NCBI GenBank assembly: GCA_037446305.1
Contig: JBBIIW010000003.1
Location: 1-44,937, forward strand
DNA length: 44,937 nucleotides
Reading direction: 5' to 3'
Source: Candidatus Rokuibacteriota bacterium
GTDB taxonomy: Bacteria > Methylomirabilota > Methylomirabilia > Rokubacteriales > CSP1-6
Shown here: positions 1 to 44,937 of the stretch, piece after piece
Numbering within the stretch: the first letter of the stretch is position 1
How the letters are laid out: the number at the start of each line of letters is the position of its first letter
Program-made: the position numbers and the translations under genes
The notes under the pieces: model-generated
The model's input: only the letters and a program-made list of their open reading frames with translations
What the model was told of the DNA's origin: nothing
Database searches by the model: none

Positions 1-1
1 C

Positions 2-632
2 GTCCGCGGGCGGGCCCGCCTGCTGCGCCCGGGCGGCTCCACCCGCGCGGCGCTCATGAACGCGGGCGCCGCGGCCGCGCGGGGTGACATCCTCTTCTTC
101 CTGCCGACTCGGCGCCCCCGCGGACGCCCTCGGCCGCATCGAGCGGGCGCTGAGCAACCCCAGGGCCGTCGGCGGCGCGTTCGAGCACTGCTTCGCGGAG
201 CCTGACTGGCGTCTGGCCACCATCAGCGCCTGCGACCGGCTCCGCTACCGTCTCACCGGCAATCACTACGGTGACCAGGGACTCTTCGTCCGCGCCGCCG
301 CGTTCCGCGCGCTCGGCGGCTACCGCGATCTGGCCATCATGGAAAATCTGGACATCGTCCGGCGCCTGAAGCGCTACGGCCGCGTGGCGCTGGTACGGGC
401 TCCGCTGTTGACCTCGGGCCGGCGCTTCCTGGCTCGGGGGCCCTGGCGTACCCTGGCCTGAATTGGCTGGTTGCTGGCCCGCAACAGCCTGGGCCTGGAC
501 GTCCGGCGCTACGCCGAGCACTGGCGCGGCCCGGCCGGCCAGCCGCCGGGCAGTCCCTGGCCGGCGCCCCGCGCGGCGAGCCCGCCGGGGCCCGGCCCCC
601 ACGTTCCCGAACCCGGAGGAGACCGCGCATGA
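2..632 (+). pseudogene. Family-2 glycosyltransferase (TIGR04283-like), 5' end cut by the window edge. It is disrupted by a frameshift near 105-112 and an in-frame TGA at 459-461.
   Basis: Frame 2 reads ...RAALMNAGAAAARGDILFFLPTR. The expected FLHADT.LP..AL motif then continues in frame 0 (RLGAPADALGRIERAL...YGDQGLFVRAAAFRALGGYRDLAIMENLDIVRRLKR...SGRRFLARGPWRTLA). After the TGA the same frame continues collinearly (IGWLLARNSLGLDVRRYAEHWRG). It ends in a TGA at 630-632 that overlaps the next gene's ATG as ATGA. Confidence 0.6.
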
Positions 633-1130
633 CCGAGGACTTCGAGTACATCTCCCGCGCCCGCCTGGAGTTCCGCCATGGGTACCGGCACGCCTACATG
701 GAGGAGGTCCCCCAACCCGTGGTCTACGGCATGAAGGGCGGCCTGCGCGAGTATTACGGCCGCTTCGACGCGCCGCCGCTCCCCGCCACGCTGGACCACA
801 TCGTGGCTGCGGTGGCCGGTTGAATGTACGGCACGCTGGCCGGCGCCCTGGCAGGGCGCAAGATCGAGTTCGACCGGTCGTCGTATACCGCCACCGTCGA
901 GGGCCGGATCGCCGGCCGCGGCAAGACGATTGCGATCCAGTCGATCGTCATGCACTACGAGCTGGCCGTCGCCCCCCGACGCCCTCGACGCCACGCGCCG
1001 GGCGCTGGCAGCCCATCCGCAAGGGTGCCCCGCCCACGAGAGCGTCAAGAGCGCCATCGCGATCAGCTGGGATGCCCAGGTGCGGGCGGGCGACCAGGTG
1101 ATCTCGCTCAAGAGCGAGCCCTCGGCGTAG
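629..1130 (+). CDS. OsmC/Ohr-family peroxiredoxin-like protein and candidate selenoprotein. It has an in-frame TGA at 821-823 at the first conserved Cys position, and needs a 1-nt frame correction in the C6 run at 972-977.
   Basis: ORFs 629..823 and 824..1198 share one frame and are separated only by TGA: ...LDHIVAAVAG-TGA-MYGTLAGALAGRKIEF. This matches the OsmC ..LA.C....L.. motif. The C-terminal part (PDALDATRRALAAHPQGCPAHESVKSAI) is in frame 0 and carries the second conserved Cys (CP.). A GGAGGAG RBS precedes the ATG at 629. Confidence 0.6.
843..859 (+). other. Hairpin GCGCCC-tggca-GGGCGC starting 19 nt after the OsmC TGA. Candidate bacterial SECIS upper stem-loop.
   Basis: Perfect 6-bp stem with a 5-nt loop containing GG, read directly from the sequence. 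GC-rich DNA forms many such hairpins, so this is weak evidence on its own. Confidence 0.35.
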
Positions 1131-1134
1131 GCCG

Positions 1135-1885
1135 GTGGCTCCCGCGCGCTGCGCCGCGCCGCCCGCGGCTCTGCGAGGCCGCTGGAGGCCCGTGCTGAAT
1201 GACGGCCCCGCGCTGGCGGCGCCGCCGGCCGGGGCCGAGTTGCGGGCGACCGAGGAGGTGGCACGACGGCTGCCCCACCTGGCCCCGGCCAGCCGCGACA
1301 CGCGGCAGACGCGGCTCGCGTTCTGGATCAACGTGTACAGCGCGCTGGCGCTCCACGCCTTCGTCGCCCTCGGCGTCGGGCGATCGGTCTGGCAGTCCCG
1401 GGCTTCTTCTGGCGTGCGAGCTATCGGGTCGGGCCCTGGGTGCTGAACGTCGAAGAGATCGAGCACGGCATCCTGCGTGCCAACCATCGGCGGGTGCTGC
1501 CCCGCTGCCCCGCGTTCCGCCCCGGCGACCCCCGGCGGGCGCTGGCGCTGCCGGAAGTCGATCCCGCGTGCACTTCGCCCTGACGTGCGAGGCGCGTTCC
1601 TGTCCGCCCGTGCGTCTCTACCGCGCCCCGATGGTGGATGCGCAGCTCGACCTGGCGGCGCGCCACTTCGTGGCGACGGAGGTCGTCCTCGACGCCGCCG
1701 GCCGCATCGCCTGCTCGCGACTCCTCAAGTGGTACCGGTCGGACTTCGACGGCGGTGAGGGCCTGCGGGTCTTCCTGCTCCACCACCTCGACGACGGGCC
1801 GGTGCGGTCGGCGTTGCTGGCCGGCGCCCCGCCCTGCCGGACCTTCCGCCCGTACTTCTGGACGCTCCAGCATCCGCCCGCCTGA
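1135..1885 (+). pseudogene. DUF547 family protein carrying two 1-nt frameshifts, near 1397-1402 and 1563-1567.
   Basis: The DUF547 motifs are spread over three frames. AFWINVYSALALHAFV is in frame 1. GFFWRASYRVGPWVLNVEEIEHGILRAN is in frame 0. RVHFALTCEARSCPPVRLY...LLKWYRSDF is in frame 2. Both shifts sit in short C/G homopolymer runs. Confidence 0.6.
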
Positions 1886-1949
1886 GCGCCGCGCAGGCCG
1901 ACAGACAGAGGGAATACGCGGGGCCGGGAAGCGGGTTATTACGACCGCG

Positions 1950-2378
1950 ATGAGGGTCTCGATCACCTCCCTCGAGATGACGAGCGGACGGCGGGTCGAA
2001 TTCGTCGACGTCACGCCACGCGTGCGAGAGGTGATCCGGGCTCAGTCCGTGACGGACGGACTCGTCATGGTCGCGGCTCGCCACACGACCTGCGCGCTGT
2101 TCGTCAACGAGTTCCAGACCGCCCTGACCGAGGACTTCACCCGGCTGCTGGGGGAGCACATTCCGGAACAGCTCGGCTACCGACACGACGATCCGCGGTA
2201 CTCCGACTGCGAGCGGGGCAACGGCGCCGCCCACCTCCGCGCGCTGCTCCTCGGCTCCGCCGTCACCCTGACGCTCGCCAAGGGCCAGCTGGCCCTCGGC
2301 CGCTTCCAGTCAATCATCTTCGCCGAATTCGACGGTCCGCGTCGCCGGGACCTGGTGGTTCAGATCCTCGGCCAGTGA
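1950..2378 (+). CDS. yjbQ: YjbQ/UPF0047 family protein (secondary thiamine-phosphate synthase-like)
   Basis: MRVSITSLEM...VDVTPRV...DGLVMVAARHTTCALFVNE...DDPRYSDCERGNGAAHLRALLLGSAVTLTLAKGQLALGRFQSIIFAEFDGPRRR is typical of the family. Confidence 0.8.
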   Translation: MRVSITSLEMTSGRRVEFVDVTPRVREVIRAQSVTDGLVMVAARHTTCALFVNEFQTALTEDFTRLLGEHIPEQLGYRHDDPRYSDCERGNGAAHLRALLLGSAVTLTLAKGQLALGRFQSIIFAEFDGPRRRDLVVQILGQ

Positions 2379-2430
2379 GCGCGAATGATGGGTGCGGGCG
2401 CTGCCGCGCCGGCACCGGGAGGACGACCAC

Positions 2431-3033
2431 GTGAGGTGTCGATGGCCCGGACCTCTGGCGTTCCTCCTGGCCCTGACGGCCTGGGCGGTGTCGGCCCAGG
2501 CATTCGACCCCGTCTCGGCCTTCCAGAAGGGCGCCTGGGTGGGGTCGATCGAGGCCGGGTACGGGGAACAATCCGAGATCTTCAACGACCCCATCACGGG
2601 TCTGGAATTCTTTAATGCCGGCGTGCGGCTGGGGCTCGTTCCGTTCGGGCCCACCGGGTCCGGGCTCCTCCACGGGGCGCTCGAGATCGGTCTGGAGGCG
2701 TTCTACCAGCAGTTCGTCGATCCCGACGACGCCTTCTTCGCCGGCCTGGCCGCCGTCGGGCGCTACCATTTCCTGACCGGCGGCCGGCTCGTTCCCTACC
2801 TCGAGGTGGCGGCGGGGGCCGGGGCCACCGATCTCGACGTCCGCGAGCAGGACTCGGACGGCACGTTCCTGCTCTCCGCCGGCGCCGGCGTCTCCTACTT
2901 CCTGACGGACCGGACGGCCATCTACGCCGGCTACCGGCTGCAGCACATCTCGAACGCCGGCACGGACGATCCCAACCGCGGCATCAACTCGCACACCGGG
3001 GTCCTGGGCCTGTCCATCTTCTTCGGCCGGTAG
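2431..3033 (+). CDS. Outer-membrane acyloxyacyl hydrolase / lipid A 3-O-deacylase (PagL)-like beta-barrel
   Basis: GTG start with a GGGAGGA RBS 7 nt upstream. Signal peptide LAFLLALTAWAVSAQA. C-terminal YRLQHISNAG..NRGINSH.GVLGLSIFF resembles the PagL catalytic His/Ser region. Confidence 0.6.
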   Translation: MRCRWPGPLAFLLALTAWAVSAQAFDPVSAFQKGAWVGSIEAGYGEQSEIFNDPITGLEFFNAGVRLGLVPFGPTGSGLLHGALEIGLEAFYQQFVDPDDAFFAGLAAVGRYHFLTGGRLVPYLEVAAGAGATDLDVREQDSDGTFLLSAGAGVSYFLTDRTAIYAGYRLQHISNAGTDDPNRGINSHTGVLGLSIFFGR

Positions 3034-3826
3034 ACCCCCGAGCCCCCGGCTTCGAGCGAGCAGCAGGCCCAGGCCGCCGGCGCGAGCCGTGAAACCACCG
3101 GAGGTGCTCGCGCAGCGCGGCGACCCGGCCGACGACGGCGACCACCGGCGGCCGGAGGCCCGCCGCCCGCTCGAGGATGTCGGCCAGGGTGCCGGTGATG
3201 GTTTCCTGGGCTTCGGTGGTCCCCCACCGGATCAGGGCGACGGGCGTGTCGGGGGCCCGGCCATGGGCCAGCAGCGCGCGCACGATGCGCGGAAGCGTGC
3301 CGGCGCCCATGAGCACCACGAGGGTGTCGACGGCGGTGGCCAGCCGCGCCCAGTCCACGGCCGGGCCGCGGCCTCCGGCCTCCTCGTGGCCGGTGACCAC
3401 GGCCACCGATGACGCCAGCCCCCGGTAGGTCAGCGGGACGCCGGCGTAGGCCGGGACGGCCACCGCCGAGCTGACACCGGGCACGATCTCGAACGGGACA
3501 CCCGCCCGGGCCAGGGCCGTGGCTTCCTCGCCGCCGCGCCCGAAGATGAACGGATCGCCGCCCTTGAGCCGCACCACGTGGCGGCCGCGGCGGGCATGCG
3601 CAATCAGGAGCGCGTTGATCTCCTCCTGCGGGAGCGGATGGTGGTCACGCCGCTTGCCGGCGAAGATGCGCAGCGCCGCCGGCGGGGCCTCGTCCAGCAG
3701 CACGGGGTTCACCAGCCGGTCGTGCACCACGACGTCGGCCCGACGCAGCACCGCCCGCCCGCGCACCGTGATGAGCCCGGGATCGCCCGGCCCGGCGCCG
3801 ACCAGGTAGACGCGGCCTACGGGCAC
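2984..3826 (-). CDS. cobA: Uroporphyrinogen-III C-methyltransferase (SUMT)
   Basis: VYLVGAGPGDPGLITVRG...VVHDRL...RLKGGDPFIFGRGGEE...GVPFEIVPGVSSAVAVPAYAGVPLT motifs. GTG start. Confidence 0.85.
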   Translation of the reverse strand: MPVGRVYLVGAGPGDPGLITVRGRAVLRRADVVVHDRLVNPVLLDEAPPAALRIFAGKRRDHHPLPQEEINALLIAHARRGRHVVRLKGGDPFIFGRGGEEATALARAGVPFEIVPGVSSAVAVPAYAGVPLTYRGLASSVAVVTGHEEAGGRGPAVDWARLATAVDTLVVLMGAGTLPRIVRALLAHGRAPDTPVALIRWGTTEAQETITGTLADILERAAGLRPPVVAVVGRVAALREHLRWFHGSRRRPGPAARSKPGARGSTGRRRWTGPGPRCAS

Positions 3827-4452
3827 GTGGCGGCCGTCAGCCGGGCGAGCAGCCGCGCCCGGGCGTCGCCACGCCGGCCCCGCGCCAGCAGCCGCGTCAG
3901 ATCGGGACCGAGCGCCGCGCGCCAGGCGCCGGCTGAAGGGCGGAGGCCGCCGGCCCGGATCTCGCGCCGGACGTCGGCCACGACCTCGCTCAGCACGCCG
4001 TACTCCTCCCCCAGATGACGAGCCAGCCGGTCGCGCACCGCCGAGGAGAGCGCGGGGCTGGCGCCGCCCGTGGCGACGGCCACCGCCAGCCGACCCCGGC
4101 GAAGGACGGCCGGCAGGATGAAGTCACAGCGCGCCGGGTCGTCGGCCGCGTTGACCCAGACGCCCCGCTCCCGACCTTCCCGGGCCACCGCGGCGTTGAT
4201 CGCCCCGCCGTCCGTGGCGACGAAGGCCAGCGCACATCCCGCCAGGTCGCCGGGCGCGTAGTCCCGGGCCACGTGCTCCAGGCGGCCGTCCGCGGCCAGC
4301 GCCTGCAGGCGGGCGGTCAGTCGCGGCGCGATGACGGTGACGGCGGCCTCCGCCGCCAGCAGCCCGTCGACCTTGCGCTCCGCCACCGGGCCGCCGCCGA
4401 TGACCACGCACCGGCGGCCGGTGAGGTCCACGAAGATCGGGTAGAAGCCCAC
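3817..4452 (-). CDS. Precorrin-2 dehydrogenase / sirohydrochlorin ferrochelatase (CysG N-terminal / SirC-like)
   Basis: FPIFVDLTGRRCVVIGGGPVAERKV Rossmann motif and ..VNAADDPARCDFILPA..RGRLAVAVATGGASPAL are typical of the siroheme synthase N-domain. Confidence 0.8.
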   Translation of the reverse strand: MGFYPIFVDLTGRRCVVIGGGPVAERKVDGLLAAEAAVTVIAPRLTARLQALAADGRLEHVARDYAPGDLAGCALAFVATDGGAINAAVAREGRERGVWVNAADDPARCDFILPAVLRRGRLAVAVATGGASPALSSAVRDRLARHLGEEYGVLSEVVADVRREIRAGGLRPSAGAWRAALGPDLTRLLARGRRGDARARLLARLTAATCP

Positions 4453-4455
4453 CGC

Positions 4456-6153
4456 TCAGCCCTCGACGGCGTGCGGGGGCCGTCCCGGCGAGGCGTCCCG
4501 GGCCACGGCCGCCACCTCGGCGCCGGCCAGGAAGGTCCGCAGCTCCTCGTCGGTGTGGCGGGCGAAGAACTGCCGGAGATTCTCGCCGTGGCGGCGCCGG
4601 GCGAGGTATTCGGAGAGCAGGCGCTCGATGGCGGCGGCCACCTCCGTGGCGGGCACGCGGTAGCCGATCGGCCGGGCCGGGCCCGCCTGCCGGCCCACGG
4701 CGCCGCCCAGGCAGAAGTAGTAGGCGTCCACCATCCGGCCGTCCACCTTCAGCTTCTTGCCCTCGATGCCGATGTCGGCGATCCAGTGCTGGCCGCAGCT
4801 GTTGGGGCAGCCGGTGACGTGGATCTTCAGCGGCTGATCGAACCCCGGCAGCCGGCGCTGCAGGTCCTCCACCAGCGCGCGGGCGAAGTCCTTGGTCTCG
4901 GTCAGGGCCAGCTTGCAGAACTGGGTGCCCGTGCAGGCGATGGCCCCGCGCCAGAACGGCGAGGCCTCGAGCGACAGTCCCGCCGCCTCGAGCTCGCGGG
5001 CCAGGGCCGCCGCCTGCGTCCGCCGCACGTTGGGGATCAGCAGGTTCTGCATGATGGTGGTCCGGACCTCGCCGGTGCCGTGGCGGTCCGCGAGGTCGGC
5101 GACGACGCGCAGGTCGCCGGCTCGCAGACGTCCGCGCAGCACGGCCAGCCCGGCATAGACGTAGCCGTCCTGCTTCTGGGCGTGCAGGCCCACGTGGTCC
5201 CGGTAGATGTCGTCGGGCGGCTCCTCGGGCACTCCGGGCGGCAGCGGCGAGCCCAGGCGCTGCTCCAGCGCCTGCTGGAAGCGGACCGCCGTCCAGCCGT
5301 GCTGCAGGAAGAGGAACTTCAGGCGCGCCTTCTCGCGGTCCTGCCGGAGCCCCTCGCTGTCCCGGAAGATCTCGGAGATGCCGCGCAGCACCGGCAGGAC
5401 CTGCACCCAGGGCACGAAGGCGTCGAGCCGGACGGCCAGGTGCGGCGCGGTGGACAGCCCGCCGCCCACCCGGACGGCAAAACCCACCTCGCCGGTCTCC
5501 GGGTGCCGGAGGGCGGTGAGGCCCACGTCGTTGATCTCGGGATACGAGCACCAGACCCGGCAGCCGGTGATCGTGATCTTGTACTTGCGCGGCAGGTTGT
5601 AGAACTCCGGGTTGCCGTTCAGCATCCGCGTCGCCGCCAGCACCAGCGGCGAGGCGTCCACGACCTCGTCGGCGTCCAGGCCGGCCAGCGGGCAGCCGGT
5701 GATGTTCCGGGTGTCGTCGCCGCAGGCCCCCATGGTCGTCAGCCCGCAGCGCCAGAGCCGCTCGAAGACGTCGGGGATGGCCTCGATCGGGACCCAGTGG
5801 AGCTGCACGTTCTGGCGGACGGTGAGGTCGGCGACGCCCCGGCCGTGGCGCTCGGCCAGGTCCGCGATGGCGCGCAGCTGGTGCGAGAGGAGCAGCCCGT
5901 TCGGGATGCGGATGCGGACCATGAAGTACGGCAGCGCCTTGCCCTCGCCGCCCTGGCCGCCCACGACGCCGGCCCCATCGCCCTGGGTGTAGAGCCCCCA
6001 CCACCGGAAGTACGTCTTCAGCCACGGCTCGGGGATCGCCTGGTAGCCCTCCCGCGCGAAGCGCAGGATCTCCTGGTAGCCCTCCCAGGGGTTCAGCTCG
6101 CGCTTGAGGCGCTCGGCGCGCTGGGCCTTGGTCTCCCTGCCCGCCCCGCTCAC
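4456..6153 (-). CDS. sir: Ferredoxin-dependent assimilatory sulfite (or nitrite) reductase hemoprotein
   Basis: 565 aa with duplicated NIR_SIR domains. Siroheme/4Fe-4S ligand cluster CTGTQFC...VTGCPNSCGQH. N-terminus resembles actinobacterial SirA/NirA. Confidence 0.85.
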   Translation of the reverse strand: MSGAGRETKAQRAERLKRELNPWEGYQEILRFAREGYQAIPEPWLKTYFRWWGLYTQGDGAGVVGGQGGEGKALPYFMVRIRIPNGLLLSHQLRAIADLAERHGRGVADLTVRQNVQLHWVPIEAIPDVFERLWRCGLTTMGACGDDTRNITGCPLAGLDADEVVDASPLVLAATRMLNGNPEFYNLPRKYKITITGCRVWCSYPEINDVGLTALRHPETGEVGFAVRVGGGLSTAPHLAVRLDAFVPWVQVLPVLRGISEIFRDSEGLRQDREKARLKFLFLQHGWTAVRFQQALEQRLGSPLPPGVPEEPPDDIYRDHVGLHAQKQDGYVYAGLAVLRGRLRAGDLRVVADLADRHGTGEVRTTIMQNLLIPNVRRTQAAALARELEAAGLSLEASPFWRGAIACTGTQFCKLALTETKDFARALVEDLQRRLPGFDQPLKIHVTGCPNSCGQHWIADIGIEGKKLKVDGRMVDAYYFCLGGAVGRQAGPARPIGYRVPATEVAAAIERLLSEYLARRRHGENLRQFFARHTDEELRTFLAGAEVAAVARDASPGRPPHAVEG

Positions 6154-7136
6154 GGCGCCGCCGCCGATGGCGTGCCCCGAGTGGCGACGCGGACGATGGA
6201 GTCGACGAACGGCACGAAGGGGTCGAACCCCAGCACGGCCGGGGCGTCGGCGACGAAGTTCGAGGTGGCGTTGACGTCGTAGAAGTACACGCGGCCGTCG
6301 TCGCGGCCGACCAGGTACTCGATGCCGCCCACGTCGATGGCCGCCGCGCGCGCGATGGCGATGGCCTGCTCGACGACCGCGCCTGGAGGCTCGTACCGGG
6401 TCACGTCGAGGCCCGGCGCCAGCTCCACCGGGCAGGCCGCGGCGTCGCCGGCCGGGGGCGGCGGGTCAGCCTGGCAGAGGTCGGCCGGGCACAGGTTGAA
6501 GCGGTCGGGGGCGCGGACGATGCGGATCGCGTACAGGAAGCGTCCGTCGAGGACCTCGACCCGGACGATCGCTCCTCCCTCGGGCTCGACGTACTCCTGC
6601 AGCAGAGCCGTGCCGTCGGGGCCGAGGTCCAGCGCGGACAGCGCGCTCTCGATCTCCTCGCGCGCCTCGAAGCGCCGGATGCCGGCCCCGGAGCCGCCCA
6701 CGTTGGGCTTGAGCAGGACGGGGAAGCGGAGGCCGTCGAGCGCCTTGAGCACCTGGTCGCGGTGGTTCAGCACGACGGCGCGCGGATACCGGACCCCGAG
6801 CCGCTCGAAGAGGTCCAGCTGGAGCGCCTTCGACTTCTCGAACCGGTAGGCGGCGACCGGATTGATCACGGGAATCCCGATGGCCTCGTAGTGGTGCAGC
6901 AGCGGCTCGGCGTAGAAGAGGACGCTGCCGTGCCCGCGGCGGTGCGACGAGGGGCTGGACCGGTTGACGACGACCGAGTAGCGCCGCTGGCGGTCGCCCG
7001 GGTCGTAGGCGTGGCTGGAGTGGTCGATTTTCTCGAAGGGCAGCCCCCGCCTCTGGAGCTCCGCGATGAGGCGCCTGGACCACTCCGGGTGCTCGTCCAG
7101 GATCGCGATCGGCGCGTGCAAATGGCTGTCTGGCAT
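6150..7136 (-). CDS. ATP-grasp (RimK/glutathione-synthetase-like) ligase. Its stop overlaps the sulfite reductase start as GTGA.
   Basis: ...FEKSKALQLDLFERLGVRYPRAVVL...FPVLLKPNVGGSGAGI...LLQEYVEP...VRVEVLDGRFLYAIR...GGIEYL is an ATP-grasp fold signature. The start could instead be at 7151. Confidence 0.7.
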   Translation of the reverse strand: MPDSHLHAPIAILDEHPEWSRRLIAELQRRGLPFEKIDHSSHAYDPGDRQRRYSVVVNRSSPSSHRRGHGSVLFYAEPLLHHYEAIGIPVINPVAAYRFEKSKALQLDLFERLGVRYPRAVVLNHRDQVLKALDGLRFPVLLKPNVGGSGAGIRRFEAREEIESALSALDLGPDGTALLQEYVEPEGGAIVRVEVLDGRFLYAIRIVRAPDRFNLCPADLCQADPPPPAGDAAACPVELAPGLDVTRYEPPGAVVEQAIAIARAAAIDVGGIEYLVGRDDGRVYFYDVNATSNFVADAPAVLGFDPFVPFVDSIVRVATRGTPSAAAP

Positions 7137-7206
7137 CGCTCTGTGCCTCATGGACGTTTTTCGATCGGGAATGTAGCATTGGCCGGACAGCCAGGCAAGA
7201 GGCCCC

Positions 7207-7238
7207 TTGACCTTCCCCCAAGGGGAAAGGTCTAGGCT
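7207..7238 (+). promoter_or_regulatory. MerR-family (CueR-box-like) promoter. TTGACC, a long spacer carrying the dyad ACCTTCCCC-N-GGGGAAAGGT, then TAGGCT.
   Basis: TTGACCTTCCCCCAAGGGGAAAGGTCTAGGCT closely resembles the E. coli PcopA CueR operator (TTGACCTTCCC...GGAAGGT). The over-long 19-20 bp spacer is a MerR-family hallmark. It lies about 10 nt upstream of the regulator ATG. Confidence 0.6.
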
Positions 7239-7248
7239 CGGGGACGCG

Positions 7249-7686
7249 ATGAAGGGTGGGCTGAAGATCGGCGAGCTGGCCCGGCAGGCGGGGCTCACCG
7301 CGCGGGCCATCCGGTTCTACGAGCGCAAGCGTGTCCTGCCGCCGCCGCGACGCTCCGCGAGCGGATACCGGCTCTACGGCCCGGAGGCCGTCGAGATGCT
7401 GCGGTTCGTGAAGCAGGCGACCGGCCTGGGCCTGACACTGGCCGAGATCAGGGAGATCATCGCCATCCGCCGGGGTGGCCGCCCGCCGTGCGACCACGTC
7501 CACCAGCTGCTGCGGGCCAAGGCGGTCGAGCTGGATCGCAAGCTCGAGGACCTGGTCGCCCTCCGCCGCCGCATCCGGCAAAGTCTCGCCGCCTGGAGCC
7601 GAAGGCCGCGCGGGGCCGCCGCCGTCTGCCACCACATCGAGGGCCCGCACCGCGGCGGTGGCCTCCAGGGGCGGCGAGACGCCTGA
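7249..7686 (+). CDS. MerR-family metal-responsive transcriptional regulator
   Basis: N-terminal HTH LKIGELARQAGLTARAIRFYERKRVLPPPRRSASGYRLY. Dimerisation helix and a C-terminal Cys/His loop (PPCDHV ... AVCHHIEG). Its stop overlaps the ATPase ATG (TGATG). Confidence 0.85.
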   Translation: MKGGLKIGELARQAGLTARAIRFYERKRVLPPPRRSASGYRLYGPEAVEMLRFVKQATGLGLTLAEIREIIAIRRGGRPPCDHVHQLLRAKAVELDRKLEDLVALRRRIRQSLAAWSRRPRGAAAVCHHIEGPHRGGGLQGRRDA

Positions 7687-10121
7687 TGGCGGCCGGCAAG
7701 CTCCAGGTCAAGGTGGGCGGGATGGCCTGCTCCTTCTGCCTGGAGACGATCAGGAAGGGGCTCGGCCGGATCCCGGGGGTCAGCGAGGTCAACGTCAGCC
7801 TGGCCCACGAGGAGGCCTTGATCACCTACGACCCCGGCCGCGTCACGCCGGCGACGCTCACCGACACGCTCCGCAGCCTCGGCTATACCGTCCGGGATCC
7901 GAACAGGGTCCGCACCTTCGAGGAGGAGGAGGCCGAGCTGCGCCGGGAGCGGGAGCGCCTGATCGTCGCCGGAGCCCTGGCCTGGATCGGCCTCCTGTTC
8001 ATGCTGCTCATGTGGACCGGGCGCCACCATCCCCATGTCCACGGGATCATGGCCGGGCTCGCCGTCGCGATGGTGTTCGGGCTGGGGCTCCCCATCCTGC
8101 GCACGGCCTGGGCCTCGGTCCGCCGGCGGATCCTGAACCAGCACGTGCTGATGGAGGTGTCGGCCTTCAGCGGACTCGTGGGCGGGGTGATCGGTCTCGT
8201 GCGCCCCCAGATCTTCCCGAGTCACGAGTTCTTCGGGGTGGCGGTGTTCGTCACCGCCTACCACATCCTCGGCGGGTACGCCTCCCTGCTCGTGCGGACC
8301 CGGGCCTCGCAGGCGGTCAAGAAGCTGCTCTCGCTCCGGCCGCCGGCCGCGTGCGTCGTCCGCGACGGGGAAGCGCTCGAGGTGCCGGTCGCCGAGGTGC
8401 GGCGCGGGGACCTCGTCCGGATCCGCCCCGGTGAGCAGATCCCCGTCGACGGCGTGGTGGTGGAGGGCGCCTCGGCGGTCGACGAAAGCCTGGTCACCGG
8501 CGAGCCCCTGCCGCGCGAAAAGGTGCCCGGCCAGGAGGTCATCGGCGGCTCGGTCAACCGCCACGGCTCGCTGCTGGTGCGCGTCACGCGCGTGGGCGAG
8601 GAGAGCTTCCTCGAGCAGGTGGCGCGGCACATCCAGGAGGCGCGCGCGCTCAAACCAGGCCTCCTCCTGCTCCTGGACCGGATGCTCGAATACTTCGTCC
8701 CCGGCGTCCTCCTGGTCGGGCTGGCGGCCTTCACGCTCTGGACGCTGGGGGCCTGGGCCGTCCGGGGCGCCCCCGACTGGGAGCGGGCGGCGCTCGCCGC
8801 GCTGGCCGTGCTGGTCATGGGCTACCCGTGCGCGCTGGGGATGGCGACGCCGCTGGCCATGATCCGCGGGGGCGGCGAGGCCGCGCGCCAGGGCATCCTC
8901 ATGCGCAGCGCCGCCTCGTTCCAGGCCTTCAAGGACGTCTCGGTCGTCGTGCTCGACAAGACCGGGACGATCACCCGCGGCGAGCCCCGGGTGGTGGATG
9001 TCGTGCCGGCCGCCGGCGGGGAGGCCGACGACGTGCTGGCCCTCGCGGCCTCGGCCGAGCAGCTCTCGGAGCATCCCCTGGCCCGGGCGGTCGTCGAGGC
9101 GGCCCGGGCCAGGGGCCTTGCCCTGGAACCGGTTCACGACTTCGAGACGGTGGCGGGCAAGGGGGTGCGGGCCAGGGCCGGCGGCGAGGCGGTCCTGGTG
9201 GGGACGCTGCGGTTCCTCCGGGAGGCCGGGATCGACACCGGCCACCTCGAGACTCTGGCCGAGGCGCATGAAGCTCGCGCCCAGACGGTCATCGCGGTGG
9301 CGAGCGAGGGGCGGCCTGTCGGTCTCGTCACGCTGGCGGACACCATCAAGGCCGACGCGAAGGAGGCCATTGACCGGCTTCGCGCCGCTGGCCTGGCGCC
9401 GGTCATGATCACCGGGGACAATCCCCGAACCGCCCGGGCGGTGGCCGACCAGGTGGGCATCCAGGAGATCCGGGCCCAGGTACTGCCGCAGGACAAGGCC
9501 GCGCGCGTCCGGGAGCTGCAGCGGGCGGGCAAGCGGGTGGCGATGGTGGGAGACGGCATCAACGACGCGCCGGCCCTCACGCAGGCCGACGTGGGCCTCG
9601 CCATCGGAACCGGCACCGACATCGCGATCGAGTCGGCCGACGTGGTGCTGGTCGGGGAGCGGCTGAGCGCGGTGGTGGACGCCTACCGGAGCGCGCGGCG
9701 CACGTACGGCAAGACGGTCCAGAACCTCTCGCTGGCGTTCTCCTTCAACGGCATCGGGGTGCCCCTGGCGACCACCGGACTCGTCTCCCCCGTCTGGGCC
9801 ATGGCCGCCATGGCCGCCAGCGTGACGGCCGTGCTCCTGAACTCGTTCCTGGGCCGGCTGGTCCCGCCGCTCCGCCGGCCGAAGCCCACGGCCCGACAGG
9901 TGACGCTCTTCGTACCGAGCCTCCGCTGCCAGGGGTGCGTGAACACCCTCCGCGACGCGCTCGGGAAGCTGCCGATCGTGGTGGGGGTCGAGGGCGACCC
10001 CGTGAGCAAGCAGCTGGTGGTGACCGTGCGGGACGGCCAGGGGCGGGTGACGGCGGTGGAGGAGGAGATCACCCGGCTCGGCCACGTGGTGGGCGAGCAG
10101 GCGCGTGAGGTGCGTTCATGA
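7686..10121 (+). CDS. Heavy-metal translocating P1B-type ATPase with an N-terminal HMA domain (GMACSFC) and a C-terminal HMA-like domain (LRCQGC)
   Basis: DKTGT phosphorylation site, TGDN, GDGINDAP, TGEP actuator motif, and membrane motif VMGYPCALGMATP in place of the usual CPC. Confidence 0.9.
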   Translation: MAAGKLQVKVGGMACSFCLETIRKGLGRIPGVSEVNVSLAHEEALITYDPGRVTPATLTDTLRSLGYTVRDPNRVRTFEEEEAELRRERERLIVAGALAWIGLLFMLLMWTGRHHPHVHGIMAGLAVAMVFGLGLPILRTAWASVRRRILNQHVLMEVSAFSGLVGGVIGLVRPQIFPSHEFFGVAVFVTAYHILGGYASLLVRTRASQAVKKLLSLRPPAACVVRDGEALEVPVAEVRRGDLVRIRPGEQIPVDGVVVEGASAVDESLVTGEPLPREKVPGQEVIGGSVNRHGSLLVRVTRVGEESFLEQVARHIQEARALKPGLLLLLDRMLEYFVPGVLLVGLAAFTLWTLGAWAVRGAPDWERAALAALAVLVMGYPCALGMATPLAMIRGGGEAARQGILMRSAASFQAFKDVSVVVLDKTGTITRGEPRVVDVVPAAGGEADDVLALAASAEQLSEHPLARAVVEAARARGLALEPVHDFETVAGKGVRARAGGEAVLVGTLRFLREAGIDTGHLETLAEAHEARAQTVIAVASEGRPVGLVTLADTIKADAKEAIDRLRAAGLAPVMITGDNPRTARAVADQVGIQEIRAQVLPQDKAARVRELQRAGKRVAMVGDGINDAPALTQADVGLAIGTGTDIAIESADVVLVGERLSAVVDAYRSARRTYGKTVQNLSLAFSFNGIGVPLATTGLVSPVWAMAAMAASVTAVLLNSFLGRLVPPLRRPKPTARQVTLFVPSLRCQGCVNTLRDALGKLPIVVGVEGDPVSKQLVVTVRDGQGRVTAVEEEITRLGHVVGEQAREVRS

Positions 10122-10657
10122 GAACGTGGGTATGGACGGCGATCATCGTGGCCGCCCTGGCAACCGGGTACGTGGCCGGGTATGTCGTCAGGACCCCGGC
10201 CGGCGGCGGCATGGCGGTGGCCGGCGTGCCGGTCGCGCCGCCCGTGAAGGGCTACGCCGAAGGGCAAACGATTCACTTCCTCCACACCGAGGCGTCCGAT
10301 CCCGAGGTGGCGAAGATGTTGACGGACATGATGGGCGGCTCCCCGGTGCTGGTGGTCCCGGCCCTGGCAAAGGCTCCCGAGGTTCTCCTGGCGCCGGTCT
10401 ACGTCTTTACCAACGGGGTGAAGGGCGACGGCCCCTTCGGCTTCCAGCCCGACGTGTTCGATTCGCCACCGGGCACCGAGGGCTATCGGCCTCTGCGGAC
10501 GGTGCACCTCGTCCGATGGACGAACGAGGGCGCTGCGCGTGAGCTGAAGGCCGTGACGGAGGTGAAGGCGGCGGCGATGGCGGGCGACGTGACGATCGCG
10601 CAGTCCGGCATCGTCGTCAACATGCCGATGATGACGTGGCCGGGCGGCCGCCGCTGA
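10118..10657 (+). CDS. Membrane-anchored hypothetical protein, translationally coupled (ATGA) to the ATPase
   Basis: N-terminal TM helix WVWTAIIVAALATGYVAGYVV followed by a soluble domain. No family recognised with confidence. Confidence 0.6.
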   Translation: MRTWVWTAIIVAALATGYVAGYVVRTPAGGGMAVAGVPVAPPVKGYAEGQTIHFLHTEASDPEVAKMLTDMMGGSPVLVVPALAKAPEVLLAPVYVFTNGVKGDGPFGFQPDVFDSPPGTEGYRPLRTVHLVRWTNEGAARELKAVTEVKAAAMAGDVTIAQSGIVVNMPMMTWPGGRR

Positions 10658-10742
10658 GGCGGGCGAACCAGGTGAGGCGCTCCCCGGTAGAGGACGTTCA
10701 GATCCGGGCGGCGGTGGCCGACACCGGGTGCCGGGTCGCCTG

Positions 10743-11030
10743 ATGAACGCGGCGCGGCTCCTGGTCGAGATCCTCACCGCCCCCGGCTGAGGCAAGTGCG
10801 AGGAGGCCAGGCGGCTGGTCTTCAAGGCGATCGAGATGGCGAGGGGACGCTTCACCGACCTCGAGGTGCGGGAGTGGAACCTGGCCGAGCACCCCGAGCT
10901 CGGGCCCCGGTACGGCGTGATGGCGACGCCAGCCGTCGTGATCAATGGCCGGCTCGAGTTCCGCGGGGTGCCCAGGGAAGCGGCGCTGCTCGAGCGGCTC
11001 GAGGCCGCCCGAAGCAGGGCCGGCGGCTGA
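10743..11030 (+). CDS. Small thioredoxin-fold protein (redox-active disulfide protein 2 / Thioredoxin_3-like). In-frame TGA at 10788-10790 gives a U-G-K-C motif. Candidate selenoprotein.
   Basis: ATG 10743 is in frame with ORF 10836..11030. Read through the TGA: MNAARLLVEILTAPG-TGA-GKCEEARRLVFKAIE...YGVMATPAVVINGRLEFRGVP. The TGA sits at the first Cys of the family's PGCxxC motif. Confidence 0.65.
10802..10823 (+). other. Hairpin GGAGGCCAG-gcgg-CTGGTCTTC starting 11 nt after the TGA. Candidate bacterial SECIS.
   Basis: 9-bp stem (two G-U pairs) with a 4-nt G-rich loop. The 11-nt spacing from UGA matches the minimal E. coli fdhF SECIS geometry. Confidence 0.45.
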
Positions 11031-11033
11031 GCC

Positions 11034-11891
11034 ATGAGGGAGGCGCCGCGCCCCACCGGCCACGAGCCGGCCCCGGTTGCGGTGGCCGGGCCGCGGCGGC
11101 AGTCAGCGTCTGCGGTAACGCTCCTGGCCGCGCTCGGCGGCCTCGGGCTCCTGGCGCTCGTCGGGTGGGTGGCGTGGAACCAGGGAGTCCTGGTCGGTCT
11201 CCGGTGGGCGGCCTTCGAGGCGCCGCTCGCGCTCGCCGCCTTCGGCTTCATCGCCGGGGTCGGCGCGTTCTTCGCGCCGTGCGCGTTCGCGCTGTTTCCC
11301 GGCTCCATCTCGTACTCCCTGACGTCGGTCGGCCCCGGACGCGAGAGCGTCGGGCACGCGCTGGCCCTCGGCGCCAGCTGCGCCGGCGGGAGCGCACTCT
11401 TCTTCGCGCTGACCGGCCTGGCGATCACGCTCGTCGGTGGATCGATCGCGCCGTACCTGATCGCCACCAAGCCGGCGATCGCACTCGCCGTGGTGCTCCT
11501 CGGCCTGGTGCTGGTCGCCGACGTGCGCCTGCCGTCGGTCGGCGGGCCGATCGGCCGCATCGGGGCCGGACTCCCGCCCGCGGCCGGCCTCGTCCTCTAC
11601 GGGTTCGGCTACGCGCTGGCCTCCACGGGCTGCACGCTCCCCATCTACGTCTCGATCGTCGTGCTGCCGCTGACGAGCGGCTTCGCCGGGGCAGCGCTGC
11701 TCACCTTCGCCAGCTTCGCGTCGGCGATGGCCCTGATGATGCTCCTCACGAGCCTCCTGGTGGGGCTCGCCAGGGCGAGCCGGCTTCGCCGGCTCCAGGC
11801 CTCGACGGTCTGGATCAAGCGGGCGAGCGGGGCGATCCTGATCGCGGCGGGACTCTACCTCGGCTACTACTACGTCGCAGCGGGGATGTGA
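11034..11891 (+). CDS. ccdA: CcdA/DsbD-family transmembrane thiol:disulfide electron transporter
   Basis: Multi-TM protein with the two membrane-embedded Cys motifs FFAPCAFALFP and STGCTLP. It starts 3 nt after the thioredoxin-like gene. Confidence 0.8.
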   Translation: MREAPRPTGHEPAPVAVAGPRRQSASAVTLLAALGGLGLLALVGWVAWNQGVLVGLRWAAFEAPLALAAFGFIAGVGAFFAPCAFALFPGSISYSLTSVGPGRESVGHALALGASCAGGSALFFALTGLAITLVGGSIAPYLIATKPAIALAVVLLGLVLVADVRLPSVGGPIGRIGAGLPPAAGLVLYGFGYALASTGCTLPIYVSIVVLPLTSGFAGAALLTFASFASAMALMMLLTSLLVGLARASRLRRLQASTVWIKRASGAILIAAGLYLGYYYVAAGM

Positions 11892-11910
11892 CGTGACGGA
11901 GGGAGGATTC

Positions 11911-12243
11911 ATGCGACCTCTTCATCTGGCGCTCGCGCTGACGATCACCGTGGCCGCCTGGCTCGTGCCCCACCTGGCGGACGCCGGTCTGAAGGTCGTG
12001 ACGATCGACGTGCGGGGCATGGTGTGCCGGGGCTGACCGGCCACCATCGCCACAGCCTTGGAGAGGCTGCCGGGCGTGAAGCGCGCGGCGGTGGTGCTGG
12101 AGACGAGACAGGCCCGAGTGACGTACGACGACAAGAAGCAGACACCGGAGAAGCTCGCCGCGGCCATCGATATGCTGGGCTTCAAGGCATCGGTCCGTTC
12201 GGTCGCCGGGGCGCCGGCGGCGGAGGCGCCGGCCGGTCGTTGA
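11911..12243 (+). CDS. Secreted MerP-like heavy-metal-associated (HMA) protein. In-frame TGA at 12034-12036 gives GMVC-R-G-U. Candidate selenoprotein.
   Basis: ATG 11911 has a GGAGGGAGG RBS and is in frame with ORF 12058..12243. Signal peptide MRPLHLALALTITVAAWLVPHLADA, then LKVVTIDVRGMVCRG-TGA-PATIATALERLPGVKRAAVVLE. The TGA replaces the second Cys of GMxCxxC. Confidence 0.65.
12053..12069 (+). other. Hairpin CAGCCT-tggag-AGGCTG starting 16 nt after the TGA. Candidate bacterial SECIS.
   Basis: Perfect 6-bp stem with a 5-nt loop containing GG. Confidence 0.4.
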
Positions 12244-12285
12244 GGCATGGCGAGCGTCACGCTTTCGGTTTCGGGGAGGACGGGC

Positions 12286-13635
12286 ATGGAACGCGGGTAT
12301 GACCTGGTCGTGGTGGGAACGGGCGTGGCGTCGGCCGTCGCCTCCCGGTGCCGGGAGGCGGGCTGGACGGTGGCGGTCGTCGACTCGCGCCCCTTCGGCG
12401 GCACCTGCGCGCTGCGAGGCTGCAACCCCAAGAAGATGCTCGTGAGCGCGGCGGAGGCCATCCATGCCGCCTCCCGCCTGGCCGGCAAGGGCGTGCGCGC
12501 CGACGGCCTGACGATCGACTGGCCGGCGCTCGTGCGCTTCAAGCGAACGGCGACCGACCCGGTGCCCGCGCGGACCGAGCAGACATGGGCGCAGGCCGGG
12601 GTGGAGATGTTCCACGGCCGGGCCCGCTTCGTCGGACCCACGACGCTGGCCGTGGGAGATGATCGCCTCACCGGCACCCGTGTGCTGATCGCCGCCGGCG
12701 CCATGCCCCGACGGCTGCCGTTCGCCGGGGCCGAGCTGCTGACGACGAGCGAGCAGTTCCTGGAGCTGGACGCGCTCCCGACCCGGCTGCTGTTCGTGGG
12801 CGGCGGATACATCTCCTTCGAGTTCGCCCACGTGGCCGCCCGCGCCGGGGCGGAGGTGACGATTCTCCACCGGGGGGACCGGGCCCTGGAGGGGTTCGAC
12901 CCCGACCTGGTGGACCTGCTGGTCAGGCGGACCCGGGAGCTCGGCGTCCGGGTCGAGCTGGCCACGGAGGTGCGGGGCGTCGAGCGGAGCGACGGCGGTC
13001 TGATCGTCCGGGCGCTGGCGGGGGGTCGCGAGCGCCGCTTCGAGGCCGACCTGGCGATCCACGGGGCCGGACGCGCCCCGGAGATCGATGACCTCGACCT
13101 CGAGGCGGCGGGGGTGAAGCGCGAACGGCGGGGCGTCACCGTGAACGACTTCCTGCAGAGCGTGTCCAACCCGGCGGTGTACGCAGCCGGCGACGCCGCG
13201 GCCAGCGGGGGCCCGCCGCTGACCCCCAAGGCCGCCCACGACGCCGAGGTGGTGGCCTGGAACCTCCTGCACGGCAACCAGCGCCGGCCGAACTACGAGG
13301 GCCTGGCCTCCGTCGTGTTCACCGTGCCGCCGCTGGCCTCGGCGGGCCTGGGGGAGGCCGCGGCCCGGGCCCGGGGCCTCCGATTCCGCGTCCGCTGGCA
13401 GGAGACCTCGCAGTGGTTCAGCGCCCGACGCCTGGCCGAGACGGGCGCCGGCTTCAAGGTGCTGGTCGAGGAGGGCAGCGGCCGCATCCTCGGCGCGCAC
13501 CTGTTCGGGCCCCACGCCGACGAGGTCATCAACACCTTTGCCGTCGCCATCCGGGCCGGCATCCCGGCCGACGAGCTCCGGCAGGCCCTGTTCGCCTACC
13601 CGACCAGCAGCGCGGACATCCCCTTCATGCTCTGA
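12286..13635 (+). CDS. Class I pyridine nucleotide-disulfide oxidoreductase (glutathione reductase / MerA-core-like flavoprotein)
   Basis: YDLVVVGTGVAS FAD motif, redox-active GGTCALRGCNPKK, a second Rossmann motif LLFVGGGYISFEFA, and AAGD. C-terminal motif AYPTSSAD in place of HPTSSE. The ATG at 12286 with a GGGGAGGA RBS is preferred over 12247. Confidence 0.85.
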   Translation: MERGYDLVVVGTGVASAVASRCREAGWTVAVVDSRPFGGTCALRGCNPKKMLVSAAEAIHAASRLAGKGVRADGLTIDWPALVRFKRTATDPVPARTEQTWAQAGVEMFHGRARFVGPTTLAVGDDRLTGTRVLIAAGAMPRRLPFAGAELLTTSEQFLELDALPTRLLFVGGGYISFEFAHVAARAGAEVTILHRGDRALEGFDPDLVDLLVRRTRELGVRVELATEVRGVERSDGGLIVRALAGGRERRFEADLAIHGAGRAPEIDDLDLEAAGVKRERRGVTVNDFLQSVSNPAVYAAGDAAASGGPPLTPKAAHDAEVVAWNLLHGNQRRPNYEGLASVVFTVPPLASAGLGEAAARARGLRFRVRWQETSQWFSARRLAETGAGFKVLVEEGSGRILGAHLFGPHADEVINTFAVAIRAGIPADELRQALFAYPTSSADIPFML

Positions 13636-13769
13636 GCGTCCGCCGCCGGCCCCGCGGCGCCGATGAGCGCCCCCGCAGGCGCCGGAGGCGCAGCCATGCG
13701 CGTACGCGAAGAGTCAGGTCCGGTCGAAAACCTCCGAGCGGCGACCGGCGAACCGACCGACGTCATCGC

Positions 13770-13797
13770 AAACCCTCCGGCGGCCCGCGACGAATAC
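13770..13797 (+). promoter_or_regulatory. ECF-type promoter candidate P1: AAACCC-N15-CGAATAC
   Basis: One of four identically spaced copies in the window. It ends 14 nt before the GTG at 13811 of an ECF sigma gene. Confidence 0.55.
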
Positions 13798-13810
13798 GTC
13801 ATGACCCAGC

Positions 13811-14521
13811 GTGCACGGTTCCCCGATGAGCGCGATGAACACGGCGGCGCCGGTGGCGGCGGCCCGCCCTCGCGGCGGCAGCCCAAACGAGCCGCGCGAC
13901 TGGCAGGCCGAGTTCGAGCGGTCGGTCCTGGTGCACCGGGACTGGCTGCATCGCCGCGCGCTCAAGCTGTGCCGGAATCCGGCGGATGCCGAGGATCTGG
14001 TCCAGGAGACGTACCTCCGCGCCTTCCGGCGCTTCGACAGCTTCACTCCCGGCACGAACTGTGGCGCCTGGCTGGCCACGATCTTGCGAAACACGTTCCT
14101 CAACCTTGTCACCCGGCAGACCCGCGAAGCGCCGGGACGGGACGCGACCACGGTGGAGCGCGAGCTGGCCTTGCGGGGGGAACTGGCGCCGGACCCGGAG
14201 CAGGAGCGCGTGCGCCACGTCATCGACGACCGGCGGCTGGCCGACGCCGTCGAGGCTCTTCCCGGAAAGCTCCGGTGGGCCGTGATCCTGGCGGACGTCG
14301 AGGAGTGCTCCTACCGCGAGATCGCCGAGATCTGCGGGGTGCCGGTCGGCACGGTGATGTCCCGCCTGTTCCGGGGGCGCCGGCGCCTCCGGAGGGCCTT
14401 GCGGAACGGCCGCGCGGACGCGCCGCCAGGGGCGCTTGCTGCTTCCCGTCCGCCTGTCGGCGGAGCCTCCCGGCCGCGGCGCCGGCCACGCTACCGGCAG
14501 CCTCAGCCCGCCAGCCGGTAG
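13811..14521 (+). CDS. ECF (group 4) RNA polymerase sigma factor
   Basis: Region 2 (DAEDLVQETYLRAFRRFDSF...GAWLATILRNTFLN) and region 4 (LPGKLRWAVILADVEECSYREIAEICGVPVGTVMSRLFRGRRRL). The ATG at 13826 is an alternative start. Confidence 0.8.
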   Translation: MHGSPMSAMNTAAPVAAARPRGGSPNEPRDWQAEFERSVLVHRDWLHRRALKLCRNPADAEDLVQETYLRAFRRFDSFTPGTNCGAWLATILRNTFLNLVTRQTREAPGRDATTVERELALRGELAPDPEQERVRHVIDDRRLADAVEALPGKLRWAVILADVEECSYREIAEICGVPVGTVMSRLFRGRRRLRRALRNGRADAPPGALAASRPPVGGASRPRRRPRYRQPQPASR

Positions 14522-14982
14522 AAGCCGCCCAGGATGGCGCCGTACAGGAGATGGGCCAGGACGGTGACCGCCGGGGTCTGGTAGCCGTAGTTCAGGGCCA
14601 GGAAGCCCGGCGGCTCGAGGGCTCGCGTGGGTTCCGGACCGCGATGCTCGCTGGCCATCCGGGGATGGAAGCCCGGCAGCACAGGCATGACGGCGACCAG
14701 CACGGCCAGGGCGTGCACGAGGCCGATCCCGGCGCCGAGCCACCAGGTGGCCCGGCCCCAGCTCTCGAAGGCCAGGGCGTAGAGCACGGCGAAGACCCAC
14801 CCGTTGACGAGATGCATCAGGAAGCCGAGCATCGGCGCCCGGTCCCGGTCCGCCGTCACCATCGCGCCCAGCATGAACGGGATGCTCATCCGCGAGATGC
14901 CGAGCCCCTGCGCGGCCGTCATGACGGTCGTGAGCACGATGGTCGCCACGAAGCCCCAGAGGAAGACGGCGCCCACGTTCAC
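14503..14982 (-). CDS. Small polytopic membrane protein of unknown function. Its GTG start overlaps the GH15 stop (GTGA).
   Basis: Four predicted TM helices (VGAVFLWGFVATIVLTTVM..., MLGFLMHLVNGWVFAVLYALAF, WWLGAGIGLVHALAVLVAV..., VTVLAHLLYGAILGGFY). Confidence 0.55.
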   Translation of the reverse strand: MNVGAVFLWGFVATIVLTTVMTAAQGLGISRMSIPFMLGAMVTADRDRAPMLGFLMHLVNGWVFAVLYALAFESWGRATWWLGAGIGLVHALAVLVAVMPVLPGFHPRMASEHRGPEPTRALEPPGFLALNYGYQTPAVTVLAHLLYGAILGGFYRLAG

Positions 14983-16847
14983 GAGCTCGACTCGATCCGG
15001 CCGACCGGACCGGCCAGGGTACGCTCCGCCCCCTGCCCGAGATGCTGGGCGAGGGTCAGCGCCGCGTCGATGAGACCGACGTGGGTGAAGGCCTGGGGGA
15101 AGTTCCCGAGCTGCGCGCCCGTGTCCGGGTCGATCTCCTCGGCGAACAGGCCGACGTCGTTGGCCAGCCCGCACAGGCGCTCGAACGCCGCCGCGGCGCC
15201 CGCGATGTCGCCCTGCCGGCAGCGGCAGTCCACGGCCCAGAAGCTCGCGATCCCGAAGGCGCCCTCGCCGGGCGGCAGCCCGTCCGGGTCGAGGTACCGA
15301 TAGAGGAGGCCCCCGGCGCCGAGGCGCTCGTGGACCCGCGCGCAGGTCGCCTGCAGGCGGGGGTCAGCCGGATCCGCCCAGCCGTAGCGCGCCAGGAGCA
15401 GCAGGCTGGCGTCCAGCTCCTCCCCGTCGAGGACGCTCACGTAGCTGCCCAGGCGAGGGTTGTAGCCCCGCCGCTCCACCTCGGCGCGGATCGCGTCCCG
15501 CTCCCGCGAGAACCGCTCCACGGGCGCGCGCAGGTGTCCCCCCTGGCTCAGCCGGATCAGCCGGTCGAGGGCGACCCAGCACATGGCTTTCGAGTAGGTG
15601 TGGTGGCGGCGACCGCTCCGGATCTCCCAGATCCCCTCGTCGGGCTCCCGCCACCGCCGGCAGACCGTCTCGCCCAGGCCGACGAGCATGCGTCCCGTCG
15701 TCCGGTCCAGCCGGCCTCCCCGGCGAACGAACTCGAACACGGCATCGATCACCTCGCCGTACACGTCGAGCTGGAGCTGGCGGCCGGCGTCATTGCCGAC
15801 GCGCACCGGACGCGAGCCGGCATACCCCTCCAGGTGGTCCAGCTCGCGCTCCGGCACCCGCGACCCTCCGTGCACATCGTAGAGAACCTGGAGCTCCGGC
15901 CAGGTCAGCCGGGTCGAGTGGAGCGTCCAGGCCAGGAAGGCCCGGGCCTCGTCCTCGTATCCGAGGTCCAGAAGCGCCCGCAGGGTGAGCGAGGCATCCC
16001 GCAGCCAGCAGTAGCGGTAATCCCAGTTGCGGACGCCCCCGATCCGCTCCGGGAGCGAGGTCGTGGGGGCGGCGACGATCGCCCCCGAGGGCGCGTAGGT
16101 CATCAGCTTGAGCGTGAGCGCGCTCCGGATGACCGGGCCGCGGTACGGCCCGTCGTAGGGACAGCGGGCGACCCAGCCGCGCCACCAGCGGACCGTCTCC
16201 CCGAGCTGTTGCTCGGCCGCATCGCCGAGGACCGGCAGCACCGCCGGCTCTCGGTGGGCGTAGGCCAGGGCCACGACCCGCCGATCGCCGGGGCCCAGCC
16301 GCGCCCGGCCGCGGACGCCGGCGTGATGGGGATCGGGCCGCAGGGGGATCTCGCTCCGGAGCACCAGCGCCTCCGGACCGTGCGTCCACCAGAACCCCAG
16401 CGGCCCACGGTCCTCGGCGCTCCTGATCACCGCGCCGTACCGCGGACGCGGGTCGCAGACCACCTCCACCTCGACCTCGCCGGCCAGGCCCTCCACCACG
16501 CGCAGCACGGCGTGGTCCGGGCGCAGGGCCCGGCGCTTGTCGTCCTCGGATGCGACCGGCATGAGATCCCGCAGCCGCACCCGCCCCCGATCGGTGGTGA
16601 ACGTGGTCTCCAGGACATTGGTATCGTCCAGGTACCGCCGGGTGGCCTGGAAGGGGGCCGTGGGCCGGACGGCGAAGGTGCCGCCCCGCCGCCGATCCAG
16701 GAGCGCCGCGAAGATCGCCGGGGCGTCGAACCGGGGCAGGCACAGCCAGTCGAGCGCACCCTCCCGCGAGACGAGGGCCGCCGTCCGGCAGTCCCCGATG
16801 ATCGCGTAATCCCCGATCGGGGGATAGGCGGCGTCCCGGCCGGACAT
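14979..16847 (-). CDS. Glycoside hydrolase family 15 protein (trehalase/glucoamylase-related, Rv2402-like)
   Basis: PIGDYAIIGDCRTAALVSREGALDWLCLPRFDAPAIFAALL N-terminus, ...NWDYRYCWLRDASLTL..., EGIWEIRSGRRHHTYSKAMCWVALDR. GAAGGAG RBS. Confidence 0.85.
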   Translation of the reverse strand: MSGRDAAYPPIGDYAIIGDCRTAALVSREGALDWLCLPRFDAPAIFAALLDRRRGGTFAVRPTAPFQATRRYLDDTNVLETTFTTDRGRVRLRDLMPVASEDDKRRALRPDHAVLRVVEGLAGEVEVEVVCDPRPRYGAVIRSAEDRGPLGFWWTHGPEALVLRSEIPLRPDPHHAGVRGRARLGPGDRRVVALAYAHREPAVLPVLGDAAEQQLGETVRWWRGWVARCPYDGPYRGPVIRSALTLKLMTYAPSGAIVAAPTTSLPERIGGVRNWDYRYCWLRDASLTLRALLDLGYEDEARAFLAWTLHSTRLTWPELQVLYDVHGGSRVPERELDHLEGYAGSRPVRVGNDAGRQLQLDVYGEVIDAVFEFVRRGGRLDRTTGRMLVGLGETVCRRWREPDEGIWEIRSGRRHHTYSKAMCWVALDRLIRLSQGGHLRAPVERFSRERDAIRAEVERRGYNPRLGSYVSVLDGEELDASLLLLARYGWADPADPRLQATCARVHERLGAGGLLYRYLDPDGLPPGEGAFGIASFWAVDCRCRQGDIAGAAAAFERLCGLANDVGLFAEEIDPDTGAQLGNFPQAFTHVGLIDAALTLAQHLGQGAERTLAGPVGRIESSS

Positions 16848-17101
16848 GCTCCTTCCTGTCTGGATGCTCGCTTCCAGGATGCGCTCGCCGTCCCGTTCGC
16901 GCCACCGGTCGGCCCGGTGCGCAGAACCCGGGCCGGCACGCCCTGCGCGTCCGGCGCCATGCTCGGCGGGGCGCGCGCCCCGCTGGCGGGAATCGCCCGG
17001 GTCGTTCGACTGTTCCACTCGGTGACGATGGATACGATGAGGCCTCATCGCCGAAGGATTCACGGCGGGCCGGGAACCGTCTCGGCCCCCCGCGGCGTCC
17101 T

Positions 17102-17842
17102 ATGGGCGTGACGGTCGATCTCGCCCTGAGCCTCTTCGTGCAGTACGGGTACTGGATCGTCTTCGTGGCGATCGTCCTCGACAACGCCGGGCTTCCGATC
17201 CCGGGTGAGCTGCTGCTGCTGCTCTTCGGCGCGCTGGCGCAGCGCGGCGATCTGAACCCCATGCTGGGTCTCCTGGTCGGCACGGCGGCGGCCGTGAGCG
17301 GCGACAGCATCGGCTACTGGTTGGGCCGGCTGGCCGGCGACCGGGTGCTGCGCGCGTACTGCCGCATCACGCTGGGCTCGGGGACGTGCATCCCGAAGGC
17401 GGTGGGCTACTACGAGCGCTGGGGGACGGCGACGGTCATCGCCGGCCGCTTCGTCATCGGGCTTCGCGTCTTCCTGGCGCCCCTGGCCGGCGCCGCCGGC
17501 GTGCCGTACCGTCGGTTCCTGCTCCTGGACGGCGTCGGGGCCCTGCTCTGGTCGGGCGCGTTCATCCTCATCGGCTTCGTTCTGGGCGGCCGGCTGGATT
17601 CCGTGCACGAGGGTTACCGGGCCGGCTCGCTGACGCTGGTGGCGATGCTGGCCGCCGGGTTCGGCGGGTACGTGCTGATGAAGCTCTGGCGTCGTCGACG
17701 CCACGGGCCCGCCGCCTTCCTGGAGCCGATGATCGCGCGCGCGGCGGCCGGCCTCCGGCCCCGGCGAGTCTCGGCGGAGCGCCTGCACCCGCCCCCGGCC
17801 GGGCCAGCGCCTCTGGCGAGCACGACCTCGCCACGCACCTGA
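17102..17842 (+). CDS. DedA/SNARE-associated family membrane protein
   Basis: [26 protein letters not shown]...[11 protein letters not shown]...[22 protein letters not shown] are typical DedA motifs. Confidence 0.85.
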
Positions 17843-17867
17843 CGCTCGAGAGAGGCGCTGCCCGGCG

Positions 17868-19274
17868 ATGACGTTCCGCGAACGCGCAGACCAGCACGCT
17901 GAACACATCTTCCCGCCCCTGTCGGCCCTCGACGAGGGGGACGGGGCGCCGGGCCCCCGGACGCTCGCCGGCCCCGCGGCCCCGGAGAGTCCCCGGGCGC
18001 AGCGCCTGGTCGAGGCGCCGCCGCGTCACGACGACGTCGCTCTCTACCTGAGGGAGATCGGCCGCGTCCCGCTGCTGACGGCGCGGCAGGAGGGCGAGAT
18101 CGGCCGCCGGATCGAGGCCGGTCAAGCGGCGCTTCGTCACGCGCTGGCCGGCATTCCGGTGGCTGTCAACCTGCTGCTCGAGATCGGGGATCGGCTGGGG
18201 CGGGGCGAGCTTCCAGCGGAGACGGTGATCGCCTCGCCGGATGCCAGGCCGCTCGGACCGGACGACGTTCACGGCGTCCTGCGCGCATTCCGACAGATCG
18301 GCCGCCTGACGCGGACCATCGCCCGCCTCCAGCGCTCGCGGGACGGCGGCCCGCGAGCCGCTCTGGCCCGGGCGGCCGTCATCGCGACGCACCGACGGGC
18401 GATCCAGCGTCTCGTCGCGGCGGCGCCCCTCAACCCGCGACTCGTCGAGGCGCTCCTGAGCCGGGTGCGAAGCCGGGGGGAGGACGCGTACGCCGGGCTC
18501 CCCCGACCCCGACGGCGGGCCGTCCTCGAGCAGATCGAGATCTGGGAGCGCGAAGTCCGGCAGGCCAGGCATGCCCTTGTCGAAGCCAACCTCCGGCTCG
18601 TCGTCTCCATCGCCAAGCGGTACCAGGGACGCGGCCTGCCCCTGCTGGATCTGATCCAGGAGGGCAACCTCGGGCTCATGCGGGCGGCCGACGGGTTCCA
18701 GTACCGCCGAGGGAACCGATTCTCGACCTACGCCACCTGGTGGATCCGCCAGCGGATCGCGCGGGCGATCGCCTACCAGTCGCGCACCGTTCGCCTCCCG
18801 CAGCGACTCGTCGAGCGACTGCAGCACATCGGCCGGGCGCGCCGGGAGCTGAGCAGCGCGCTGGGCCGTGAGCCGAACCCGGAGGAAATCGCTCAGCGCG
18901 TCGGGCTCCCGCCCGCCATCGTCCGGCAGGGGCTGGCCGCCTCCGGCCAGCCCCTCTCGCTCGAGAGCCCGGTGGGGGACGCCGGGACGCTGGGCGATTT
19001 CCTCGAAGATACCGCGGTCTCGGCGCTCGACCTGGCTGCGGACAGCGATGAGCGCCGGAGCGTCGAGCGGGCGCTGGCGACCCTCGCCCCCCGCGAGCGC
19101 ACCATCCTGCGGCTCCGGTTCGGCATCGGCGGTGGCGCCGAGCACACGCTGGAGCAGATCGGCCGACGACTCGGCGTGACGCGGGAGCGTGTCCGCCAGA
19201 TCGAGGCCGCCACGCTCGATCGTCTCCGGCACCGATCCTGGGGCCGCGGCCCGGACTGGGCCGTGCCGCAATGA
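17868..19274 (+). CDS. Sigma-70 family (RpoD-like, regions 1.2-4) RNA polymerase sigma factor
   Basis: [92 protein letters not shown]...[20 protein letters not shown]. Confidence 0.85.
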
Positions 19275-19350
19275 GCCCGTCGGCGTCCCCTCCCGCCCCC
19301 GTCTCGGCGGTTTCAACAACAACCGGTGCACGCATTCGCGGAAAGAGCCA

Positions 19351-20490
19351 GTGGGGACGAACTACTTGAGAGAGATCCAGCGGCACGGCCAGAGCGTGTG
19401 GTACGACGCGATCGGGTGGGATCTCGTCGCCTCGGGGGAGCTGGCGCGCCTGATGGCGGAGGGCGTCAGCGGTGTCATGACGAACCCGGCGCTTCCGGCG
19501 GCGGCTGTCACCGGGGATGGGGGCCGCGCTGACGCGCGGCGACAGCTCGCGGCCCAGGGCCAGGAGCCGGCCGAAGTCTACGAGACGCTCGCGATCCGGG
19601 AGGTGCGAGCGGCCGCCGATGTCCTCCGGCCGGTCTACGACCGCACGGAGGGCCGAGACGGCTTCGTCAGCCTGCCGGTCTCCCCCGAGCTCGCCCACGA
19701 CGGCAGCGGCACGGTCAACGAGGCCCAGCGGCTCCTCGACGCCGTCGGACGACCCAACATCATGATCGCGGTTCCCGGAACGGCGGCCGGGATCTGGGCC
19801 ATCGAGGAGTTGGTTGCGGGGGGAATCTCGGTCAACGCAACGCTGCTCTTTTCCGTCGACCGGTACCGGGCCGTCGCTCGCGCATACCTCGCGGGCCTCG
19901 AGCGATGCATCGAGAGCGGCGGGACGGTCAGGCGCGTCGCCTCGGTGGCGTCCTTCTTCCTCAGCCGCCTCGACCGGCTGGTAAACCGCCGGCTGGAGGC
20001 CGAGATCTCCACCGCGGGAAGTGACGCGGAGCGGCGAGCGCTGGAAGGCCTGCGAAGCCAGGCCGCCATCGCGAGCGCGAAGACGGCCTACGCCGAAGCG
20101 AAGACGCTCTTCAGCGGTCGGCAGTGGGCCCGGCTGGCGGCGGCCGGGGCGAGGCCGCAGCGCCTCCTCTGGGCCAGCCCGGTCGGCGCCGACGCGGCGC
20201 TGGACGACCGCTACTACATCGAAGCCCTGGTCGGCAGAGACACGGTCGCCGCGCTGTCGCCATCGATACTGACGGCGGTTCGTGAGCGCGCCCGGATCCG
20301 TCCCACGCTGGAGGCCGGGCTGCCGGCCGCCAGAGCGGTGCTGCGGCGGCTCGAGGCCGCTGGCGTTCACCTGGCTCGGGTGGCCGAGCAGCTGGAGGAG
20401 GACGGTGTGCGCGCAGTCCGCGAGTCATTCGACCGAGCGATTGCGGACATCAGCTCCCGGCGCCAGCTCGCTACCCGAGCCCTGGTCTGA
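19351..20490 (+). CDS. Transaldolase-fold protein (actinobacterial long Tal type) with substituted catalytic residues
   Basis: Collinear with Tal motifs GQSVWYD, GVMTNP, GISVNATLLFS, SVASFFLSRLD. VSLPVSPELAH replaces SxEVxPxLA and NIMIAVPGT replaces NxxIKIPAT. The GTG start is uncertain. Confidence 0.8.
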   Translation: MGTNYLREIQRHGQSVWYDAIGWDLVASGELARLMAEGVSGVMTNPALPAAAVTGDGGRADARRQLAAQGQEPAEVYETLAIREVRAAADVLRPVYDRTEGRDGFVSLPVSPELAHDGSGTVNEAQRLLDAVGRPNIMIAVPGTAAGIWAIEELVAGGISVNATLLFSVDRYRAVARAYLAGLERCIESGGTVRRVASVASFFLSRLDRLVNRRLEAEISTAGSDAERRALEGLRSQAAIASAKTAYAEAKTLFSGRQWARLAAAGARPQRLLWASPVGADAALDDRYYIEALVGRDTVAALSPSILTAVRERARIRPTLEAGLPAARAVLRRLEAAGVHLARVAEQLEEDGVRAVRESFDRAIADISSRRQLATRALV

Positions 20491-20505
20491 ACAGGACATC
20501 GGTCG

Positions 20506-20628
20506 ATGAGCTGGTTGGGATGGGCGGTCCTGCTGATAGCGGTGATCGGGGTATTCGTCCTGTGGGACCTCGTCTTCTGTGGCGGCAAGCGCTGTCGAGG
20601 CCTTTGGGACCAGATCGGCTGGTGGTGA
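20506..20628 (+). CDS. Possible 40-aa single-TM peptide (MSWLGWAVLLIAVIGVFVLWDLVFCGGKRCRGLWDQIGWW)
   Basis: ATG 16 nt after the Tal-like stop, a hydrophobic helix followed by a Cys/Trp-rich tail. It is below the ORF-track length cut-off and no homology was recognised. Confidence 0.3.
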   Translation: MSWLGWAVLLIAVIGVFVLWDLVFCGGKRCRGLWDQIGWW

Positions 20629-20925
20629 CATCGCGCTCGGCACGGCGCCCGACCGGCGGGGAGCCTGTCCCGGTAACGGGCCGGCCGTCTCGGCGTTTGC
20701 GGAGATAGATGCGCGAGAGAGGCGGCGAGGAGCGGCTGACTCATGCGACGGCGGGTCGTGCTGACGGGCTCCTGGGCGCCGTCGCAGCCGGCGGGCTCGC
20801 GGGCGCCGTCGCCCTCAGGGGCACGTGACCGGCGTCCTGACCCGCCCGGGTGAGGCCGGGCCCCGGGAGGGCTCCTCGGCGTGAGGAGGGTGGAGGCGGA
20901 CGGCGGGGCGTCCTGGGCGCCGCCA

Positions 20926-20953
20926 AAACTTTTCTTCGGAGGGAAGCGAATAC
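20926..20953 (+). promoter_or_regulatory. ECF-type promoter candidate P2: AAACTT-N15-CGAATAC
   Basis: Same architecture as P1, P3 and P4. It lies in the only AT-richer patch of the intergenic region and ends 9 nt before the GTG at 20962. Confidence 0.55.
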
Positions 20954-20961
20954 CAATTACC

Positions 20962-21516
20962 GTGAGGACCGACGAGGAGCTGATGGCGAGGGTGGCCGAG
21001 GGCGACTGGGACGCCTTCGAGCTACTCCTCGCCCGCGTCGAGACGCCCCTGTTCGCGTTTCTCCACCGGCTCGGGGCACGCCCGGACATCGTTCAGGATC
21101 TCGCTCAGGAGGTGATGCTGCGGCTCTACGAGCACCGTCGCCGTTACGACCCCGAGCGCCCCTTCCGGCCTTGGCTCTTCGGCATCGCCGTCAACGTCTG
21201 GAAGGACTCACGGCGGCGCGGAGCCCGCGAGCATGCCGGCCTCGAGCGCCTCTGGCTGACAGGCGAGGACGAGGCGCCGGTGCCAGAGCCCGACCAGCGG
21301 GCCCAGGTGCTGGAGGACGCCGAGGCGGTGCGCCGCGCGGTCCAGGCGCTGCCGGAGGCCGAACGGGTGCCGCTGATCCTGCGGCACTACCACGGGCTCT
21401 CCTATGCGGAAGTCCAAGAAGTCCTGCGGATCCCTCTCGGGACGGTGAAGACCCGGATCCATGTCGCAGTCCAGAAAGTGCGCGCCGCCTGTCAGGCAAT
21501 GTCCAGGACGGTGTGA
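20962..21516 (+). CDS. ECF RNA polymerase sigma factor
   Basis: Region 2 (DIVQDLAQEVMLRLYEHRRRYDPERPFRPWLFGIAVNV) and region 4 (LPEAERVPLILRHYHGLSYAEVQEVLRIPLGTVKTRIH). The ATG at 20983 is an alternative start. Confidence 0.8.
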   Translation: MRTDEELMARVAEGDWDAFELLLARVETPLFAFLHRLGARPDIVQDLAQEVMLRLYEHRRRYDPERPFRPWLFGIAVNVWKDSRRRGAREHAGLERLWLTGEDEAPVPEPDQRAQVLEDAEAVRRAVQALPEAERVPLILRHYHGLSYAEVQEVLRIPLGTVKTRIHVAVQKVRAACQAMSRTV

Positions 21517-21532
21517 AAGCCAGGACGGTGGG

Positions 21533-22378
21533 ATGATGCCCGGATGTCGGGATGCCCGAGAACGGATGGTCGATCACGTGTACGGCGAGCTGGCGGCCGA
21601 CCAGGCCGCCGACCTCGATGTCCATCTCGACACGTGTCATGGCTGTCGGGAGGAATGGGAGCGGTTGCGTCGCGACCTGGCGAGGCTGGACGCGTGGACG
21701 GCGCCGCTCCCACCCAGGAGCCTTCGGGACCGTGTCCTCGCCGACCTGGCGCGCCGGCGCGCCGAGGCGGCCGAGCGTTCCTTGGTCGCCTCCCGCCCGG
21801 AGCGAGTGGTGGCCGCGACCCTGTTGGGCGCCTTGGCGGCGGGGATCTCGCTGCTACTCGTGTCGGGCGTGGGATCCGGAGCCCTACCGCCGGTCGGGTT
21901 CGGCGTCGTGGGCGCCGTGTGGGCGACGTTCTACGCGGGCGCGCTCGTCCTGGCGGGATCCCGCCCCTTCGGCGCGGCGTCTCGGGCAGCTCTGACCGGC
22001 GCCGGGATCGCGATGATCCTCGCGGCGCCCCTGGCGATCCCGAGGGTGGTCGAGGTCTGTGCCCGCCTGGTGCAGGGAGCCTCCGGCACCATGGCGTTCG
22101 CGGTCGTGGTGATGGTCGTCGCTGTCGGATACACCGCTGGTCCGTTGCTCATCGGGGGGCTGGCCTTCCGGGGGCCCACGACCGGCGGTGGGCTGGCCGA
22201 AGGGGTGAAGCGGTCTGCGCTCTACGCGTTACTGGTCGCGCCTGCGGTGTACATCCAGTGCCTGTCCCAGCCGCTCGACGTCACCGCCGTCTGGATGGCG
22301 GGGGCGATTCTCGGCGCGGCGCTGGCCGGGCCGCTGAGCCTCCACCTGCGCGGCAGGTGGGCCGCGAGCCCCGCCTGA
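21533..22378 (+). CDS. zf-HC2 anti-sigma factor with a polytopic membrane C-terminal domain
   Basis: Lies immediately downstream of the ECF sigma. HLDTCHGCREEW zinc-finger motif, then about six hydrophobic segments. Confidence 0.75.
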   Translation: MMPGCRDARERMVDHVYGELAADQAADLDVHLDTCHGCREEWERLRRDLARLDAWTAPLPPRSLRDRVLADLARRRAEAAERSLVASRPERVVAATLLGALAAGISLLLVSGVGSGALPPVGFGVVGAVWATFYAGALVLAGSRPFGAASRAALTGAGIAMILAAPLAIPRVVEVCARLVQGASGTMAFAVVVMVVAVGYTAGPLLIGGLAFRGPTTGGGLAEGVKRSALYALLVAPAVYIQCLSQPLDVTAVWMAGAILGAALAGPLSLHLRGRWAASPA

Positions 22379-22453
22379 AGGCAGGGGCGCGCCAGCTGTC
22401 GCGACGACCGCGGCGGTCGCGCCGACCCAGGGGGGGCCCTCCTCGCAGCGCGA

Positions 22454-22481
22454 AAACCCTCTGCCGGTCGGCGGCGAATAC
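22454..22481 (+). promoter_or_regulatory. ECF-type promoter candidate P3: AAACCC-N15-CGAATAC
   Basis: Exact copy of the motif, ending 9 nt before the ATG at 22490 of the TolC-like gene. This implies a leaderless or very short-leader mRNA. Confidence 0.6.
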
Positions 22482-22489
22482 GTGTTGGG

Positions 22490-23884
22490 ATGTGGGGGCC
22501 TGTCGTCCAAGCGGCGAGAGTGGCGGTCCTGCTTGCCGGTCTGGGACTCCTGGGCGCCGCCGGCCCCGGGCTCGCACAGCCCCCGGAACCGGAGAAGCTG
22601 ACTCTCGACGAGGTCGTCGATCTCGCGCTGGCGAGGAACGCCGCGGTGCGAGCGGCCGCGCGCGAGGTCGAGGCTGCGGCCAAAGCCCACGCGGCCTCCC
22701 GCGGCCGCCTGTGGCCGTTCGCCGACATCTTCGGCGACTGGCAGTACTCGGGCCCCGACGAGGAGAACAAGACCCGGCTGCTCGCCAATATCGGCCGCAT
22801 GCCGAAACTCGGACCAACGCTGAGCGACAACCAGCCCATCGGCGGCATCCCGCGCCGGGAATTCGACCACAACCTCTACGCGGTTGGGGTCCGGGTCACC
22901 TACCCTCTCTACGTCGGGGGTCGGATCGTCGCCGAGATTGAAGCCAACCGCCTCTTGACCCTGCTTGCGAGAGAGCGGGCGACGCAGACCGTGGACGAGC
23001 TGATCTTCAACCTCAGCAGCACCTTCTACAGCATCCTGCGGCTCCAGGAGAACGCCAGGGCCACCGAGGCCAGCGTCCGGGCTCTCCAGGAGGCCCAGAA
23101 GAACATCCGCGCGCTGGTCGAAGTGGGGCGGCTCCCGCGGGCCGATCTCTTCAAGGTGAACACCCGTCTGGCGGCCGTCCGCCAGGAGCTGATCAAGGTG
23201 CGGAACGAGGTGGAGCTCGCGCACGCCGTCCTCAAGACGCTCATGGGGCTCGAGGTCACGGAGCCGCTGGGCGTAAAGGGGGCGCTGGGCAGCGAGCCCG
23301 TGGCCGTCGACCTGCCACTCGACCTCAGCGAGGCCGAACGGCGCCGGCCCGAGCTGCAGGCGGCGCGCCGTGCGGTCGAGGTCCAGGCGCAGCGCGTCCG
23401 GATCGCCCGGGGGGCCCGGCTTCCCCGGGTGGACGCGAGGGCCCAGTACGCGGGGGGAGCCGGGGAGTCGGATTTCGGGAAGCCGCTGGGTGACTTCGTC
23501 GTCGGCGTGAACATCTCGATCCCGATCTTCACCGGTGGCCAGCTCCAGGCCCGGATCGCCGAGGAGGAGGCCCGGCTGGCCCGCGCTCGGGAGGCGTTGG
23601 AGAAGGCGCGGCTCGACGTGCAGCTGGACGTGCAGACCGCCCACCTCGCCCTCGTCGAATCGAGCGAGCGGATCAGGGCGGCACAGGTGGCCCTGGAGGA
23701 CGCGCGCGAGGCGCTGCGGGTGGAGCAGCTCAAAACCCAGGTCGGCCGAGGCATCGTCGAGGACCTGCTCGACGCCCAGGCGGCGGAGCTCCAGGCGCAG
23801 ACCAACTACACGCGCGCGCTCGCCGACTACAACACGGCGTTGGTGGCAAGGCGGAAGGCGATCGGGCGCGTCCGGGAGCCGTAG
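22490..23884 (+). CDS. TolC-family outer-membrane efflux protein
   Basis: Signal peptide, then LTLDEVVDLALARNAAVRAA and two OEP repeats with typical coiled-coil segments. Confidence 0.85.
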   Translation: MWGPVVQAARVAVLLAGLGLLGAAGPGLAQPPEPEKLTLDEVVDLALARNAAVRAAAREVEAAAKAHAASRGRLWPFADIFGDWQYSGPDEENKTRLLANIGRMPKLGPTLSDNQPIGGIPRREFDHNLYAVGVRVTYPLYVGGRIVAEIEANRLLTLLARERATQTVDELIFNLSSTFYSILRLQENARATEASVRALQEAQKNIRALVEVGRLPRADLFKVNTRLAAVRQELIKVRNEVELAHAVLKTLMGLEVTEPLGVKGALGSEPVAVDLPLDLSEAERRRPELQAARRAVEVQAQRVRIARGARLPRVDARAQYAGGAGESDFGKPLGDFVVGVNISIPIFTGGQLQARIAEEEARLARAREALEKARLDVQLDVQTAHLALVESSERIRAAQVALEDAREALRVEQLKTQVGRGIVEDLLDAQAAELQAQTNYTRALADYNTALVARRKAIGRVREP

Positions 23885-23902
23885 CCAGGAGGGCGGAGGG
23901 CG

Positions 23903-25453
23903 ATGATGGCGCGGATCAGGAGCTGGGTGAACGGCGGTGTGGGACAGGCGGTGAGCCGCTTCCGCGATCGCCGCGCCGGCTGGTTGGGTCGCCACGCCGC
24001 GGCCGTCCAGAAGACGATCGTCACCGCCGTCATCCTCCTTGCCCTCTACTGGGCCGTCACGGCGATCGTCGCGTACATCACCGCGCCGCGGCTGGAGATG
24101 ACCATGAGCCCGGTCGTGGGCCGCATCGCCGTCGTCGCCCAGCCGGCCACCCGCGTGCCCATCGCCCGGAAGGTCACGTACACGGGCAGCGTCGCGTCGT
24201 TCCAGGATGTGACTGTCTATCCCCGCCATGAGGGCTGGGTGAAGGACTTTCAGCTGTACGAAGGCGACCACGTGACGCGGGGGCAGGTGATTGCGCGGCT
24301 GGACACCGCCGAACTCGAGCGCGCGGTCCAGCAGGGGCGGGCGCTGGTCACCCAGGCCGAGGGCGAGGTGCGGGAGGCGGAGGCGCGGCTCGCGGCGGCG
24401 AACGTCGGCGTTCTCAAGGCGGCCGAAGAACGGGCGCAGGCGGAGGCGGCGCTCAAGGAGGCCGAGGCGTTGCTGGCGGTCGCGCGGGCGAATCTTGAGG
24501 CGGCCCGTCCCGGGGTGGTCGAGGCTCGAGCCCAGGCGGAGTATGTCGAGGGGGAGTTCAGGCGCGACGAAACCCTCGTGGCGGGCGGCGCGATCAGCCA
24601 GGCCTCTTTCGACCAGCGACGTGCGCAGTTCGTCAGCGCCCGCGAGCGCATAGCCCAAGCCGAGGCGCGCGTCGTCGAAATGCAGGCTCAAGTCGCCTCG
24701 GCGGAGGCCAAGATCGTCAGCGCACGCGCGGCCATCCGGCGTGCGGTCGCCAGCCAGCAGGCCGCGGTGAGCCACGTTCGCCACGCCGAGGCGGGAGTCG
24801 CTGCGGCCAGAGCCAGGCTCGCCGCGGCCCGGGAGGAGCACGAGCGGCGCCAGGTCGTGCTCGGGTACACCACGATCGAGGCCCCGATCACGGGGCGGGT
24901 GGCCAAGCGCCACATCTACGCCGGCATCCTGGTGAAGCCAGGGATGCCGATCGTGGACCTCCAGGACCTGAGCCGGGTTCGTGTGCAGGCGAAAGTAGCC
25001 GAGCGCGACCTTCCCTTCGTGCGGGTCGGCACGACGGAGGCCATCGTCCGCTTCCCGACCCTGCCCGAAGGGCAGCGGGAACGCCGGGCCCGGGTCACAA
25101 CGGTGTTTCCTCAGCTCGATCCGGTGAGCCGGACGGCCACCGTGGAGATCCTGCTCGACAACCCGGGCGAGCTGATCAAGCCGGAGATGTACGCGGTCGT
25201 GGACCTGGTCCTGGAGCGGAAGGAGAAGGCGATTGTCATCCCGCGCCAGGCGGTCCTCGACGGGCCGGACGGCAAGCCGATCGTGTACGTCACCGACGCG
25301 GTCACCGCCATGTCGCGACCCGTGACGCTCGGGATCGCGGAGGGCGAGCGGGTCGAGGTCCTGGATGGGGTCAAGGAGGGCGAGATGATCGTCGCCCGGG
25401 GTCAGCGGAACCTCTCGGAGGGGGCGCAGGTCCAGGTCGTGGGCGGGCTGTGA
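23903..25453 (+). CDS. Efflux periplasmic adaptor (MFP/HlyD family) with an unusually long alpha-helical hairpin
   Basis: N-terminal TM helix, lipoyl-like halves (GWVKDFQLYEGDHVTRGQVIARLD ... IEAPITGRVAKRHIYAGILVKPGMPIVDL), an intervening Ala/Glu/Arg-rich helical region, and beta-barrel plus MP domains. Confidence 0.85.
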   Translation: MMARIRSWVNGGVGQAVSRFRDRRAGWLGRHAAAVQKTIVTAVILLALYWAVTAIVAYITAPRLEMTMSPVVGRIAVVAQPATRVPIARKVTYTGSVASFQDVTVYPRHEGWVKDFQLYEGDHVTRGQVIARLDTAELERAVQQGRALVTQAEGEVREAEARLAAANVGVLKAAEERAQAEAALKEAEALLAVARANLEAARPGVVEARAQAEYVEGEFRRDETLVAGGAISQASFDQRRAQFVSARERIAQAEARVVEMQAQVASAEAKIVSARAAIRRAVASQQAAVSHVRHAEAGVAAARARLAAAREEHERRQVVLGYTTIEAPITGRVAKRHIYAGILVKPGMPIVDLQDLSRVRVQAKVAERDLPFVRVGTTEAIVRFPTLPEGQRERRARVTTVFPQLDPVSRTATVEILLDNPGELIKPEMYAVVDLVLERKEKAIVIPRQAVLDGPDGKPIVYVTDAVTAMSRPVTLGIAEGERVEVLDGVKEGEMIVARGQRNLSEGAQVQVVGGL

Positions 25454-25486
25454 GGCTGGCGCACATCGGCTGAAGGAGCGCCGCGC

Positions 25487-28400
25487 ATGCTGAAGGCGAT
25501 CCCGAAGTTCGCGGTCGAGCACCCGATGGTGATGATCCCGATCTACCTGGCGATGATCGGGGTCGGCGTCGTCATGTACCGGCACCTGCCGCTCGAGCTC
25601 CAGCCGTATTTGGAGAACCCGACCGTCGGGATCGTCATCACCTACCCAGGCGTCTCCGCCGAGGACATGGAGTACTACTTCGCCCGGCCCATCGAGAAGA
25701 AGATGGGCGTGCTGGGCGGGGTCACGTTCATCCGCTCCAACTCGCAGGAGGGGCGCACCGAGGTCGTCATCGGCTTCGAGTACGGCTCGGACATGAACCA
25801 GCACAAGCTGGACGTGCAGACCCTCCTGACCAACATGCTCAACGAGCTCCCCTTCGACAAGGACAACACGACCAACCCCTGGGTCGTCCACGTCGCCAAC
25901 GACAACGTCCCCATCCTTGACCTCAACGTCACGCACAGCGAGTGGGACGACGTCCGGCTGCGCGAGTTCCTGGACAACATCGTCCGGGAGCGGCTCGAGT
26001 CGGTCCCGGGCGTCCAGTCGATCATGCCCTACGGGGGCAAGCGCCGGCTCATGCTGGTCGAGGTGGACCGGGACCGGCTCGCCGCGTACCAGCTCGGGCT
26101 CATGGAGGTCAAGACGGCCATCGAGCAGCAGCACCTGAGCCGGGCAGCCGGCAAGCTTCGCTCTCGGGAGTGGGACATCCTGGTCCGGGCGGACGCGATC
26201 CTCCGCGATCCGCGCGACCTCGGCGGGATCCCCATCGGGACGTTCAAGGACCGGGTCGTCTACCTGAGGGACGTGGCGACGGTGAAGGACTCCTTCGCCG
26301 AGGTGACGAGCAGCTACCACTTCAACGGCCGGCGGGGCATCCTCCTCACGCTGATCAAGCAGCCACAGGTGGGCGACAAGGAGCCGATCGAGGGGGTGCT
26401 GGCGCGCATGGACGAGTTCGTGCGCGAGTACCCCGGGCTCCGGTACGAGATCGCCTACAACCGCCTGAACTTCCTCGAGCGGATCATCGCCAACGCCTGG
26501 CACGAGATGTTCCTGGCGTTCACGATCACGTCCATCGTCGTGCTCGCCTTCCTGAATCAGATCCGCCCGACCTTCATCGTCCTGGTGACGCTGCCGGCGG
26601 CGGTGAGCGCCGGCTTCATCTGGTGGCGGCCGTTCGGCTTCACGGTGAACACACCGACCCTCATGGCGCTGACCTTCGTCATCGGCCGACTGGTGGACGA
26701 CTCGGTGATCATGATGGAGGTCATCGACCGCCATCTCCGGATGGGCAAGCCGCCCAAGCAGGCGGCCATCGAGGGCGCCCAGGAGGTGAGCGGGGCGATG
26801 GTCGCCATCGGCGCCACGGCCTGGCTCGCCATGGGGCCGGCGCTCTTCCTCGGCGGCACCATGGGGACGGGTTTCCAGGGAATGACCGCCCCGATGATCT
26901 TCGCCAACCTCATGTCCACGTTCTTCACGCTCACCCTCGATCCGACGCTCCGGGCCTATCTCCTGCGGCCGCGGACGAAGGAGACGATGACGATCACGGA
27001 CTACCTGGACCGGGGCGTCGAGGTCCTCATGCGGCCGGCCCAGTGGCTCTTCGGCCGGGCGGAGTGGCTCCAGCTGAACGTGCTGAACTGGGCGCTCGAC
27101 TACCGCGTCGTGGTCCTCGCCGTCGGCGCCGCCTCGCTCTACGCCGGCTACAAGATCTGGCCGACACTCGGCTGGGAGGGCATGCCGCTCCAGGACACCG
27201 GGCAGGCCGTGGGCGAGGTGGAGACCTGGCCCGGGGCATCCTTCGAGGAGACCGAGAAGATCGTTTCCAAGATCGAGGAGCATCTGCTGAAGAATCCCGA
27301 GGTCAAGCTGGTGTCCACCCAGATCGGTATGGAGCCGGGCCTGGGCACCGCGCCGAACTTCACGTACTTCTCGGGCTACGGCGTCCGCACCGTGAACAAG
27401 GCGTTCTTCAAGATCACGCTCACCGACACCGACGAGCGCACCTGCCAGTTCTACCACCGCTGGGCCGACGGCTTCGCGCCGCTGCGCCCGCTGGTCCAGC
27501 CCTGCGCGGAGCGGAGCGGGCGGACGATCTGGACGATCCTCGACACCACGCAGGCCCAGATCCTGGCCCACGTCCCCGGGATCCGCAGCCTCTGGTTCAT
27601 GGAGATGGGGGCGACGCCCGTCAACACGGCGCGGGCGCCCGTGGAGGCGATCATCAAGGGCGACGACATCGCCGTCCTGGACCAGCTCGGCAAGCAGGCG
27701 CTGGAGGTCGGCAACCGGACGCCCGGCCTGGTCCAGCCGTTCACCTCCTGGTCGATGACCATGCCCCAGTACCGCCTGGAGATCGACCGGGTCCGGGCGA
27801 AGGAGCTGGGCCTCGCGGTGCCCCAGATCGCGATGCAGGCCTTCTACGCACTCCAGGGCGGCTTCACGAGCGAGTTCTTCAAGCCCGAGGAAGGCTACCG
27901 GCACACGCGCTTCCTGATCCGCTACAAGCCCGAGCAGCGGCGGACCCTGGAGGACCTCGAGCAGGTGAAACTCACGACGCCGACGGGCAAGGTCGTCCCC
28001 CTCAAGGAGGTGGCCCGGGTGGTGCCGCGCAACGGGGTGGACTGGGTGTACAAGGAGGACCTCCAGTACGCCCTAACCGTCCTGGCCCAGTACCGCGAGG
28101 TCGGCCTGAAGATGGCCACCGCCGGGCTCATCATGGGGATCAAGACCTCGGTCCCGCTGCCCAAGCGCTACACCGTCCAGCCCAAGGGCATGATGCTCGA
28201 CATGCTGGACAACCTCTACCGCCTGTACAACGGCATGTACCTGGCGATCGGCATCCTCTTCATCCTCCTGCTCCTCCAGACCCGCTCGATGGTCTCGACG
28301 CTCGCGATCCTGGTCGACGCGCCGCTGGAGTGGATGGGGGCGATCTACCTGCTGTGGCTCCGGGGCTTCAACTGGTCACCGCCGGTCGTGTGGGGGATGA

Positions 28401-29074
28401 TGCTCGCCACCGTCATGGTGATGGCGACCGGCATCCTCCTGGTCGAGAAGATCACCCAGCTCGAGGCGGCGGGGCTGGACCGCCGGCGCGCGGTGCTCAC
28501 CGCCTCCCCCATCCGGCTGCGGCCGGTGCTCATGACGACGCTGACCACGGCGTCCGCCTTCATCCCGCCCATGTTCGCGCCCCCGACCGGGATGGACCGC
28601 TTCCGGCCGATCGCGACGGCGATCGTGGGCGCACTGATCAGCTCGACGGCCCTCGGGCTCATCACGGTGCCGGTCATCTACACGGTCCTGGACGACCTGC
28701 GGCAGTTCCTCCGGAAGGTGTACGCGGGCCTCCCGTTCGCGCGGAGGGTCAGCGGCGAGGAGTTCGTGCGCAAGCTCCCCGCCCTCCCGACGGAGGTCCT
28801 GTGGGAGCTCCGCCACGTGGACCAGTACAAGCCGGGCGTCTTCGGGTTCGATACGAGCGTCATCCCTCGGATCCTCGAGGAGCGGGAGCGGGCGCGAAAG
28901 GCGCGGGAGGCGCGGGAGGAGGAGGTGATCGAGGTCGAGGAGCTGCCCCTCCCGGCGCTGGCCGGCGGCGCCGGCGACGGTGCGCCTCACACCCAGGACC
29001 CGATCCGGGGCGTCAGTCCCCGGGCGGCGGGGGACGGCGAGAACCAACCACCGGAACGGCCGTCACACGGGTAA
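25487..29074 (+). CDS. RND-superfamily efflux permease (AcrB/CzcA-like) with a charged C-terminal extension
   Basis: 1195 aa with 12-TM topology and two large periplasmic loops. TM4 motif VIGRLVDDSVIMMEVIDRH. Confidence 0.9.
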   Translation: MLKAIPKFAVEHPMVMIPIYLAMIGVGVVMYRHLPLELQPYLENPTVGIVITYPGVSAEDMEYYFARPIEKKMGVLGGVTFIRSNSQEGRTEVVIGFEYGSDMNQHKLDVQTLLTNMLNELPFDKDNTTNPWVVHVANDNVPILDLNVTHSEWDDVRLREFLDNIVRERLESVPGVQSIMPYGGKRRLMLVEVDRDRLAAYQLGLMEVKTAIEQQHLSRAAGKLRSREWDILVRADAILRDPRDLGGIPIGTFKDRVVYLRDVATVKDSFAEVTSSYHFNGRRGILLTLIKQPQVGDKEPIEGVLARMDEFVREYPGLRYEIAYNRLNFLERIIANAWHEMFLAFTITSIVVLAFLNQIRPTFIVLVTLPAAVSAGFIWWRPFGFTVNTPTLMALTFVIGRLVDDSVIMMEVIDRHLRMGKPPKQAAIEGAQEVSGAMVAIGATAWLAMGPALFLGGTMGTGFQGMTAPMIFANLMSTFFTLTLDPTLRAYLLRPRTKETMTITDYLDRGVEVLMRPAQWLFGRAEWLQLNVLNWALDYRVVVLAVGAASLYAGYKIWPTLGWEGMPLQDTGQAVGEVETWPGASFEETEKIVSKIEEHLLKNPEVKLVSTQIGMEPGLGTAPNFTYFSGYGVRTVNKAFFKITLTDTDERTCQFYHRWADGFAPLRPLVQPCAERSGRTIWTILDTTQAQILAHVPGIRSLWFMEMGATPVNTARAPVEAIIKGDDIAVLDQLGKQALEVGNRTPGLVQPFTSWSMTMPQYRLEIDRVRAKELGLAVPQIAMQAFYALQGGFTSEFFKPEEGYRHTRFLIRYKPEQRRTLEDLEQVKLTTPTGKVVPLKEVARVVPRNGVDWVYKEDLQYALTVLAQYREVGLKMATAGLIMGIKTSVPLPKRYTVQPKGMMLDMLDNLYRLYNGMYLAIGILFILLLLQTRSMVSTLAILVDAPLEWMGAIYLLWLRGFNWSPPVVWGMMLATVMVMATGILLVEKITQLEAAGLDRRRAVLTASPIRLRPVLMTTLTTASAFIPPMFAPPTGMDRFRPIATAIVGALISSTALGLITVPVIYTVLDDLRQFLRKVYAGLPFARRVSGEEFVRKLPALPTEVLWELRHVDQYKPGVFGFDTSVIPRILEERERARKAREAREEEVIEVEELPLPALAGGAGDGAPHTQDPIRGVSPRAAGDGENQPPERPSHG

Positions 29075-29090
29075 CAAGAGGAGAACGGCG

Positions 29091-29576
29091 ATGAAAATGC
29101 ATGGCGTGATCACCACACGTTCGCTGATCGCCCTGGCGGCAATCGCCGCGATCCTGGGCGTGGTCGTGACCGGGGCCTGGGCAGGCGAGAAGATGCTGCC
29201 GGGCCGGGTCATGGCCATGTCGAAGTACTCCTTCGACGAGACCGTGAGCCGGGTGAAGCAGGCGATCGAGGGCCAGCAGATGATGGTGGTCTTCAGCGCC
29301 GACCACCAGGCGATGCTCCAGATGGTCGGGCTCCAAACCAAAGGCATGGTCGGGATCGAGTTCTTCCACCCGCGCTACGGCAAGGTCATCGTCGAGAACG
29401 ATCACGCCGCGGGCCTCGAGATCCCCCTCCGGCTGGTGATCATGGAGGGCGACATGGGGACCATGCTGACCTATCAAAAGCCATCGCACACCTTCAGCAA
29501 GTACCCCAGGCTCAAGAACCTCGGTGAGGAGCTGGACGGCGTGCTGGCGACGATCGCGGCCTCGGTTTCAAAGTAA
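29091..29576 (+). CDS. Secreted DUF302 domain protein (copy 1)
   Basis: AAGAGGAG RBS, signal peptide ...ILGVVVTGAWA, and a DUF302-like core (FDETVSRVKQAIEGQQMMVVFSADHQAML...EIPLRLVIME..GTMLTYQKP). Confidence 0.8.
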   Translation: MKMHGVITTRSLIALAAIAAILGVVVTGAWAGEKMLPGRVMAMSKYSFDETVSRVKQAIEGQQMMVVFSADHQAMLQMVGLQTKGMVGIEFFHPRYGKVIVENDHAAGLEIPLRLVIMEGDMGTMLTYQKPSHTFSKYPRLKNLGEELDGVLATIAASVSK

Positions 29577-29589
29577 GGGTGGGATCCAG

Positions 29590-30090
29590 ATGAAACAGAC
29601 GGGGAAGAACGACCGGGCTCTGCGGTTCCTCCTGGGCGGGCTCGCGGCCCTCGGGAGCGTGCTCATCGGCGTCGTCCCGCTTGCGGCCCAGGAGATCAAG
29701 GTCTCGGGCGGGGTGATCGTGGAGAAAGTGGCGAACCATCCCTTCGCGGCCGTGGACGCTAAGCTCCAGGCCGCCATCAAGGGGGCGAAGCTGGTCATCG
29801 TCGGCGAGCCGAACTACCAGATGATGCAGCGGATGGTCGGCCGGGAACGCAAACCCGCGAAGGCGTACTTCGTGTTCCGCCCGGACCTGGGGACCCCGAT
29901 CTTCGACAACGATCCGACCGCGGCGATGGAGGTCCCCCTGAAGATCCTCCTCATGGAGAGAGGAGACGGCAAGACGGTCATCAGGTACAAGAAGCCCTCC
30001 TCGGTCCTGGCGGACTACAAGGGTCTGGAGTCGCTGGGCAAGCAGCTGGACGACCTGCTCGCCCAGCTCACCGACGCAACGATCAAGTAA
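29590..30090 (+). CDS. Secreted DUF302 domain protein (copy 2, tandem paralogue)
   Basis: Signal peptide ...LIGVVPLAAQ. Core FAAVDAKLQAAIKGAKLVIVGEPNYQMMQ...EVPLKILLMERGDGKTVIRYKKP is collinear with copy 1. Confidence 0.8.
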   Translation: MKQTGKNDRALRFLLGGLAALGSVLIGVVPLAAQEIKVSGGVIVEKVANHPFAAVDAKLQAAIKGAKLVIVGEPNYQMMQRMVGRERKPAKAYFVFRPDLGTPIFDNDPTAAMEVPLKILLMERGDGKTVIRYKKPSSVLADYKGLESLGKQLDDLLAQLTDATIK

Positions 30091-30120
30091 CAAGTAAAAA
30101 GGAGAGGAGGCGTAGCCCGG

Positions 30121-30525
30121 GTGCTGACGCGCATCCTCGCGCTTTTCCTGCTCACGCTCCCCCTCCTCGCGGGGTGTGGGCAGTCGAAGGGGGGAACGGG
30201 AGACCTCGCAGTGAGCTTGGTGAGCGAGCCACGCCCCGCACGGGTCGGGGAGAACCTTCTACGGGCTCACGTGACCGGCCGGGAGGGCAAGCCTGTTTCG
30301 CTGTCGGGGATCCGGTTCCATTACTACCCGTTCGTGCACCGAGACAAGGACTCGCTTGCGTCGCCCGATGAGGTTGTCCGCGTGGTGGAGGGGGAGGAGG
30401 CGCAGGACGGATACCGCGCCAAGGCGACCTTCGACAAGCCCGGGCCGTGGAAAGTCACGCTCAAGGTCCTCCGCCCGGACAAGCCTGAAGTGGTGGTGAC
30501 ATTCACCTTCGATGTGCGCGGGTGA
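30121..30525 (+). CDS. Lipoprotein with a YtkA/FixH-like domain
   Basis: Strong AAAGGAGAGGAGG RBS and lipobox LLAGC. The beta-rich domain pattern (PRPARVGENLLRAHVTGREGKPV...GYRAKATFDKPGPWKVTLKV) is typical of YtkA-like proteins. Confidence 0.7.
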   Translation: MLTRILALFLLTLPLLAGCGQSKGGTGDLAVSLVSEPRPARVGENLLRAHVTGREGKPVSLSGIRFHYYPFVHRDKDSLASPDEVVRVVEGEEAQDGYRAKATFDKPGPWKVTLKVLRPDKPEVVVTFTFDVRG

Positions 30526-30551
30526 GACCGGGAGGGGCGGAAGGCCGAGAC

Positions 30552-31607
30552 ATGATGAAAGATTGTCTGCTCCTGTTGGCCACGTTGGCGGCGCTGGCCC
30601 CGCCCGTGTTCGCCCTCACCAGCGATCGGATCCTCGGGTTCCCGGCCCGGGTGGTCCTCTCGATCTCCCTGCCGGCCCTTCTCCTCCTGGCGGTCATCTT
30701 CGTTTACACCCTCCTGAAGCGGCATGGCCTGTCCCGCCTCATCCTGTGGGGCCTGATCGGCGGGCTCTTGGGGACGGTGGCGTTGGACGCGGTGCGGCTG
30801 GTCGGGGTGAGGCTCGGCGCCTTTCCGATGGACATGCCGCGAATGTTCGGCGTCATCGCCTCTGGCACGGCGCCCCGCTTCCAGACCAACACGATGGCCA
30901 TCCTCGTGCAGTCCATCGCCAATCTTCCCGAAGAGCAGCGGAAGGAGGCCATGCGTCAGCGGCTCAAGTTCCTGGCCAGCCTCGATGAGACCTCCCGCCG
31001 GGCCTTCATGGGGGCGATGCTGAAAGGCCTGATGGCTCTTCCCGGAGAAACGCGGGCCATGATGGTCGAGACGCAGATGACGCTCATCACGACCGAGCTG
31101 GACGCCGATGCAGCCCGCACGGTGTCGGACTCGATGTCCACCATCATGGCCGGGACCCCCGCTCCGGCGAAATTCCCTAGCGGGATCGAGCTCTTCCTCA
31201 AGGTCCCTCGGGTCCCCATGAGCCAGTTCCGCCGGGCCGCAGAGGTCTCGTACCCGCTGACGCTCCGGGAGTCTGGGCGTCCCGACTGGTGGGTCGCGCT
31301 GCTGGGGTACCTCTGGCACTTCAATATCGGCGCCACGTTCGGGATCAGCTATACGCTCCTGTTCGGGCGGGGGCGGTGGCTGTGGGCCTTTGCCTGGGCG
31401 ACGTTCGTGTGGCTGATGATGATGCTCCTCATGCCCGTTATGATGCCCATGATCGATTTCCCCTGGTGGTTCGTGATCGTGCCTTTTGTAGCCCACCTGG
31501 CGATGGCCGTCCCCATCGGCTGGGTATCCTCGAGGTGCGTCGATGAGGAGGCCGACAGCAAGAGTTTCCTGGGGCTCCTCAGGCAGGAGAAGATGCTTCC
31601 CGCGTGA
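30552..31607 (+). CDS. Polytopic membrane protein of unknown function with a Met-rich C-terminal TM region
   Basis: Several TM helices, a central soluble Met/Ala-rich segment, and FVWLMMMLLMPVMMPMIDFPWWF. No family recognised. Confidence 0.65.
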   Translation: MMKDCLLLLATLAALAPPVFALTSDRILGFPARVVLSISLPALLLLAVIFVYTLLKRHGLSRLILWGLIGGLLGTVALDAVRLVGVRLGAFPMDMPRMFGVIASGTAPRFQTNTMAILVQSIANLPEEQRKEAMRQRLKFLASLDETSRRAFMGAMLKGLMALPGETRAMMVETQMTLITTELDADAARTVSDSMSTIMAGTPAPAKFPSGIELFLKVPRVPMSQFRRAAEVSYPLTLRESGRPDWWVALLGYLWHFNIGATFGISYTLLFGRGRWLWAFAWATFVWLMMMLLMPVMMPMIDFPWWFVIVPFVAHLAMAVPIGWVSSRCVDEEADSKSFLGLLRQEKMLPA

Positions 31608-32113
31608 CGACGCTCGACGCCCGGCGAGGCTCGGATCGCGATCACGTTGGCGGCAGGCGCCGCCCGGGCATCGGCTTCATGGTGCGCCGCCGAGCCGTCA
31701 CCGTCATGACCGTCAGCACCCGGTACCCCTACCAGACGCTCGAGGTCCGCCGGGGGAGCGAAGCTCCGGCCTTCGTACTCTGGGCAGTGTACGTCCCGGT
31801 CGATCGGGAGCAGCGCGTCAGTCGCTGCGTCCGCCTGCTGATGGTCAGAAAGCCGCCCGTTCCCGGCGTGATCCATTTGATGGGGCCGCTCATCCGCCAT
31901 TTCACCGAGGCGGTCTTCGCCCAGGATCGCGCGGCGGTCGAGGCCAAGCAGCGGGCGTGGGAGCTGCAAGGGGGCGACCGGAATCAGGAGATCTACCCCG
32001 TCATCCGGGAACTCAAGGACCTGTTCCGCCGCAACGGCGTGCCGGCCGACGGCGCCTGGGGAGGTGGCCGGCGGCAGTCGAACCCGGGAGCGACGGCGGA
32101 GCTCCGGCCGTGA
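31604..32113 (+). CDS. Hypothetical protein resembling only the C-terminal catalytic-domain end of Rieske-type (VanA/PaO-like) oxygenases. There is no Rieske domain.
   Basis: LIRHFTEAVFAQDRAAVEAKQRA resembles the conserved F...QD..I.E.Q segment. Start and stop overlap both neighbours as GTGA. Confidence 0.4.
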   Translation: MTTLDARRGSDRDHVGGRRRPGIGFMVRRRAVTVMTVSTRYPYQTLEVRRGSEAPAFVLWAVYVPVDREQRVSRCVRLLMVRKPPVPGVIHLMGPLIRHFTEAVFAQDRAAVEAKQRAWELQGGDRNQEIYPVIRELKDLFRRNGVPADGAWGGGRRQSNPGATAELRP

Positions 32114-34536
32114 CGGCGGGCCGCGGGCACGGCGAAGCGTTCGGCCGCCCCGGGCTCGAGCCGCGGTGGACGACCGGGGCCAAGGTCGGGATCGGCACGG
32201 CCTGCAATCCGCGGTCGCGGGTGTGGTTCACGCTGGCCCGGGGGATCGTGACCGAGGTCTACTATCCGCGGCTGGACACGGCCAACACGCGGGATCTCCA
32301 GTTGCTGATCACGGACGGGAAGAGCTTCGTCCACGAGGAGCAGCGCGATCTCGAGCACGCGGTGGCGTACGTGGATCCGCGGGCCCTCGCCTACCGGCTG
32401 GTCAACACCGACCCCGGGGGCCGTTATCGAATCGTCAAGCGGATCATCACGGACCCGGAGGCTGACGCGCTGGTCATGCGGATCCGCTTCGAGGCCCGAC
32501 GGGGGCGGGCGGGGGGCTACCGTCTGTTCGTGCTCCTGGCGCCTCATGTCGGCAACCGGGGCTACGGGAACTCCGGCCGGATCGCCGCGCTGGACGGAAC
32601 AAAGGTTCTCGTGGCCTGGCGGGAGGGCATCTACGCCGCGCTCGCCGCCGACGTGCCGGTGCCGAGGGCCTCCTGCGGCTTCGTCGGCTTCTCCGACGGC
32701 TGGCAGGACCTTCGGAACCTCGACATGGACTGGGAGTTCACGTCGGCCACCGACGGCAACATCGCCCTGACGGCCGAGGTGGACCGTTCCCGGGGGCGCG
32801 AGTTCACGCTCGCCCTCGGCTTCGGGAGGACCGAGGACGAAGCGGTCGAGACCGCTCTCCGGACGGCGCAGAAAAACTTCGACGCTCTCGAGCGCCGCTA
32901 CGTCGAGGAGTGGGCAGCCTACTGCGCCGGGCTCGAAGACCTGAGTCCTCACGCCGGGGACGGGGGCCGCCTGTTCTGGACCAGCGCCATGGTCTTGCGG
33001 GCCCTCGAAGACAAGACCTTTCCCGGCGCGTCGGTCGCCGCGCCGGCCATCCCCTGGGGCGAGGCGGCCGGCGACGGGAACGCCGGGGGCTACCACCTGG
33101 TCTGGCCCCGGGATCTGGTTCACGTCGCGACCGGGTGCCTGGCGATGGGCGATGGGCACGCCGCGCGTCGGGCCCTGAAGTACCTCGACCGGGTCCAGGA
33201 CAAGGCGCGTGGCAACTGGCGGCAGAACTTCTGGCTGGACGGCCGGCCGCACTGGGAGGGCTGCCAGATGGACGAGGTGGCCTTGCCCATCATCCTGGCC
33301 TGGCGCCTCCACAAGACCGGCCTCCTCGACGACAACCCCTACCCGGCGATGGTCAGGCCGGCCGCGCTCTACCTCGCGCGATGCGGCCCGGTCACCGAGC
33401 AGGAGCGGTGGGAGGAGAACGCCGGCTACTCGCCGTCCACCCTGGCGACGGAGATCGCCGGACTCCTGTGCGCGGCGGCGTTTGCCGACCTCAACGGCGA
33501 GCCGGAGCTGGGCCGGTACTTTCGAGAGGTCGCGGACTCGTGGGCGACGAAGGTCGAGGATTGGACCTTCACGACGTGCGGCCGGCTCCTGCCCGGCCAT
33601 CCCGACTACTACGAGCGGATCACCGCGGTGCGGCTGACCGACGGGCTGGAAGGCGACCCCAACTGGGGGTGCCTGCCGCTCCGGAACCTGCCGGTCGGAC
33701 CCCAGCCCCAGTTCCCCCAGTGCATGCTGTGCGCGCCGGGGGAGTTCTGCCAGTGCTGCATCGTGGACGGGGGCTTCCTGGAGCTCGTGCGCCTCGGCCT
33801 CCGGGCGCCCGACGACCCGCACGTGCTGAAGACGCTCCCGGTCTACGATGCGATCCTCGAGGTGGAGACGCCCTGCGGCCCGGTCTGGCGCCGGTACAAC
33901 TACGACGGCTACGGGGAGAAGCGCGACGGCGCCCCCTACGACGGGACCGGGGTCGGCCGGGCGTGGCCGCTCCTCACCGGCGAGCGGGCCCACTACGAGC
34001 TCGCGGCCGGCCGGGACCCCTCGCCCCTGGTCGCCGCCATGGAGTGCTTCGCGAACGAAGGGGGCCTGCTCCCCGAGCAGGTGTGGGATGCCGAGGACAT
34101 CCCCGAGAGGGGCCTCTTCAAGGGGCGGGGCACGGGCTCGGCCGCCCCGCTGGCCTGGGCCCACGCCGAGTACCTCCAGCTCCTGCGCTCGAAGGGCGAC
34201 AAAAAGGTCTTCGCCAGGATCGACGAGGTCTACGAGCGCTACGTCGTCGGCCGGGCGATATCGGACCTCGTCATCTGGAAGTTCAACCAGAAGGTCCGAG
34301 CGATCAGGGCGGAGCAGCGGCTCAGGATCGAGGTCTCCGCCCCGGCCTTCCTGCACTGGACGCGGGACGGGTGGGCGACGGTCTCCCACGATCCGATGAA
34401 GGAGATTGCCCCCGGGATCTACGCGTTCGAATTCCCGCCGGGGTCCTTCTCGCCGGGGCGGGCGCTGGTGTTCACGTTCTACTGGCCCGAGGCGGAGAAG
34501 TGGGAGGAGACGGACTTCGTCATCGCCGTCGCGTGA
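32110..34536 (+). CDS. Glucan 1,4-alpha-glucosidase (bacterial/archaeal glucoamylase, GH15) with an N-terminal beta-sandwich domain
   Basis: GLEPRWTTGAKVGIGTA...VWFTLARGIVTEVYYPRLDTANTRDLQLLITDG N-domain. Catalytic domain YHLVWPRDLVH..., QERWEENAGYSPSTLA, GRAWPLLTGERAHYEL. Confidence 0.85.
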   Translation: MTAGRGHGEAFGRPGLEPRWTTGAKVGIGTACNPRSRVWFTLARGIVTEVYYPRLDTANTRDLQLLITDGKSFVHEEQRDLEHAVAYVDPRALAYRLVNTDPGGRYRIVKRIITDPEADALVMRIRFEARRGRAGGYRLFVLLAPHVGNRGYGNSGRIAALDGTKVLVAWREGIYAALAADVPVPRASCGFVGFSDGWQDLRNLDMDWEFTSATDGNIALTAEVDRSRGREFTLALGFGRTEDEAVETALRTAQKNFDALERRYVEEWAAYCAGLEDLSPHAGDGGRLFWTSAMVLRALEDKTFPGASVAAPAIPWGEAAGDGNAGGYHLVWPRDLVHVATGCLAMGDGHAARRALKYLDRVQDKARGNWRQNFWLDGRPHWEGCQMDEVALPIILAWRLHKTGLLDDNPYPAMVRPAALYLARCGPVTEQERWEENAGYSPSTLATEIAGLLCAAAFADLNGEPELGRYFREVADSWATKVEDWTFTTCGRLLPGHPDYYERITAVRLTDGLEGDPNWGCLPLRNLPVGPQPQFPQCMLCAPGEFCQCCIVDGGFLELVRLGLRAPDDPHVLKTLPVYDAILEVETPCGPVWRRYNYDGYGEKRDGAPYDGTGVGRAWPLLTGERAHYELAAGRDPSPLVAAMECFANEGGLLPEQVWDAEDIPERGLFKGRGTGSAAPLAWAHAEYLQLLRSKGDKKVFARIDEVYERYVVGRAISDLVIWKFNQKVRAIRAEQRLRIEVSAPAFLHWTRDGWATVSHDPMKEIAPGIYAFEFPPGSFSPGRALVFTFYWPEAEKWEETDFVIAVA

Positions 34537-34652
34537 GCCGCCGCGACCGGCGGAGACCGCGACCGGCCCGTCCTCGCCCGGCCCGAGACGGTCCGGCGGC
34601 GCGGGCGTCCGCCATCCCGCGTGGACTGCCCGGAAGAGTGCGCCGTAAGGCG

Positions 34653-34780
34653 ATGCGCCTCCTCCTGGTCCGCTCGAGCCCGCCGATGTACTCCGTGATC
34701 TACCTGCGGCTCGAGCCGATCGGTCTCGAGCGCGTCGCCGCGGCCGCGCGCGGCCGGGCACGAGGTGCGGCAGTACGCCC
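34653..34780 (+). pseudogene. Short remnant resembling the N-terminus of a B12-binding radical-SAM protein
   Basis: MRLLLVRSSPPMYSVIYLRLEPIGLERVAAAAR... then loses the frame. There is no downstream radical-SAM CxxxCxxC. Confidence 0.3.
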
Positions 34781-35038
34781 GTGGGAAGGAACGAACTGCC
34801 TGGTGACCACCTCGTCGCCAGCACCGAGACCTGGCGGTGCTCGGGGCTCGCCTTCTACGCGTACTCCGTCTTCGGGACCCTGTTCCAGCTCTTCCCGCCC
34901 CTCTTCGACGCCATCATGGCGGAGTTCGGGGTCAGCCGCCCCGCGGTCTCGCTGATGGGGACCTCCGCAGGCTTCCTGACCATCAGCCCGCTGACGCTGG
35001 CTGGACTCGTCCTCGCCCTGACCCTGAAGACGCGGTGA
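34781..35038 (+). pseudogene. 85-aa ORF resembling an MFS transporter N-terminus (TM1-TM2), truncated before motif A. Its stop overlaps the next ATG.
   Basis: LAFYAYSVFGTLFQLFPPLFDAIMAEFGVSRPAVSLMGTSAGFLTISPLTLAGLV. Third codon positions are strongly G/C, which indicates a coding frame. Confidence 0.4.
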
Positions 35039-38000
35039 TGGCCGGCGGCCGGCTCCTGCTGGCCTGCTTCTTCCTGTCGGGCGCCACGGGGCTCGTCTAC
35101 GAAGTGGCCTGGACCCGAAGCCTCACCCTCGTGTTCGGGACCACCACCTTCGCCGTCAGCACGATCCTGGCGGCCTTCATGGCCGGGCTCGGCGCCGGTG
35201 CCGCCGCCGTCGGACGGTTCGTCGACCGGGGCGGTCGCCCGCTCCGCGTGTATGCGTGGCTGGAGCTGGGCATCGGCACGTTCGCCCTGGCCTTCCCGCA
35301 CGTCCCGCCGCTCCTCGTGCCCGTCTATCGGGCACTCTGGGAGGGTCAGCACGCCTCGTTCGTCGCGATGAGCCTGGTCCGCTTCGCGATCCTCTTCGTG
35401 CTCCTGCTCGTACCCACCATGCTGATGGGGGGCACGCTGCCGGCCCTGGCCCGCCACTTCGAGACCGGCGAGCGTGCGGCCGGCCGAGCCGCCGGCCTCC
35501 TCTACGGGATCAACACGCTCGGGGCCGTCGCGGGCGCCGGCGCGGCGGGGTTCATGCTCCTGCCGTGGCTCGGGCTCCGACACACCACCACCGTCGCGGC
35601 CGCCGTCAACCTGACGATCGGGGCCGGCGCACTGGTGCTGTCCCTCCGCGAGGCCGGCCCGGCGGCGCCCGTCTCGGCTCCCCAGCGCCGCGACCGCCGA
35701 CTCCGCCCGCCGGAGGCCGGGCTGCTCGCGGTCTTCGCCCTGTCGGGCTTCGTCGCGCTCCTCTCCGAGGTGGCGTGGACGCGCGGGCTCACGCTCGTCC
35801 TCGGCTCTTCCACGTATGCCTTCACGATCATGCTGGTCACCTTCCTGGCCGGGCTCGGCGGGGGGAGCCTCGGGATGGTCCGACTGCTCGGCCGGGGGCC
35901 CGACCTCCTCCGGGCCCTGGCGCTCCTCCAGGCCGGGATCGGCCTGCTGTCGATGGCGGCCGCGCACCTCTTCGCCGAGCTGCCGCTGCTCTATCTCTAT
36001 CTGTTCAAGGCGGTGTCAGGAGCCGCCGCGCCCATGGTCGTGGGCCAGTTCGCGCTGGCCGGGCTGATCATGCTCGGCCCCGCCCTCCTCATGGGCGCGA
36101 TGTTTCCCATCGTCGTCGAGCTGCTGGGCGATCGCCACGCCGGCGAGCGGGTCGGCCTGGCCTACGCGAGCAACACCCTCGGCGCCGTGCTCGGCGCGGC
36201 GCTGGCCGGGTTCGTCATCATGCCCGCGATCGGGATCGCCCACACGCTGATCCTCGGCGTGGCGCTGAGCCTGGCTGCGGCGCTCGGCGTCCTGGCGGTC
36301 TCCGGCCGGCACTGGCGAGGCGCCAGCGTCACGGCCGCGCTCCTGGTGTCGCTTCCGCTGCTGGCCCCGCGCTGGGAGCCGCTCGCGATGTCGAGCGGGG
36401 TCTACAAGGAGGCCCCGCTCTTCCTCCGTCTCTACGCCTCGCCGCCGGAGGTCTTCACCAGATTGCTGCCCCAGTTCAGCCTCCTCTACTACCGCGACGG
36501 TCCCACGGCCACCGTGACGGTGACCGAGCGGCCATCGCTGGAGGATCACCGCCACCTGGCGCTCGCCATCGACGGGAAGGTGGACGCCTCGACCTCGGGG
36601 GACATGCCCACCCAGGTGCTCTCCGGCCACCTTCCTCTGCTGCTGCACCCGGATCCCGAGACGGTGCTGGTGATCGGGCTCGCGAGCGGGGTGACGGTGG
36701 GTGCGGTCGCCCGCCACCCCGTCCGGGAGATCACGGCGGTGGAGATCGAGCCGGCGGTGGTGGAGGCCTCGGGGCTCTTCGCCGCCGTCAACCACCAGCC
36801 GCTGCGCGACCCACGGGTGCGCCTCGTCGTGGACGACGCGCGCAATCTCCTCCTGCGCTCACCCGCGCGCTACGACGTGATCATCTCGGAGCCCTCCAAC
36901 CCCTGGATGAGCGGCCCGGCGAAGCTCTTCACCTACGAGTTCTTCCAGTTGGGCCGCCAGCGGCTCCGGCCTCACGGCCTGTTCGTCCAGTGGCTCCAGC
37001 TCTACGGGATCACGGAAGAAGCGCTGAAGACTCTGGTGAGGACGTTTCGGAGGGTCTTCCCCCATCACCTCGTCTTTCAGCCGGCGGAGGGCGACCTCCT
37101 GCTGGTGGGCGGGGCCGAGCCGGTGCTGGCGCCGCCGAAGCGGATCGGCGAGCGAATGGGCAGGAACGGCATCGCCGAGGATCTCGCGCGAGTCGGCGTG
37201 CGTGACGTCTTCGACCTGCTCGCACGGTTCCGGCTCGGCGAGGCCGAGACGGGCACCTGGGCGGGTGCGGGCCCGCTCAACACCGACGACAACGCGCTCA
37301 TCGAGTTCTCCGCGCCCTGGCAGATCCACCTGGAGACGCTGGCCCGTAACACCGAGGCGGTGGCGCGGGCCGGCGAGCGTGTCGCCCCGTACCTCGCGCT
37401 CGATGACAGCTCCTCGCGCGAGCGCGCAGAGTTCCTGGTCCGTTTGGCCGCGAAGGTCCTGGCCCTGGGCGATGCGACGCGGGCGGAGACGATCGCCGGG
37501 GAGGGACTCGCCCTCGCAACATCGGCCGACGGGCTCTCCGTGCTCGGCGCCGCTCTCGAGCGTCAAGGGCGGGACCAGGAAGCGGTGCGCCTCTGGCAGG
37601 AGGCCCTGACCCTGGCTCCGCGCCACCGGGACACCTTGCTCCGGCTGGCCCTGTACCACCACGAGCGGGGCGAGCCCGCGGAGGCAGCCCAGCGCCTGTC
37701 TCCGCTCGCCGATGCCGGCGACCCAGACGTCCGGTACCTGCTCGGCGTGAGCCACTACGAGCGCAGGCTCTACCGGGGCGCGCTGGCCTTCCTTGAAGAC
37801 GCCGCGAGCGGCGGCCGCCAGCGGCCGATGGACGGCGCCGAGTCTGTGGCGGGCGCGTGGGCGGGCGGCCTCGGCGTCCGGCGGCTGGCGCTGTACTACC
37901 TGCACGTCGTGAACGAAAGGCTCGGTCATCGGCGAGCGGCCGCGCAAGCGTGGGCGCGCTTCCTCGGGGCCCTGGACGACTGGCGGGAGGAGCTCGAGCG

Positions 38001-38469
38001 CAAACGCCCCGACCCCGGGCGGTTCGCTCTCGTCGAGCTCGTCCGGCGCCGCTCGGAACGGGGCGTGGGTCGTCCCGAGGACGCACATCTCACCGAGGTC
38101 CTCGTGCGCCGCGTCGTCGAACCGCTGAGCCATTACTACCAGGGCGTGACGGCCTACATCCTCGGCTATCCGGAGCACGCCATCGCCGACCTGAACGTCG
38201 CCCTGAGCCGGCTCGGCCCCGCCGGGCGGCGGTCGCGTGCGCTCCTGTACCTGGGGCTCGCGGAGTGGAGGCTGGAGCACCTGCCGAGCGCCCGCCTCCA
38301 CCTCGAGGGATTCCTGGAGCATCTGGAGGGCCCTGATCGGAACAGCCTGGCCGCCGCCGAGGCCAGCCGGGCCCTGGCGTCGATCTACGCGGCGCAGGGC
38401 ATGCCCGAACGGGCGGCGGAGCTCGGCCGCCGGGCGGAGCTGATTCTGAAGACCGTCGAGGGCCGCTGA
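35038..38469 (+). CDS. Fused polytopic-membrane / spermidine-synthase-like protein with a C-terminal TPR region
   Basis: About 12 TM helices (LACFFLSGATGLVYEVAWTRSLTLVFG repeated at FALSGFVALLSEVAWTRGLTLVLG). Methyltransferase-fold motifs VLVIGLASGVTVG and YDVIISEPSNPWMSG. TPR-like repeats at the C-terminus. Confidence 0.85.
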   Translation: MAGGRLLLACFFLSGATGLVYEVAWTRSLTLVFGTTTFAVSTILAAFMAGLGAGAAAVGRFVDRGGRPLRVYAWLELGIGTFALAFPHVPPLLVPVYRALWEGQHASFVAMSLVRFAILFVLLLVPTMLMGGTLPALARHFETGERAAGRAAGLLYGINTLGAVAGAGAAGFMLLPWLGLRHTTTVAAAVNLTIGAGALVLSLREAGPAAPVSAPQRRDRRLRPPEAGLLAVFALSGFVALLSEVAWTRGLTLVLGSSTYAFTIMLVTFLAGLGGGSLGMVRLLGRGPDLLRALALLQAGIGLLSMAAAHLFAELPLLYLYLFKAVSGAAAPMVVGQFALAGLIMLGPALLMGAMFPIVVELLGDRHAGERVGLAYASNTLGAVLGAALAGFVIMPAIGIAHTLILGVALSLAAALGVLAVSGRHWRGASVTAALLVSLPLLAPRWEPLAMSSGVYKEAPLFLRLYASPPEVFTRLLPQFSLLYYRDGPTATVTVTERPSLEDHRHLALAIDGKVDASTSGDMPTQVLSGHLPLLLHPDPETVLVIGLASGVTVGAVARHPVREITAVEIEPAVVEASGLFAAVNHQPLRDPRVRLVVDDARNLLLRSPARYDVIISEPSNPWMSGPAKLFTYEFFQLGRQRLRPHGLFVQWLQLYGITEEALKTLVRTFRRVFPHHLVFQPAEGDLLLVGGAEPVLAPPKRIGERMGRNGIAEDLARVGVRDVFDLLARFRLGEAETGTWAGAGPLNTDDNALIEFSAPWQIHLETLARNTEAVARAGERVAPYLALDDSSSRERAEFLVRLAAKVLALGDATRAETIAGEGLALATSADGLSVLGAALERQGRDQEAVRLWQEALTLAPRHRDTLLRLALYHHERGEPAEAAQRLSPLADAGDPDVRYLLGVSHYERRLYRGALAFLEDAASGGRQRPMDGAESVAGAWAGGLGVRRLALYYLHVVNERLGHRRAAAQAWARFLGALDDWREELERKRPDPGRFALVELVRRRSERGVGRPEDAHLTEVLVRRVVEPLSHYYQGVTAYILGYPEHAIADLNVALSRLGPAGRRSRALLYLGLAEWRLEHLPSARLHLEGFLEHLEGPDRNSLAAAEASRALASIYAAQGMPERAAELGRRAELILKTVEGR

Positions 38470-38499
38470 GCGCCGGGCTGGCGGAGCGAGACACCCGAC

Positions 38500-38527
38500 A
38501 AACCCGCGTCCGATCCACGGCGAATAC
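38500..38527 (+). promoter_or_regulatory. ECF-type promoter candidate P4: AAACCC-N15-CGAATAC
   Basis: Fourth exact copy. It ends 14 nt before the GTG at 38541, the same spacing as P1 to 13811. Confidence 0.5.
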
Positions 38528-38540
38528 AAAGCAGAACTGG

Positions 38541-38942
38541 GTGCTGGTACCGAGGCGTCCGTTGCAGGAGGAGCGGTGGGGAACCGGATCGTCTGCGACT
38601 TCCTCCATCGCGGGATCGTGCCGGCAGGCGGGTGCGACGAGCACGACGGGATCCGCCGACCCGACCCCGCGCAGGAGCGGCGTGGCCTCGGTCGGCCGCC
38701 GGCATGAAGGGGAAGGCACAGCAACGGCCCGCCCGGCCCCCGGAGCCGTTCCAGCCCGGTCCGGCTGGCGTGCCGGGCCCCTCGTGCGCGCGCTCGTCCC
38801 TGCGCTGATCCTGCTCCTGAGCATGGCTCTCGCCGGGATCGTCCTGGAGCTGACCGCCCCGAACCGGCCTGCGCAGACTGGGGCCGGCGCCCCGACACCG
38901 ATCGACCCCGGATCGTGCCGGGGACCGTGCCTCGTCCCGTAG
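38541..38942 (+). CDS. Hypothetical single-pass membrane protein
   Basis: 133-aa ORF placed at the P1-like distance from promoter P4. G/C dominates its third codon positions. One clear TM helix (LVRALVPALILLLSMALAGIVLEL). No homology recognised. Confidence 0.35.
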   Translation: MLVPRRPLQEERWGTGSSATSSIAGSCRQAGATSTTGSADPTPRRSGVASVGRRHEGEGTATARPAPGAVPARSGWRAGPLVRALVPALILLLSMALAGIVLELTAPNRPAQTGAGAPTPIDPGSCRGPCLVP

Positions 38943-39136
38943 GGTGCGGTGAGGAGTCGGCGAGAGCTCGGGGGCTTGGCAGACTTACGGCATCCCGGGC
39001 GCAGGGTCGGCGGCGCTCGTGGGGGCCTACATCGCCTGGGAACTCGCCCGGTGCCGCCGGTTCCGGATGCCGCCGCTCCCCCACCCGGCGCCGCCGGCCG
39101 ACGCGCGAGGGCCGGCCTCGTCGGAGCAAAGGGATC

Positions 39137-40246
39137 ATGAGAGCAGTCAGCGTGACGCCCGGGCAGAAGCGCAGCGCCGTGCTGCGGGAGGTTCCCGCGC
39201 CGCTCTACGGGCCGCAGGAGGTTCTGGTCCGTGTGATCGACGTGGGCGTGGATGCCACCGATGCCGAGATCGACGAGGGGCTCTACGGCGAGGCGCCCCC
39301 GGGCGAGGACGTCTTGATCATCGGCCACGAGTCGCTCGGGCGCGTCGAGAGGGTGGGGACCGCGGTGCGGGAGCTCCGGCATGGCGATCTCGTGGTGGCT
39401 ACCGTCCGCCGCCCCGGGGAGTGCCTGAACTGCCGGATCGGCGAGAGCGACATGTGCCGGGACGGCGATTACACCGAGCGGGGGATCCGGGGAGCCCACG
39501 GCTTCATGGCGGACTACTATGTGGACCGCCCGGAGTTCCTGGTGAGGCTCCCGCCCGCGTTCAGGGCGGTCGGCGTGCTCCTCGAGCCGCTCTCCATCGC
39601 CGAGAAGGCGGTCGTCCAGAGCTTCGCCGTCCAGCGGCGACTTCGCTGGGAGCCGAAGCGCGCCCTGGTGTTGGGGGCGGGGCCGATCGGACTCCTGGCC
39701 GCTCTGGTGTTGAGGACGCTCCGGGGGCTGGAGGTCACCGTCGTCGGGAGGGAGGTCCTGGAGGCGAGCGCGCCGAAGCACGAGATCGTGAGGCGCATCG
39801 GGGCCCGCTACGTCTCGACGCTCGCGGTTCCCGTCCTCGAACTCCCCCGGAGGTTCGGCGCGGTGGACCTGATCATCGAGGCCACCGGCCATCCGCAGGT
39901 CGCGCTCGACGCCGCGCAGATCCTCGGGCGGAACGGCGTCCTCTGCCTCCTCGGGATCCCCGGGCGCGACGAGACCGCCCTCCTCCCCGCCGCGCGACTC
40001 ATCCGCGGCCTCGTGCTTGGCAACCAGGTCGTCCTGGGGTCGGTCAACGCCAGTCGTCGCTACTTCGACCTTGGGATCCAGCACCTGGGCGAGTTCGAGC
40101 GGCGCTGGCCGGGCCTTCTCCCCCGCCTGATCACGCGGCGCCTGCCCCTGGAGGACTTCCGCGAAGCCCTGGAGAGCCGCCACGAGAACATCAAGGTCGT
40201 GCTCGAGGGGGGATCGAGGGAGGAAGTCGGGGAACAACCTTCATGA
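39137..40246 (+). CDS. Glucose 1-dehydrogenase-like MDR (zinc-dependent) dehydrogenase, archaeal GDH type
   Basis: VLVRVIDVGVDATDAEI (Asp in place of the Zn-ligand Cys, as in Haloferax GDH), IIGHESLGRV, RRPGECLNCRIGESDMCRDGDYTERGIRGAHGFMADY, LVLGAGPIGLL. Confidence 0.8.
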   Translation: MRAVSVTPGQKRSAVLREVPAPLYGPQEVLVRVIDVGVDATDAEIDEGLYGEAPPGEDVLIIGHESLGRVERVGTAVRELRHGDLVVATVRRPGECLNCRIGESDMCRDGDYTERGIRGAHGFMADYYVDRPEFLVRLPPAFRAVGVLLEPLSIAEKAVVQSFAVQRRLRWEPKRALVLGAGPIGLLAALVLRTLRGLEVTVVGREVLEASAPKHEIVRRIGARYVSTLAVPVLELPRRFGAVDLIIEATGHPQVALDAAQILGRNGVLCLLGIPGRDETALLPAARLIRGLVLGNQVVLGSVNASRRYFDLGIQHLGEFERRWPGLLPRLITRRLPLEDFREALESRHENIKVVLEGGSREEVGEQPS

Positions 40247-40823
40247 GGTTGCGCCCCGCCGTGATCTCGGGCTCGGGTGGCTCCGCGATCGCCGCGGGTC
40301 GCAGTGCGCCCTCTGCGGTCGGCGGCCGGCGGGCCGCGCCGTCCGTCGGAGACGGCGCGTGTTCTGCTCGGCAGGGCGCGCATCTCGACGCCGAGACGCG
40401 GCGAGTCGCAACCAGGCTGCGCTGGACGGGCTCCCGGCGCGGCGCGGATCCTCGCCCCGTGTCGCCATCGCGGGGGCCGGCTCCCCATGCGCGGGAGCCG
40501 GGGCGGGTCGAACGGCGCCATCAGTAACGTCCCGGCGGCTCCTCCGTTTACCCGGGTGCGAGTGGGCGATGCGCGAACTGTGCCGCAAGGGGGAAGCATG
40601 CGCACGAGCTGGCTCAGCGTGGGGCCTCAATCGGCCCGACCCTGGCCGTGACGCTGGGGATCGCGGGTTTCGGGGCGCTGGCGAGTTTGACGCCGTACCG
40701 GCCGTACAATCTGGCCGTGGCCATCCTGGCGCCGGCCGCCCCGTACTGGACGACGTATCGGGCGAGGTGGCGACAGCTGCGACAGGGAGGGCTTCGGGGC
40801 TACCGCCCGTAGTTGCAGAGCCC

Positions 40824-41185
40824 ATGACGGATTTCGCCGCCGAGATCGAGGCCTTTCTCGCCACTTCTCTCCCGAGGACACCACGGTGATGCGCCACGCC
40901 TTCCGCGCGATCCTGGAGGGCGCGCCGGCGACGATCGCGAACCTCCGGGCCGCGAGCGGGCTCCCGGGTCCGGTCGTCGAGGAGGCGGTGCGCCGGCTCC
41001 TCGAGCGGGGCACCCTCGTCGCGGAGGCCGGCCGGATCACCGGCTCGCGCGGGCTCTCGCTGACCGAGATGCCGCACCGTCTGGTGCTCGCCGGGCGCCC
41101 ACACTACGCGTTCACCTGGATGAATGGAAGACCAAGAGCCCACGGCCGGGCCGCATGCTCGCGATCGCCGAGGCGGCGGCCCTGA
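40824..41185 (+). pseudogene. Organomercurial-lyase (MerB)-like N-terminal remnant, frameshifted near 40872-40876 and truncated before the catalytic Cys region
   Basis: MTDFAAEIEAFLATS(L)P | EDTTVMRHAFRAILEGAPATIANLRAASGLPGPVVEEAVRRLLERGTLVAEAGRITGSRGLSLTEMPHRLVLAGRPHYAF. This resembles the MerB wHTH plus G.GLSL.ET.H....GR.LYAWCA.D, but similarity stops at an AT-richer junction (ggatgaatggaagaccaagag). Confidence 0.45.
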
Positions 41186-41338
41186 GCCCGCGCCTGTGGG
41201 CTCCGATGGGTGGACCGTGAGCGGCCGCGAGCGCCACCCGAAGTCCGTGGCCGCCCTCGGCATCGTCGCGCCACCGGGCGCCGGTGCCGCGGCCACGCGG
41301 GGCGAGGAGCGGCGGGTCCGCGCGGCGGGAGGGCGTCG

Positions 41339-42316
41339 GTGACGGCGCTCGTGCTCTGTGGCGGCGGCAGCCGCGGAGCCGTCGAGGTCGGGCTCTACCG
41401 CGCGCTGGTCGAGCTCCGGATCCCGATCGACCTCGTCGTCGGGACCTCCGTCGGCGCGATCAACGGGGCGGCGATCGCGGCGGGCCTGTCGCCCGACCAT
41501 CTCGCCCAGCTCTGGCGGGGCCTCAGGCGCCGTGACGTGGTCAGGTTCAACCGGCAGCTCTTCTGGAAGCTCGTGTGGGCCGACAGCCTCTTCGACCATC
41601 GCCCGCTCGGACGATTCCTCGAACGGAACCTGCCGGTGCGGCGGTTCGAGGAGCTCCGGATCCCGCTCATCGTCACCGGGACCGATTTCGGGACCGGCCG
41701 GTCGGTCTACTGGCGGCGTGGCGATCTCGTCGACGCCATCATGGCCAGTGTGGCGATGCCCGGGCTGTTTCCGCCGCAGGTCGTCGGGGGCGTCCAGCTC
41801 GTGGACGGCGGGATCACCGATAACGTTCCGATCGACGTCGCGGTGGCGGAGGGTGCCGACACGGTGATCGTCATGCTCTGCGCGTGCTGCGAGCGTGTGA
41901 GCGGCCCCGTTCGCGGGCTCTTCGCGATCCTCCGCCGAGCGCTGGCCATCGCCGTCGATCGGAAGTACCACGTCGAGGTGGAACGCTATGCCGGCTCGGC
42001 CGATCTGGTCGTGCTCGAGCCTCCCCTCGACCGCGCCATCGACCTGCTGGATTTCAGCCACTCGGACGAGCTGATCGAGCAGGGCTATGCCCGGGCCCTG
42101 GGGGCGCTGAAGGGGCGCCCGCTTCCAGGGGGCGGCCGCCGCCGCTCTGGCATGGCGCTGGCGGCGAGCGGAGCGCGTGGGGCGACCGCCACGGCCCCCG
42201 TCGGTGGCAACCTCGAGAACGGCGGACTGATGCGGGGCGGCCGGCGCGACCTCGTCGAGGCCGCCCAGCATTTCATGTCGGCGGTGGTGTTGTGGTGGGC
42301 GGCCGGCAAGGGCTGA
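41339..42316 (+). CDS. Patatin-like phospholipase
   Basis: LVLCGGGSRGAVEVG oxyanion motif, GTSVGA nucleophile elbow, and VDGGITDNVPI catalytic Asp motif. The GTG start is uncertain. Confidence 0.8.
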   Translation: MTALVLCGGGSRGAVEVGLYRALVELRIPIDLVVGTSVGAINGAAIAAGLSPDHLAQLWRGLRRRDVVRFNRQLFWKLVWADSLFDHRPLGRFLERNLPVRRFEELRIPLIVTGTDFGTGRSVYWRRGDLVDAIMASVAMPGLFPPQVVGGVQLVDGGITDNVPIDVAVAEGADTVIVMLCACCERVSGPVRGLFAILRRALAIAVDRKYHVEVERYAGSADLVVLEPPLDRAIDLLDFSHSDELIEQGYARALGALKGRPLPGGGRRRSGMALAASGARGATATAPVGGNLENGGLMRGGRRDLVEAAQHFMSAVVLWWAAGKG

Positions 42317-42384
42317 TCGGGTCCGGGAGCGGCGGCGCCGCTCGCCGAGCGCCGGCGGGGGGAGCTCGCCCAGGCCCGCGCGGC

Positions 42385-43089
42385 GTGGCGCCGGTGGCGC
42401 GGTCGACCGGACGCCGCGCGGTGAGGGTCGAGATCCGGGCGCTGGTGCCGCGACCGGCGCTGGCGCTGCTGCACGGCCCGCCGCGCCGGCGCAAGGTCGC
42501 GCGGACCGTGGGCGTGCTGTTCGTCGACATCCAGGGCTGCACGCGCCTGTGCGAGGACCTGCCGCCGGGGGAGATGGCGGCGGTGATCGAGCGCTACTTC
42601 TCGCGGTACCTCGACGCGGTCCGGGCGGCCGGGGGCGAGGTCACCGAGGTGCTGGGCGACGGGCTCCTGGCCTTGTTCGACGCGCCGGCCGTGGAGGCGG
42701 CGGCGCGGGCCGCCCTCGAGGCCGCGCGGGTGGTGCGGCGGGACACGTGCGCGCTCAACGGCCGCCGCGGTGACCACGACCCGATCACCGTGAACATGGG
42801 CCTGAACGCCGGCGTGGCGATGGTCGGCTTCACCCGCCTGCGCGGGCGGTCGGGCGAGCGGTGGGTGTACGGGGCAGCGGGGCCGGTCACGAACATCGCC
42901 GCCCGGCTCTGCGCGCTGGCGACCGGGGGCCAGATCCTCGCTCCGCGGGCCGTGGCCGAGTGCCTGCCGCCCGAATGCCGCTGGCGCCCGCTGGGGGCGC
43001 AACCGCTCAAGAACGTGACCGGCCCCGTCGAGATCGTGGAGATCCTGCCGGACGGCGCGCCGGCGGCGAGGAGGGGGACCGATGGCTGA
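42385..43089 (+). CDS. Stand-alone class III nucleotidyl cyclase catalytic domain
   Basis: VGVLFVDIQGCTRLCE, GGEVTEVLGDGLLALF, NMGLNAGVAMVG, YGAAGPVTNIAARL. The start is uncertain (GTG at 42385, 42394 or 42421). The 3' end overlaps merA by 8 nt. Confidence 0.75.
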   Translation: MAPVARSTGRRAVRVEIRALVPRPALALLHGPPRRRKVARTVGVLFVDIQGCTRLCEDLPPGEMAAVIERYFSRYLDAVRAAGGEVTEVLGDGLLALFDAPAVEAAARAALEAARVVRRDTCALNGRRGDHDPITVNMGLNAGVAMVGFTRLRGRSGERWVYGAAGPVTNIAARLCALATGGQILAPRAVAECLPPECRWRPLGAQPLKNVTGPVEIVEILPDGAPAARRGTDG

Positions 43090-44749
43090 ACGCGTTCAGG
43101 TCAGGCTCGACGTCCAGGGGATGACCTGCGATGGCTGTGCCGCGCACGTCGAGCAGGCCCTGCGCGGTGTGGCGGGCGTCGAGGAGGCGAAGGTTCCGAG
43201 CTGGCGCGGGGGGCAGGCGACGGTGACGGCCGGCCCCGCCGTGGTGGGCGACGAGGCCCTGGTCCGGGCCGTCGAGGCGGCCGGCTACCGCGCCCAGGTC
43301 CGCGAGCGCCGCGCGCTCCGCGAGGGCCAGCGCGTTCCCGCCCGGGGCGACAACACCTACGACCTGATGGTCGTGGGCGCCGGCTCGGCCGCCTTCGCGG
43401 CGGCCATCAAGGCCGCCGACCTCGGCGCCCGGGTGGCGCTGGTGGAGGCGGGCACCATCGGCGGCACCTGCGTGAACGTCGGCTGCGTGCCCTCGAAGAC
43501 GCTCATCAAGGCGGCCGAGCTCTGCTACCGCTCCGCGTACCCGAAATTCGAGGGGCTCACCGCCTGCCCGCCCCCCGCCGACTGGCAGCGCGTCGTCCAG
43601 CAGAAGGACGAGCTGGTCGCCGCCCTCCGGCAGGGCAAGTACGTGGACGTGATGAAGGTCTACCCGGGCATCACGCTCATCCGGGGGCGGGCGCGCCTGA
43701 CCGGGGGCGCGGCGCTGAGCGTGGACGGCGTCACCCACCGCCCGGGCAAGATCCTGGTCGCGACCGGGTCGCTGCCCTGGGCCCCACCGATCCCGGGTCT
43801 GGCCGAGGCGGGCTTCCTCGACTCGACCGATGCGCTGAGCCTGCCGGGCCTGCCGGCATCGCTCCTGGTCCTCGGCGCCGGCGCCATCGGCCTCGAGCTC
43901 GGGCAGCTCTTCGCCCGCTTCGGCGTGCGGGTGATGATCCTCGAGGCCGGCCCGCACGTGGCGGGCGGCGCGGAGCCGGAGATCGGGCGCGCGCTGACCG
44001 CCTATCTGGCGCAGGAAAAGATCCGGGTCTGCACGAACGTCAGGATCGAGCGGGTGGAGCGTACCGGCGGCGAGTACGCCGTGCACGCGGTCATCGACGG
44101 GCGGCCCGAGGTCTGCCGCGCCGAGCAGGTCCTCGTGGCCACCGGGCGGCGACCCAACACCGCGGACCTGGGTCTCGCCGCGGCCGGGGTCGAGCTGGGC
44201 CCGCGGGGGGAGATCAGGGTGAACGAACATCTCCAGACGGCGAATCCGGACATCTACGCGGCCGGCGACTGCGTCGGCGAGCCGATGCTCGTCTACGTCG
44301 CCGCCTACGCGGGCGGCCTGGCCGCCGAGAACGCCCTGACCGGGGCCGGCCGCGTGTACGACCTCTCGGCGCTCCCGCACGTGATCTTCACCGACCCCCA
44401 GGTGGCGAGCGTGGGCCTGACCGAGCGGGCCGCCAGGGCCGCGGGCAAGGCCGTCCGGACCGCCGTGCTCCCCCTCGAGCACGTGCCCCGGGCGCTGGCG
44501 GCCCGGGATCTGCGGGGGCTGTTCAAGCTGGTGGCCGACGGGGAGACCGGCAAGCTGCTCGGCGCCCACATCCTGGCCGACGAGGCGGGGGAGGTCATCC
44601 AGGCGGCGACCCTGGCGGTCAGGTTCGGGCTGCGTGTCCAGGACCTGATCGACACCTTCCACCCCTACCTCACGATGGCCGAAGGGCTCAAGCTGGCGGC
44701 CCTGAGCTTCGACAAGGACGTGGCCCGGCTCTCGTGCTGCGCCGCCTGA
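43082..44749 (+). CDS. merA: Mercuric reductase with an NmerA HMA domain
   Basis: GMTCDGC NmerA motif, GGTCVNVGCVPSK redox centre, HPYLTMAEGLKLAALSF, and the C-terminal Cys pair LSCCAA. Confidence 0.95.
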   Translation: MAERVQVRLDVQGMTCDGCAAHVEQALRGVAGVEEAKVPSWRGGQATVTAGPAVVGDEALVRAVEAAGYRAQVRERRALREGQRVPARGDNTYDLMVVGAGSAAFAAAIKAADLGARVALVEAGTIGGTCVNVGCVPSKTLIKAAELCYRSAYPKFEGLTACPPPADWQRVVQQKDELVAALRQGKYVDVMKVYPGITLIRGRARLTGGAALSVDGVTHRPGKILVATGSLPWAPPIPGLAEAGFLDSTDALSLPGLPASLLVLGAGAIGLELGQLFARFGVRVMILEAGPHVAGGAEPEIGRALTAYLAQEKIRVCTNVRIERVERTGGEYAVHAVIDGRPEVCRAEQVLVATGRRPNTADLGLAAAGVELGPRGEIRVNEHLQTANPDIYAAGDCVGEPMLVYVAAYAGGLAAENALTGAGRVYDLSALPHVIFTDPQVASVGLTERAARAAGKAVRTAVLPLEHVPRALAARDLRGLFKLVADGETGKLLGAHILADEAGEVIQAATLAVRFGLRVQDLIDTFHPYLTMAEGLKLAALSFDKDVARLSCCAA

Positions 44750-44809
44750 CCGAAGCCCGTCGAGAGGCGAGGTAACCCTCGGCCCCGGCGCCCGTTCTAT
44801 GGGGTAGGG

Positions 44810-44937
44810 ATGGAGTGCGAGGCGGCCCGCGAACGCTACGTGGAGGCGCTGGCGGCCGGGCGGCCGGCCCCGGCCGAGGTCGGGCGCCACGCCGAGGGCT
44901 GTGGGGCCTGCCGGGTCGAGCTGGCCCGGCTCGAGGC
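44810..44937 (+). CDS. zf-HC2 (anti-sigma-factor-like) protein, 3' end truncated by the window edge
   Basis: MECEAARERYVEALAAGRPAPAEVGRHAEGCGACRVELARLE contains the H-x3-C-x2-C motif. GGGGTAGGG RBS. Confidence 0.5.
   Translation, partial: MECEAARERYVEALAAGRPAPAEVGRHAEGCGACRVELARLE

What the first reader, a model, noticed from the sequence alone, without database searches (positions are those of the whole stretch)
10743..13635. Candidate selenocysteine-based transmembrane reducing and metal-handling relay inside a MerR/P1B-ATPase operon
Four consecutive, tightly spaced genes look like a complete electron relay, and two members carry TGA in their redox or metal motif. The genes are a cytoplasmic thioredoxin-fold protein (U-G-K-C), a CcdA membrane thiol:disulfide transporter, a signal-peptide-bearing MerP-like HMA protein (C-R-G-U), and a cytoplasmic flavoprotein disulfide reductase (CxxxxC). 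The proposed path is NAD(P)H to flavoprotein to UxxC thioredoxin to CcdA to periplasmic CxxU metal binder. The block sits directly downstream of a metal-sensing MerR regulator, a metal-exporting ATPase and a coupled membrane-anchored protein. I do not recognise a dedicated pathway for keeping a periplasmic selenol-thiol metal chaperone reduced as a described system. A selenolate would bind soft metals (Hg, Cu, Ag, Au, Cd) far more tightly than a thiolate.
Basis: partly seen in the sequence, partly recalled or inferred. Interest (0 to 1): 0.88.

Follow-up and report, generated by a model that had tools for sequence, protein, structure and literature searches.

The report
Selenocysteine thioredoxin–CcdA–metal-binder membrane module
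Two small genes in a metal-efflux operon of a soil bacterium (phylum Rokubacteria) almost certainly encode selenocysteine proteins, a cytoplasmic thioredoxin and an exported metal-binding protein, which flank a membrane electron carrier; this conserved trio is cut short in every database entry I retrieved and probably keeps a selenium-based metal trap outside the cell in working order.

Summary
In-frame TGA codons sit at 10788-10790 (thioredoxin-fold gene, U-G-K-C) and 12034-12036 (signal-peptide HMA gene, C-R-G-U), on either side of a CcdA-like membrane gene.

Comparison of 95 related loci (74 distinct) makes selenocysteine (Sec) decoding very likely:
- The HMA motif is CxxU in 41 loci, UxxC in 21, UxxU in 2, and never CxxC.
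- The thioredoxin has U in 51 loci and Cys in 1.
- Both TGAs are followed by hairpins that meet all four bacterial SECIS criteria. One hairpin shows compensatory base changes. The other is frozen at synonymous sites and uses rare codons.
- TGA is otherwise the normal stop codon.

The conserved unit is MerR, an unusual "YPC" P1B ATPase, thioredoxin(U), CcdA and HMA(U). The flavoprotein is not part of it: it is adjacent in 1 of 30 loci. It is 43.5% identical to GbsMerA, a short enzyme reported to reduce Hg(II), so it is not a supported thioredoxin reductase.

Best explanation: cytoplasmic thioredoxin(U) passes electrons through CcdA to keep the periplasmic Sec/Cys metal site reduced, beside a metal exporter. 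The metal is unresolved.

HMA/MerP-type and thioredoxin-fold selenoproteins are already catalogued. I found no description of this three-gene module. It is a new variant of a known kind.

The parts
7205..7238 (+). MerR-type promoter and operator: -35 TTGACC, dyad ACCTTCCCC/GGGGAAAGGT, 20-nt spacer, -10 TAGGCT.
   Evidence: An inverted repeat was found. The same element precedes merR in 15 related loci. It closely resembles the E. coli PcopA CueR box read from NC_000913.3.
7249..7686 (+). MerR-family metal-sensing regulator, first gene of the operon.
   Evidence: Pfam MerR_1, MerR and MerR-DNA-bind all match. No NCBIfam equivalog cut-off is reached: CadR/PbrR 85, MerR 83, ZntR 82, CueR 79 bits. 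It has Cys where CueR has Ser77, lacks an equivalent of CueR Cys112, and keeps the Cys120 equivalent plus His residues (A7).
7686..10121 (+). P1B-type heavy-metal ATPase with N- and C-terminal HMA domains. It has atypical motifs: TM4 G-Y-P-C, TM5 F-N and TM6 M-A-A-S-V-T.
   Evidence: TIGR01525 scores 558 bits against a cut-off of 346. The motifs are shared by every ATPase next to the module in related loci, whereas a classical CPC/YN/MxxSS CopA is a separate gene in L008.
10118..10657 (+). Membrane-anchored DUF7482 protein. It has no Cys and carries Met/His-rich stretches. Its start overlaps the ATPase stop.
   Evidence: PF24298 scores 85.8 bits. It is present next to the 72-84%-identical ATPases in L005, L012, L066, L073, L081, L082, L084, L086 and others.
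10743..11030 (+). Cytoplasmic MJ0307-type thioredoxin-fold selenoprotein (95 aa) with active site U16-G-K-C19.
   Evidence: PF13192 scores 45.9 bits. The best solved structure is 1FO5, and U aligns to the first Cys of its CPHC motif. Of 52 distinct loci, 51 have TGA here and 1 has TGT. All database homologues are truncated gene calls of 54-73 aa, plus one of 94 aa, that start after the TGA.
10788..10790 (+). Sec-UGA codon of the thioredoxin gene.
10802..10823 (+). SECIS-like hairpin of the thioredoxin gene: 8-9 bp stem, 4-nt loop GCGG, 20 nt after the UGA, -13.0 kcal/mol.
   Evidence: On 38 distinct sequences, 91.8% of cells are paired against 25-50% in slid controls, and one pair switches A-U to C-G in 12 sequences.
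11034..11891 (+). CcdA-like membrane thiol:disulfide electron transporter. It has 7 predicted TM helices, namely an extra N-terminal TM0 plus the 6-TM core, and invariant Cys83, Cys116 and Cys200.
   Evidence: PF02683 scores 20.1 bits, below its cut-off, but most close homologues carry precomputed PF02683 hits. The family profile aligns Cys83 and Cys200 to the two redox Cys of T. thermophilus CcdA 5VKV (E 0.015). 5VKV is also the top fold match (prob 0.84, TM 0.49, model pLDDT 64.5). More distant relatives are Redoxin/AhpC-TSA-DsbD_TM fusions.
11911..12243 (+). Exported MerP-like HMA selenoprotein (110 aa): signal peptide residues 1-24, metal site C39-R-G-U42.
   Evidence: PF00403 scores 54 bits. 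The best NCBIfam hit is NF041115 'metal-binding (seleno)protein' at 67.8 bits, below its 95 cut-off; MerP TIGR02052 scores 64.8 against 92.55. Over 64 distinct loci the motif is CxxU in 41, UxxC in 21, UxxU in 2 and CxxC in 0. It always lies directly downstream of the CcdA-like gene.
12034..12036 (+). Sec-UGA codon of the HMA gene.
12053..12069 (+). SECIS-like hairpin of the HMA gene: CAGCCUU-GGA-GAGGCUG, 7-bp stem, loop GGA, 23 nt after the UGA (32 nt in UxxC forms), -9.5 kcal/mol.
   Evidence: It is invariant, including at synonymous sites, in the 10 aligned loci. It uses the rare codons TTG (12 of 677 Leu) and AGG (33 of 513 Arg). L105 and L106 show a compensatory C-G to U-A change. The hairpin is absent from the Cys-type MerP of L027, where only 3 of 7 pairs remain.
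12286..13635 (+). Short MerA-like flavoprotein (GbsMerA subfamily). It is an accessory gene found at this position only in this genome. It has the C-ALRG-C redox pair and the C-terminus ...AYPTSSADIPFML (Tyr, not His), with no NmerA domain and no C-terminal Cys pair. The ORF could also start at 12247.
   Evidence: It is adjacent to the module in 1 of 30 loci. A 54%-identical homologue lies in the mer-like cluster L017.

Best explanation
This is a conserved, metal-regulated envelope module of Rokubacteria (Methylomirabilota), built around two selenoproteins.

Proposed mechanism:
1. A MerR-type regulator switches on one operon. It encodes an atypical (YPC-motif) P1B export ATPase, a cytoplasmic thioredoxin with a Sec-x-x-Cys active site, a CcdA-type membrane electron transporter, and an exported HMA (MerP-like) protein whose two metal ligands are a Cys/Sec pair.
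2. The ATPase pumps a soft metal out of the cytoplasm.
3. The periplasmic HMA protein binds the metal through its selenolate/thiolate pair.
4. Because that pair oxidises readily to a selenenylsulfide outside the cell, the dedicated thioredoxin(U) passes electrons through the two membrane-embedded Cys of CcdA to keep it reduced.
5. The thioredoxin is presumably recharged by a housekeeping thioredoxin reductase encoded elsewhere.

The adjacent flavoprotein is not the electron donor of this relay. It is a short MerA-type metal-ion reductase that this one genome added to the operon.

Shown here: the in-frame TGAs at Cys positions, their conservation, the SECIS-like hairpins, the domain identities, the predicted topology, the synteny and the MerR-type promoter.

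Inferred: actual Sec insertion, the direction and partners of electron flow, the metal hand-off from the ATPase, and the identity of the metal.
For: Sec decoding:
- TGA aligns to the Cys of CxxC motifs.
- 64 of 64 HMA genes and 51 of 52 thioredoxin genes in distinct loci carry TGA there. Sec sits at the first, the second or both HMA positions, and one thioredoxin orthologue has Cys.
- Both hairpins meet the bSECIS criteria quoted in PMC13188914: a 3-4 nt loop starting with G, spacing of 20, 23 or 32 nt, and dG of -13.0 and -9.5 kcal/mol.
- The hairpins show covariation and frozen rare codons.
- TGA is the ordinary stop in 14 of 17 window genes.
- A UGSC-family selenoprotein gene lies beside the module in L001.
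- The phylum is reported to use Sec heavily, with one MAG predicted to hold 63 selenoprotein genes.

Relay:
- Thioredoxin lies immediately upstream of CcdA in 46 of 52 loci. HMA lies immediately downstream wherever the contig extends that far.
- There is an in-frame thioredoxin(U)-CcdA fusion in L058.
- An extra TM0 puts the CcdA N-terminus, and so a fused thioredoxin, in the cytoplasm.
- Cys83 and Cys200 align to the CcdA redox Cys.
- Distant relatives are Redoxin-CcdA fusions.
- U occupies the nucleophilic position of the thioredoxin motif.
- In this operon the exported HMA protein carries Cys/Sec, whereas the membrane-anchored DUF7482 protein has no Cys.

Metal context:
- An ATPase lies upstream in 16 of 20 loci and MerR in 14 of 19.
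- A CueR-box-like MerR promoter is conserved in 15 loci.
- Precedent: in Salmonella, periplasmic CueP acquires Cu(I) from the P-type ATPases in vitro and cooperates with the Scs disulfide-reductase system, which includes the DsbD-family ScsB (PMC10907172).
Against: - No Sec machinery (selA, selB, selC, selD) or tRNA-Sec could be examined for the source genome. None lies in the window or the fetched loci.
- Known CcdA/DsbD substrates are thioredoxin-fold or Ig-fold proteins. Direct reduction of an HMA domain would be unprecedented, and no periplasmic thioredoxin-like adaptor is encoded in the cluster.
- The window's CcdA-like protein is below the Pfam cut-off, and the fold match is weak.
- Free interchange of CxxU, UxxC and UxxU says the Sec is a ligand. 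It does not show that the site cycles redox.
- The gene composition also parallels mer operons (see the first rival).
- The metal is unknown. The regulator's ligand set and the ATPase motifs match no characterised class.
Confidence: 0.55

Rival explanations
1. A mer-like metal import relay rather than an electron relay. The periplasmic HMA(U) acts like MerP. The CcdA-like protein carries the metal ion, for example Hg(II), across the membrane on its Cys pair, as MerT does. The cytoplasmic thioredoxin(U) receives the metal in place of the missing NmerA domain and C-terminal Cys pair. It then hands the metal to the short MerA-like flavoprotein for reduction, or to the ATPase for export.
For: - The operon composition parallels a classical mer operon found here, L027: MerR, a small thioredoxin-like protein, MerA, MerT, MerP.
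- Small Trx_3-like proteins recur beside MerR, with a MerA-like flavoprotein in several loci, in several phyla (L017-L029).
- The window's flavoprotein belongs to the GbsMerA type, which lacks its own metal-delivery Cys.
- Interchange of the Sec position in HMA fits a pure ligand role.
- The third invariant Cys116 in the membrane protein is unexplained by a two-Cys redox cycle (A4, A6).
Against: - A MerA-like gene is adjacent in only 1 of 30 loci.
- The module almost always accompanies an export ATPase, so import would be futile.
- The relatives of the membrane protein are thiol-disulfide electron transporters fused to Redoxin domains, not metal carriers.
- It lacks the vicinal Cys pairs that, from my own knowledge of the family, mark MerT, MerC and MerF; L027's MerT has one.
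- Handing a metal from a Se,S site to an S,S site would be thermodynamically uphill.
Confidence: 0.2
2. The adjacent flavoprotein is the dedicated NAD(P)H-dependent reductase of the UxxC thioredoxin, which would make the four genes a self-contained relay.
For: - The four genes are co-oriented with gaps of 3-42 nt and no predicted terminator between them.
- The flavoprotein has a CxxxxC redox pair.
- High-Mr thioredoxin reductases belong to the same structural class (one search lists TrxR structures among the weaker hits).
Against: - The flavoprotein is absent from 29 of 30 related loci.
- It has Tyr instead of the His of the His-Glu catalytic pair, and no C-terminal redox centre of the kind high-Mr TrxRs use to reach protein substrates.
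- Its closest characterised homologue is reported as an Hg(II) reductase whose Tyr437 is essential.
- A homologue sits in a mer-type cluster.
Confidence: 0.1
3. The TGAs are not Sec codons. They would be true stops (split or decayed genes), assembly errors, or sites of low-level near-cognate readthrough.
For: - Gene callers treat them as stops in every database entry.
- Sec machinery was not verified for this genome.
Against: - TGA sits at exactly the Cys-aligned codon in about 64 independent assemblies.
- Coding sequence is conserved upstream. This includes the signal peptide and the GMV motif, which would be useless if the gene started after the TGA.
- The Sec position is relocated between sublineages.
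- The downstream hairpins are under RNA-level selection.
Confidence: 0.04

Closest known systems
CcdA/DsbD-family transmembrane reducing pathways, especially the Salmonella Scs system (ScsB/ScsC) working with the periplasmic copper chaperone CueP and the ATPases CopA and GolT
   Same: - Cytoplasmic thioredoxin-type reductant, a membrane protein with two redox Cys, and a periplasmic Cys-based target.
- A link to copper or soft-metal stress and to a P1B exporter.
- In vitro, CueP acquires Cu(I) from the ATPase and cooperates with the Scs system (PMC10907172).
- Cys83 and Cys200 align to the CcdA redox Cys.
   Different: - Here the donor is a dedicated, operon-encoded Sec-thioredoxin rather than general TrxA.
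- The membrane protein has an extra TM0 and a third invariant Cys.
- No periplasmic thioredoxin-fold intermediary (ScsC, DsbC or ResA type) is encoded.
- The presumed target is an HMA domain with a Cys/Sec pair.
Catalogued HMA-type selenoproteins: 'Mercuric transport protein MerP' and 'putative mercuric transport protein' (MerT/HMA, C/SxxU), cation-transporting ATPase (UxxC), and NF041115 metal-binding (seleno)protein (UxxU)
   Same: HMA fold with Sec replacing one or both metal-binding Cys. NF041115 is the best NCBIfam hit, at 68-77 bits.
   Different: - All family members tested here score below the NF041115 (95 bits) and MerP (92.55 bits) cut-offs.
- This clade is signal-peptide-bearing, mixes CxxU, UxxC and UxxU forms, and is defined by its linkage to CcdA and a Sec-thioredoxin.
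- That linkage is not mentioned in the papers I could read.
Thioredoxin-fold UxxC selenoproteins (Trx, Grx, the AhpF-N-terminal-like TIGR02187 family, SaoT, and the PF13192 'Sec.1/Sec.2' forms)
   Same: Small thioredoxin fold with Sec at the N-terminal nucleophilic position. It belongs to PF13192, like Sec.1 and Sec.2.
   Different: - The listed PF13192 selenoproteins have CxU or UxC motifs, whereas this one has UxxC.
- It is an MJ0307-like protein paired, and once fused, with a CcdA.
The mer operon (MerR, MerT, MerP, MerA)
   Same: - A MerR-family regulator and a periplasmic MerP-like HMA protein.
- In this window, a MerA-like flavoprotein of the GbsMerA type.
- Small thioredoxin-like proteins occur in genuine mer operons.
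   Different: - There is no MerT, MerC or MerF.
- An export ATPase is present.
- MerA-like genes are absent from 29 of 30 related loci.
- The flavoprotein fails the MerA equivalog cut-off (278 against 454 bits) and lacks NmerA and the C-terminal Cys pair.
SAO and Tso multi-selenoprotein operons (Haft and Gwadz 2022/2023; Haft and Tolstoy 2025)
   Same: Several selenoprotein genes in one neighbourhood. Sec sits on both sides of the membrane, is suspected to contact soft metals, and includes a thioredoxin-like member.
   Different: The protein families, the host organisms (anaerobic Firmicutes for SAO) and the architecture all differ. The SAO preprint I could read does not mention CcdA or HMA. 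The 2025 Tso paper was not available to me.

Membership tests
Bacterial selenoprotein gene (Sec-UGA plus bSECIS) | In-frame UGA aligned to Cys in homologues, with coding sequence conserved on both sides | tested here: met
   U aligns to the first Cys of CPHC in 1FO5 and to the CxxC of PF00403. Cys orthologues are L013 for the thioredoxin and L027 for MerP. In distinct loci, 64 of 64 HMA genes and 51 of 52 thioredoxin genes carry TGA.
Bacterial selenoprotein gene (Sec-UGA plus bSECIS) | Downstream stem-loop meeting the bSECIS model: 3-9 nt loop with G in its first two positions, 4-16 bp stem, 16-37 nt from the UGA, MFE of -7.5 kcal/mol or lower | tested here: met
   Thioredoxin: loop GCGG, 9-bp stem, 20-nt spacing, -13.0 kcal/mol. 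HMA: loop GGA, 7-bp stem, 23 or 32 nt spacing, -9.5 kcal/mol. Covariation is shown.
Bacterial selenoprotein gene (Sec-UGA plus bSECIS) | selA, selB, selC (tRNA-Sec) and selD present in the same genome | not testable with these tools
Indirect support comes from a UGSC selenoprotein gene on contig L001 and from reports of Sec-rich Methylomirabilota.
Bacterial selenoprotein gene (Sec-UGA plus bSECIS) | Selenium actually incorporated into the protein | not testable with these tools
   This needs 75Se labelling or LC-MS/MS.
HMA domain / MerP | PF00403 above the gathering score, with the GMxCxxC metal loop | tested here: met
   54 bits against a cut-off of 24.8. The loop is GMVCRGU.
HMA domain / MerP | MerP equivalog TIGR02052 above 92.55 bits | tested here: not met
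   64.8 bits. UxxC and UxxU relatives score 57-59 bits.
NF041115 UxxU metal-binding (seleno)protein | Score of at least 95 bits and a UxxU motif | tested here: not met
   The scores are 67.8 bits for the window protein and 69-77 bits for three relatives, including both UxxU forms. The window motif is CxxU.
CcdA / DsbD_TM electron transporter | PF02683 above the gathering score | tested here: not met
   The window protein scores 20.1 bits against 27.1, covering residues 69-161 only. Most close homologues carry precomputed PF02683 hits.
CcdA / DsbD_TM electron transporter | Two conserved redox Cys, in TM1 and TM4 with P-C...P-type motifs, aligned to those of a solved CcdA | tested here: met
   FAPC83AFALFP aligns to SPCVLPLVP, and TGC200TLP aligns to TPCIGP of 5VKV. 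Both Cys are invariant in 39 sequences (A6).
CcdA / DsbD_TM electron transporter | CcdA-like fold | tested here: inconclusive
   The AF2 model has pLDDT 64.5. The top Foldseek hit is 5VKV, but with E 0.46, prob 0.84 and TM 0.40/0.49.
CcdA / DsbD_TM electron transporter | Functional coupling to thioredoxin-fold partners | tested here: met
   The thioredoxin gene is adjacent in 46 of 52 loci. One in-frame fusion exists. Nine of ten long distant relatives scanned are AhpC-TSA/Redoxin/Thioredoxin_8 fusions to the TM domain.
MJ0307-type thioredoxin (PF13192 / TIGR00411) | Thioredoxin_3 domain with a CxxC-type active site | tested here: met
   PF13192 scores 45.9 bits against 24.8. The alignment to 1FO5 has E 4e-13.
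MJ0307-type thioredoxin (PF13192 / TIGR00411) | Equivalog score of at least 92.75 bits | tested here: not met
   48.1 bits.
Mercuric reductase MerA | TIGR02053 score of at least 454 bits | tested here: not met
   277.8 bits. The window's other flavoprotein, at 43082-44749, does pass, with 561 bits.
Mercuric reductase MerA | C-terminal Cys-Cys pair and an NmerA HMA domain | tested here: not met
   The protein ends ...AYPTSSADIPFML and has no HMA domain.
Mercuric reductase MerA | Active-site CxxxxC plus Tyr in place of the His of disulfide reductases | tested here: met
   C-ALRG-C is present, and YPT aligns to Tyr437 of GbsMerA 8K40.
Copper-type P1B-1 ATPase (CopA) | TM4 CPC, TM5 YN and TM6 MxxSS motifs | tested here: not met
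   The motifs found are G-Y-P-C, F-N and M-A-A-S-V-T. The generic heavy-metal P1B model TIGR01525 is met at 558 bits.

The most novel reading that the evidence does not exclude
A dedicated, selenium-dependent transmembrane relay, running from Sec-thioredoxin through a CcdA-type transporter to a periplasmic Sec/Cys HMA protein, services a selenolate metallochaperone that works with a previously unclassified YPC-motif P1B ATPase. If so, CcdA would reduce a non-thioredoxin-fold metal-binding domain directly. Selenium availability would then become a determinant of soft-metal (Cu, Ag, Hg or Cd) tolerance in a widespread soil and groundwater phylum.
Probability: 0.4. Interest if true: 0.75.

Novelty: new variant of a known kind. 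Interest (0 to 1): 0.62.

Why it matters
- Every one of the roughly 190 database homologues of the two small proteins that I retrieved is a truncated gene call beginning after the TGA. The family is therefore effectively invisible to annotation, and its active sites are missing from protein databases.
- If the relay works as proposed, it is the first case of a CcdA-type electron transporter dedicated to a metallochaperone. It would also be the first with Sec at both the donor and the acceptor end.
- It ties selenium supply to metal resistance in Rokubacteria, a phylum widespread in soil and groundwater metagenomes.
- It points to an uncharacterised YPC-type P1B ATPase subfamily and a CueR-box-using MerR with an unusual ligand set. 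Both are directly testable.
- A periplasmic selenolate/thiolate HMA site would be of interest for capturing soft metals.

Tried and rejected
- tRNA-Sec and Rfam searches of the window and of 11 loci found nothing. This is uninformative, because sel genes need not be linked to selenoprotein genes.
- Scans of the window for further Sec-type TGAs found none beyond the two. The other same-frame TGAs, at 821, 11028, 12241, 25451, 38705, 44747 and 4458 on the minus strand, are gene boundaries.
- The idea that the flavoprotein is the relay's reductase was rejected on synteny (1 of 30 loci) and on homology to GbsMerA.
- Global TGA reassignment was rejected. TGA ends 14 of 17 genes, and the in-frame TGAs align to Cys.
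- The AF2 model of the CcdA-like protein was only moderately confident, and the fold search only weakly favoured CcdA. I did not lean on it.
- The single-sequence folding z-scores for the hairpins were unimpressive, at 0.0 and -2.1 in 72% GC sequence. The comparative evidence carries the argument.
- I tried to identify the metal from the MerR ligands, the operator and the ATPase motifs. The signals conflict: the operator resembles a CueR box, but there is Cys at the Ser77 position and no Cys112 equivalent, and the ATPase has YPC/FN motifs.
- The paper by Haft and Tolstoy (2025) could not be read.

Full report
**Observation**

The window has 72% G+C. It is identical to an NCBI metagenome-assembled contig of 44,937 nt (P0070 and P0190). 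Its relatives are labelled Candidatus Rokubacteria, Rokuibacteriota or Methylomirabilota.

On the + strand the block reads as follows.
- A thioredoxin-fold gene at 10743-11030. PF13192 scores 45.9 bits.
- A CcdA-like gene at 11034-11891. PF02683 scores 20.1 bits, below its cut-off.
- A signal-peptide HMA gene at 11911-12243. PF00403 scores 54 bits.
- A class-I flavoprotein from 12247 or 12286 to 13635.

Upstream lie MerR, a P1B ATPase and the membrane-anchored DUF7482 protein.

**Are the TGAs selenocysteine codons?**

Every close homologue in the protein database is a truncated gene call beginning just after the TGA: 60-68 aa for most HMA entries and 54-73 aa for nearly all thioredoxin entries. 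I fetched DNA from three sources: the contigs that encode those truncated homologues, species-representative genomes, and metagenomes. This gave 95 loci, of which 74 are distinct.

- The HMA metal loop is CxxU in 41 loci, UxxC in 21 and UxxU in 2. It is never CxxC.
- The thioredoxin has U in 51 loci and Cys in 1 (L013).
- Upstream coding sequence is conserved. This includes the signal peptide and the GMV motif.

Movement of the TGA between the two ligand positions, always onto a Cys column, is very hard to explain except as Sec.

Both TGAs are followed by hairpins that satisfy the four bSECIS criteria quoted in the 2026 review PMC13188914.
- Thioredoxin: 8-9 bp stem, loop GCGG, 20 nt from the UGA, -13.0 kcal/mol.
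- HMA: 7-bp stem, loop GGA, 23 nt from the UGA (32 nt in UxxC forms), -9.5 kcal/mol.

On 38 distinct thioredoxin sequences, 91.8% of cells pair, against 25-50% when the partner columns are slid. One pair switches A-U to C-G in 12 sequences.

The HMA hairpin CAGCCUUGGARAGGCUG is identical, including at synonymous sites, in the 10 aligned loci and varies in only a few of the roughly 50 sequences collected, while neighbouring third positions vary. It uses TTG (12 of 677 Leu codons) and AGG (33 of 513 Arg codons). It shows a compensatory C-G to U-A change in L105 and L106. The Cys-type MerP of L027 lacks the hairpin.

TGA is the ordinary stop codon for 14 of 17 window genes. A member of the known UGSC selenoprotein family sits next to the module in L001. 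Methylomirabilota are reported as unusually rich in selenoproteins.

The Sec machinery of this particular genome could not be examined.

**What is the conserved system?**

- Thioredoxin lies immediately upstream of the CcdA-like gene in 46 of 52 loci.
- HMA follows CcdA wherever the contig continues.
- A P1B ATPase lies upstream in 16 of 20 loci, and MerR in 14 of 19.
- The flavoprotein is adjacent in only 1 of 30 loci: the window itself.

One contig (L058) encodes an in-frame thioredoxin(U)-CcdA fusion.

The CcdA-like protein has an extra N-terminal helix (TM0). This places its N-terminus, and therefore a fused thioredoxin, in the cytoplasm. Its invariant Cys83 and Cys200 align to the two redox Cys of Thermus CcdA, 5VKV. 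5VKV is also the top, though weak, fold match. In an exhaustive profile search, nine of ten long, more distant relatives that I scanned proved to be Redoxin/AhpC-TSA/Thioredoxin_8 fusions to the TM domain. The family therefore belongs with thiol:disulfide electron transporters.

In the thioredoxin, U occupies the nucleophilic first position of the CPHC motif of MJ0307 thioredoxin, 1FO5.

The operon starts with a MerR-type promoter, CTTGACCTTCCCC...GGGGAAAGGT...TAGGCT, with a 20-nt spacer. It is conserved in 15 loci and is nearly the E. coli PcopA CueR box.

**The flavoprotein**

Its best solved relative is 8K40 (431 bits, 43.5% identity). That entry is GbsMerA from Gelidibacter, described as an Hg(II) reductase that lacks NmerA and the C-terminal Cys pair and depends on Tyr437 (PMC10587081).

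The window protein keeps the YPT...SDIP.ML C-terminus, although it has Asn where GbsMerA has Asp47. A 54%-identical homologue sits beside a MerR, a Cys-bearing membrane protein and a small thioredoxin-like protein in a Gemmatimonadales contig.

The flavoprotein is therefore better read as an accessory metal-ion reductase than as the reductase feeding the thioredoxin. The window also holds a canonical MerA at 43082-44749.

**Mechanism**

I favour an electron relay, with confidence about 0.55 for the whole scheme and about 0.9 for Sec decoding itself. Thioredoxin(U) passes electrons to CcdA, and CcdA passes them to HMA(Cys/Sec). This keeps a periplasmic selenolate/thiolate metal site reduced next to an exporter. 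The closest precedent is Salmonella CueP, which cooperates with the Scs/DsbD-type reductases and the ATPases CopA and GolT.

The main rival, at about 0.2, is a mer-like metal relay. In it the CcdA-like protein replaces MerT and the thioredoxin replaces NmerA. The composition of genuine mer operons found here, such as L027, suggests this reading. Three things argue against it: the export ATPase, the near-absence of MerA-like genes from related loci, and the redox character of the membrane protein's relatives.

The metal is unresolved.
- The ATPases next to the module all carry G-Y-P-C, F-N and M-A-A-S-V-T in place of CPC, YN and MxxSS.
- The regulator has Cys at the CueR Ser77 position, no Cys112 equivalent, and a C-[PH]-H motif.
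- DUF7482 has no Cys but is rich in Met and His.

**Comparison with what is known**

HMA-type selenoproteins are already catalogued: MerP, MerT-HMA, the ATPase N-terminal domain, and the UxxU family NF041115. Thioredoxin-fold UxxC selenoproteins are catalogued too.

The family here scores best against NF041115 but below its cut-off. It is also below the MerP equivalog cut-off.

None of the selenoproteome papers I could read mentions a link between CcdA and an HMA selenoprotein. One relevant 2025 paper was unavailable.

I therefore class the finding as a new variant of known kinds: a Sec-dependent CcdA reducing module dedicated to a metal-binding protein. It is real and conserved, but its function rests on inference.

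Noticed in passing
window 43082-44749 (+): A canonical MerA with an N-terminal HMA domain and the C-terminal ...LSCCAA motif. TIGR02053 scores 561 bits against a cut-off of 454. It lies at the contig end with no MerR, MerT or MerP next to it, so the genome holds both a classical and a short MerA-type flavoprotein.
   Followed up: partly
window 8799-8870 and the ATPases of L001, L006, L007, L010, L012 and L034: All P1B ATPases adjacent to the module carry TM4 G-Y-P-C, TM5 F-N and TM6 M-A-A-S-V-T instead of the CPC, YN and MxxSS motifs of Cu(I) pumps. A classical CPC CopA is a separate second gene in L008. This may be an unclassified P1B subtype.
   Followed up: partly
window 7205-7238; also L006, L007, L012, L014, L047, L053, L066, L074, L077, L078, L081, L082, L111 and L114: A conserved MerR-type promoter whose dyad (ACCTTCCCC...GGGGAAAGGT) is nearly the E. 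coli CueR box of PcopA. Yet the regulators have Cys at the CueR Ser77 position and lack the Cys112 equivalent.
   Followed up: partly
L001 9330-9884 (-): A UGSC-family selenoprotein gene (...AVVTAVGD-U-GSCSSGS...) that gene callers split into two ORFs at the TGA. It lies directly beside the HMA gene.
   Followed up: partly
L058 about 950-2110 (+): An in-frame fusion of the Sec-thioredoxin and the CcdA-like protein (database protein P0218, 360 aa, itself truncated at the TGA).
   Followed up: yes
L085 2170-2181; L101 6963-6974: HMA genes with TGA at both ligand positions (UxxU). These are the same clade as the CxxU and UxxC forms.
   Followed up: partly
L017-L029 (for example L027 1593-4625; L017 1209-3929): Small Cys-rich Trx_3-like proteins (CxxC, a second CxxC, and a C-terminal CC) lie beside MerR, and in several loci beside a MerA-like flavoprotein, in mer operons of Gemmatimonadota, Thermoanaerobaculia, Planctomycetota and others. 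L027 reads MerR, thioredoxin-like protein, MerA, MerT, MerP. No NCBIfam model names them.
   Followed up: partly
L005 7854-8375; L008 2053 onward; proteins P0004, P0046, P0060: Two-domain versions of the exported HMA selenoprotein. The second HMA-like domain has no Cys or Sec.
   Followed up: no
L001 3398-7047; L034 5803-9709: In one sublineage a MacB-type ABC exporter (two FtsX permeases plus an ATPase), a 113-aa protein and a YtkA-domain protein are inserted between the ATPase and the thioredoxin/CcdA/HMA genes.
   Followed up: no
window 11379-11381 (Cys116 of the CcdA-like protein): A third Cys in TM2, invariant in A4 and nearly invariant in A6, that canonical two-Cys CcdA chemistry does not explain.
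   Followed up: no
window 11028-11036 and 12241-12249: The thioredoxin and CcdA genes, and the HMA and flavoprotein ORFs, are in the same reading frame, separated only by a TGA stop plus one codon.
   Followed up: partly
window 25454-29074 (+): A 1207-codon ORF with unusual codon-position G+C (0.64, 0.42 and 0.96 at positions 1, 2 and 3). It was not examined.
   Followed up: no

What the first reader, a model, noticed from the sequence alone, without database searches (positions are those of the whole stretch)
10743..11030. Thioredoxin_3-like protein with TGA at the first Cys of its CxxC motif, followed by a SECIS-like hairpin 11 nt downstream
The annotated ORF (10836..11030) lacks any redox motif and is too short for the fold. 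Extending upstream in frame to the ATG at 10743 restores a full-length protein, provided TGA at 10788-10790 is decoded: LVEILTAPG-U-GKC-EEARRL. A 9-bp hairpin with a G-rich tetraloop (10802-10823) begins 11 nt after the UGA, which is the canonical spacing of the minimal fdhF SECIS.
Basis: partly seen in the sequence, partly recalled or inferred. Interest (0 to 1): 0.75.

Follow-up and report, generated by a model that had tools for sequence, protein, structure and literature searches.

The report
Mis-annotated selenocysteine mini-thioredoxin gene
The small gene at 10743-11030 is a real thioredoxin-like selenoprotein whose active-site UGA was read as a stop by gene callers; it is a solid but fairly ordinary addition to the commonest class of bacterial selenoproteins, sitting in a metal-resistance operon with a second selenoprotein.

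Summary
Reading from ATG 10743 through TGA 10788-10790 gives a 95-residue MJ0307-type (Pfam Thioredoxin_3) mini-thioredoxin. The UGA sits exactly on the first Cys of the CxxC motif, giving U-G-K-C.

- **Conservation of the codon:** all 65 orthologous loci where the motif is intact, plus 7 divergent homologues, carry TGA there. None carries TAA, TAG or TGY. The peptide upstream of the TGA is conserved while its synonymous sites vary freely.
- **Cys relatives:** Cys-form relatives at 50-53% identity read APGCxxC at the same place.
- **The hairpin:** as a single sequence it folds no better than shuffles. Comparatively it is well supported: both arms have no synonymous variation in 43 unique sequences, and two of its pairs covary once divergent homologues are added. 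It fits every constraint of the published bacterial SECIS model.
- **Code:** TGA is otherwise the normal stop codon in this window.
- **Context:** the gene lies in a conserved module of P1B-ATPase, (DUF7482), Sec-thioredoxin, CcdA-like membrane protein and a MerP/HMA-like protein. That last protein is itself a selenoprotein, with CxxU, UxxC or UxxU in different genomes.
- **Lineage:** Candidatus Rokuibacteriota.
- **Likely role (inferred):** cytoplasmic electron donor to CcdA.
- **Novelty:** new member of a known kind.

The parts
10743..11030 (+). Full-length selenoprotein gene: 95 codons including Sec at codon 16, plus its own TGA stop at 11028-11030. It encodes an MJ0307-type / Pfam Thioredoxin_3 mini-thioredoxin.
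   Evidence: The peptide flanks of the TGA are conserved in 65 orthologous loci.
10788..10790 (+). UGA codon decoded as selenocysteine. It occupies the first, nucleophilic position of the U-G-K-C redox motif.
   Evidence: TGA in 65/65 orthologues and 7/7 divergent homologues. It aligns to the first Cys of CPHC in 1FO5 and of APGCxxC in Cys-form homologues.
10797..10799 (+). TGC codon for the resolving Cys of the UxxC motif.
   Evidence: Cys is invariant in 43 unique orthologue sequences, as TGC or TGT.
10802..10823 (+). SECIS-like hairpin. The stem pairs 10802-10810 with 10815-10823; the conserved core is the 8 bp of 10803-10822. The loop is 10811-10814 (GCGG). There are 20 nt between the UGA and the apical loop.
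   Evidence: fold; no synonymous variation in the arms; covariation, consensus structure; published bSECIS model constraints, all met.
11034..11891 (+). CcdA/DsbD_TM-like membrane protein with two Cys-x-x-Pro-type motifs (C83, C200). About 7 predicted TM helices with a cytoplasmic N-terminus. It starts 3 nt after the thioredoxin stop codon.
   Evidence: Pfam DsbD_TM gives a weak hit on this copy. Homologues carry PF02683 and are named CcdA by NCBI and JGI. Hydropathy and charge analysis. It follows the thioredoxin gene in nearly all loci long enough to show it.
11911..12243 (+). Second selenoprotein gene: a secreted MerP/HMA-like metal-binding protein with the motif GMVCRG-U. The TGA is at 12034-12036 and a conserved hairpin lies at 12053-12069.
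   Evidence: HMA; best NCBIfam hit is NF041115, the UxxU metal-binding (seleno)protein; CxxU, UxxC or UxxU in orthologues; invariant hairpin.
7488..10121 (+). Heavy-metal P1B-type ATPase carrying N-terminal and C-terminal CxxC HMA-like motifs. It is the first gene of the apparent operon.
   Evidence: ORF translation shows GMACSFC and LRCQGC. An ATPase lies upstream in many orthologous loci. The only promoter-like site in the region is at 7432-7460.
10118..10657 (+). DUF7482 protein between the ATPase and the thioredoxin gene. It is present in only a subset of loci.
12247..13635 (+). Pyridine-nucleotide-disulphide oxidoreductase resembling glutathione reductase or MerA, without the C-terminal Cys pair. 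It accompanies the module only in this window.
   Evidence: all curated cut-offs missed; no counterpart in other loci.

Best explanation
The gene at 10743-11030 encodes a 95-residue cytoplasmic mini-thioredoxin of the MJ0307 / Thioredoxin_3 type. Its attacking active-site residue is selenocysteine (motif U-G-K-C).

**Decoding.** UGA 10788-10790 is recoded by the bacterial Sec pathway (SelB with Sec-tRNA). The signal is an in-ORF hairpin at 10802-10823, whose apical loop begins 20 nt after the UGA and starts with G. Translation then ends at the gene's own UGA (11028-11030), which has no such hairpin downstream. Gene callers stop at the first UGA and restart at whatever start codon comes next. 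That produced the 61-73-aa truncated 'hypothetical proteins' seen in public databases.

**Shown here:** the in-frame TGA, its strict conservation, the translated upstream peptide, the Cys-form relatives, and the RNA-level constraint on the hairpin.

**Inferred function.** The protein would be the cytoplasmic electron donor for the CcdA-like thiol-disulphide transporter encoded 3 nt downstream. That transporter would in turn keep the periplasmic MerP/HMA-like selenoprotein (CxxU) reduced, so that it can bind soft metals (Hg, Cu) as part of a P1B-ATPase metal-resistance module. I put about 0.9 or more on the Sec-decoding part and about 0.5 on this electron-relay role.
For: **Register**
- 1FO5 (MJ0307 thioredoxin) aligns at E = 4e-13, with CPHC on UGKC.
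- Pfam Thioredoxin_3 scores 45.9 bits over residues 8-85.

**Conservation of the codon**
- TGA in 65/65 orthologous loci with the motif intact, never another stop or a Cys codon. These include 5 Candidatus Rokuibacteriota genomes.
- TGA in 7/7 representatives of more distant clusters.

**Translation upstream of the TGA**
- The 8 codons before the TGA keep their amino acids (V/I-E/D-I-L-T-A-P-G) while using 2-4 synonymous codons each.

**Sec/Cys pair**
- P0125 and P0130 are 53% and 50% identical, align without gaps, and read APGCxxC.

**SECIS**
- Codons GAG-GAG-GCC-AGG and GTC are invariant at the nucleotide level, whereas 24/24 comparable codons elsewhere vary (p = 3e-4). The loop codon varies freely.
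- Compensatory changes occur at pairs 17-34 (A-U to C-G or U-G) and 23-28 (G-C to A-U). None of 500 shuffles reaches the observed count.
- RNAalifold recovers the same 8-bp helix.
- All four bSECIS constraints are met: loop of 3-9 nt, stem of 4-16 bp, G in the first two loop positions, 16-37 nt spacing, and MFE of -7.5 kcal/mol or lower (PMC13188914).

**Genetic code**
- TGA ends 21 of 28 genes in the window, including this one.

**Sec use by the organism**
- In the neighbouring HMA gene, TGA and TGY swap at either metal-binding Cys position among orthologues.
- A homologue of the neighbouring CcdA-like protein is labelled 'Methylomirabilota bacterium' by NCBI (P0376). That phylum is reported to include a MAG with 63 predicted selenoproteins (PMC13188914).

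**Function**
- The thioredoxin, CcdA-like and HMA genes are adjacent in nearly all loci long enough to show it.
- One contig has an in-frame thioredoxin-CcdA fusion (P0298).
- The CcdA-like protein's predicted N-terminus is cytoplasmic.
- The thioredoxin has no signal peptide, whereas the HMA protein has one.
- A Cys-form relative sits in a MerR, DsbD_TM, Trx3 operon.
- Other homologues lie next to MerR, HMA, CusF or P-type ATPase genes.
Against: - No selA, selB, selC or selD gene and no tRNA-Sec is present in the 45-kb window. The rest of the genome could not be searched.
- The hairpin's own folding energy is not better than shuffles (z = -1.15).
- Within the close orthologues there is no covariation at all, because the arms are invariant. 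The covarying positions in divergent homologues also change amino acids, so protein-level co-evolution cannot be fully excluded.
- One Cys-form relative (L079) retains 8 of 9 hairpin pairs. Part of the hairpin therefore follows from the conserved peptide, or is a relic.
- The element lacks the bulged U17 of the E. coli fdhF SECIS.
- There is no Rfam match, although it is not clear that Rfam holds a bacterial SECIS model at all.
- The electron-relay function rests on gene order, one fusion and topology prediction only. This copy of the CcdA-like protein scores below Pfam's gathering threshold (20.1 against 27.1 bits).
Confidence: 0.88

Rival explanations
1. The TGA is a genuine stop. The real gene is the short downstream ORF (10836-11030 or similar), and the upstream similarity is a leader peptide or a relic.
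For: Public annotation-73-aa products. The short ORF alone still passes Pfam's Thioredoxin_3 threshold at 32.3 bits.
Against: - The short product covers only profile positions 38-74 of 76. It lacks strand beta-1, helix alpha-1 and any redox motif.
- No start codon is conserved; called starts are L, M or V at different positions, and the Met at 10836 is T or K elsewhere.
- The upstream codons are under purifying selection in the same frame.
- The stop is always TGA, never TAA or TAG, in 72 sequences.
Confidence: 0.02
2. The gene is a pseudogene, or the TGA is a sequencing or assembly error in a normal CxxC thioredoxin (TGC to TGA).
For: Three of the fetched contigs do carry 1-nt homopolymer indels just upstream of the TGA (L007, L013, L014). 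This shows that errors occur in these assemblies.
Against: The identical TGA is present in independent assemblies from many projects and in lineages only about 40-50% identical at the protein level. The rest of the gene is intact and under purifying selection.
Confidence: 0.01
3. The UGA is read through, but not as Sec. Candidates are near-cognate suppression inserting Cys or Trp, or a lineage-wide reassignment of UGA.
For: No Sec machinery could be examined for this genome.
Against: - UGA is the main stop codon in the window, ending 21 of 28 genes including this one. That excludes reassignment.
- The recoded UGAs occur only at Cys-equivalent redox or metal-ligand positions, and swap with TGY in the HMA neighbour.
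- Each recoded UGA is followed, at SECIS-type distance, by a hairpin constrained at the nucleotide level.
- The lineage is reported as selenoprotein-rich.
Confidence: 0.03
4. Rival on function only; Sec decoding is accepted. The selenoprotein would not be an electron donor. It would be a cytoplasmic soft-metal acceptor or chaperone, an NmerA-like Se/S chelate, that takes Hg(II) or Cu(I) handed through the Cys pairs of the CcdA-like membrane protein, or hands metal to the P1B-ATPase.
For: - Fusions of this thioredoxin type to HMA domains exist (P0137, P0121).
- Homologues neighbour MerR, CusF, HMA and P-type ATPase genes.
- The window is a metal-resistance island with a true MerA and a Cus-like RND pump.
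- One homologue (L075) reads U-x-x-Y, with no resolving Cys.
Against: - The fold and the UxxC motif at the N-terminus of helix alpha-1 are those of disulphide reductases.
- CcdA family proteins are known as electron transporters, not metal transporters (established knowledge, not tested here).
- The resolving Cys is otherwise invariant.
Confidence: 0.3

Closest known systems
MJ0307 thioredoxin of Methanocaldococcus jannaschii (PDB 1FO5; NCBIfam TIGR00411; Pfam Thioredoxin_3 PF13192)
   Same: Same size and the same single-domain minimal thioredoxin/glutaredoxin-like fold. The alignment runs end to end at E = 4e-13, and the redox motif is at the same position.
   Different: MJ0307 has CPHC; this protein has U-G-K-C. 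It scores 48.1 bits against the TIGR00411 cut-off of 92.75, so it is not an equivalog. It is bacterial and sits in a metal-resistance operon.
[quoted passage not shown]
   Same: A thioredoxin fold in which Sec replaces the first Cys of CxxC, with an in-ORF bacterial SECIS. This is the commonest design among bacterial selenoproteins.
   Different: None of the dedicated selenoprotein models (NF045500, NF040730, NF047660) matched at E of 0.01 or better. TIGR02187 matched only through its C-terminal half (positions 131-208 of 209) at 32 bits against a cut-off of 185. This protein has one domain, not two.
Thioredoxin-like selenoproteins Sec.1 and Sec.2 (PF13192; Santesmasses et al. 2017, as listed in PMC13188914)
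   Same: They belong to the same Pfam family, Thioredoxin_3, and are selenoproteins.
   Different: Their motifs are CxU and UxC, with one intervening residue. The motif here is UxxC.
Thioredoxin to CcdA/DsbD to periplasmic thiol protein electron relays (cytochrome c maturation; the ScsB/ScsC copper-tolerance system). This comparison comes from established knowledge and was not tested here.
   Same: A cytoplasmic thioredoxin-type protein is encoded next to a DsbD_TM membrane protein with two Cys-Pro motifs and a secreted Cys-motif protein. The link to metal tolerance is shared.
   Different: Here both soluble partners carry Sec, and the periplasmic client is an HMA/MerP-like metal binder rather than a thioredoxin-fold protein. 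No biochemical evidence is available.
E. coli fdhF SECIS (upper stem-loop at nt 15-31, 11 nt after the UGA, with G23/U24 in the loop and a bulged U17; PMC8659212)
   Same: The hairpin starts at nt 15, 11 nt after the UGA. G24 is invariant and position 23 is G or A, matching the positions of the E. coli loop purines.
   Different: There is no bulged U17; A17 pairs with U34. The stem is longer (8-9 bp) and the loop sequence is GCGG or GGCGAU rather than GGUC.

Membership tests
Pfam Thioredoxin_3 (PF13192) | Whole-protein score at or above the gathering threshold of 24.8 bits, with near full-length profile coverage | tested here: met
   45.9 bits, residues 8-85, profile positions 3-74 of 76, with Cys substituted for Sec.
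Pfam Thioredoxin_3 / MJ0307-type thioredoxins | CxxC-type redox motif after strand beta-1, at the start of helix alpha-1 | tested here: met
   U-G-K-C aligns to CPHC of 1FO5, to CPYC of 1NHO and to the motifs of the PDO C-terminal domains. It also aligns to APGCxxC of Cys-form homologues.
NCBIfam TIGR00411 (MJ0307 family thioredoxin, equivalog) | Score at or above the curated cut-off of 92.75 bits | tested here: not met
   48.1 bits. It is related but is not an equivalog member.
   31.9 bits, which is weaker than the TIGR00411 match.
Bacterial selenoprotein | An in-frame UGA conserved among orthologues, with conserved and translated flanks on both sides | tested here: met
   TGA in 65/65 orthologues plus 7/7 divergent homologues. 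The upstream codons show synonymous variation with a conserved peptide.
Bacterial selenoprotein | Homologues with Cys aligned at the Sec position (a Sec/Cys pair) | tested here: met
   P0125, P0130, P0141, P0145 and P0146 carry Cys there, at 50-53% identity for the two compared. So does 1FO5.
Bacterial selenoprotein | The genome encodes selA, selB, selC (tRNA-Sec) and selD | not testable with these tools
Indirect support: a second TGA/TGY-interchanging gene lies in the same operon, and a Methylomirabilota MAG is reported with 63 selenoproteins.
Bacterial selenoprotein | Selenium actually incorporated into the protein | not testable with these tools
   This needs 75Se labelling or mass spectrometry.
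Bacterial SECIS (bSECIS consensus model; Zhang and Gladyshev, as summarised in PMC13188914 Fig. 2A) | Apical loop of 3-9 nt on an upper stem of 4-16 bp | tested here: met
   Loop of 4 nt (6 nt in many orthologues) and stem of 8-9 bp.
Bacterial SECIS (bSECIS consensus model) | At least one G in the first two loop positions | tested here: met
   The loop is GCGG. G24 is invariant in 24 diverse sequences and position 23 is G or A.
Bacterial SECIS (bSECIS consensus model) | 16-37 nt between the UGA and the apical loop | tested here: met
   20 nt (10791-10810), with identical spacing and no indels in all 72 sequences.
Bacterial SECIS (bSECIS consensus model) | MFE of -7.5 kcal/mol or lower | tested here: met
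   -13.0 kcal/mol for the hairpin alone and -16.2 for the 48-nt segment.
Bacterial SECIS | Evolutionary evidence that the structure, and not only the peptide, is conserved | tested here: met
   No synonymous change in the arm codons against 24/24 variable controls (p = 3e-4). Eleven compensatory cells, reached by 0 of 500 shuffles. Caveats: the close orthologues show no covariation, and one Cys form keeps the hairpin.
E. coli fdhF-type SECIS | Bulged U17 together with G23/U24 in the loop | tested here: not met
   Position 17 is paired (A-U, C-G or U-G) and positions 23-24 read G/A then G.
CcdA/DsbD electron-transfer module (for the neighbouring gene and the proposed role) | A DsbD_TM domain with two conserved Cys residues in TM helices | tested here: inconclusive
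   This copy scores 20.1 bits against a gathering threshold of 27.1. Most homologues carry PF02683, and some are named CcdA by NCBI or JGI. C83 (FFAPCAFALFPG) and C200 (STGCTLP) lie in predicted TM helices. No solved structure matched by sequence.

The most novel reading that the evidence does not exclude
The most novel reading that the evidence does not exclude is an obligately selenium-dependent, two-selenoprotein trans-membrane relay in Rokuibacteriota/Methylomirabilota. A cytoplasmic Sec-thioredoxin (UxxC, never Cys in this clade) would feed a seven-helix CcdA variant. That protein would keep a periplasmic Sec-containing MerP-like protein (CxxU, UxxC or UxxU) reduced, for capture of Hg or Cu alongside a P1B-ATPase. 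This would be a selenoprotein operon class not in the current catalogue of 119 families.
Probability: 0.35. Interest if true: 0.55.

Novelty: new member of a known kind. Interest (0 to 1): 0.4.

Why it matters
- **Annotation.** The result corrects a systematic error. Every public copy found, including GenBank PYN84048.1 and PYN73019.1, is a truncated 61-73-aa 'hypothetical protein' with no active site.
- **Catalogue.** It adds a single-domain Thioredoxin_3 UxxC form, in which every close orthologue recovered has Sec and none Cys, to the list of bacterial selenoproteins.
- **Biology.** Soil and groundwater Rokuibacteriota place two selenoproteins in one metal-resistance module. This is a concrete, testable case for asking why Sec is preferred over Cys where soft metals (Hg, Cu) are handled.
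- **Gene finding.** The pair of tightly conserved in-ORF hairpins can serve as training examples for SECIS detection in very GC-rich genomes, where folding energy alone does not discriminate.

Tried and rejected
- **Single-sequence folding statistics.** They do not separate the hairpin from GC-rich background, so I switched to comparative tests.
- **Covariation among close orthologues only.** There were no double changes because the arms are invariant. Seven divergent homologues had to be added.
- **Rfam scan of 10400-12500.** It gave only chance hits, mir-3135 and sR1.
- **tRNA scan and Pfam survey of the whole window for Sec machinery.** Nothing was found.
- **Sequence search of PDB with the CcdA-like protein.** Only noise came back.
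- **Cys-form homologues as a negative control for the hairpin.** The result was mixed: L078 has no stable hairpin, whereas L079 keeps 8 of 9 pairs.
- **Literature searches.** Searches for Rokubacteria with selenocysteine, selenoprotein with CcdA, and MerP with selenocysteine found nothing describing this family or operon. Haft and Tolstoy 2025 (PMC12013261) is not held.
- **Window-wide scan for other split ORFs around TGA.** It found only the HMA gene. The other three hits are ordinary adjacent genes in the same frame.
- **The DUF547 fragment at 1102-1446.** It looks frameshifted rather than recoded, and I did not pursue it.
Full report
**1. The observation**

The frame opening at ATG 10743 reads MNAARLLVEILTAPG*GKCEEARRLVFKAIEMARGRF...AGG*. 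The internal stop is TGA at 10788-10790 and the resolving Cys codon is at 10797-10799. The 64-aa ORF at 10836-11030 is the product held in public databases (P0001).

RNAfold gives a 9-bp hairpin at 10802-10823 with loop GCGG, starting 11 nt after the UGA. The hairpin alone has an MFE of -13.0 kcal/mol. By itself this fold is unremarkable for GC-rich DNA: z = -1.15, and 32 of 200 shuffles fold at least as well. With more flank the z-score turns positive. The sequence facts are therefore confirmed, but folding energy alone says nothing about whether the hairpin is meaningful.

**2. What the protein is**

With Cys substituted for the stop, the 95-residue product matches Pfam Thioredoxin_3 over residues 8-85, covering profile positions 3-74 of 76, at 45.9 bits. 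The annotated ORF matches only the C-terminal half, positions 38-74, at 32.3 bits.

Against solved structures the best match is the MJ0307 thioredoxin of Methanocaldococcus jannaschii (1FO5), at E = 4e-13 over residues 5-87. The alignment sets KVKIELFTSPMCPHCPAAKRVV against RLLVEILTAPGUGKCEEARRLV. The UGA therefore falls exactly on the first, nucleophilic Cys of CxxC.

All three are below their curated cut-offs. No dedicated selenoprotein model matched.

**3. Orthologues**

A search of 5.8 billion proteins returned 129 relatives. Of the 120 listed, all but one are 54-73 aa long and cover only the part downstream of the stop. Their first residue is L, M or V at differing positions. This is the signature of gene callers restarting after an internal stop.

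Fetching the DNA gave 5 loci from Candidatus Rokuibacteriota MAGs and 64 metagenomic loci.

- In all 65 loci where the motif is intact, the codon is TGA. It is never TAA, TAG, TGC or TGT.
- The TGA sits inside the conserved peptide (V/I)(E/D)ILTAPG-U-(G/A/N)(K/R)C-(E/Q)EAR.
- Three contigs have 1-nt homopolymer indels just upstream of the TGA. These are most simply assembly errors.
- The window's internal Met (10836) is T or K in orthologues, so it is not a conserved start.
- The eight codons before the TGA keep their amino acids while using 2-4 synonymous codons each. That stretch is therefore translated in this frame.

**4. More distant relatives**

A profile search of 1.84 billion cluster representatives found two kinds of relatives.

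- *Full-length Cys forms* of 85-93 aa whose N-termini read ILTAPGCKTC, LLSAPGCANC, ILKAPGCAAC or IVSAPGCSKC. P0125 and P0130 are 53% and 50% identical to the window protein, in gapless alignments with CxxC on UGKC.
- *Further truncated forms.* I fetched DNA for seven of these, and all seven have TGA at the same codon (LLSAPG-U-xKC).

The Sec form extends well beyond the close orthologues.

**5. The hairpin as a SECIS**

Among 43 unique orthologue sequences, the codons forming the two arms are completely invariant at the nucleotide level. These are +4 to +7 (GAG GAG GCC AGG) and +10 (GTC). The loop codon (+8) uses CGA, AGG, CGG and CGC as well as non-synonymous alternatives.

Every one of the 24 other conserved four-fold or six-fold degenerate codons in the gene uses 2-5 synonymous codons. 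The contrast is 3/3 against 0/24, Fisher p = 3e-4. In particular, Arg +7 is always AGG, although other Arg positions mostly use CGN.

Within the close orthologues there is consequently no covariation. Adding the seven divergent homologues changes this:

| Pair | Variants observed |
|---|---|
| 17-34 | A-U, C-G or U-G |
| 23-28 | G-C, A-U or G-U |

- Eleven cells have changes on both sides, a count that none of 500 shuffles reaches.
- The covariation score is 0.207 against a shuffled mean of 0.145 (1 of 500 shuffles reaches it).
- 90% of cells are paired, against at most 55% in slid registers.
- RNAalifold independently returns the same 8-bp helix.

The element meets all four constraints of the published bSECIS model: a 3-9-nt loop on a 4-16-bp stem, G in the first two loop positions, 16-37 nt from UGA to loop (20 nt here), and an MFE of -7.5 kcal/mol or lower (PMC13188914). 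Its start at nt 15 and the purines at positions 23-24 coincide with the E. coli fdhF numbering (PMC8659212). The bulged U17 of that element is absent.

Three caveats apply:

- The covarying nucleotides also change amino acids.
- One Cys-form relative (L079) keeps 8 of 9 pairs, while another (L078) has no stable hairpin. Part of the structure therefore rides on the conserved peptide, or is a relic of a recent Sec/Cys switch.
- Rfam gave no match.

**6. Is UGA otherwise a stop here?**

Yes. Twenty-one of 28 confidently placed genes in the window end in TGA, including this gene itself at 11028-11030. Code reassignment is therefore excluded.

No tRNA gene of any kind and no selA, selB or selD gene lies in the window, and the rest of the genome could not be searched. 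Two indirect lines support Sec competence:

- The gene two positions downstream (11911-12243) encodes a secreted MerP/HMA-like protein reading GMVCRG-U-PATIATAL, with TGA at 12034-12036. Its best NCBIfam hit is NF041115, the 'UxxU metal-binding (seleno)protein'. Across 47 loci its motif is CxxU, UxxC or UxxU, with TGA and TGY swapping at either ligand position. An invariant hairpin, CAGCCUU-GGA-(G/A)AGGCUG at window 12053-12069, lies 23 or 32 nt from the respective UGA.
- NCBI labels a close homologue of the neighbouring CcdA-like protein 'Methylomirabilota bacterium'. A 2026 review reports a Methylomirabilota MAG with 63 predicted selenoprotein genes (PMC13188914, citing Deng et al. 2026). 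That Rokubacteria fall within that phylum in GTDB is my own knowledge and was not tested here.

**7. Context and likely mechanism**

The local gene order is as follows:

| Coordinates | Gene |
|---|---|
| 7488-10121 | P1B-type ATPase |
| 10118-10657 | DUF7482 protein |
| 10743-11030 | Sec-thioredoxin |
| 11034-11891 | CcdA/DsbD_TM-like membrane protein |
| 11911-12243 | Sec-HMA protein |
| 12247-13635 | Pyridine-nucleotide-disulphide oxidoreductase |
| 13811-14521 | ECF sigma factor |

The thioredoxin, CcdA-like and HMA genes lie next to each other in nearly all loci long enough to show it, often with the ATPase upstream. The oxidoreductase occurs only in this window.

Several observations bear on function:

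- Homologues of the membrane protein carry PF02683 and are named CcdA by JGI and NCBI.
- Hydropathy and charge distribution suggest seven TM helices with a cytoplasmic N-terminus, with Cys83 and Cys200 inside helices.
- One contig encodes an in-frame thioredoxin-CcdA fusion (P0298).
- The thioredoxin has no signal peptide, whereas the HMA protein has one.
- A Cys-form relative sits in a MerR, DsbD_TM, Trx3 operon.
- Other relatives neighbour MerR, HMA, CusF or P-type ATPase genes.
- Thioredoxin-HMA fusions exist (P0137).

From this I infer, without having shown it, that the selenoprotein is the cytoplasmic reductant of the CcdA-like transporter. That transporter would keep the periplasmic Se/S metal-binding site reduced. 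The main functional rival is that the UxxC site itself binds Hg or Cu as a chaperone.

**8. Comparison with what is known**

Thioredoxin-fold proteins with UxxC are the commonest design among bacterial selenoproteins. Sec-containing MerP, MerT, P-type ATPase and UxxU metal-binding proteins are already catalogued (PMC13188914 Table 1; PMC9312934; PMC2398784).

The catalogue lists Thioredoxin_3 members only with CxU or UxC motifs (Sec.1 and Sec.2). UxxC forms appear only for the two-domain TIGR02187 family and for GOS_C (NF045500), neither of which this protein joins. Public records annotate the orthologues as truncated hypothetical proteins. Literature searches found no description of this family or operon.

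**9. Verdict**

It is a mis-annotated selenoprotein with a well-supported SECIS, and a new member of a very well known kind. The two-selenoprotein CcdA module is a modestly novel context.

| Score | Value |
|---|---|
| Interest | 0.4 |
| Confidence in Sec decoding | about 0.9 |
| Confidence in the proposed electron-relay role | about 0.5 |

Noticed in passing
window 11911-12243 (TGA 12034-12036; hairpin 12053-12069): This is a second selenoprotein gene in the same operon. It encodes a secreted MerP/HMA-like protein reading GMVCRG-U. Orthologues carry CxxU, UxxC or UxxU, and one invariant hairpin lies at SECIS distance from both positions. The gene is split into two ORFs by ordinary ORF calling.
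   Followed up: partly
L010 953-2104 (JACXTT010120175.1); protein P0298: The thioredoxin gene runs in frame into the CcdA-like gene with no stop codon. The called product is 360 aa and carries PF13192 plus PF02683. This is either a natural fusion or an assembly error.
   Followed up: partly
proteins P0137 (170 aa) and P0121 (134 aa): These are fusions of this thioredoxin type to an HMA-like domain. P0137 carries CAFC plus an HMA domain with CEGC. They link the family to metal handling.
   Followed up: no
L079 286-2196 and L080 414-677: The Cys-form relative P0130 lies in a MerR, DsbD_TM (401 aa), Trx3 operon. It still keeps 8 of 9 base pairs of the SECIS-register hairpin, which may be a fossil SECIS after a Sec-to-Cys switch.
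   Followed up: partly
L075, about 60 nt upstream of the called gene start at 314: One divergent Sec-form homologue reads U-T-K-Y, with Tyr in place of the resolving Cys. Its hairpin is weaker (-9.8 kcal/mol).
   Followed up: no
L007 ~3960-3985, L013 ~1290-1305, L014 ~765-780: Three contigs have 1-nt indels in C/G homopolymer runs immediately upstream of the TGA, which shifts the N-terminal frame. These are probably assembly errors rather than pseudogenes.
   Followed up: partly
window 12247-13635: This pyridine-nucleotide-disulphide oxidoreductase resembles glutathione reductase or MerA but lacks MerA's C-terminal Cys pair and scores below all curated cut-offs. It follows the module only in this window and in none of the other loci. 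It could be a dedicated reductase for the Sec-thioredoxin.
   Followed up: partly
window 20854-30090 and 43019-44749: The contig is a metal-resistance island. It carries an ECF sigma with a zf-HC2 anti-sigma, a CusCBA-like OEP/HlyD/AcrB efflux system, two DUF302 proteins, and a true MerA with an N-terminal HMA domain.
   Followed up: no
window 1102-1446: An ORF matches only the first ~35 positions of DUF547 (profile 5-37 of 125) and then ends at a stop. It looks frameshifted or truncated rather than recoded.
   Followed up: no
window 10118-10657: A DUF7482 protein with an N-terminal hydrophobic segment lies between the ATPase and the thioredoxin gene. It overlaps the ATPase stop by 4 nt and is present in only a subset of orthologous loci.
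   Followed up: no

What the first reader, a model, noticed from the sequence alone, without database searches (positions are those of the whole stretch)
11911..12243. Periplasmic MerP-like HMA protein with a CxxU metal-binding motif
The ATG at 11911 has a strong RBS and encodes a typical Sec-pathway signal peptide ending ADA, followed by the beta1-loop of an HMA fold. The second Cys of GMxCxxC is a TGA (12034-12036) in the same frame as the downstream ORF 12058..12243. A perfect 6-bp hairpin with a GG-containing loop follows 16 nt later (12053-12069). Without read-through, neither half is a plausible protein.
Basis: partly seen in the sequence, partly recalled or inferred. Interest (0 to 1): 0.78.

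Follow-up and report, generated by a model that had tools for sequence, protein, structure and literature searches.

The report
Exported selenocysteine (CxxU) metal-binding HMA protein
The apparent stop codon in this small gene almost certainly encodes selenocysteine, giving an exported metal-binding protein with a sulfur-selenium metal site; related proteins are known, but databases cut all 70 close relatives of this subfamily short as fragments.

Summary
Window 11911-12243 encodes a 110-residue protein: signal peptide, then a full-length HMA domain whose GMxCxxC motif reads GMVCRG-UGA.

- **Conserved TGA.** It sits in the same column in the window and 14 distinct orthologues (56-89% identity). 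The two residues before it vary, and no TGC/TGT occurs among them.
- **Invariant hairpin.** The hairpin 16 nt downstream (12053-12069, loop GGA) is identical in all 18 TGA-bearing sequences, even at synonymous sites (rare UUG-Leu, AGG-Arg; Fisher p = 4e-4).
- **Cys-form control.** The one Cys-form orthologue found (TGC, same gene order) has lost the hairpin.
- **Not a reassigned code.** TGA is the normal stop for 18 of 24 window genes.
- **Second selenoprotein gene.** Two genes upstream lies a thioredoxin-like UxxC gene (10743-11030), with a CcdA-like membrane protein between them.

Conserved neighbours (P1B-ATPase, YtkA/CtaK, and Sco1 in one locus) favour periplasmic copper handling, with Hg(II) as the alternative. 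HMA-type selenoproteins are already catalogued (NF041115 UxxU; a "MerP" entry; an ATPase UxxC form). This protein fails both curated cut-offs, is exported, and occurs as CxxU, UxxC and UxxU forms. I rate it a new variant of a known kind and moderately interesting.

The parts
11898..11907 (+). Ribosome-binding site GGAGGGAGGA, 3-8 nt before the ATG
   Evidence: Read directly from the sequence
11911..12243 (+). Complete selenoprotein gene: 110 codons including one UGA-Sec, terminated by TGA at 12241-12243
   Evidence: Full-length Pfam HMA match. TGA conserved in 15 distinct sequences.
11911..11985 (+). Sec-type signal peptide (25 aa, predicted cleavage ADA|G)
   Evidence: A-x-A at -3/-1 in 10 of the 11 sequences tabulated (V-x-A in the other), 1-3 basic residues, hydrophobic core. 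Judged by inspection only; SignalP was not available.
12025..12036 (+). Metal-binding motif Cys39-Arg-Gly-Sec42 (TGC CGG GGC TGA)
   Evidence: Cys codon is TGC/TGT in 15/15 and the Sec position is TGA in 15/15, while the xx residues vary.
12034..12036 (+). UGA selenocysteine codon
   Evidence: The Cys-form orthologue L052 has TGC at this position.
12053..12069 (+). SECIS upper stem-loop CAGCCUU-GGA-GAGGCUG; the loop (12060-12062) starts 26 nt after the U of UGA
   Evidence: paired in 18/18; no synonymous variation in codons ACA GCC TTG GAR AGG CTG. Fisher p = 4.2e-4; lost in the TGC orthologue (-2.9 vs -9.5 kcal/mol).
10743..11030 (+). Second selenoprotein gene: cytoplasmic thioredoxin-fold protein with motif TAPG-U-GKC (UxxC); UGA at 10788-10790
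   Evidence: TGA kept in 9 aligned orthologues plus L052.
10802..10823 (+). SECIS-like hairpin of the thioredoxin-like gene (9 bp, loop GCGG starting 23 nt after the U of UGA)
   Evidence: 89.9% paired against 21-56% for slid controls; pair 17:34 is A-U in 5 and C-G in 4 sequences; covariation score reached by 1 of 500 shuffles.
11034..11891 (+). CcdA/DsbD_TM-like membrane protein with three invariant Cys (C83 APCAFALFPG, C116, C200 TGCTLPIYV)
   Evidence: Lies immediately upstream of the HMA gene in 14 of the 15 related loci with upstream DNA.
12247..13635 (+). Pyridine-nucleotide disulfide oxidoreductase (CALRGC active site; no NmerA domain and no C-terminal Cys pair). Lineage-specific neighbour.
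   Evidence: Follows the HMA gene only in the window, L014 and L017.
10118..10657 (+). DUF7482 protein, a recurrent neighbour
   Evidence: also present in L017, L019, L052
7488..10121 (+). P1B-type heavy-metal ATPase (start codon uncertain) with an N-terminal CxxC HMA domain, a YPC motif in TM4 and a C-terminal CQGC HMA-like tail
   Evidence: TIGR01511 Cu subfamily: 461.7 bits against a cut-off of 397.

Best explanation
Shown by sequence comparison: window 11911-12243 is one intact gene for an exported HMA-fold protein whose metal-binding motif is Cys-x-x-Sec. The UGA at 12034 is recoded locally as selenocysteine, directed by the hairpin at 12053-12069, a bacterial-type SECIS within the coding sequence that presumably acts through SelB and tRNA-Sec. 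After Sec-pathway export and cleavage at ADA|G, the mature protein of about 85 residues would sit in the periplasm of a diderm bacterium of the Rokubacteria/Methylomirabilota type.

Inferred from conserved gene order (about 0.5 for copper specifically): the thiolate-selenolate pair binds a soft metal ion, most likely Cu(I) delivered by the adjacent P1B-ATPase and shared with YtkA/CtaK-type periplasmic copper proteins.

Also inferred: the Cys-Sec pair would oxidise readily to a selenylsulfide in the periplasm. It would be kept reduced by a dedicated relay made of the cytoplasmic thioredoxin-like selenoprotein (UxxC, 10743-11030) and the CcdA-like membrane protein (11034-11891). In this lineage the relay may be fed by the neighbouring NAD(P)H-dependent disulfide oxidoreductase (12247-13635).
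For: 1. Full-length HMA match, with MerP and ATP7B/CopA HMA domains as the best PDB relatives.
2. TGA is in the same column in 15 distinct sequences (56-89% aa identity). The flanking xx residues vary (RG, QA, KA, QS, PS, SS, PF, QF, SG) and no TGC/TGT occurs.
3. The 48 nt upstream of the TGA vary about twice as often at third codon positions (345/295/632), so the upstream half is translated in this frame.
4. The hairpin is paired in 18/18 sequences. Its codons show no synonymous variation, although they include UUG-Leu and AGG-Arg in genomes with about 90% GC3. All 13 comparable invariant residues outside the hairpin do vary (Fisher p = 4.2e-4).
5. The loop starts with GG, matching the bacterial SECIS consensus of G at loop position 1 or 2 (PMC13582414).
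6. Natural control: the Cys-form orthologue P0140/L052 (58% identity, same synteny) has TGC. Its hairpin codons have relaxed to GCG GCG CTG GAG AAG CTT and the hairpin is lost.
7. Close relatives carry UxxC (L021, L022) and UxxU (L023) with the same hairpin, so Cys and Sec interchange at both ligand positions.
8. TGA is the ordinary stop in 18 of 24 window genes, including this one.
9. Sec use in these organisms: a second recoded gene lies in the same operon with hairpin covariation. A UGSC-family gene with an in-frame TGA lies on L001. A Methylomirabilota genome is reported to have 63 predicted selenoproteins (PMC13188914).
10. Synteny Trx(U) - YtkA - CcdA-like - HMA(U), often with a P1B-ATPase, holds across about 15 loci. 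YtkA/CtaK is implicated in CuA assembly (PMC13344008). L052 adds a CopY/BlaI-family regulator, TlpA-like redoxins and Sco1.
11. The CcdA-like protein keeps both membrane Cys motifs.
Against: - There is no direct evidence of selenium in the protein.
- No selA/B/C/D genes or tRNA-Sec occur in the window or in the fetched loci, so Sec competence of the source genome is inferred.
- The HMA hairpin is invariant, so it gives no covariation, and a proposed lower stem is not supported.
- Whole-region folding energies are not better than shuffles in this 73% GC sequence (z about -1).
- Metal specificity and the reductive relay rest on gene order alone.
- The adjacent ATPase has YPC instead of the canonical CPC.
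- A MerA-like oxidoreductase is adjacent and a true MerA lies 31 kb away, which keeps mercury in play.
Confidence: 0.8

Rival explanations
1. Same selenoprotein, but a mercury system. The exported CxxU protein acts like MerP and captures Hg(II). It passes Hg(II) to the Cys pairs of the DsbD_TM-like membrane protein, which acts as a MerT/MerC-like importer. The adjacent flavoprotein then reduces it.
For: MerP structures are the best single-domain PDB matches (1osd E 1.5e-13, 1afi E 9e-12). The MerP model aligns across the signal peptide and the domain (64.8 bits). The neighbouring oxidoreductase scores 277.8 bits on the MerA model. A canonical MerA lies at 43082-44749. Selenolate has very high affinity for Hg (general chemistry). 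Published Sec-containing MerT-like and 'MerP' entries exist.
Against: The adjacent oxidoreductase lacks both MerA hallmarks, the NmerA domain and the C-terminal Cys pair. It scores far below the MerA cut-off of 454 and accompanies the HMA gene in only 3 loci. The conserved partners are copper-type: Cu-subfamily P1B-ATPase, YtkA/CtaK, cupredoxin and Sco1. No merR or merT lies nearby. The MerP cut-off is not met.
Confidence: 0.2
2. The HMA-fold CxxU protein is mainly a redox protein and not a metal carrier. It would be the periplasmic end-acceptor of the Trx(UxxC)/CcdA relay, reducing disulfides or Cu(II) during cuproprotein assembly. Thioredoxin-fold proteins such as TlpA, ResA or CcmG normally do this job.
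For: The conserved core contains no periplasmic thioredoxin-fold partner, so the HMA protein is the only adjacent exported protein with a Cys/Sec pair. Both flanking partners belong to a thiol-disulfide relay. Most Sec-for-Cys replacements occur in redox-active motifs (PMC9312934).
Against: No HMA-fold protein is known to work as an oxidoreductase (my knowledge). The motif GMxCxxC/U is the canonical metal site. L052 carries separate TlpA-like redoxins and Sco1 nearby. This reading is not exclusive of metal binding.
Confidence: 0.15
3. The UGA is recoded with the help of the hairpin, but as cysteine. A tRNA-ReC (selC*)-type tRNA would do this, so the protein would carry an ordinary CxxC site.
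For: SECIS-dependent UGA-to-Cys decoding by tRNA-ReC is documented and is enriched in genomes with UxxU motifs (PMC13582414). This family includes a UxxU member (L023).
Against: If Cys were the product, TGC would do the same without the recoding machinery, yet only 1 of 19 sequences with this position covered uses TGC there. Known selenoprotein families (UGSC) occur on the same contigs. The phylum is reported to be selenoprotein-rich.
Confidence: 0.06
4. The gene is a pseudogene, a sequencing or assembly error, or two independent small ORFs (41 aa and 61 aa).
For: Gene callers split it this way in every database entry.
Against: The same TGA appears in 15 independently assembled, diverged sequences with an intact frame, a coding-type substitution pattern on both sides, and a constrained hairpin. 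Neither half can form an HMA fold alone.
Confidence: 0.01

Closest known systems
NCBIfam NF041115 'UxxU_metal_bind' metal-binding (seleno)protein, listed as 'putative mercuric reductase' from the Olavius symbiont study of Zhang & Gladyshev 2007 (review PMC13188914)
   Same: A single HMA domain with selenocysteine in the GMxCxxC metal site. It is the best-scoring NCBIfam model for the window protein.
   Different: The window protein scores 67.8-69 bits against a cut-off of 95. Even the UxxU and UxxC relatives reach only 75-77 bits. The motif here is CxxU with one Sec, not UxxU with two. This protein has a signal peptide, whereas the NF041115 model is only 74 positions long (one HMA domain). The operon partners (Trx(U), CcdA-like) are not described for NF041115.
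MerP, the periplasmic Hg(II)-binding protein of mer operons (TIGR02052; PDB 1afi, 1osd)
   Same: A Sec-exported single HMA domain of about 70 residues with the metal site at the beta1-alpha1 loop. It is the best single-domain structural relative. A 'MerP' selenoprotein entry already appears in the GOS list (PMC2398784).
   Different: The score is 64.8 bits against a cut-off of 92.55. There is no merT, merR or adjacent true merA. The conserved neighbours are copper-type. Sec replaces the second Cys.
CopZ/Atx1-type copper chaperones and the HMA domains of Cu-ATPases (CopA, ATP7A/B)
   Same: The same fold and motif, and the likely metal, Cu(I). The window protein is adjacent to a P1B-ATPase that has its own CxxC HMA domain.
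   Different: Those proteins are cytoplasmic and use only Cys. This one is exported and has Cys/Sec. The CopZ models score 52.8-57.5 bits against cut-offs of 91-95.
Cation-transporting ATPase selenoproteins with a UxxC HMA motif, and the MerT/CopZ fusion selenoprotein NF045683
   Same: Selenocysteine in or next to an HMA metal site in metal-transport proteins.
   Different: In those the Sec lies in a domain of a large membrane protein. Here the protein is a free exported domain. It scores 33.8 bits against a cut-off of 375 for NF045683.
CcdA/DsbD-thioredoxin reducing pathways (thioredoxin to CcdA to ResA/CcmG/TlpA)
   Same: A cytoplasmic thioredoxin-fold donor sits next to a CcdA-like membrane protein with two membrane-embedded Cys motifs and an exported Cys-pair protein.
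   Different: The donor is a selenoprotein (UxxC). The presumed acceptor has an HMA fold and not a thioredoxin fold. The CcdA-like protein matches Pfam DsbD_TM only weakly (20.1 bits against a cut-off of 27.1).
Group 4 [NiFeSe] hydrogenases with CxxU, UxxC and UxxU variants of one metal-binding CxxC motif (PMC13582414)
   Same: The same three-way interchange of Cys and Sec at a metal-ligand CxxC, a single conserved downstream SECIS, and occurrence in Methylomirabilota.
   Different: A different protein family and a different metal centre.

Membership tests
Bacterial SECIS-dependent selenoprotein | In-frame UGA conserved among orthologues, with protein conservation on both sides | tested here: met
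   TGA in 15/15 distinct CxxU sequences. The core shows 56-89% aa identity. Third-position bias holds upstream of the TGA.
Bacterial SECIS-dependent selenoprotein | Stem-loop shortly downstream of the UGA with G at loop position 1 or 2 | tested here: met
   The 7-bp stem with GGA loop at 12053-12069 is paired in 18/18 sequences, frozen at synonymous sites (p = 4e-4), and absent in the TGC orthologue. The consensus is as stated in PMC13582414. bSECISearch itself was not run.
Bacterial SECIS-dependent selenoprotein | Cys-containing homologues align at the Sec position | tested here: met
   P0140/L052 has TGC-Cys. The UxxC relatives L021 and L022 have Cys there. All HMA profiles have Cys at this column.
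Bacterial SECIS-dependent selenoprotein | The genome encodes selA, selB, selC (tRNA-Sec) and selD | not testable with these tools
   None found in the 45-kb window or in the fetched loci. Indirect support comes from the second recoded gene, the UGSC gene with a TGA and the literature on Methylomirabilota.
Bacterial SECIS-dependent selenoprotein | Selenium is present in the polypeptide | not testable with these tools
   Needs mass spectrometry or 75Se labelling.
HMA domain (Pfam PF00403) | Profile match above the gathering score over the whole domain | tested here: met
   54 bits against 24.8, model positions 1-62 of 62.
HMA domain (Pfam PF00403) | Beta-alpha-beta-beta-alpha-beta fold with the metal site at the beta1-alpha1 junction | not tested
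The fold is inferred from gap-free alignments to solved HMA domains.
MerP (TIGR02052) | Score at or above the curated equivalog cut-off (92.55 bits) | tested here: not met
   64.8 bits full length, 61.3 bits for the mature part.
MerP (TIGR02052) | Signal peptide and periplasmic location | tested here: met
   By inspection: basic n-region, hydrophobic core, and A-x-A conserved in 10 of the 11 sequences tabulated. No dedicated predictor was available.
MerP (TIGR02052) | Encoded in a mer operon with merT/merA/merR | tested here: not met
   The neighbours are Trx-like, CcdA-like, DUF7482 and a P1B-ATPase. The adjacent flavoprotein lacks the MerA hallmarks.
NF041115 UxxU metal-binding (seleno)protein | Score at or above the curated cut-off (95 bits) | tested here: not met
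   67.8-69 bits for the window protein and 75-77 bits for its UxxU and UxxC relatives.
NF041115 UxxU metal-binding (seleno)protein | UxxU motif (two Sec residues) | tested here: not met
   The window has CxxU. Only L023 among the relatives has UxxU.
CopZ copper chaperone (NF033794 / NF033795) | Score at or above the cut-off (95 / 91 bits); cytoplasmic, with no signal peptide | tested here: not met
   57.5 and 52.8 bits. A signal peptide is present.

The most novel reading that the evidence does not exclude
The operon is a selenium-based transmembrane reducing relay that ends on an HMA-fold protein. Electrons would flow from NAD(P)H through a flavoprotein to a cytoplasmic UxxC thioredoxin-like selenoprotein. 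They would then pass through a CcdA-like membrane protein to a periplasmic CxxU HMA protein. That protein would use its thiol-selenol pair both to hold Cu(I) and to act as a reductant during cuproprotein (CuA-type) assembly. This would be the first CcdA/DsbD pathway with a non-thioredoxin-fold acceptor and with selenocysteine at both ends.
Probability: 0.25. Interest if true: 0.65.

Novelty: new variant of a known kind. Interest (0 to 1): 0.5.

Why it matters
**Annotation.** All 70 close homologues in a 5.8-billion-protein collection, including NCBI entries, are truncated fragments of 57-124 residues annotated as 'copper chaperone CopZ' or 'heavy-metal-associated domain-containing protein'. 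The metal site of a whole family is therefore missing from databases. The same is true of its thioredoxin-like partner.

**Metal chemistry.** The family offers a natural series at one metal site (CxxC, CxxU, UxxC, UxxU) in closely related proteins. This is a clean system for asking what selenium contributes to soft-metal binding, selectivity and resistance to oxidation in the periplasm.

**Recoding.** The Sec forms and the single Cys-form orthologue show a SECIS being maintained by synonymous-site selection and dissolving once Sec is lost. The UxxU member raises the open question of how one hairpin serves two UGA codons 9 nt apart.

**Physiology.** Two selenoproteins flank a CcdA-like protein next to copper-handling genes. 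This suggests that selenium is built into envelope copper homeostasis in Rokubacteria/Methylomirabilota, a widespread uncultured soil and groundwater group.

Tried and rejected
- **Exact look-up of the window's CcdA-like protein:** not on record, so the source contig and organism could not be named. Taxonomy is inferred from the nearest relatives.
- **tRNA scans:** nothing in the window or in 19 related loci.
- **Rfam scan of the window:** no match.
- **Folding energy against shuffles:** uninformative at 73% GC, with z between -1.1 and 0. I relied on comparative evidence instead.
- **Extended lower stem for the HMA SECIS:** tested twice and not supported. The first attempt used wrongly set columns. 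The second gave 72% pairing and no covariation.
- **Window-wide scan for other in-frame TGAs with coding signal on both sides:** it found only 12034 plus three ordinary gene boundaries. It misses the Trx TGA, which is only 15 codons from its start.
- **Literature:** Haft & Tolstoy 2025 and Deng et al. 2026 are not held, so I could not check whether they already list this family. The deep-Sep paper does not mention HMA. No held paper combines 'heavy-metal-associated', 'selenoprotein' and 'CxxU' in this sense.
- **MerA identity of the adjacent flavoprotein:** considered and rejected, because it has no NmerA domain and no C-terminal Cys pair.
- **Genetic-code reassignment of UGA:** rejected, because TGA ends 18 of 24 window genes.

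Full report
**1. The observation.** The sequence is as described.
- A strong ribosome-binding site (GGAGGGAGGA, 11898-11907) precedes the ATG at 11911.
- The first 25 codons look like a Sec-type signal peptide ending ADA.
- The next residues (GLKVVTIDVRGMVCRG) are strand beta1 and the metal-binding loop of an HMA domain.
- The codon where the second Cys of GMxCxxC belongs is TGA (12034-12036). The frame stays open to a TGA stop at 12241-12243.
- With U replaced by C, the 110-residue product matches Pfam HMA over the whole model (positions 1-62 of 62, E 2e-14).
- It aligns without gaps to solved HMA domains, with MerP (1osd, 1afi) the best single-domain matches.
- The hairpin CAGCCUU-GGA-GAGGCUG lies at 12053-12069, 16 nt after the TGA.

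**2. Is the TGA real and conserved?** A search of 5.8 billion proteins returned 70 close homologues. All were fragments starting just after this position: 61-aa 'LERLPGVKR...' proteins or 123-aa two-domain versions, several labelled Candidatus Rokubacteria. I fetched the DNA around them and scanned species-representative genomes.
- This gave 14 further distinct orthologues, mostly from Rokuibacteriota/Methylomirabilota genomes, plus two contigs of one genome labelled Binatia.
- In all 15 sequences (56-89% amino-acid identity) the codon is TGA. The first Cys is TGC or TGT, and the two residues between them vary freely.
- Upstream of the TGA, substitutions fall about twice as often on third codon positions (345/295/632). 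GC3 is 0.97 upstream and 0.91 downstream. Both halves are therefore translated in one frame.
- TGA is the ordinary terminator for 18 of 24 genes in the window, including this one. The recoding must be local and not a change of genetic code.

**3. The hairpin behaves as a SECIS.**
- It is base-paired in all 18 TGA-bearing sequences. The only change is U.G to U-A in the closing pair.
- Because it is invariant there is no covariation, but the invariance is itself informative. The six codons spanning it (ACA GCC TTG GAR AGG CTG) include UUG-Leu and AGG-Arg in genomes with about 90% GC3.
- The four invariant 4- or 6-fold degenerate residues inside the hairpin show no synonymous change. All 13 comparable invariant residues elsewhere in the gene do vary. 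Fisher's exact p is 4.2e-4, or 1.2e-4 if Thr+6 is included.
- The loop begins GG, 26 nt after the U of UGA. The bacterial consensus is G at loop position 1 or 2 (PMC13582414).
- The decisive control came from an exhaustive HMMER search. The nearest full-length relative, P0140, is a Cys-form orthologue (58% identity, signal peptide, RGMVCSAC) in the same gene order.
- Its codon at this position is TGC. The hairpin codons have relaxed to GCG GCG CTG GAG AAG CTT, and the local hairpin is gone (-2.9 against -9.5 kcal/mol).
- That genome's thioredoxin-like partner still carries its in-frame TGA, so the organism has not lost Sec decoding.

**4. A second selenoprotein gene and a family with three motif forms.**
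- The thioredoxin-like ORF at 10836-11030 matched only the C-terminal half of its family.
- Reading upstream in frame shows ATG 10743, then MNAARLLVEILTAPG-TGA-GKCEE, which is a UxxC redox motif.
- Nine aligned orthologues plus L052 keep the TGA. One, from the Binatia-labelled genome, has CGA-Arg instead.
- Its hairpin (10802-10823, loop starting with G 23 nt after the U of UGA) is 89.9% paired, against 21-56% for slid controls. One pair switches between A-U (5 sequences) and C-G (4). The covariation score was reached by 1 of 500 shuffles.
- Within the HMA family, L021 and L022 have GMV-U-SS-C and L023 has GMV-U-SS-U, all with the same hairpin.
- A UGSC-family gene with the signature in-frame TGA lies on the same contig as one orthologue.
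- A recent review reports a Methylomirabilota genome with 63 predicted selenoproteins (PMC13188914).

**5. Context and likely function.**
- The conserved core across about 15 loci is Trx(U) - YtkA - CcdA/DsbD_TM-like - HMA(U). A P1B-ATPase and DUF7482 often sit upstream.
- The CcdA-like gene lies immediately upstream of the HMA gene in 14 of the 15 related loci with enough upstream DNA. It keeps three invariant Cys, including two CcdA-type membrane motifs.
- The Trx-like protein has no signal peptide. The HMA protein has one, with A-x-A in 10 of the 11 sequences tabulated.
- The window encodes outer-membrane proteins (PagL/OMP beta-barrel, OEP), so the organism is diderm and the HMA protein should be periplasmic.
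- The YtkA domain is the CtaK family implicated in CuA assembly (PMC13344008). The ATPase passes the Cu-subfamily cut-off. L006 has a cupredoxin next door. L052 has a CopY/BlaI-family regulator, TlpA-like redoxins and Sco1.
- I therefore infer, but have not shown, a periplasmic Cu(I)-binding protein whose thiol-selenol pair is kept reduced by the Trx(U)/CcdA-like relay.
- The mercury alternative remains open. The MerP resemblance, the adjacent MerA-like flavoprotein and a canonical MerA at 43082-44749 support it. It is weaker because that flavoprotein lacks the NmerA domain and the C-terminal Cys pair and accompanies the HMA gene in only three loci.
- Decoding of the UGA as Cys by a tRNA-ReC cannot be excluded without the genome (PMC13582414).

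**6. Comparison with what is known.** HMA-type selenoproteins are catalogued.
- The review also lists a MerT-like C/SxxU family and a cation-transporting ATPase with a UxxC motif. NCBIfam has the MerT/CopZ fusion selenoprotein model NF045683.
- The 2008 GOS study lists 'Mercuric transport protein MerP' among previously described selenoprotein families, with no motif given.
- The window protein fails the curated cut-offs of NF041115 (67.8-69 bits against 95), MerP (64.8 against 92.55) and CopZ (57.5 against 95).
- It differs in the position of the Sec (CxxU), in being exported, and in its partners.
- I found no paper in the held library describing it.
- By the convention of PMC9312934 (same domain with a different Sec motif counts as a different subfamily), it is a new subfamily.

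**7. Verdict.** This is a genuine, conserved and unannotated selenoprotein gene. Confidence that the gene encodes an exported HMA protein through SECIS-directed UGA recoding is about 0.8 to 0.9. Confidence that the metal is copper is about 0.5. The reducing relay is plausible but untested. Novelty: a new variant of a known kind. Interest: moderate (0.5).

Noticed in passing
It is a thioredoxin-fold protein with motif TAPG-U-GKC. The TGA is conserved in 9 aligned orthologues plus L052, and the hairpin shows an A-U/C-G compensatory pair.
   Followed up: yes
L021:2045, L022:6034, L023:1806 and 1815: Sister forms of the HMA protein carry UxxC (L021, L022) and UxxU (L023) with the same hairpin. In UxxU, one hairpin would have to serve two UGA codons 9 nt apart, with the loop 35 and 26 nt downstream. 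How that works is unexplained.
   Followed up: partly
L052:1907-2434 (TGC at 2030): A Cys-form orthologue in the same synteny has lost the hairpin, while its Trx-like neighbour keeps an in-frame TGA. This is a natural example of a SECIS decaying after Sec-to-Cys replacement in one gene of a two-selenoprotein operon.
   Followed up: yes
L017:3368-3370: In the genome labelled Binatia, the Trx-like gene has CGA (Arg) where all the others have TGA (TAPG-R-DSC). This could be a Sec-to-Arg loss of the redox residue or an assembly error. The downstream hairpin still folds.
   Followed up: no
L008, L012, L013, L015, L016, L018 (and P0004, P0040, P0046, P0098): About half of the orthologues are two-domain proteins with a second, Cys-less HMA-like domain C-terminal to the CxxU domain. 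The window protein is the single-domain type.
   Followed up: no
L001:7327-7950 (- strand): A UGSC-family gene (a known selenoprotein family) has the in-frame TGA 'AVGD*GSCSS'. Gene callers split it into two ORFs of 95 and 81 aa.
   Followed up: partly
window 7488-10121 (motif near 8817): The P1B-ATPase has GYPCALGMATP (YPC) in TM4 instead of the canonical CPC. L019's orthologue (75% identity) shares this. It also has a C-terminal HMA-like tail with CQGC. The metal specificity of a YPC-type pump is unclear to me.
   Followed up: partly
window 43082-44749: A canonical mercuric reductase MerA (NmerA GMTCDGC, active site GGTCVNVGCVPSK, C-terminal CC) lies 31 kb from the HMA(U) gene. No merR, merT or merP was seen immediately upstream.
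   Followed up: partly
window 12247-13635: This flavoprotein disulfide oxidoreductase has a CALRGC active site and a C-terminal FAYPTSSADIPFML (Tyr where I recall glutathione reductase having His). It falls below every NCBIfam cut-off and is 78-82% identical to the genes that follow the HMA gene in L014 and L017. It may be a dedicated reductase for the Trx-like selenoprotein.
   Followed up: partly
window 22379-29074: A Cus-like RND efflux system (OEP, HlyD/CusB-like, AcrB/CusA-like) sits in a stretch with lower GC (0.66-0.69, against 0.72-0.74 elsewhere). This hints at horizontal acquisition of a metal-efflux module.
   Followed up: no
window 821-823, 4456-4458 (-), 25451-25453: Three other TGAs have coding signal on both sides in the same frame. 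They appear to be ordinary gene boundaries (stop followed at once by the next gene). The genes between 461 and 2389 were not annotated.
   Followed up: partly

What the first reader, a model, noticed from the sequence alone, without database searches (positions are those of the whole stretch)
12286..13635. Flavoprotein disulfide reductase with a MerA-like Tyr replacing the His-Glu catalytic dyad, and no NmerA or C-terminal Cys pair
The C-terminal interface motif reads AYPTSSAD, where glutathione and lipoamide reductases have HPTxSE. The acid-base His is Tyr and the Glu is Ala. As I recall the family, a Tyr at this position is characteristic of mercuric reductase; the bona fide MerA in this window has PYLTMAEG. 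This enzyme lacks both the NmerA domain and the C-terminal CC that hand Hg(II) to the active site. The adjacent UxxC thioredoxin-like protein could act in trans as a substrate or metal-delivery partner.
Basis: partly seen in the sequence, partly recalled or inferred. Interest (0 to 1): 0.6.

Follow-up and report, generated by a model that had tools for sequence, protein, structure and literature searches.

The report
Short MerA-like flavoprotein reductase (GbsMerA type)
This gene encodes a flavoprotein reductase with tyrosine in place of the usual catalytic histidine; it belongs to a widespread clade with one published, crystallised mercury-reducing member, so the enzyme type is known and only its attachment to a selenoprotein metal-handling operon is unusual.

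Summary
The gene at 12286-13635 encodes a 449-aa group-1 flavoprotein disulfide reductase. It has the redox pair GGTCALRGC and ends ...AYPTSSADIPFML. Tyr438 sits at the His position and Ala443 at the Glu position of HPxxxE. There is no NmerA domain, and only three cysteines in total, none C-terminal.

This architecture is already described. The best solved relative is GbsMerA of Gelidibacter salicanalis (PDB 8K40/8K41; E 5e-128; model TM 0.98). It is a published NADPH-dependent Hg(II) reductase with the same Tyr and the same missing parts.

The protein belongs to a large clade found in many bacterial and archaeal phyla. In 127 representatives the His position is Tyr in 87 and Phe in 34, and the Glu position is never Glu. 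The clade lies outside canonical MerA in my tree and fails two of the four published MerA sequence signatures.

Most members stand alone. Some sit in metal operons, for example ArsR-MerT/P in Flavobacteriaceae.

Here the gene follows a MerR-regulated cassette: P1B-ATPase, UxxC thioredoxin-like protein, CcdA-like protein, exported CxxU HMA protein. None of 18 informative metagenomic cassettes carries the reductase; it follows the cassette only in this window and two loci of one related genome.

Soft-metal (Hg) reduction is the most likely function. Supplying electrons to the selenoprotein relay is the main rival.

The parts
12286..13635 (+). GbsMerA-type flavoprotein reductase, 449 aa (FAD, NAD(P)H and dimerisation domains)
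   Evidence: Pfam Pyr_redox_2, Pyr_redox and Pyr_redox_dim. Best solved relative is 8K40 at E 5e-128. AlphaFold model has pLDDT 96 and TM 0.98 to 8K41.
12273..12280 (+). Shine-Dalgarno GGGGAGGA, 5 nt before the ATG at 12286
   Evidence: Read from the sequence. Homologue N-termini agree with this start.
12406..12423 (+). Redox-active pair Cys41-x4-Cys46 (CALRGC), followed by Asn47
   Evidence: The cysteines are near-invariant in the clade. Position 47 is D 42 / N 36 (GbsMerA has Asp47).
12868..12882 (+). H195-R196-G-D-R199, probable NADPH 2'-phosphate site
   Evidence: Aligns with His194/Arg195 of the GbsMerA-NADPH complex.
13594..13617 (+). AYPTSSAD: Tyr438 at the His position and Ala443 at the Glu position of HPxxxE
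11911..12243 (+). Exported HMA protein with CRGU (TGA at 12034-12036), immediately upstream (42 nt gap)
   Evidence: The TGA is conserved as CxxU, UxxC or UxxU in relatives.
11034..11891 (+). CcdA/DsbD_TM-like membrane protein with two Cys motifs (APCAF, TGCTLP)
   Evidence: the Pfam match is below the gathering score. Conserved in 46 metagenome loci.
10743..11030 (+). Thioredoxin_3-like protein with UGKC (TGA at 10788-10790)
   Evidence: TGA is present in 22 of 22 alignable relatives. A 9-bp hairpin starts 11 nt after the TGA.
10118..10657 (+). DUF7482 protein
7488..10121 (+). P1B-type ATPase with HMA domains (true start probably later than 7488)
7207..7686 (+). MerR-family regulator at the head of the operon
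43082..44749 (+). Canonical MerA with NmerA and C-terminal CC, used for comparison

Best explanation
The gene encodes a homodimeric, FAD-containing, probably NADPH-dependent reductase of the GbsMerA type. NADPH reduces FAD, and FAD reduces the Cys41-Cys46 disulfide. The substrate is handled at that dithiol next to Tyr438 of the other subunit. The clade has given up the His-Glu acid-base pair needed for efficient thiol-disulfide interchange. Its one assayed member reduces Hg(II), and less well Ag(I). The most likely substrate here is therefore a thiophilic metal ion, with Hg(II) favoured by precedent, reduced in the cytoplasm. The enzyme has no NmerA and no C-terminal Cys pair, so the metal must reach the buried dithiol on small ligands or on a separate carrier. 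The UxxC thioredoxin-like protein of the same operon is the obvious candidate carrier. Shown here: the sequence features, clade membership, fold, operon position and distribution. Inferred: the substrate, the NADPH preference and any hand-over from the thioredoxin-like protein.
For: The closest solved protein is GbsMerA over its full length: E 5e-128 and 430 bits, against 208 bits for the next family. The model matches 8K41 at TM 0.98, rmsd 1.1 A and 43% identity. GbsMerA reduces Hg(II), then Ag(I), then GSSG; it lacks NmerA and the CC motif, its Y437F mutant is inactive, and it raises Hg tolerance in E. coli (PMC10587081). Tyr438, the Y175 gate and H195/R196 are all conserved with GbsMerA. 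No clade representative has Glu at the dyad position, and only 2 of 127 have His. The gene lies 42 nt after an exported CxxU HMA gene, in an operon headed by a MerR-family regulator and a P1B-ATPase. Clade members have joined metal genes independently elsewhere. Examples are ArsR-MerT/P-reductase in Maribacter and Croceitalea, a P-type ATPase upstream in a Sphingobacteriales MAG, and YHS, HMA, MerT and MerR among neighbours.
Against: Most clade members (about 9 in 10 of some 70 loci) have no metal genes beside them, and their neighbours are heterogeneous. The genome's second copy (contig C9, 70% identical) is in a non-metal context. The cassette ATPase/Trx-U/CcdA-like/HMA-U occurs without this reductase in all 18 informative metagenome loci. 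A canonical MerA lies in the same window. 27% of clade representatives have Phe, not Tyr, although Y437F inactivated GbsMerA. GbsMerA's Asp47 is Asn here. The published assay followed NADPH oxidation with free HgCl2 and did not measure Hg(0) formed from thiol-bound Hg. No activity was measured for this protein.
Confidence: 0.45

Rival explanations
1. The enzyme is a dedicated electron source for the selenoprotein relay. NADPH reduces the reductase, which reduces the selenenylsulfide of the UxxC thioredoxin-like protein. That protein passes electrons through the CcdA-like membrane protein to keep the exported CxxU HMA protein reduced and able to bind metal.
For: CcdA/DsbD-type proteins are known electron conduits from cytoplasmic thioredoxins to extracytoplasmic thiol proteins (established knowledge). 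Sister cassettes carry a signal-peptide TlpA/Redoxin-like WUxxC protein after the HMA gene, which is the classic CcdA client. The reductase gene is closely spaced with, and probably co-transcribed with, the relay genes. In this lineage it occupies the slot after the HMA gene.
Against: GR-fold enzymes without a mobile C-terminal redox centre are not known to reduce protein disulfides, because the dithiol is buried (established knowledge of high-Mr TrxR). The clade lacks the His-Glu pair that speeds interchange. All 18 other informative cassettes manage without it. No thioredoxin-family neighbour recurs across the clade. Operon-type and stand-alone copies differ at only 5 diagnostic positions, none suggesting a new docking site.
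Confidence: 0.25
2. The enzyme is a general small-molecule reductase, acting on a low-molecular-weight disulfide, persulfide, selenium compound or similar. It is the same as the stand-alone copies, and it sits next to the cassette only as loosely related redox support or by accident of gene order.
For: The clade is sister to E. coli glutathione reductase, not to MerA, in the tree. The NCBIfam GR, MerA and Lpd models score equally, and all fall below their cut-offs. GbsMerA oxidised NADPH with GSSG at about a fifth of the Hg rate. Most members stand alone in varied contexts. The operon-type copies are a young offshoot of stand-alone Methylomirabilota copies with almost no diagnostic changes.
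Against: Loss of the His-Glu dyad across the whole clade argues against ordinary disulfide interchange. The gene order HMA-reductase is kept in three loci of two genomes with close spacing. The clade has been recruited repeatedly into metal operons in other phyla.
Confidence: 0.25
3. It is an inactive or decaying paralogue.
For: None beyond the missing dyad.
Against: The frame is intact, and GC3 of 0.94 is typical of the genome's genes. All cofactor and redox motifs are conserved. The copy is 78-82% identical to relatives in the same position. The model pLDDT is 96.
Confidence: 0.03

Closest known systems
GbsMerA, Gelidibacter salicanalis PAMC21136 (PDB 8K40/8K41; Pardhe et al. 2023, PMC10587081)
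   Same: The length and four-domain fold match. Both have CALRGC, Tyr at the His position (Y437 there, Y438 here), no NmerA and no C-terminal Cys pair. The Tyr gate in GGGYI and the His-Arg NADPH site are shared. E 5e-128, TM 0.98.
   Different: Identity is only about 43%. Asp47 is Asn here and Ser442 is Ala here. The Flavobacteriaceae branch is deep within the clade. GbsMerA sits in an ArsR-MerT/P operon, whereas this gene follows a selenoprotein cassette with a P1B-ATPase. This protein has not been assayed.
Canonical mercuric reductase MerA (Tn501 / Bacillus RC607; TIGR02053), including the copy at 43082-44749
   Same: Both are group-1 FDR folds with a CxxxxC pair and an aromatic residue (Tyr605, or Phe in archaea) in place of the catalytic His. 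NADPH-dependent two-electron chemistry is likely in both.
   Different: This protein has no vicinal C-terminal cysteines, no Tyr264 equivalent and no NmerA. It is 33% identical to the window's MerA, scores 278 bits against a cut-off of 454, and lies outside the MerA clade.
Glutathione reductase / glutathione amide reductase (E. coli Gor; 2r9z)
   Same: The length is the same and the C-terminus ends at the same point. The GxGxxG and CxxxxC motifs are shared. Gor is sister to the clade in the tree. IMG names many members 'glutathione reductase'.
   Different: The His-Glu dyad is replaced throughout the clade. The protein scores 279 bits against a cut-off of 480 on NF004776.
RclA (E. coli Cu(II) reductase) and other short MerA-like enzymes
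   Same: Both are short forms without NmerA and without the C-terminal Cys pair, and both are linked to metal or oxidant stress.
   Different: RclA keeps His426-Glu431 (PMC10587081). This protein scores 179 bits against a cut-off of 740 on NF040477. RclA lies on a separate branch.

Membership tests
Canonical MerA (criteria of Boyd & Barkay 2012 / Christakis et al. 2021, PMC8261052) | Redox-active Cys pair (207/212, B. cereus numbering) | tested here: met
   C41 and C46 in GGTCALRGC.
Canonical MerA (criteria of Boyd & Barkay 2012 / Christakis et al. 2021, PMC8261052) | Vicinal Cys pair at the C-terminus (628/629) | tested here: not met
   The protein ends ...SSADIPFML and has no Cys after C46. 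The window's MerA ends SCCAA.
Canonical MerA (criteria of Boyd & Barkay 2012 / Christakis et al. 2021, PMC8261052) | Tyr264 | tested here: not met
   MAFFT places the MerA GKY tyrosine on E98, where the clade column is E/R/K. BLAST places it on A102. The GbsMerA paper places it on Val96. No alignment gives a Tyr.
Canonical MerA (criteria of Boyd & Barkay 2012 / Christakis et al. 2021, PMC8261052) | Tyr605 (bacteria) or Phe605 (archaea) | tested here: met
   Y438 aligns with the Tyr of PYLT in the window's MerA.
Canonical MerA (criteria of Boyd & Barkay 2012 / Christakis et al. 2021, PMC8261052) | Score above the TIGR02053 cut-off and placement inside the MerA clade | tested here: not met
   The score is 277.8 bits against 454.45. 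Three MerAs form their own clade, apart from the family.
GbsMerA-type clade (no curated model; defined here by PDB 8K40 and its relatives) | Full-length similarity far above that to other FDR families | tested here: met
   430 bits to 8K40 against 208 bits to the next family. The clade is monophyletic with SH-aLRT 100.
GbsMerA-type clade (no curated model; defined here by PDB 8K40 and its relatives) | Same fold as the crystal structure | tested here: met
   TM 0.98 and rmsd 1.1 A over 448 columns.
GbsMerA-type clade (no curated model; defined here by PDB 8K40 and its relatives) | CxxxxC plus an aromatic residue at the His position, no Glu, no NmerA and no C-terminal CC | tested here: met
GbsMerA-type clade (no curated model; defined here by PDB 8K40 and its relatives) | Asp47 next to the second Cys (proposed metal-transfer residue) | tested here: not met
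   The residue here is Asn47. The clade column is D 42 / N 36 / E 10 / Q 8, so it is not a clade-wide feature.
GbsMerA-type clade (no curated model; defined here by PDB 8K40 and its relatives) | NADPH-dependent Hg(II) reduction | not testable with these tools
   A biochemical assay is needed.
Glutathione reductase | His-Glu dyad HPxxxE and a score above the model cut-off | tested here: not met
   The motif is Y438...A443. The score is 278.6 bits against 480 on NF004776.
High-Mr thioredoxin reductase | Second redox centre on a C-terminal extension (GCUG or CxxxxC) | tested here: not met
   There is no extension and no C-terminal Cys or Sec. TIGR01438 scores 152 bits against 476.

The most novel reading that the evidence does not exclude
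In this lineage the short reductase and the UxxC thioredoxin-like selenoprotein form a two-component mercuric (or soft-metal) reductase. The free Sec/Cys protein would do the work of both NmerA and the C-terminal Cys pair, carrying metal that entered through the CxxU HMA protein and the CcdA-like membrane protein to the buried dithiol. This would be a selenium-based equivalent of the MerP-MerT-NmerA-MerA ligand-exchange chain.
Probability: 0.12. Interest if true: 0.75.

Novelty: new member of a known kind. Interest (0 to 1): 0.35.

Why it matters
This gene mainly extends that type to Methylomirabilota.

Two results have wider use. First, the type is a very large, unnamed clade across bacteria and archaea. 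It fails the sequence criteria used in mer-gene surveys and is often labelled 'glutathione reductase', so surveys of mercury-reduction potential may miss it or mislabel it. The physiological substrate of most members is open, because the Tyr is Phe in a quarter of them and most lack metal neighbours.

Second, this lineage has attached the enzyme to a cassette built from selenocysteine proteins. That gives a natural system for testing whether such short reductases need a separate carrier protein.

Tried and rejected
The contigs of the closest metagenomic homologues (P0004-P0008) could therefore not be inspected. Context came from the genome search, the fetch from genomes and the search for related loci instead.
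- The Rfam scan of 10600-12400 gave no SECIS family match, only chance-level hits.
- Single-sequence folds downstream of the two TGA codons show hairpins, but their energies are not better than shuffles (z -0.4 to -0.8). Two of the four folded stretches, from relatives, were mis-positioned by me.
- The promoter/terminator scan of 7000-14200 was uninformative.
- Complex prediction for reductase dimer plus thioredoxin-like protein was not sent. The code-11 fragment lacks the active site.
- I looked for a recurrent cytoplasmic reductase in other copies of the cassette and found none.
- I considered that the enzyme is a true MerA and rejected membership on the C-terminal CC, Tyr264, the model score and the tree.
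- I considered that the operon copy had been re-tooled relative to stand-alone copies. Only 5 diagnostic positions differ (51, 89, 108, 236, 441), which is not convincing.

Full report
**The observation**

The + strand ORF 12247..13635 most likely starts at the ATG at 12286. A GGGGAGGA Shine-Dalgarno sequence lies five bases upstream, and all close homologues begin MER(G/T)YDL. The 449-aa product has the three Pfam domains of a pyridine-nucleotide disulfide oxidoreductase. It contains GGTCALRGCNPKK and ends ...LFAYPTSSADIPFML.

HMMER alignments to glutathione amide reductase 2r9z and glutathione reductase 4dna place Tyr438 on the catalytic His and Ala443 on the Glu of HPxxxE. The alignment to the window's own MerA places Tyr438 on the Tyr of PYLT.

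There is no N-terminal HMA domain. The protein has only three cysteines (C22, C41, C46), so it has no C-terminal pair. The second reductase in the window (43082-44749) is a textbook MerA with GMTCDGC, GKY, PYLTMAEG and terminal SCCAA.

**What the protein is**

The best solved relative is not GR, Lpd or MerA. It is 8K40/8K41, at E 5e-128 and 430 bits over the full length, against 208 bits for the next family. An AlphaFold model built from a 38-sequence alignment (pLDDT 96) superposes on 8K41 at TM 0.98 and rmsd 1.1 A with 43% identity. Lpd, MerA and GAR structures follow at TM 0.90-0.94.

8K40 is GbsMerA of Gelidibacter salicanalis (PMC10587081). The authors report the following:
- It lacks NmerA and the C-terminal Cys-Cys motif.
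- The His-Glu pair is replaced by Tyr437 and Ser442.
- The Y437F mutant is inactive.
- NADPH is oxidised fastest with HgCl2, then AgNO3, GSSG and MnCl2.
- Expression raises Hg tolerance of E. coli.
- The gene sits in an ArsR-MerT/P operon.

The Tyr174 gate (Y175 here) and the His194/Arg195 NADPH contacts (H195/R196 here) are conserved. GbsMerA's Asp47 is Asn47 here.

**The clade**

A search of 1.84 billion cluster representatives returned at least 150 clusters scoring 315 bits or more. The best 80 span Methylomirabilota, Acidobacteriota, Nitrososphaeraceae, Chloroflexota, Cyanobacteria, Bacillota, Bacteroidota, Pseudomonadota, methanogens and others.

Column counts in 127 full-length representatives are:

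| Position | Residues |
|---|---|
| Two redox Cys | near-invariant |
| His position | Tyr 87, Phe 34, His 2 |
| Glu position | Ser 53, Tyr 31, Ala 17, never Glu |
| Residue after the second Cys | Asp 42, Asn 36 |
| Column aligned with MerA's Tyr264 | Glu/Arg/Lys |

No NCBIfam model reaches its cut-off. The GR, MerA and Lpd models score 279, 278 and 265 bits.

In a 52-row maximum-likelihood tree the clade is monophyletic (SH-aLRT 100) on a long stem. It is sister to E. coli Gor (96) and lies outside a clade of three MerAs. The reference sampling is small and Gor is a long branch, so the sister relation is provisional.

By the criteria used in mer surveys (PMC8261052), the protein meets two of four signatures (redox pair, Tyr605) and fails two (C-terminal CC, Tyr264). 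It works like a short MerA by precedent but is not a member of MerA proper.

**Context across the clade**

I took the same-strand neighbours within 200 nt for about 70 loci and scanned them against Pfam. They are heterogeneous, with no recurrent partner. Metal-related families appear in a minority: YHS 4, HMA 3, MerT 2, MerR 2.

Maribacter and Croceitalea reproduce the published ArsR-MerT/P-reductase operon, and a Sphingobacteriales MAG has a P-type ATPase upstream. The clade has thus been recruited to metal operons several times, but most members stand alone.

**Context here**

The gene is last in a + strand run:
- a MerR-family regulator (7207-7686);
- a P1B-ATPase with HMA domains;
- a DUF7482 protein;
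- a Thioredoxin_3-like protein with in-frame TGA (UGKC);
- a CcdA/DsbD_TM-like membrane protein with two Cys motifs;
- a signal-peptide HMA protein with CRGU.

The genome has tRNA-Sec, selA and selB on contig C40, and a selD that itself contains TGA. In relatives the thioredoxin TGA is present in 22 of 22 alignable loci. The HMA motif alternates between CxxU, UxxC and UxxU, and it matches NCBIfam NF041115 'UxxU metal-binding (seleno)protein' below its cut-off.

I retrieved 46 metagenomic loci with the CcdA-like protein as query. The module ATPase-(DUF7482)-Trx-U-CcdA-like-HMA-U is conserved, but none of the 18 loci with at least 600 nt after the HMA gene (11 with at least 1.5 kb) contains the reductase. 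The UxxC-type cassettes instead carry an exported TlpA/Redoxin-like WUxxC selenoprotein in that slot.

Among 60 related genomes, the reductase follows the CcdA-like and HMA genes only in two loci of one genome (78-82% identity). Copies at 66-73% identity, including this genome's own second copy on contig C9, have none of the cassette genes beside them. The C9 copy has no metal-related neighbours by eye; the other loci were searched only for the cassette proteins.

In the tree the operon-type copies form a young subclade (96) inside a Methylomirabilota clade (99) of stand-alone copies. Only five positions distinguish them. The reductase is a recent, lineage-specific addition to a cassette that normally works without it.

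**How it most likely works**

Shown: fold, cofactor motifs, redox pair, Tyr, clade membership and operon position.

Inferred: NADPH reduces FAD, which reduces Cys41-Cys46, and the substrate is handled at the dithiol beside Tyr438 of the partner subunit.

The whole clade lacks the acid-base pair, the one assayed member reduces Hg(II), and the clade is repeatedly found in metal operons. I therefore favour reduction of a thiophilic metal ion, at about 0.45. Lacking NmerA and the C-terminal pair, the enzyme would need metal delivered on small ligands or on a carrier. The UxxC protein is the obvious candidate, but nothing here shows contact.

The main rival, at about 0.25, is that the enzyme feeds electrons from NADPH into the Trx-U, CcdA-like and exported Sec-protein relay. 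The relay itself is well supported by the CcdA family's known role and by the TlpA-like client in sister cassettes. However, GR-fold enzymes without a mobile C-terminal redox centre are not known to reduce proteins, and other cassettes do without it.

A third reading, also at about 0.25, is a general small-molecule reductase like the stand-alone copies.

Several points weigh against a simple 'MerA' label:
- A canonical MerA lies in the same window.
- A quarter of the clade has natural Phe at the Tyr position. Archaeal MerAs also have Phe605.
- The published assay used free HgCl2 and followed NADPH oxidation.

**Verdict**

The gene is a new member of the GbsMerA-type clade. Its attachment to a selenoprotein metal cassette is the only unusual aspect, and the function of that attachment remains untested.

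The scan's earlier notes on this same window had already flagged the two selenoprotein genes and the relay idea. I re-verified the conserved TGA codons independently.

Noticed in passing
L118:7093-7647 (also L120, L122, L123, L124, L137, L152): In sister cassettes the gene after the HMA selenoprotein is an exported TlpA/Redoxin-like protein. It is split by gene-calling at an in-frame TGA (motif W-U-P-D-C), so it is probably another selenoprotein and the periplasmic client of the CcdA-like protein.
   Followed up: partly
L118-L158; window 12025-12036: The exported HMA protein family switches the position of selenocysteine. It is CxxU in the window type, UxxC in another type and UxxU in three loci (L134, L139, L142).
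   Followed up: partly
G000 contigs C6, C542, C84, C222, C247 (own genome): tblastn with the TlpA-like query hit several further redoxin-like genes in the window's genome with TGA at the first position of the (C/U)xxC motif. This suggests a large thiol-oxidoreductase selenoproteome.
   Followed up: no
G000:C67:2724-3668: The genome's selD carries one in-frame TGA, so it is probably a selenocysteine-containing SelD. selA, selB and tRNA-Sec are clustered on contig C40.
   Followed up: partly
window 7488-10121: The P1B-ATPase reads GYPCALGMATP where Cu and Zn pumps have CPC. It has HMA domains at both ends (GMACSFC at the N-terminus, CQGC at the C-terminus). Its metal specificity is unclear.
   Followed up: no
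window 41884-44749: The canonical MerA has no merT, merP or merR beside it. The upstream ORF (41884-43089) looks by eye like a nucleotide-cyclase-type signalling protein, but I did not check it against Pfam.
   Followed up: no
G000:C9:6818-8164: A second copy of the same reductase type (70% identical, ...LFAYPTAASDIPFML, CALRGCR) follows a 521-aa FAD-type oxidoreductase. It has no metal genes nearby.
   Followed up: partly
window 22490-30090: An outer-membrane factor, a CusB/HlyD-like adaptor and an RND pump are followed by two DUF302 proteins. Together with the ATPase operon and MerA this makes the window look like a metal-resistance island. GC content drops to 0.66-0.69 over 24-32 kb.
   Followed up: no
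window 13811-14521; L122:6675-7556: An ECF-type sigma factor follows the cassette both here (after the reductase) and in sister cassettes (after the TlpA-like gene). The two are only about 33% identical.
   Followed up: no

Follow-up and report, generated by a model that had tools for sequence, protein, structure and literature searches.

Four promoter-like motifs in the window, the whole 44,937-nucleotide stretch of DNA analyzed here, are very probably promoters that are read by one ECF (stress-response) sigma factor. The favored reader is the product of the second of two ECF sigma genes in the window (sigma-2), and we place the probability that it reads all four at roughly 0.78. Judged from sequence comparison, sigma-2 would thereby control its own operon (autoregulation), the gene for a SigH-like sigma factor (sigma-1, a sigma cascade), a metal-type efflux operon, and a gene for a small membrane protein.

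The Two-Block Motif and Its Conservation

An exact pattern search of the window returned four matches to AAACYY-N15-CGAATAC, all of which are intergenic and on the plus strand (Table 1). These are the four copies of the original prediction, with identical spacing between their two blocks, and the distances it gave to potential start codons are also correct (9 nt to GTG 20962 and ATG 22490; 14 nt to GTG 13811 and GTG 38541). The pattern has no match in 100 dinucleotide-preserving shuffles, and allowing one mismatch adds three matches to the window, all of them intragenic and not site-like. A PWM built from 15 sites, all from other contigs and none from the window, recovers exactly the same four sites with scores of 24.4–31.3 bits. 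The next-best score in the window is 12.0 bits, leaving a gap of about 12 bits below the four sites, while the mean maximum in 200 shuffles is 10.8 bits and the single highest score is 22.1 bits.

Table 1. Promoter sites and genes of the putative sigma-2 regulon (positions in the window).
Feature	Position	Strand	Details
Promoter site 1	13770–13797	+	-35 AAAC 13770–13773; -10 CGAATA 13791–13796; exact match, PWM 25.4 bits, intergenic
ECF sigma-1, SigH/SigR-like	13811–14521	+	Pfam Sigma70_r2 + r4_2; TIGR02937 above cutoff
Promoter site 2	20926–20953	+	-10 CGAATA 20947–20952; exact match, PWM 30.7 bits
ECF sigma-2	20962–21516	+	Pfam Sigma70_r2 + r4_2; TIGR02937 above cutoff
Anti-sigma	21533–22378	+	Pfam zf-HC2, NCBIfam anti-sigma; ATG 21533 after sigma stop codon
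Promoter site 3	22454–22481	+	-10 CGAATA 22475–22480; exact match, PWM 31.3 bits
Efflux operon	22490–30525	+	Pfam, NCBIfam; identical gene order in L001
TolC-like OEP	22490–23884	+	Pfam/NCBIfam
MFP	23903–25453	+	Pfam/NCBIfam
RND pump	25487–29074	+	Pfam/NCBIfam
Two DUF302 genes	ORFs 28980–29576, 29524–30090	+	Pfam/NCBIfam
YtkA-like lipoprotein	30121–30525	+	68% identical to L001 gene
Promoter site 4	38500–38527	+	-10 CGAATA 38521–38526; exact match, PWM 24.4 bits
Small membrane-protein gene	38566–38942	+	tblastn, pairwise alignment vs L005

Comparison with related loci resolves the motif into two blocks with the consensus cAAAC(C/T)TTT-N12-13-CG(A/G)ATA and fixed spacing. AAAC(C/T) corresponds to the -35 element and CG(A/G)ATA to the -10 element; the distance from AAC to CG is 17 bp at all four sites and at nearly all related sites, and the sequence of the spacer is not conserved. 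An AAC-containing -35, a CG-containing -10, and a non-conserved spacer of fixed length in the 16–18 bp class are the features of an ECF promoter. The -10 element had been given as CGAATAC, but its trailing C is not kept in relatives; the heptamer occurs seven times in the window rather than the five times reported earlier, as the minus-strand copies at 4606 and 20551 had been missed. Furthermore, a pyrimidine-purine step lies 6–7 nt past the -10 hexamer at each of the four sites, a property of ECF promoters (PMC7776599). The sequences around the four sites do not align beyond the two blocks, which rules out an origin of the sites from a more extended repeat or a mobile element.

Sites 2, 3, and 4 are retained before orthologous genes in other loci. 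Site 2 has orthologs in the related loci L001 and L005 and in at least 25 further loci, the site 3 ortholog in L001 (position 11901) is located 7 nt before an in-frame ATG of the TolC gene, and the site 4 ortholog in L005 reads AAACCT-N15-CGAATC. This recurrence of the motif upstream of the sigma operon (at 45% identity or more), TolC, and the small gene supports the original proposal of ECF-dependent promoters. In the close loci, all PWM matches of at least 19 bits are on the strand of the sigma gene and upstream of an ORF, and all loci combined contain 88 matches of at least 15 bits, compared with 15–26 in shuffles.

An Rfam scan of the whole window detected no RNA family. Scans of the window for terminators and for consensus sigma70 promoters, which returned background levels and zero promoters, respectively, are uninformative at 72% GC.

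Candidate Readers of the Motif

As had been anticipated, the genes downstream of sites 1 and 2 encode ECF sigma factors, with both proteins containing sigma70 regions 2 and 4 only in about 180–240 aa; in NCBIfam, all specific (named equivalog) models score below cutoff for both. The solved structures nearest to sigma-2 are AlgU, SigW, and RpoE. The GTG 20962 start of sigma-2 is backed by a conserved N-terminus in the homolog alignment (M-x-x-D-x-E-L-M-A), and an internal Met 8 (ATG 20983–20985, preceded by GAGGAG) is a less likely alternative start. The gene directly downstream encodes an anti-sigma factor of the ZAS type (class I), in which an N-terminal zf-HC2 domain (C...HxxxCxxC) is followed by a multi-pass membrane domain of roughly six helices. 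In an alignment of 26 orthologs, the H, C, and C of VHLDTCHGC are kept in at least 90% of the sequences, and the membrane domain contains two invariant cysteines.

The assignment of the motif to sigma-2 comes from its distribution among relatives. The two-block motif is found upstream of every sigma-2 relative with 45–93% identity and is gone at 40% identity or less; the motif-bearing relatives belong to MAGs of Rokuibacteriota, Methylomirabilia, Binatia, Tectomicrobia, and Nitrospinaceae. Its position before the sigma-2 operon and its conservation among orthologs are indicative of autoregulation. In addition, position 3 of the -10 element tracks region 2.4 of sigma-2, being A in 9 of 9 cases with GIA[V/R][N/F] and G in 14 of 16 cases with GIAR[L/I], although this co-variation follows phylogeny and may reflect only a few independent events. 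In related contigs, sigma-2 has several paralogs whose motifs are nearly identical (two within 10 kb in L001), so a paralog elsewhere in the genome could read the motif instead of, or in addition to, sigma-2. The -35 elements of the targets (AAACCC...) also differ from that of the autoregulatory site (AAAACTTTT), which could reflect weaker binding or the action of a different paralog.

The alternative that survives best, though we consider it improbable, is that sigma-1 reads the motif, alone or equally with sigma-2, such that site 1 would represent sigma-1 autoregulation and there would be cross-talk between the two systems. This reading draws on the position of site 1 directly upstream of the sigma-1 gene, on the -35 and spacer sequences of sites 1 and 3, which are closer to each other than either is to site 2, and on the 33% identity shared by the two sigma factors. 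Against it, the best PDB match to sigma-1 is M. tuberculosis SigH (E = 8e-36), and its best NCBIfam match is TIGR02947 SigH_actino, which is below cutoff. SigH family promoters have the form GGAAT-N18-GTT, and the SigH/SigR (ECF12-like) consensus is GGAAT-N16-19-GTTG; a promoter of the GGAAT...GTTG type has no match in the window, which means only that this contig shows no targets of the sigma-1 type. Moreover, the motif was not found upstream of the closest sigma-1 homologs (54–65% identity, in five other contexts), which sit in STAS-sigma operons behind GGCAC-N5-TTGC and are apparently sigma54-driven, while the motif follows the sigma-2 clade across phyla and its -10 base co-varies with region 2.4 of sigma-2. 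Sigma-1 is therefore regarded as a target rather than the reader, since it is SigH-like and its closest homologs lack the motif. A second ECF sigma gene behind the same motif is seen again in two other loci, L002 and L093. The original suggestion of autoregulation, a cascade, or cross-talk narrows to sigma-2 autoregulation and a cascade onto sigma-1, and shared autoregulation is unlikely.

Less likely again is a transcription factor, either an activator or a repressor, that binds the motif in place of a sigma factor. Conserved upstream motifs are often operators, and MerR-type regulators are present in the contig. The motif is, however, asymmetric, and the spacer between its two short blocks is not conserved in sequence but has a constant length typical of promoters; its orientation is always that of the downstream gene, and it precedes many start codons by 7–12 nt, where a -10 element belongs. 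Its strict co-occurrence with one ECF sigma clade, and the lack of a separate sigma70-like promoter detectable nearby, also argue against an operator.

Lower still is the probability of a sigma28/FliA-type (group 3) promoter (TAAAGTT...CCGATAA), to whose consensus the AAA(G/C)TTT -35 and CG.ATA -10 do bear a partial resemblance (PMC13492112, Table 4). The -10 element here contains one more base (CGAATA/CGGATA versus CGATAA), the spacing exceeds that of FliA promoters by 1–2 bp, no flagellar gene is among the targets (which encode sigma, efflux, and small membrane proteins), the canonical sigma28 pattern is absent from the window, and the tight linkage to an ECF gene favors an ECF promoter. Finally, a chance origin, for which one might cite how rare and conspicuous short AT-containing words are in GC-rich DNA, is effectively refuted by the shuffles, by the independent PWM, and by the retention of orthologous sites in other contigs.

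Proposed Target Genes and Their Predicted Transcripts

For sigma-2 and the efflux operon, the predicted transcription start sites (TSSs; 20959–20962 and 22487–22490, respectively) leave a leader of 0–3 nt. Both mRNAs probably have no leader, or almost none: the distance from the -10 element to the homology-defined start codon is 7–12 nt in the window and in 15 related, non-redundant loci, compared with 32–63 nt in 14 others. In L001, the public gene calls have the sigma and TolC genes beginning upstream of or inside the promoter. At site 1, the predicted TSS is at about 13803 (a T-G step). The start of sigma-1 is ambiguous (GTG 13811, ATG 13826, which is the public gene call of 231 aa, or ATG 13835), its homologs have variable N-terminal tails, and no anti-sigma gene is adjacent.

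The efflux operon downstream of site 3 contains TolC, MFP, and RND genes. It had been described as a 12-kb TolC/RND operon; the operon is real, but only about 8 kb (22490–30525) is conserved in synteny. The two DUF302 ORFs probably have their true starts after the preceding stop codons.

The fourth target requires revision. The original prediction assigned site 4 to an ORF beginning at GTG 38541, but a gap-tolerant pairwise alignment with L005 indicates a small membrane-protein gene instead. Translation probably does not start at GTG 38541; it would begin at GTG 38576 (VGNRIV...), which follows a conserved Shine-Dalgarno sequence, AGGAGGAG (38566–38573). The L005 ortholog is an intact ORF of 57 aa. 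Compared with L005, 193 extra nt in the window (38594–38786) apparently disrupt the frame, and the conserved C-terminus (a TM helix and CRGPC, ending at 38942; 77% identity by tblastn) therefore lies in the frame of ORF 38541–38942. The extra 193 nt have no blastn match among the fetched loci, and the small protein matches no Pfam or NCBIfam family. With a predicted TSS at about 38533 (a C-A step), this transcript would have a leader of about 43–49 nt with a Shine-Dalgarno sequence, and the leaderless or near-leaderless transcripts proposed originally are plausible for sigma-2 and TolC and would not extend to the fourth target.

Proposed Circuit and Comparison With Known Systems

The arrangement suggests the following circuit. 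In the resting state, the zinc-finger anti-sigma encoded directly downstream would tether sigma-2 to the membrane, and inactivation of the anti-sigma would set sigma-2 free. The trigger may be thiol-reactive or metal stress, a proposal based solely on the gene context and the conserved cysteines. Free sigma-2 would then transcribe the operon that encodes it and its anti-sigma, a case of positive autoregulation, together with the TolC-MFP-RND-DUF302-DUF302-YtkA operon directly downstream, with both mRNAs leaderless or nearly so. It would also activate the sigma-1 gene 7 kb upstream, producing a two-step sigma cascade, and the gene for the small cysteine-containing membrane protein 16 kb downstream, whose mRNA would have a conventional leader.

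A broader possibility, which is put forward tentatively and is more doubtful than not, is that the clade (an ECF sigma with a multi-pass, cysteine-containing zinc-finger anti-sigma and DUF302) is specialized in sensing thiophilic metals such as Hg, Cd, Cu, or Zn and partly replaces MerR-family regulators in Rokuibacteriota/Methylomirabilota and neighboring uncultured phyla. Through leaderless transcripts, such a sensor might induce RND efflux and small proteins rich in Cys, as well as mer genes in some of the genomes, with the SigH-like sigma as a second tier responding to thiol stress. Searches of the literature on CGAATA-type ECF promoters, Rokubacteria sigma factors, and DUF302 with ECF or mercury returned nothing specific.

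These results provide a promoter model and a small regulon for an uncharacterized ECF sigma clade that occurs widely among uncultured phyla of soil and groundwater. The model can improve the annotation of gene starts (for example, the sigma and TolC calls in L001), flags likely leaderless translation in these lineages, and hints at the way in which metal-efflux genes may be regulated in organisms not yet cultivable. In synthetic biology, such orthogonal pairs of an ECF sigma and its promoter also make useful building blocks.

The closest parallels in design are SigW-RsiW of B. subtilis and RpoE-RseA of E. coli. As here, these systems have a group-4 sigma limited to regions 2 and 4, an anti-sigma of class I (ZAS-type) that is transcribed together with it and has its HxxxCxxC anti-sigma domain at the N-terminus, and an AAC -35 with a CG-starting -10 before their own operon and a small local regulon. 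The SigW consensus is TGAAAC-N16-CGTATA and the RpoE -10 element is TCAAA, whereas the -10 here is CG(A/G)ATA with a 17-bp spacer between AAC and CG; the motif thus resembles a SigW-type promoter, which has CGTATA and a 16-bp spacer, without being identical to it. In addition, the anti-sigma here has a membrane domain of several helices with two invariant cysteines in place of a single TM helix.

Among metal-related groups, ECF281 (one of the 'heavy-metal' groups derived from ECF20) is described as having a zinc-finger anti-sigma encoded at +1 and, at +2, a protein related to metals, and ECF291 (CnrH/CnrYX of Cupriavidus) is accompanied by a complete RND operon for metal efflux (Casas-Pastor et al. 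2021, PMC7826278). The sigma-2 locus is similar in having a zinc-finger anti-sigma at +1 and an adjoining TolC-MFP-RND operon or DUF302 gene. It differs from ECF281, compared by description, in that the conserved +2 gene is DUF302 (or TolC) and not the Pfam 'heavy-metal resistance' protein. CnrH is a weak match to sigma-2 (E = 4e-12), the anti-sigma is not CnrY-like, and the published CnrH -10 is CCGTATA as opposed to CG(A/G)ATA.

Leaderless ECF-driven transcripts have been predicted in Actinobacteria (Todor et al. 2020, PMC7776599). They resemble the transcripts proposed here in lacking a Shine-Dalgarno sequence, in starting with a purine preceded by a pyrimidine, and in the short, constant interval between the -10 element and the start codon. 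In contrast to Actinobacteria, the lineage here comprises Rokuibacteriota/Methylomirabilota and their neighbors, and a single sigma clade mixes probably leaderless transcripts with leaders of 32–63 nt. Transcription of another sigma gene by an ECF sigma is exemplified by ShbA and HrdB in Streptomyces (PMC12019637), which likewise have an ECF-type promoter directly upstream of a different sigma gene. The proposed cascade, read here from sequence alone, differs in that its target is a SigH-like ECF sigma with relatives that otherwise reside in STAS-sigma operons behind sigma54-type promoters. Overall, the proposed circuit is an ordinary one, following the standard ECF design of autoregulation and a local regulon, in a little-studied lineage.

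Motif sites and their conservation

The pattern AAACYY-N15-CGAATAC matches the 44,937-bp window exactly four times, at 13770, 20926, 22454 and 38500 (sites 1 to 4), always on the plus strand and in intergenic DNA (4/4), and is absent from 100 dinucleotide-preserving shuffles. The four copies named in the original prediction are thereby confirmed, as are their distances to the four start codons named with them. It had listed only one further CGAATAC (8687-8693); searched for without its partner block, CGAATAC occurs seven times in the window, and copies on the minus strand at 4606 and 20551 had been overlooked. No longer repeat is shared by the four site regions, as alignment stops outside the two blocks, and no Rfam families were found in the window. 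In the proposed weight-matrix scan, trained on 15 sites all from outside the window, the four sites take the top four ranks (31.3, 30.7, 25.4 and 24.4 bits); the best non-site match scores 12.0 bits, and shuffled windows give a mean maximum of 10.8 bits with a single top score of 22.1. This 12.0-bit match, AAAACCTCC...CGAACC at 13729-13754, precedes site 1 by 42 nt and is probably not significant, since it scores near the shuffle maximum.

Genes in the window, which has a GC content of about 72%, were picked by third-position GC content and assigned with Pfam and NCBIfam. The P-type ATPase probably starts after 7686, because its open reading frame overlaps the MerR gene. Sites 1 and 2 precede the ECF genes sigma-1 and sigma-2, site 3 the TolC efflux operon and site 4 a small membrane-protein gene.

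Genes of the window, and sigma54-like upstream regions in three other contigs
Feature	Location	Remarks
MerR-family regulator	7207-7686	
HMA-domain P-type ATPase	ORF 7488-10121	
DUF7482	10118-10657	MerR-ATPase-DUF7482 order seen again in L088
Pyridine-nucleotide disulfide reductase	12247-13635	
ECF sigma-1	13811-14521	
Group-1/2-type sigma70	17868-19274	468 aa; regions 1.2, 2, 3, 4; primary or group-2 type; between both ECF genes; region 1.2 to region 2 gap about 150 residues
ECF sigma-2	20962-21516	
zf-HC2 anti-sigma	21533-22378	
TolC-like OEP	22490-23884	
MFP	23903-25453	
RND pump	25487-29074	
Two DUF302 genes	ORFs 28980-29576, 29524-30090	True starts probably after preceding stop codons
YtkA-like lipoprotein	30121-30525	
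MerA with HMA domain	43082-44749	Above TIGR02053 cutoff
GGCAC-N5-TTGC region	L086, about 2000-2077	
GGCAC-N5-TTGC region	L087, about 7640-7713	
GGCAC-N5-TTGC region	L089, about 7630-7704	

Conservation was assessed on fetched contigs encoding sigma-2 relatives, the closest genome being a Candidatus Rokuibacteriota MAG (L005; sigma-2 identity 93%). Upstream of orthologous sigma genes the same two blocks recur with the same spacing while the spacer and flanks diverge, giving the consensus cAAAC(C/T)TTT-N12-13-(G)CG(A/G)ATA. All sigma-2 relatives of 45-93% identity have the motif; their sources are MAGs of Rokuibacteriota, Methylomirabilia, Binatia, Tectomicrobia and Nitrospinaceae as well as many metagenome contigs, and operons of the 69%-identity group have it ahead of a small first gene. 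Relatives of at most 40% identity yielded no such motif. Across 1.42 Mb of fetched loci the matrix gives 88 matches of at least 15 bits, 72 of them on the sigma strand, versus 15-26 in shuffles; in close loci, matches of at least 19 bits all lie upstream of an ORF and on the sigma strand. The TolC gene of a related contig (L001) is preceded by AAAACCTTCT...CGAATA, 7 nt ahead of an in-frame ATG, and in L005 the site belonging to the fourth target's ortholog reads AAACCT-N15-CGAATC. Retention of the motif upstream of orthologous sigma-2, TolC and small genes supports the proposed ECF sigma-dependent promoters, and the footprint is the one that an autoregulated ECF promoter with a local regulon should leave.

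Distant Planctomycete sigma-2 relatives (31-34% identity) have a related motif, AAACTTTCTGC-N-GCGTA(A/C/G)C (L026 1141, L029 6542, L031 5739, L035 4168, L060 1227, L064 1032, L153 1904). Its position, at the 3' end of the sigma gene rather than ahead of it, would make it a promoter of the gene that follows.

The sigma factor that probably reads the motif

Sigma-1 and sigma-2 share only 33% identity. Among solved structures sigma-2 resembles AlgU, SigW and RpoE, and its region 2.4 co-varies with position 3 of the -10 hexamer: A accompanies GIA[V/R][N/F] in 9/9 cases, and G accompanies GIAR[L/I] in 14/16. This co-variation favors sigma-2 as the reader but is not decisive, as the sequences are phylogenetically related. 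Since related contigs hold several sigma-2 paralogs with almost identical motifs, a paralog encoded elsewhere in the window's genome could recognise the motif as well or instead.

Sigma-1 has a clear match in M. tuberculosis SigH (E = 8e-36) and matches TIGR02947 (SigH_actino) below the model cutoff. Its nearest homologs (54-65% identity) are located in STAS-sigma operons with an upstream sigma54-like sequence, GGCAC-N5-TTGC, and adjoining genes for PAS/GAF sigma54 activators (immediately upstream in L087 and L089). No AAAC...CGAATA was found at these closest homologs, so the motif tracks the sigma-2 clade rather than the family of sigma-1. Autoregulation, a cascade or cross-talk had originally been suggested; autoregulation of sigma-2 and a cascade onto sigma-1 are retained, while sigma-1 as reader is disfavored. 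With sigma-2 as the reader, site 1 would be a sigma-2-dependent promoter of sigma-1, a cascade theme repeated in L002 and L093, where the motif precedes a different ECF sigma. The SigH-like sigma thus appears to be under sigma54 control in some Rokubacteria and behind an ECF promoter in the window.

Start codons, leaders and the fourth target

The sigma-2 start is fixed at GTG 20962, because the N-terminus M-x-x-D-x-E-L-M-A is kept as protein while codon third positions vary. The CG(A/G)ATA hexamer lies 7-12 nt ahead of the homology-defined start codon in 15 non-redundant related loci as well as in the window, and 32-63 nt ahead of it in 14 other loci. In the short class the sequence between -10 and start varies, and the distance alone is conserved. 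If the hexamer occupies positions -12 to -7, by analogy with other ECF promoters, transcription is predicted to begin at 20959, 22487, 13803 and 38533, in 4/4 cases a purine after a pyrimidine. Todor et al. (PMC7776599) describe such a pyrimidine-purine step for ECF promoters and also report leaderless ECF-driven transcripts in Actinobacteria. Given predicted starts at 20959 and 22487, the sigma-2 and TolC mRNAs would have leaders of 0-3 nt. The start of sigma-1 is ambiguous (GTG 13811, ATG 13826 or ATG 13835), since N-terminal tails vary among homologs, and its leader would be at least 8 nt with no obvious Shine-Dalgarno sequence. Public annotations of the L001 sigma-2 and TolC orthologs (at 10001 and 11877) begin inside or upstream of the motif, with lengths of 195 aa versus 184-188 aa and 508 aa versus 489 aa; the annotated starts probably lie too far upstream, as the genes have no Shine-Dalgarno sequences.

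ORF 38541-38942, the fourth target, matches no Pfam or NCBIfam family. Downstream of the orthologous promoter, L005 has a conserved leader, then AGGAGG and a GTG start for an ORF of 57 aa, whose product contains a TM helix and, at its C-terminus, CRGPC. The window shares this Shine-Dalgarno sequence and the GTG, here at 38576 (VGNRIV), which makes the originally proposed GTG 38541 unlikely to be the true start. The earlier expectation of leaderless transcripts fits sigma-2 and TolC and not the fourth target. Just after codon 6 the window carries 193 extra bases (38594-38786), for which blastn gave no match in any fetched locus; the C-terminal part beyond them is 91% identical to L005 DNA, in the frame of ORF 38541. 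As 193 is not a multiple of 3, GTG 38576 and the TM/CRGPC C-terminus are in different frames. The gene could be frame-disrupted (a pseudogene or a frameshift), a one-base mis-assembly of a longer variant, or a longer variant.

Proposed signal and regulon, and comparison with known systems

The conserved unit order is sigma-2, anti-sigma, DUF302; both the window and L001 have a TolC-MFP-RND cassette between the anti-sigma and DUF302 genes. In all, 26 anti-sigma orthologs retain C...HxxxCxxC in the cytoplasmic domain and share a further two invariant cysteines, in P-x-V-x-E-C and LQC, within the multi-pass membrane domain; these two are candidate metal or thiol sensing residues. Further genes behind the motif in relatives encode small proteins with signal peptides and one Cys-rich, zinc-ribbon-like protein, and neighboring genes include merA, merB, merC-like, merE and CopD. 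The anti-sigma cysteines, Cys-rich targets and mer/CopD neighbors suggest that the regulon would respond to thiol-reactive or metal stress. In the window, the P-type ATPase comes with a MerR regulator of its own and lacks the ECF motif, and MerA, also without the motif, is preceded by a normal Shine-Dalgarno sequence; the ECF regulon therefore spans only part of the metal-related genes.

Two related contigs add to this picture. In L001 (7611-8025) an extra motif copy precedes a 119-aa Cys-rich protein with four CxxC pairs and weak zinc-ribbon matches, a regulon member absent from the window. In L002 (3060-8775) a different ECF sigma/zf-HC2 anti-sigma pair is directly followed by merC-like, HMA, merE, merB and merA genes; AAAC...CGAATA was not found upstream of this pair, so a distinct ECF may control the mer genes there.

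The four-site observation holds, and its ECF interpretation is supported with refinements. The outcome is a promoter model for a widespread, uncharacterised ECF clade, likely leaderless expression, corrected gene starts, and metal or thiol sensing as a hypothesis. The overall design is a standard ECF module. SigW-type promoters read TGAAAC-N16-CGTATA; the window promoter is similar, but its -10 is CG(A/G)ATA and its spacer 17 bp. No ECF promoter with such a -10 turned up in a search of the literature. The motif bears partial likeness to the FliA consensus, but a FliA-type promoter is disfavored by spacing, -10 sequence, targets and linkage. The nearest described genomic contexts are those of ECF281, with a zinc-finger anti-sigma at +1 and a metal-related protein at +2, and of ECF291/CnrH, with an RND operon (PMC7826278).
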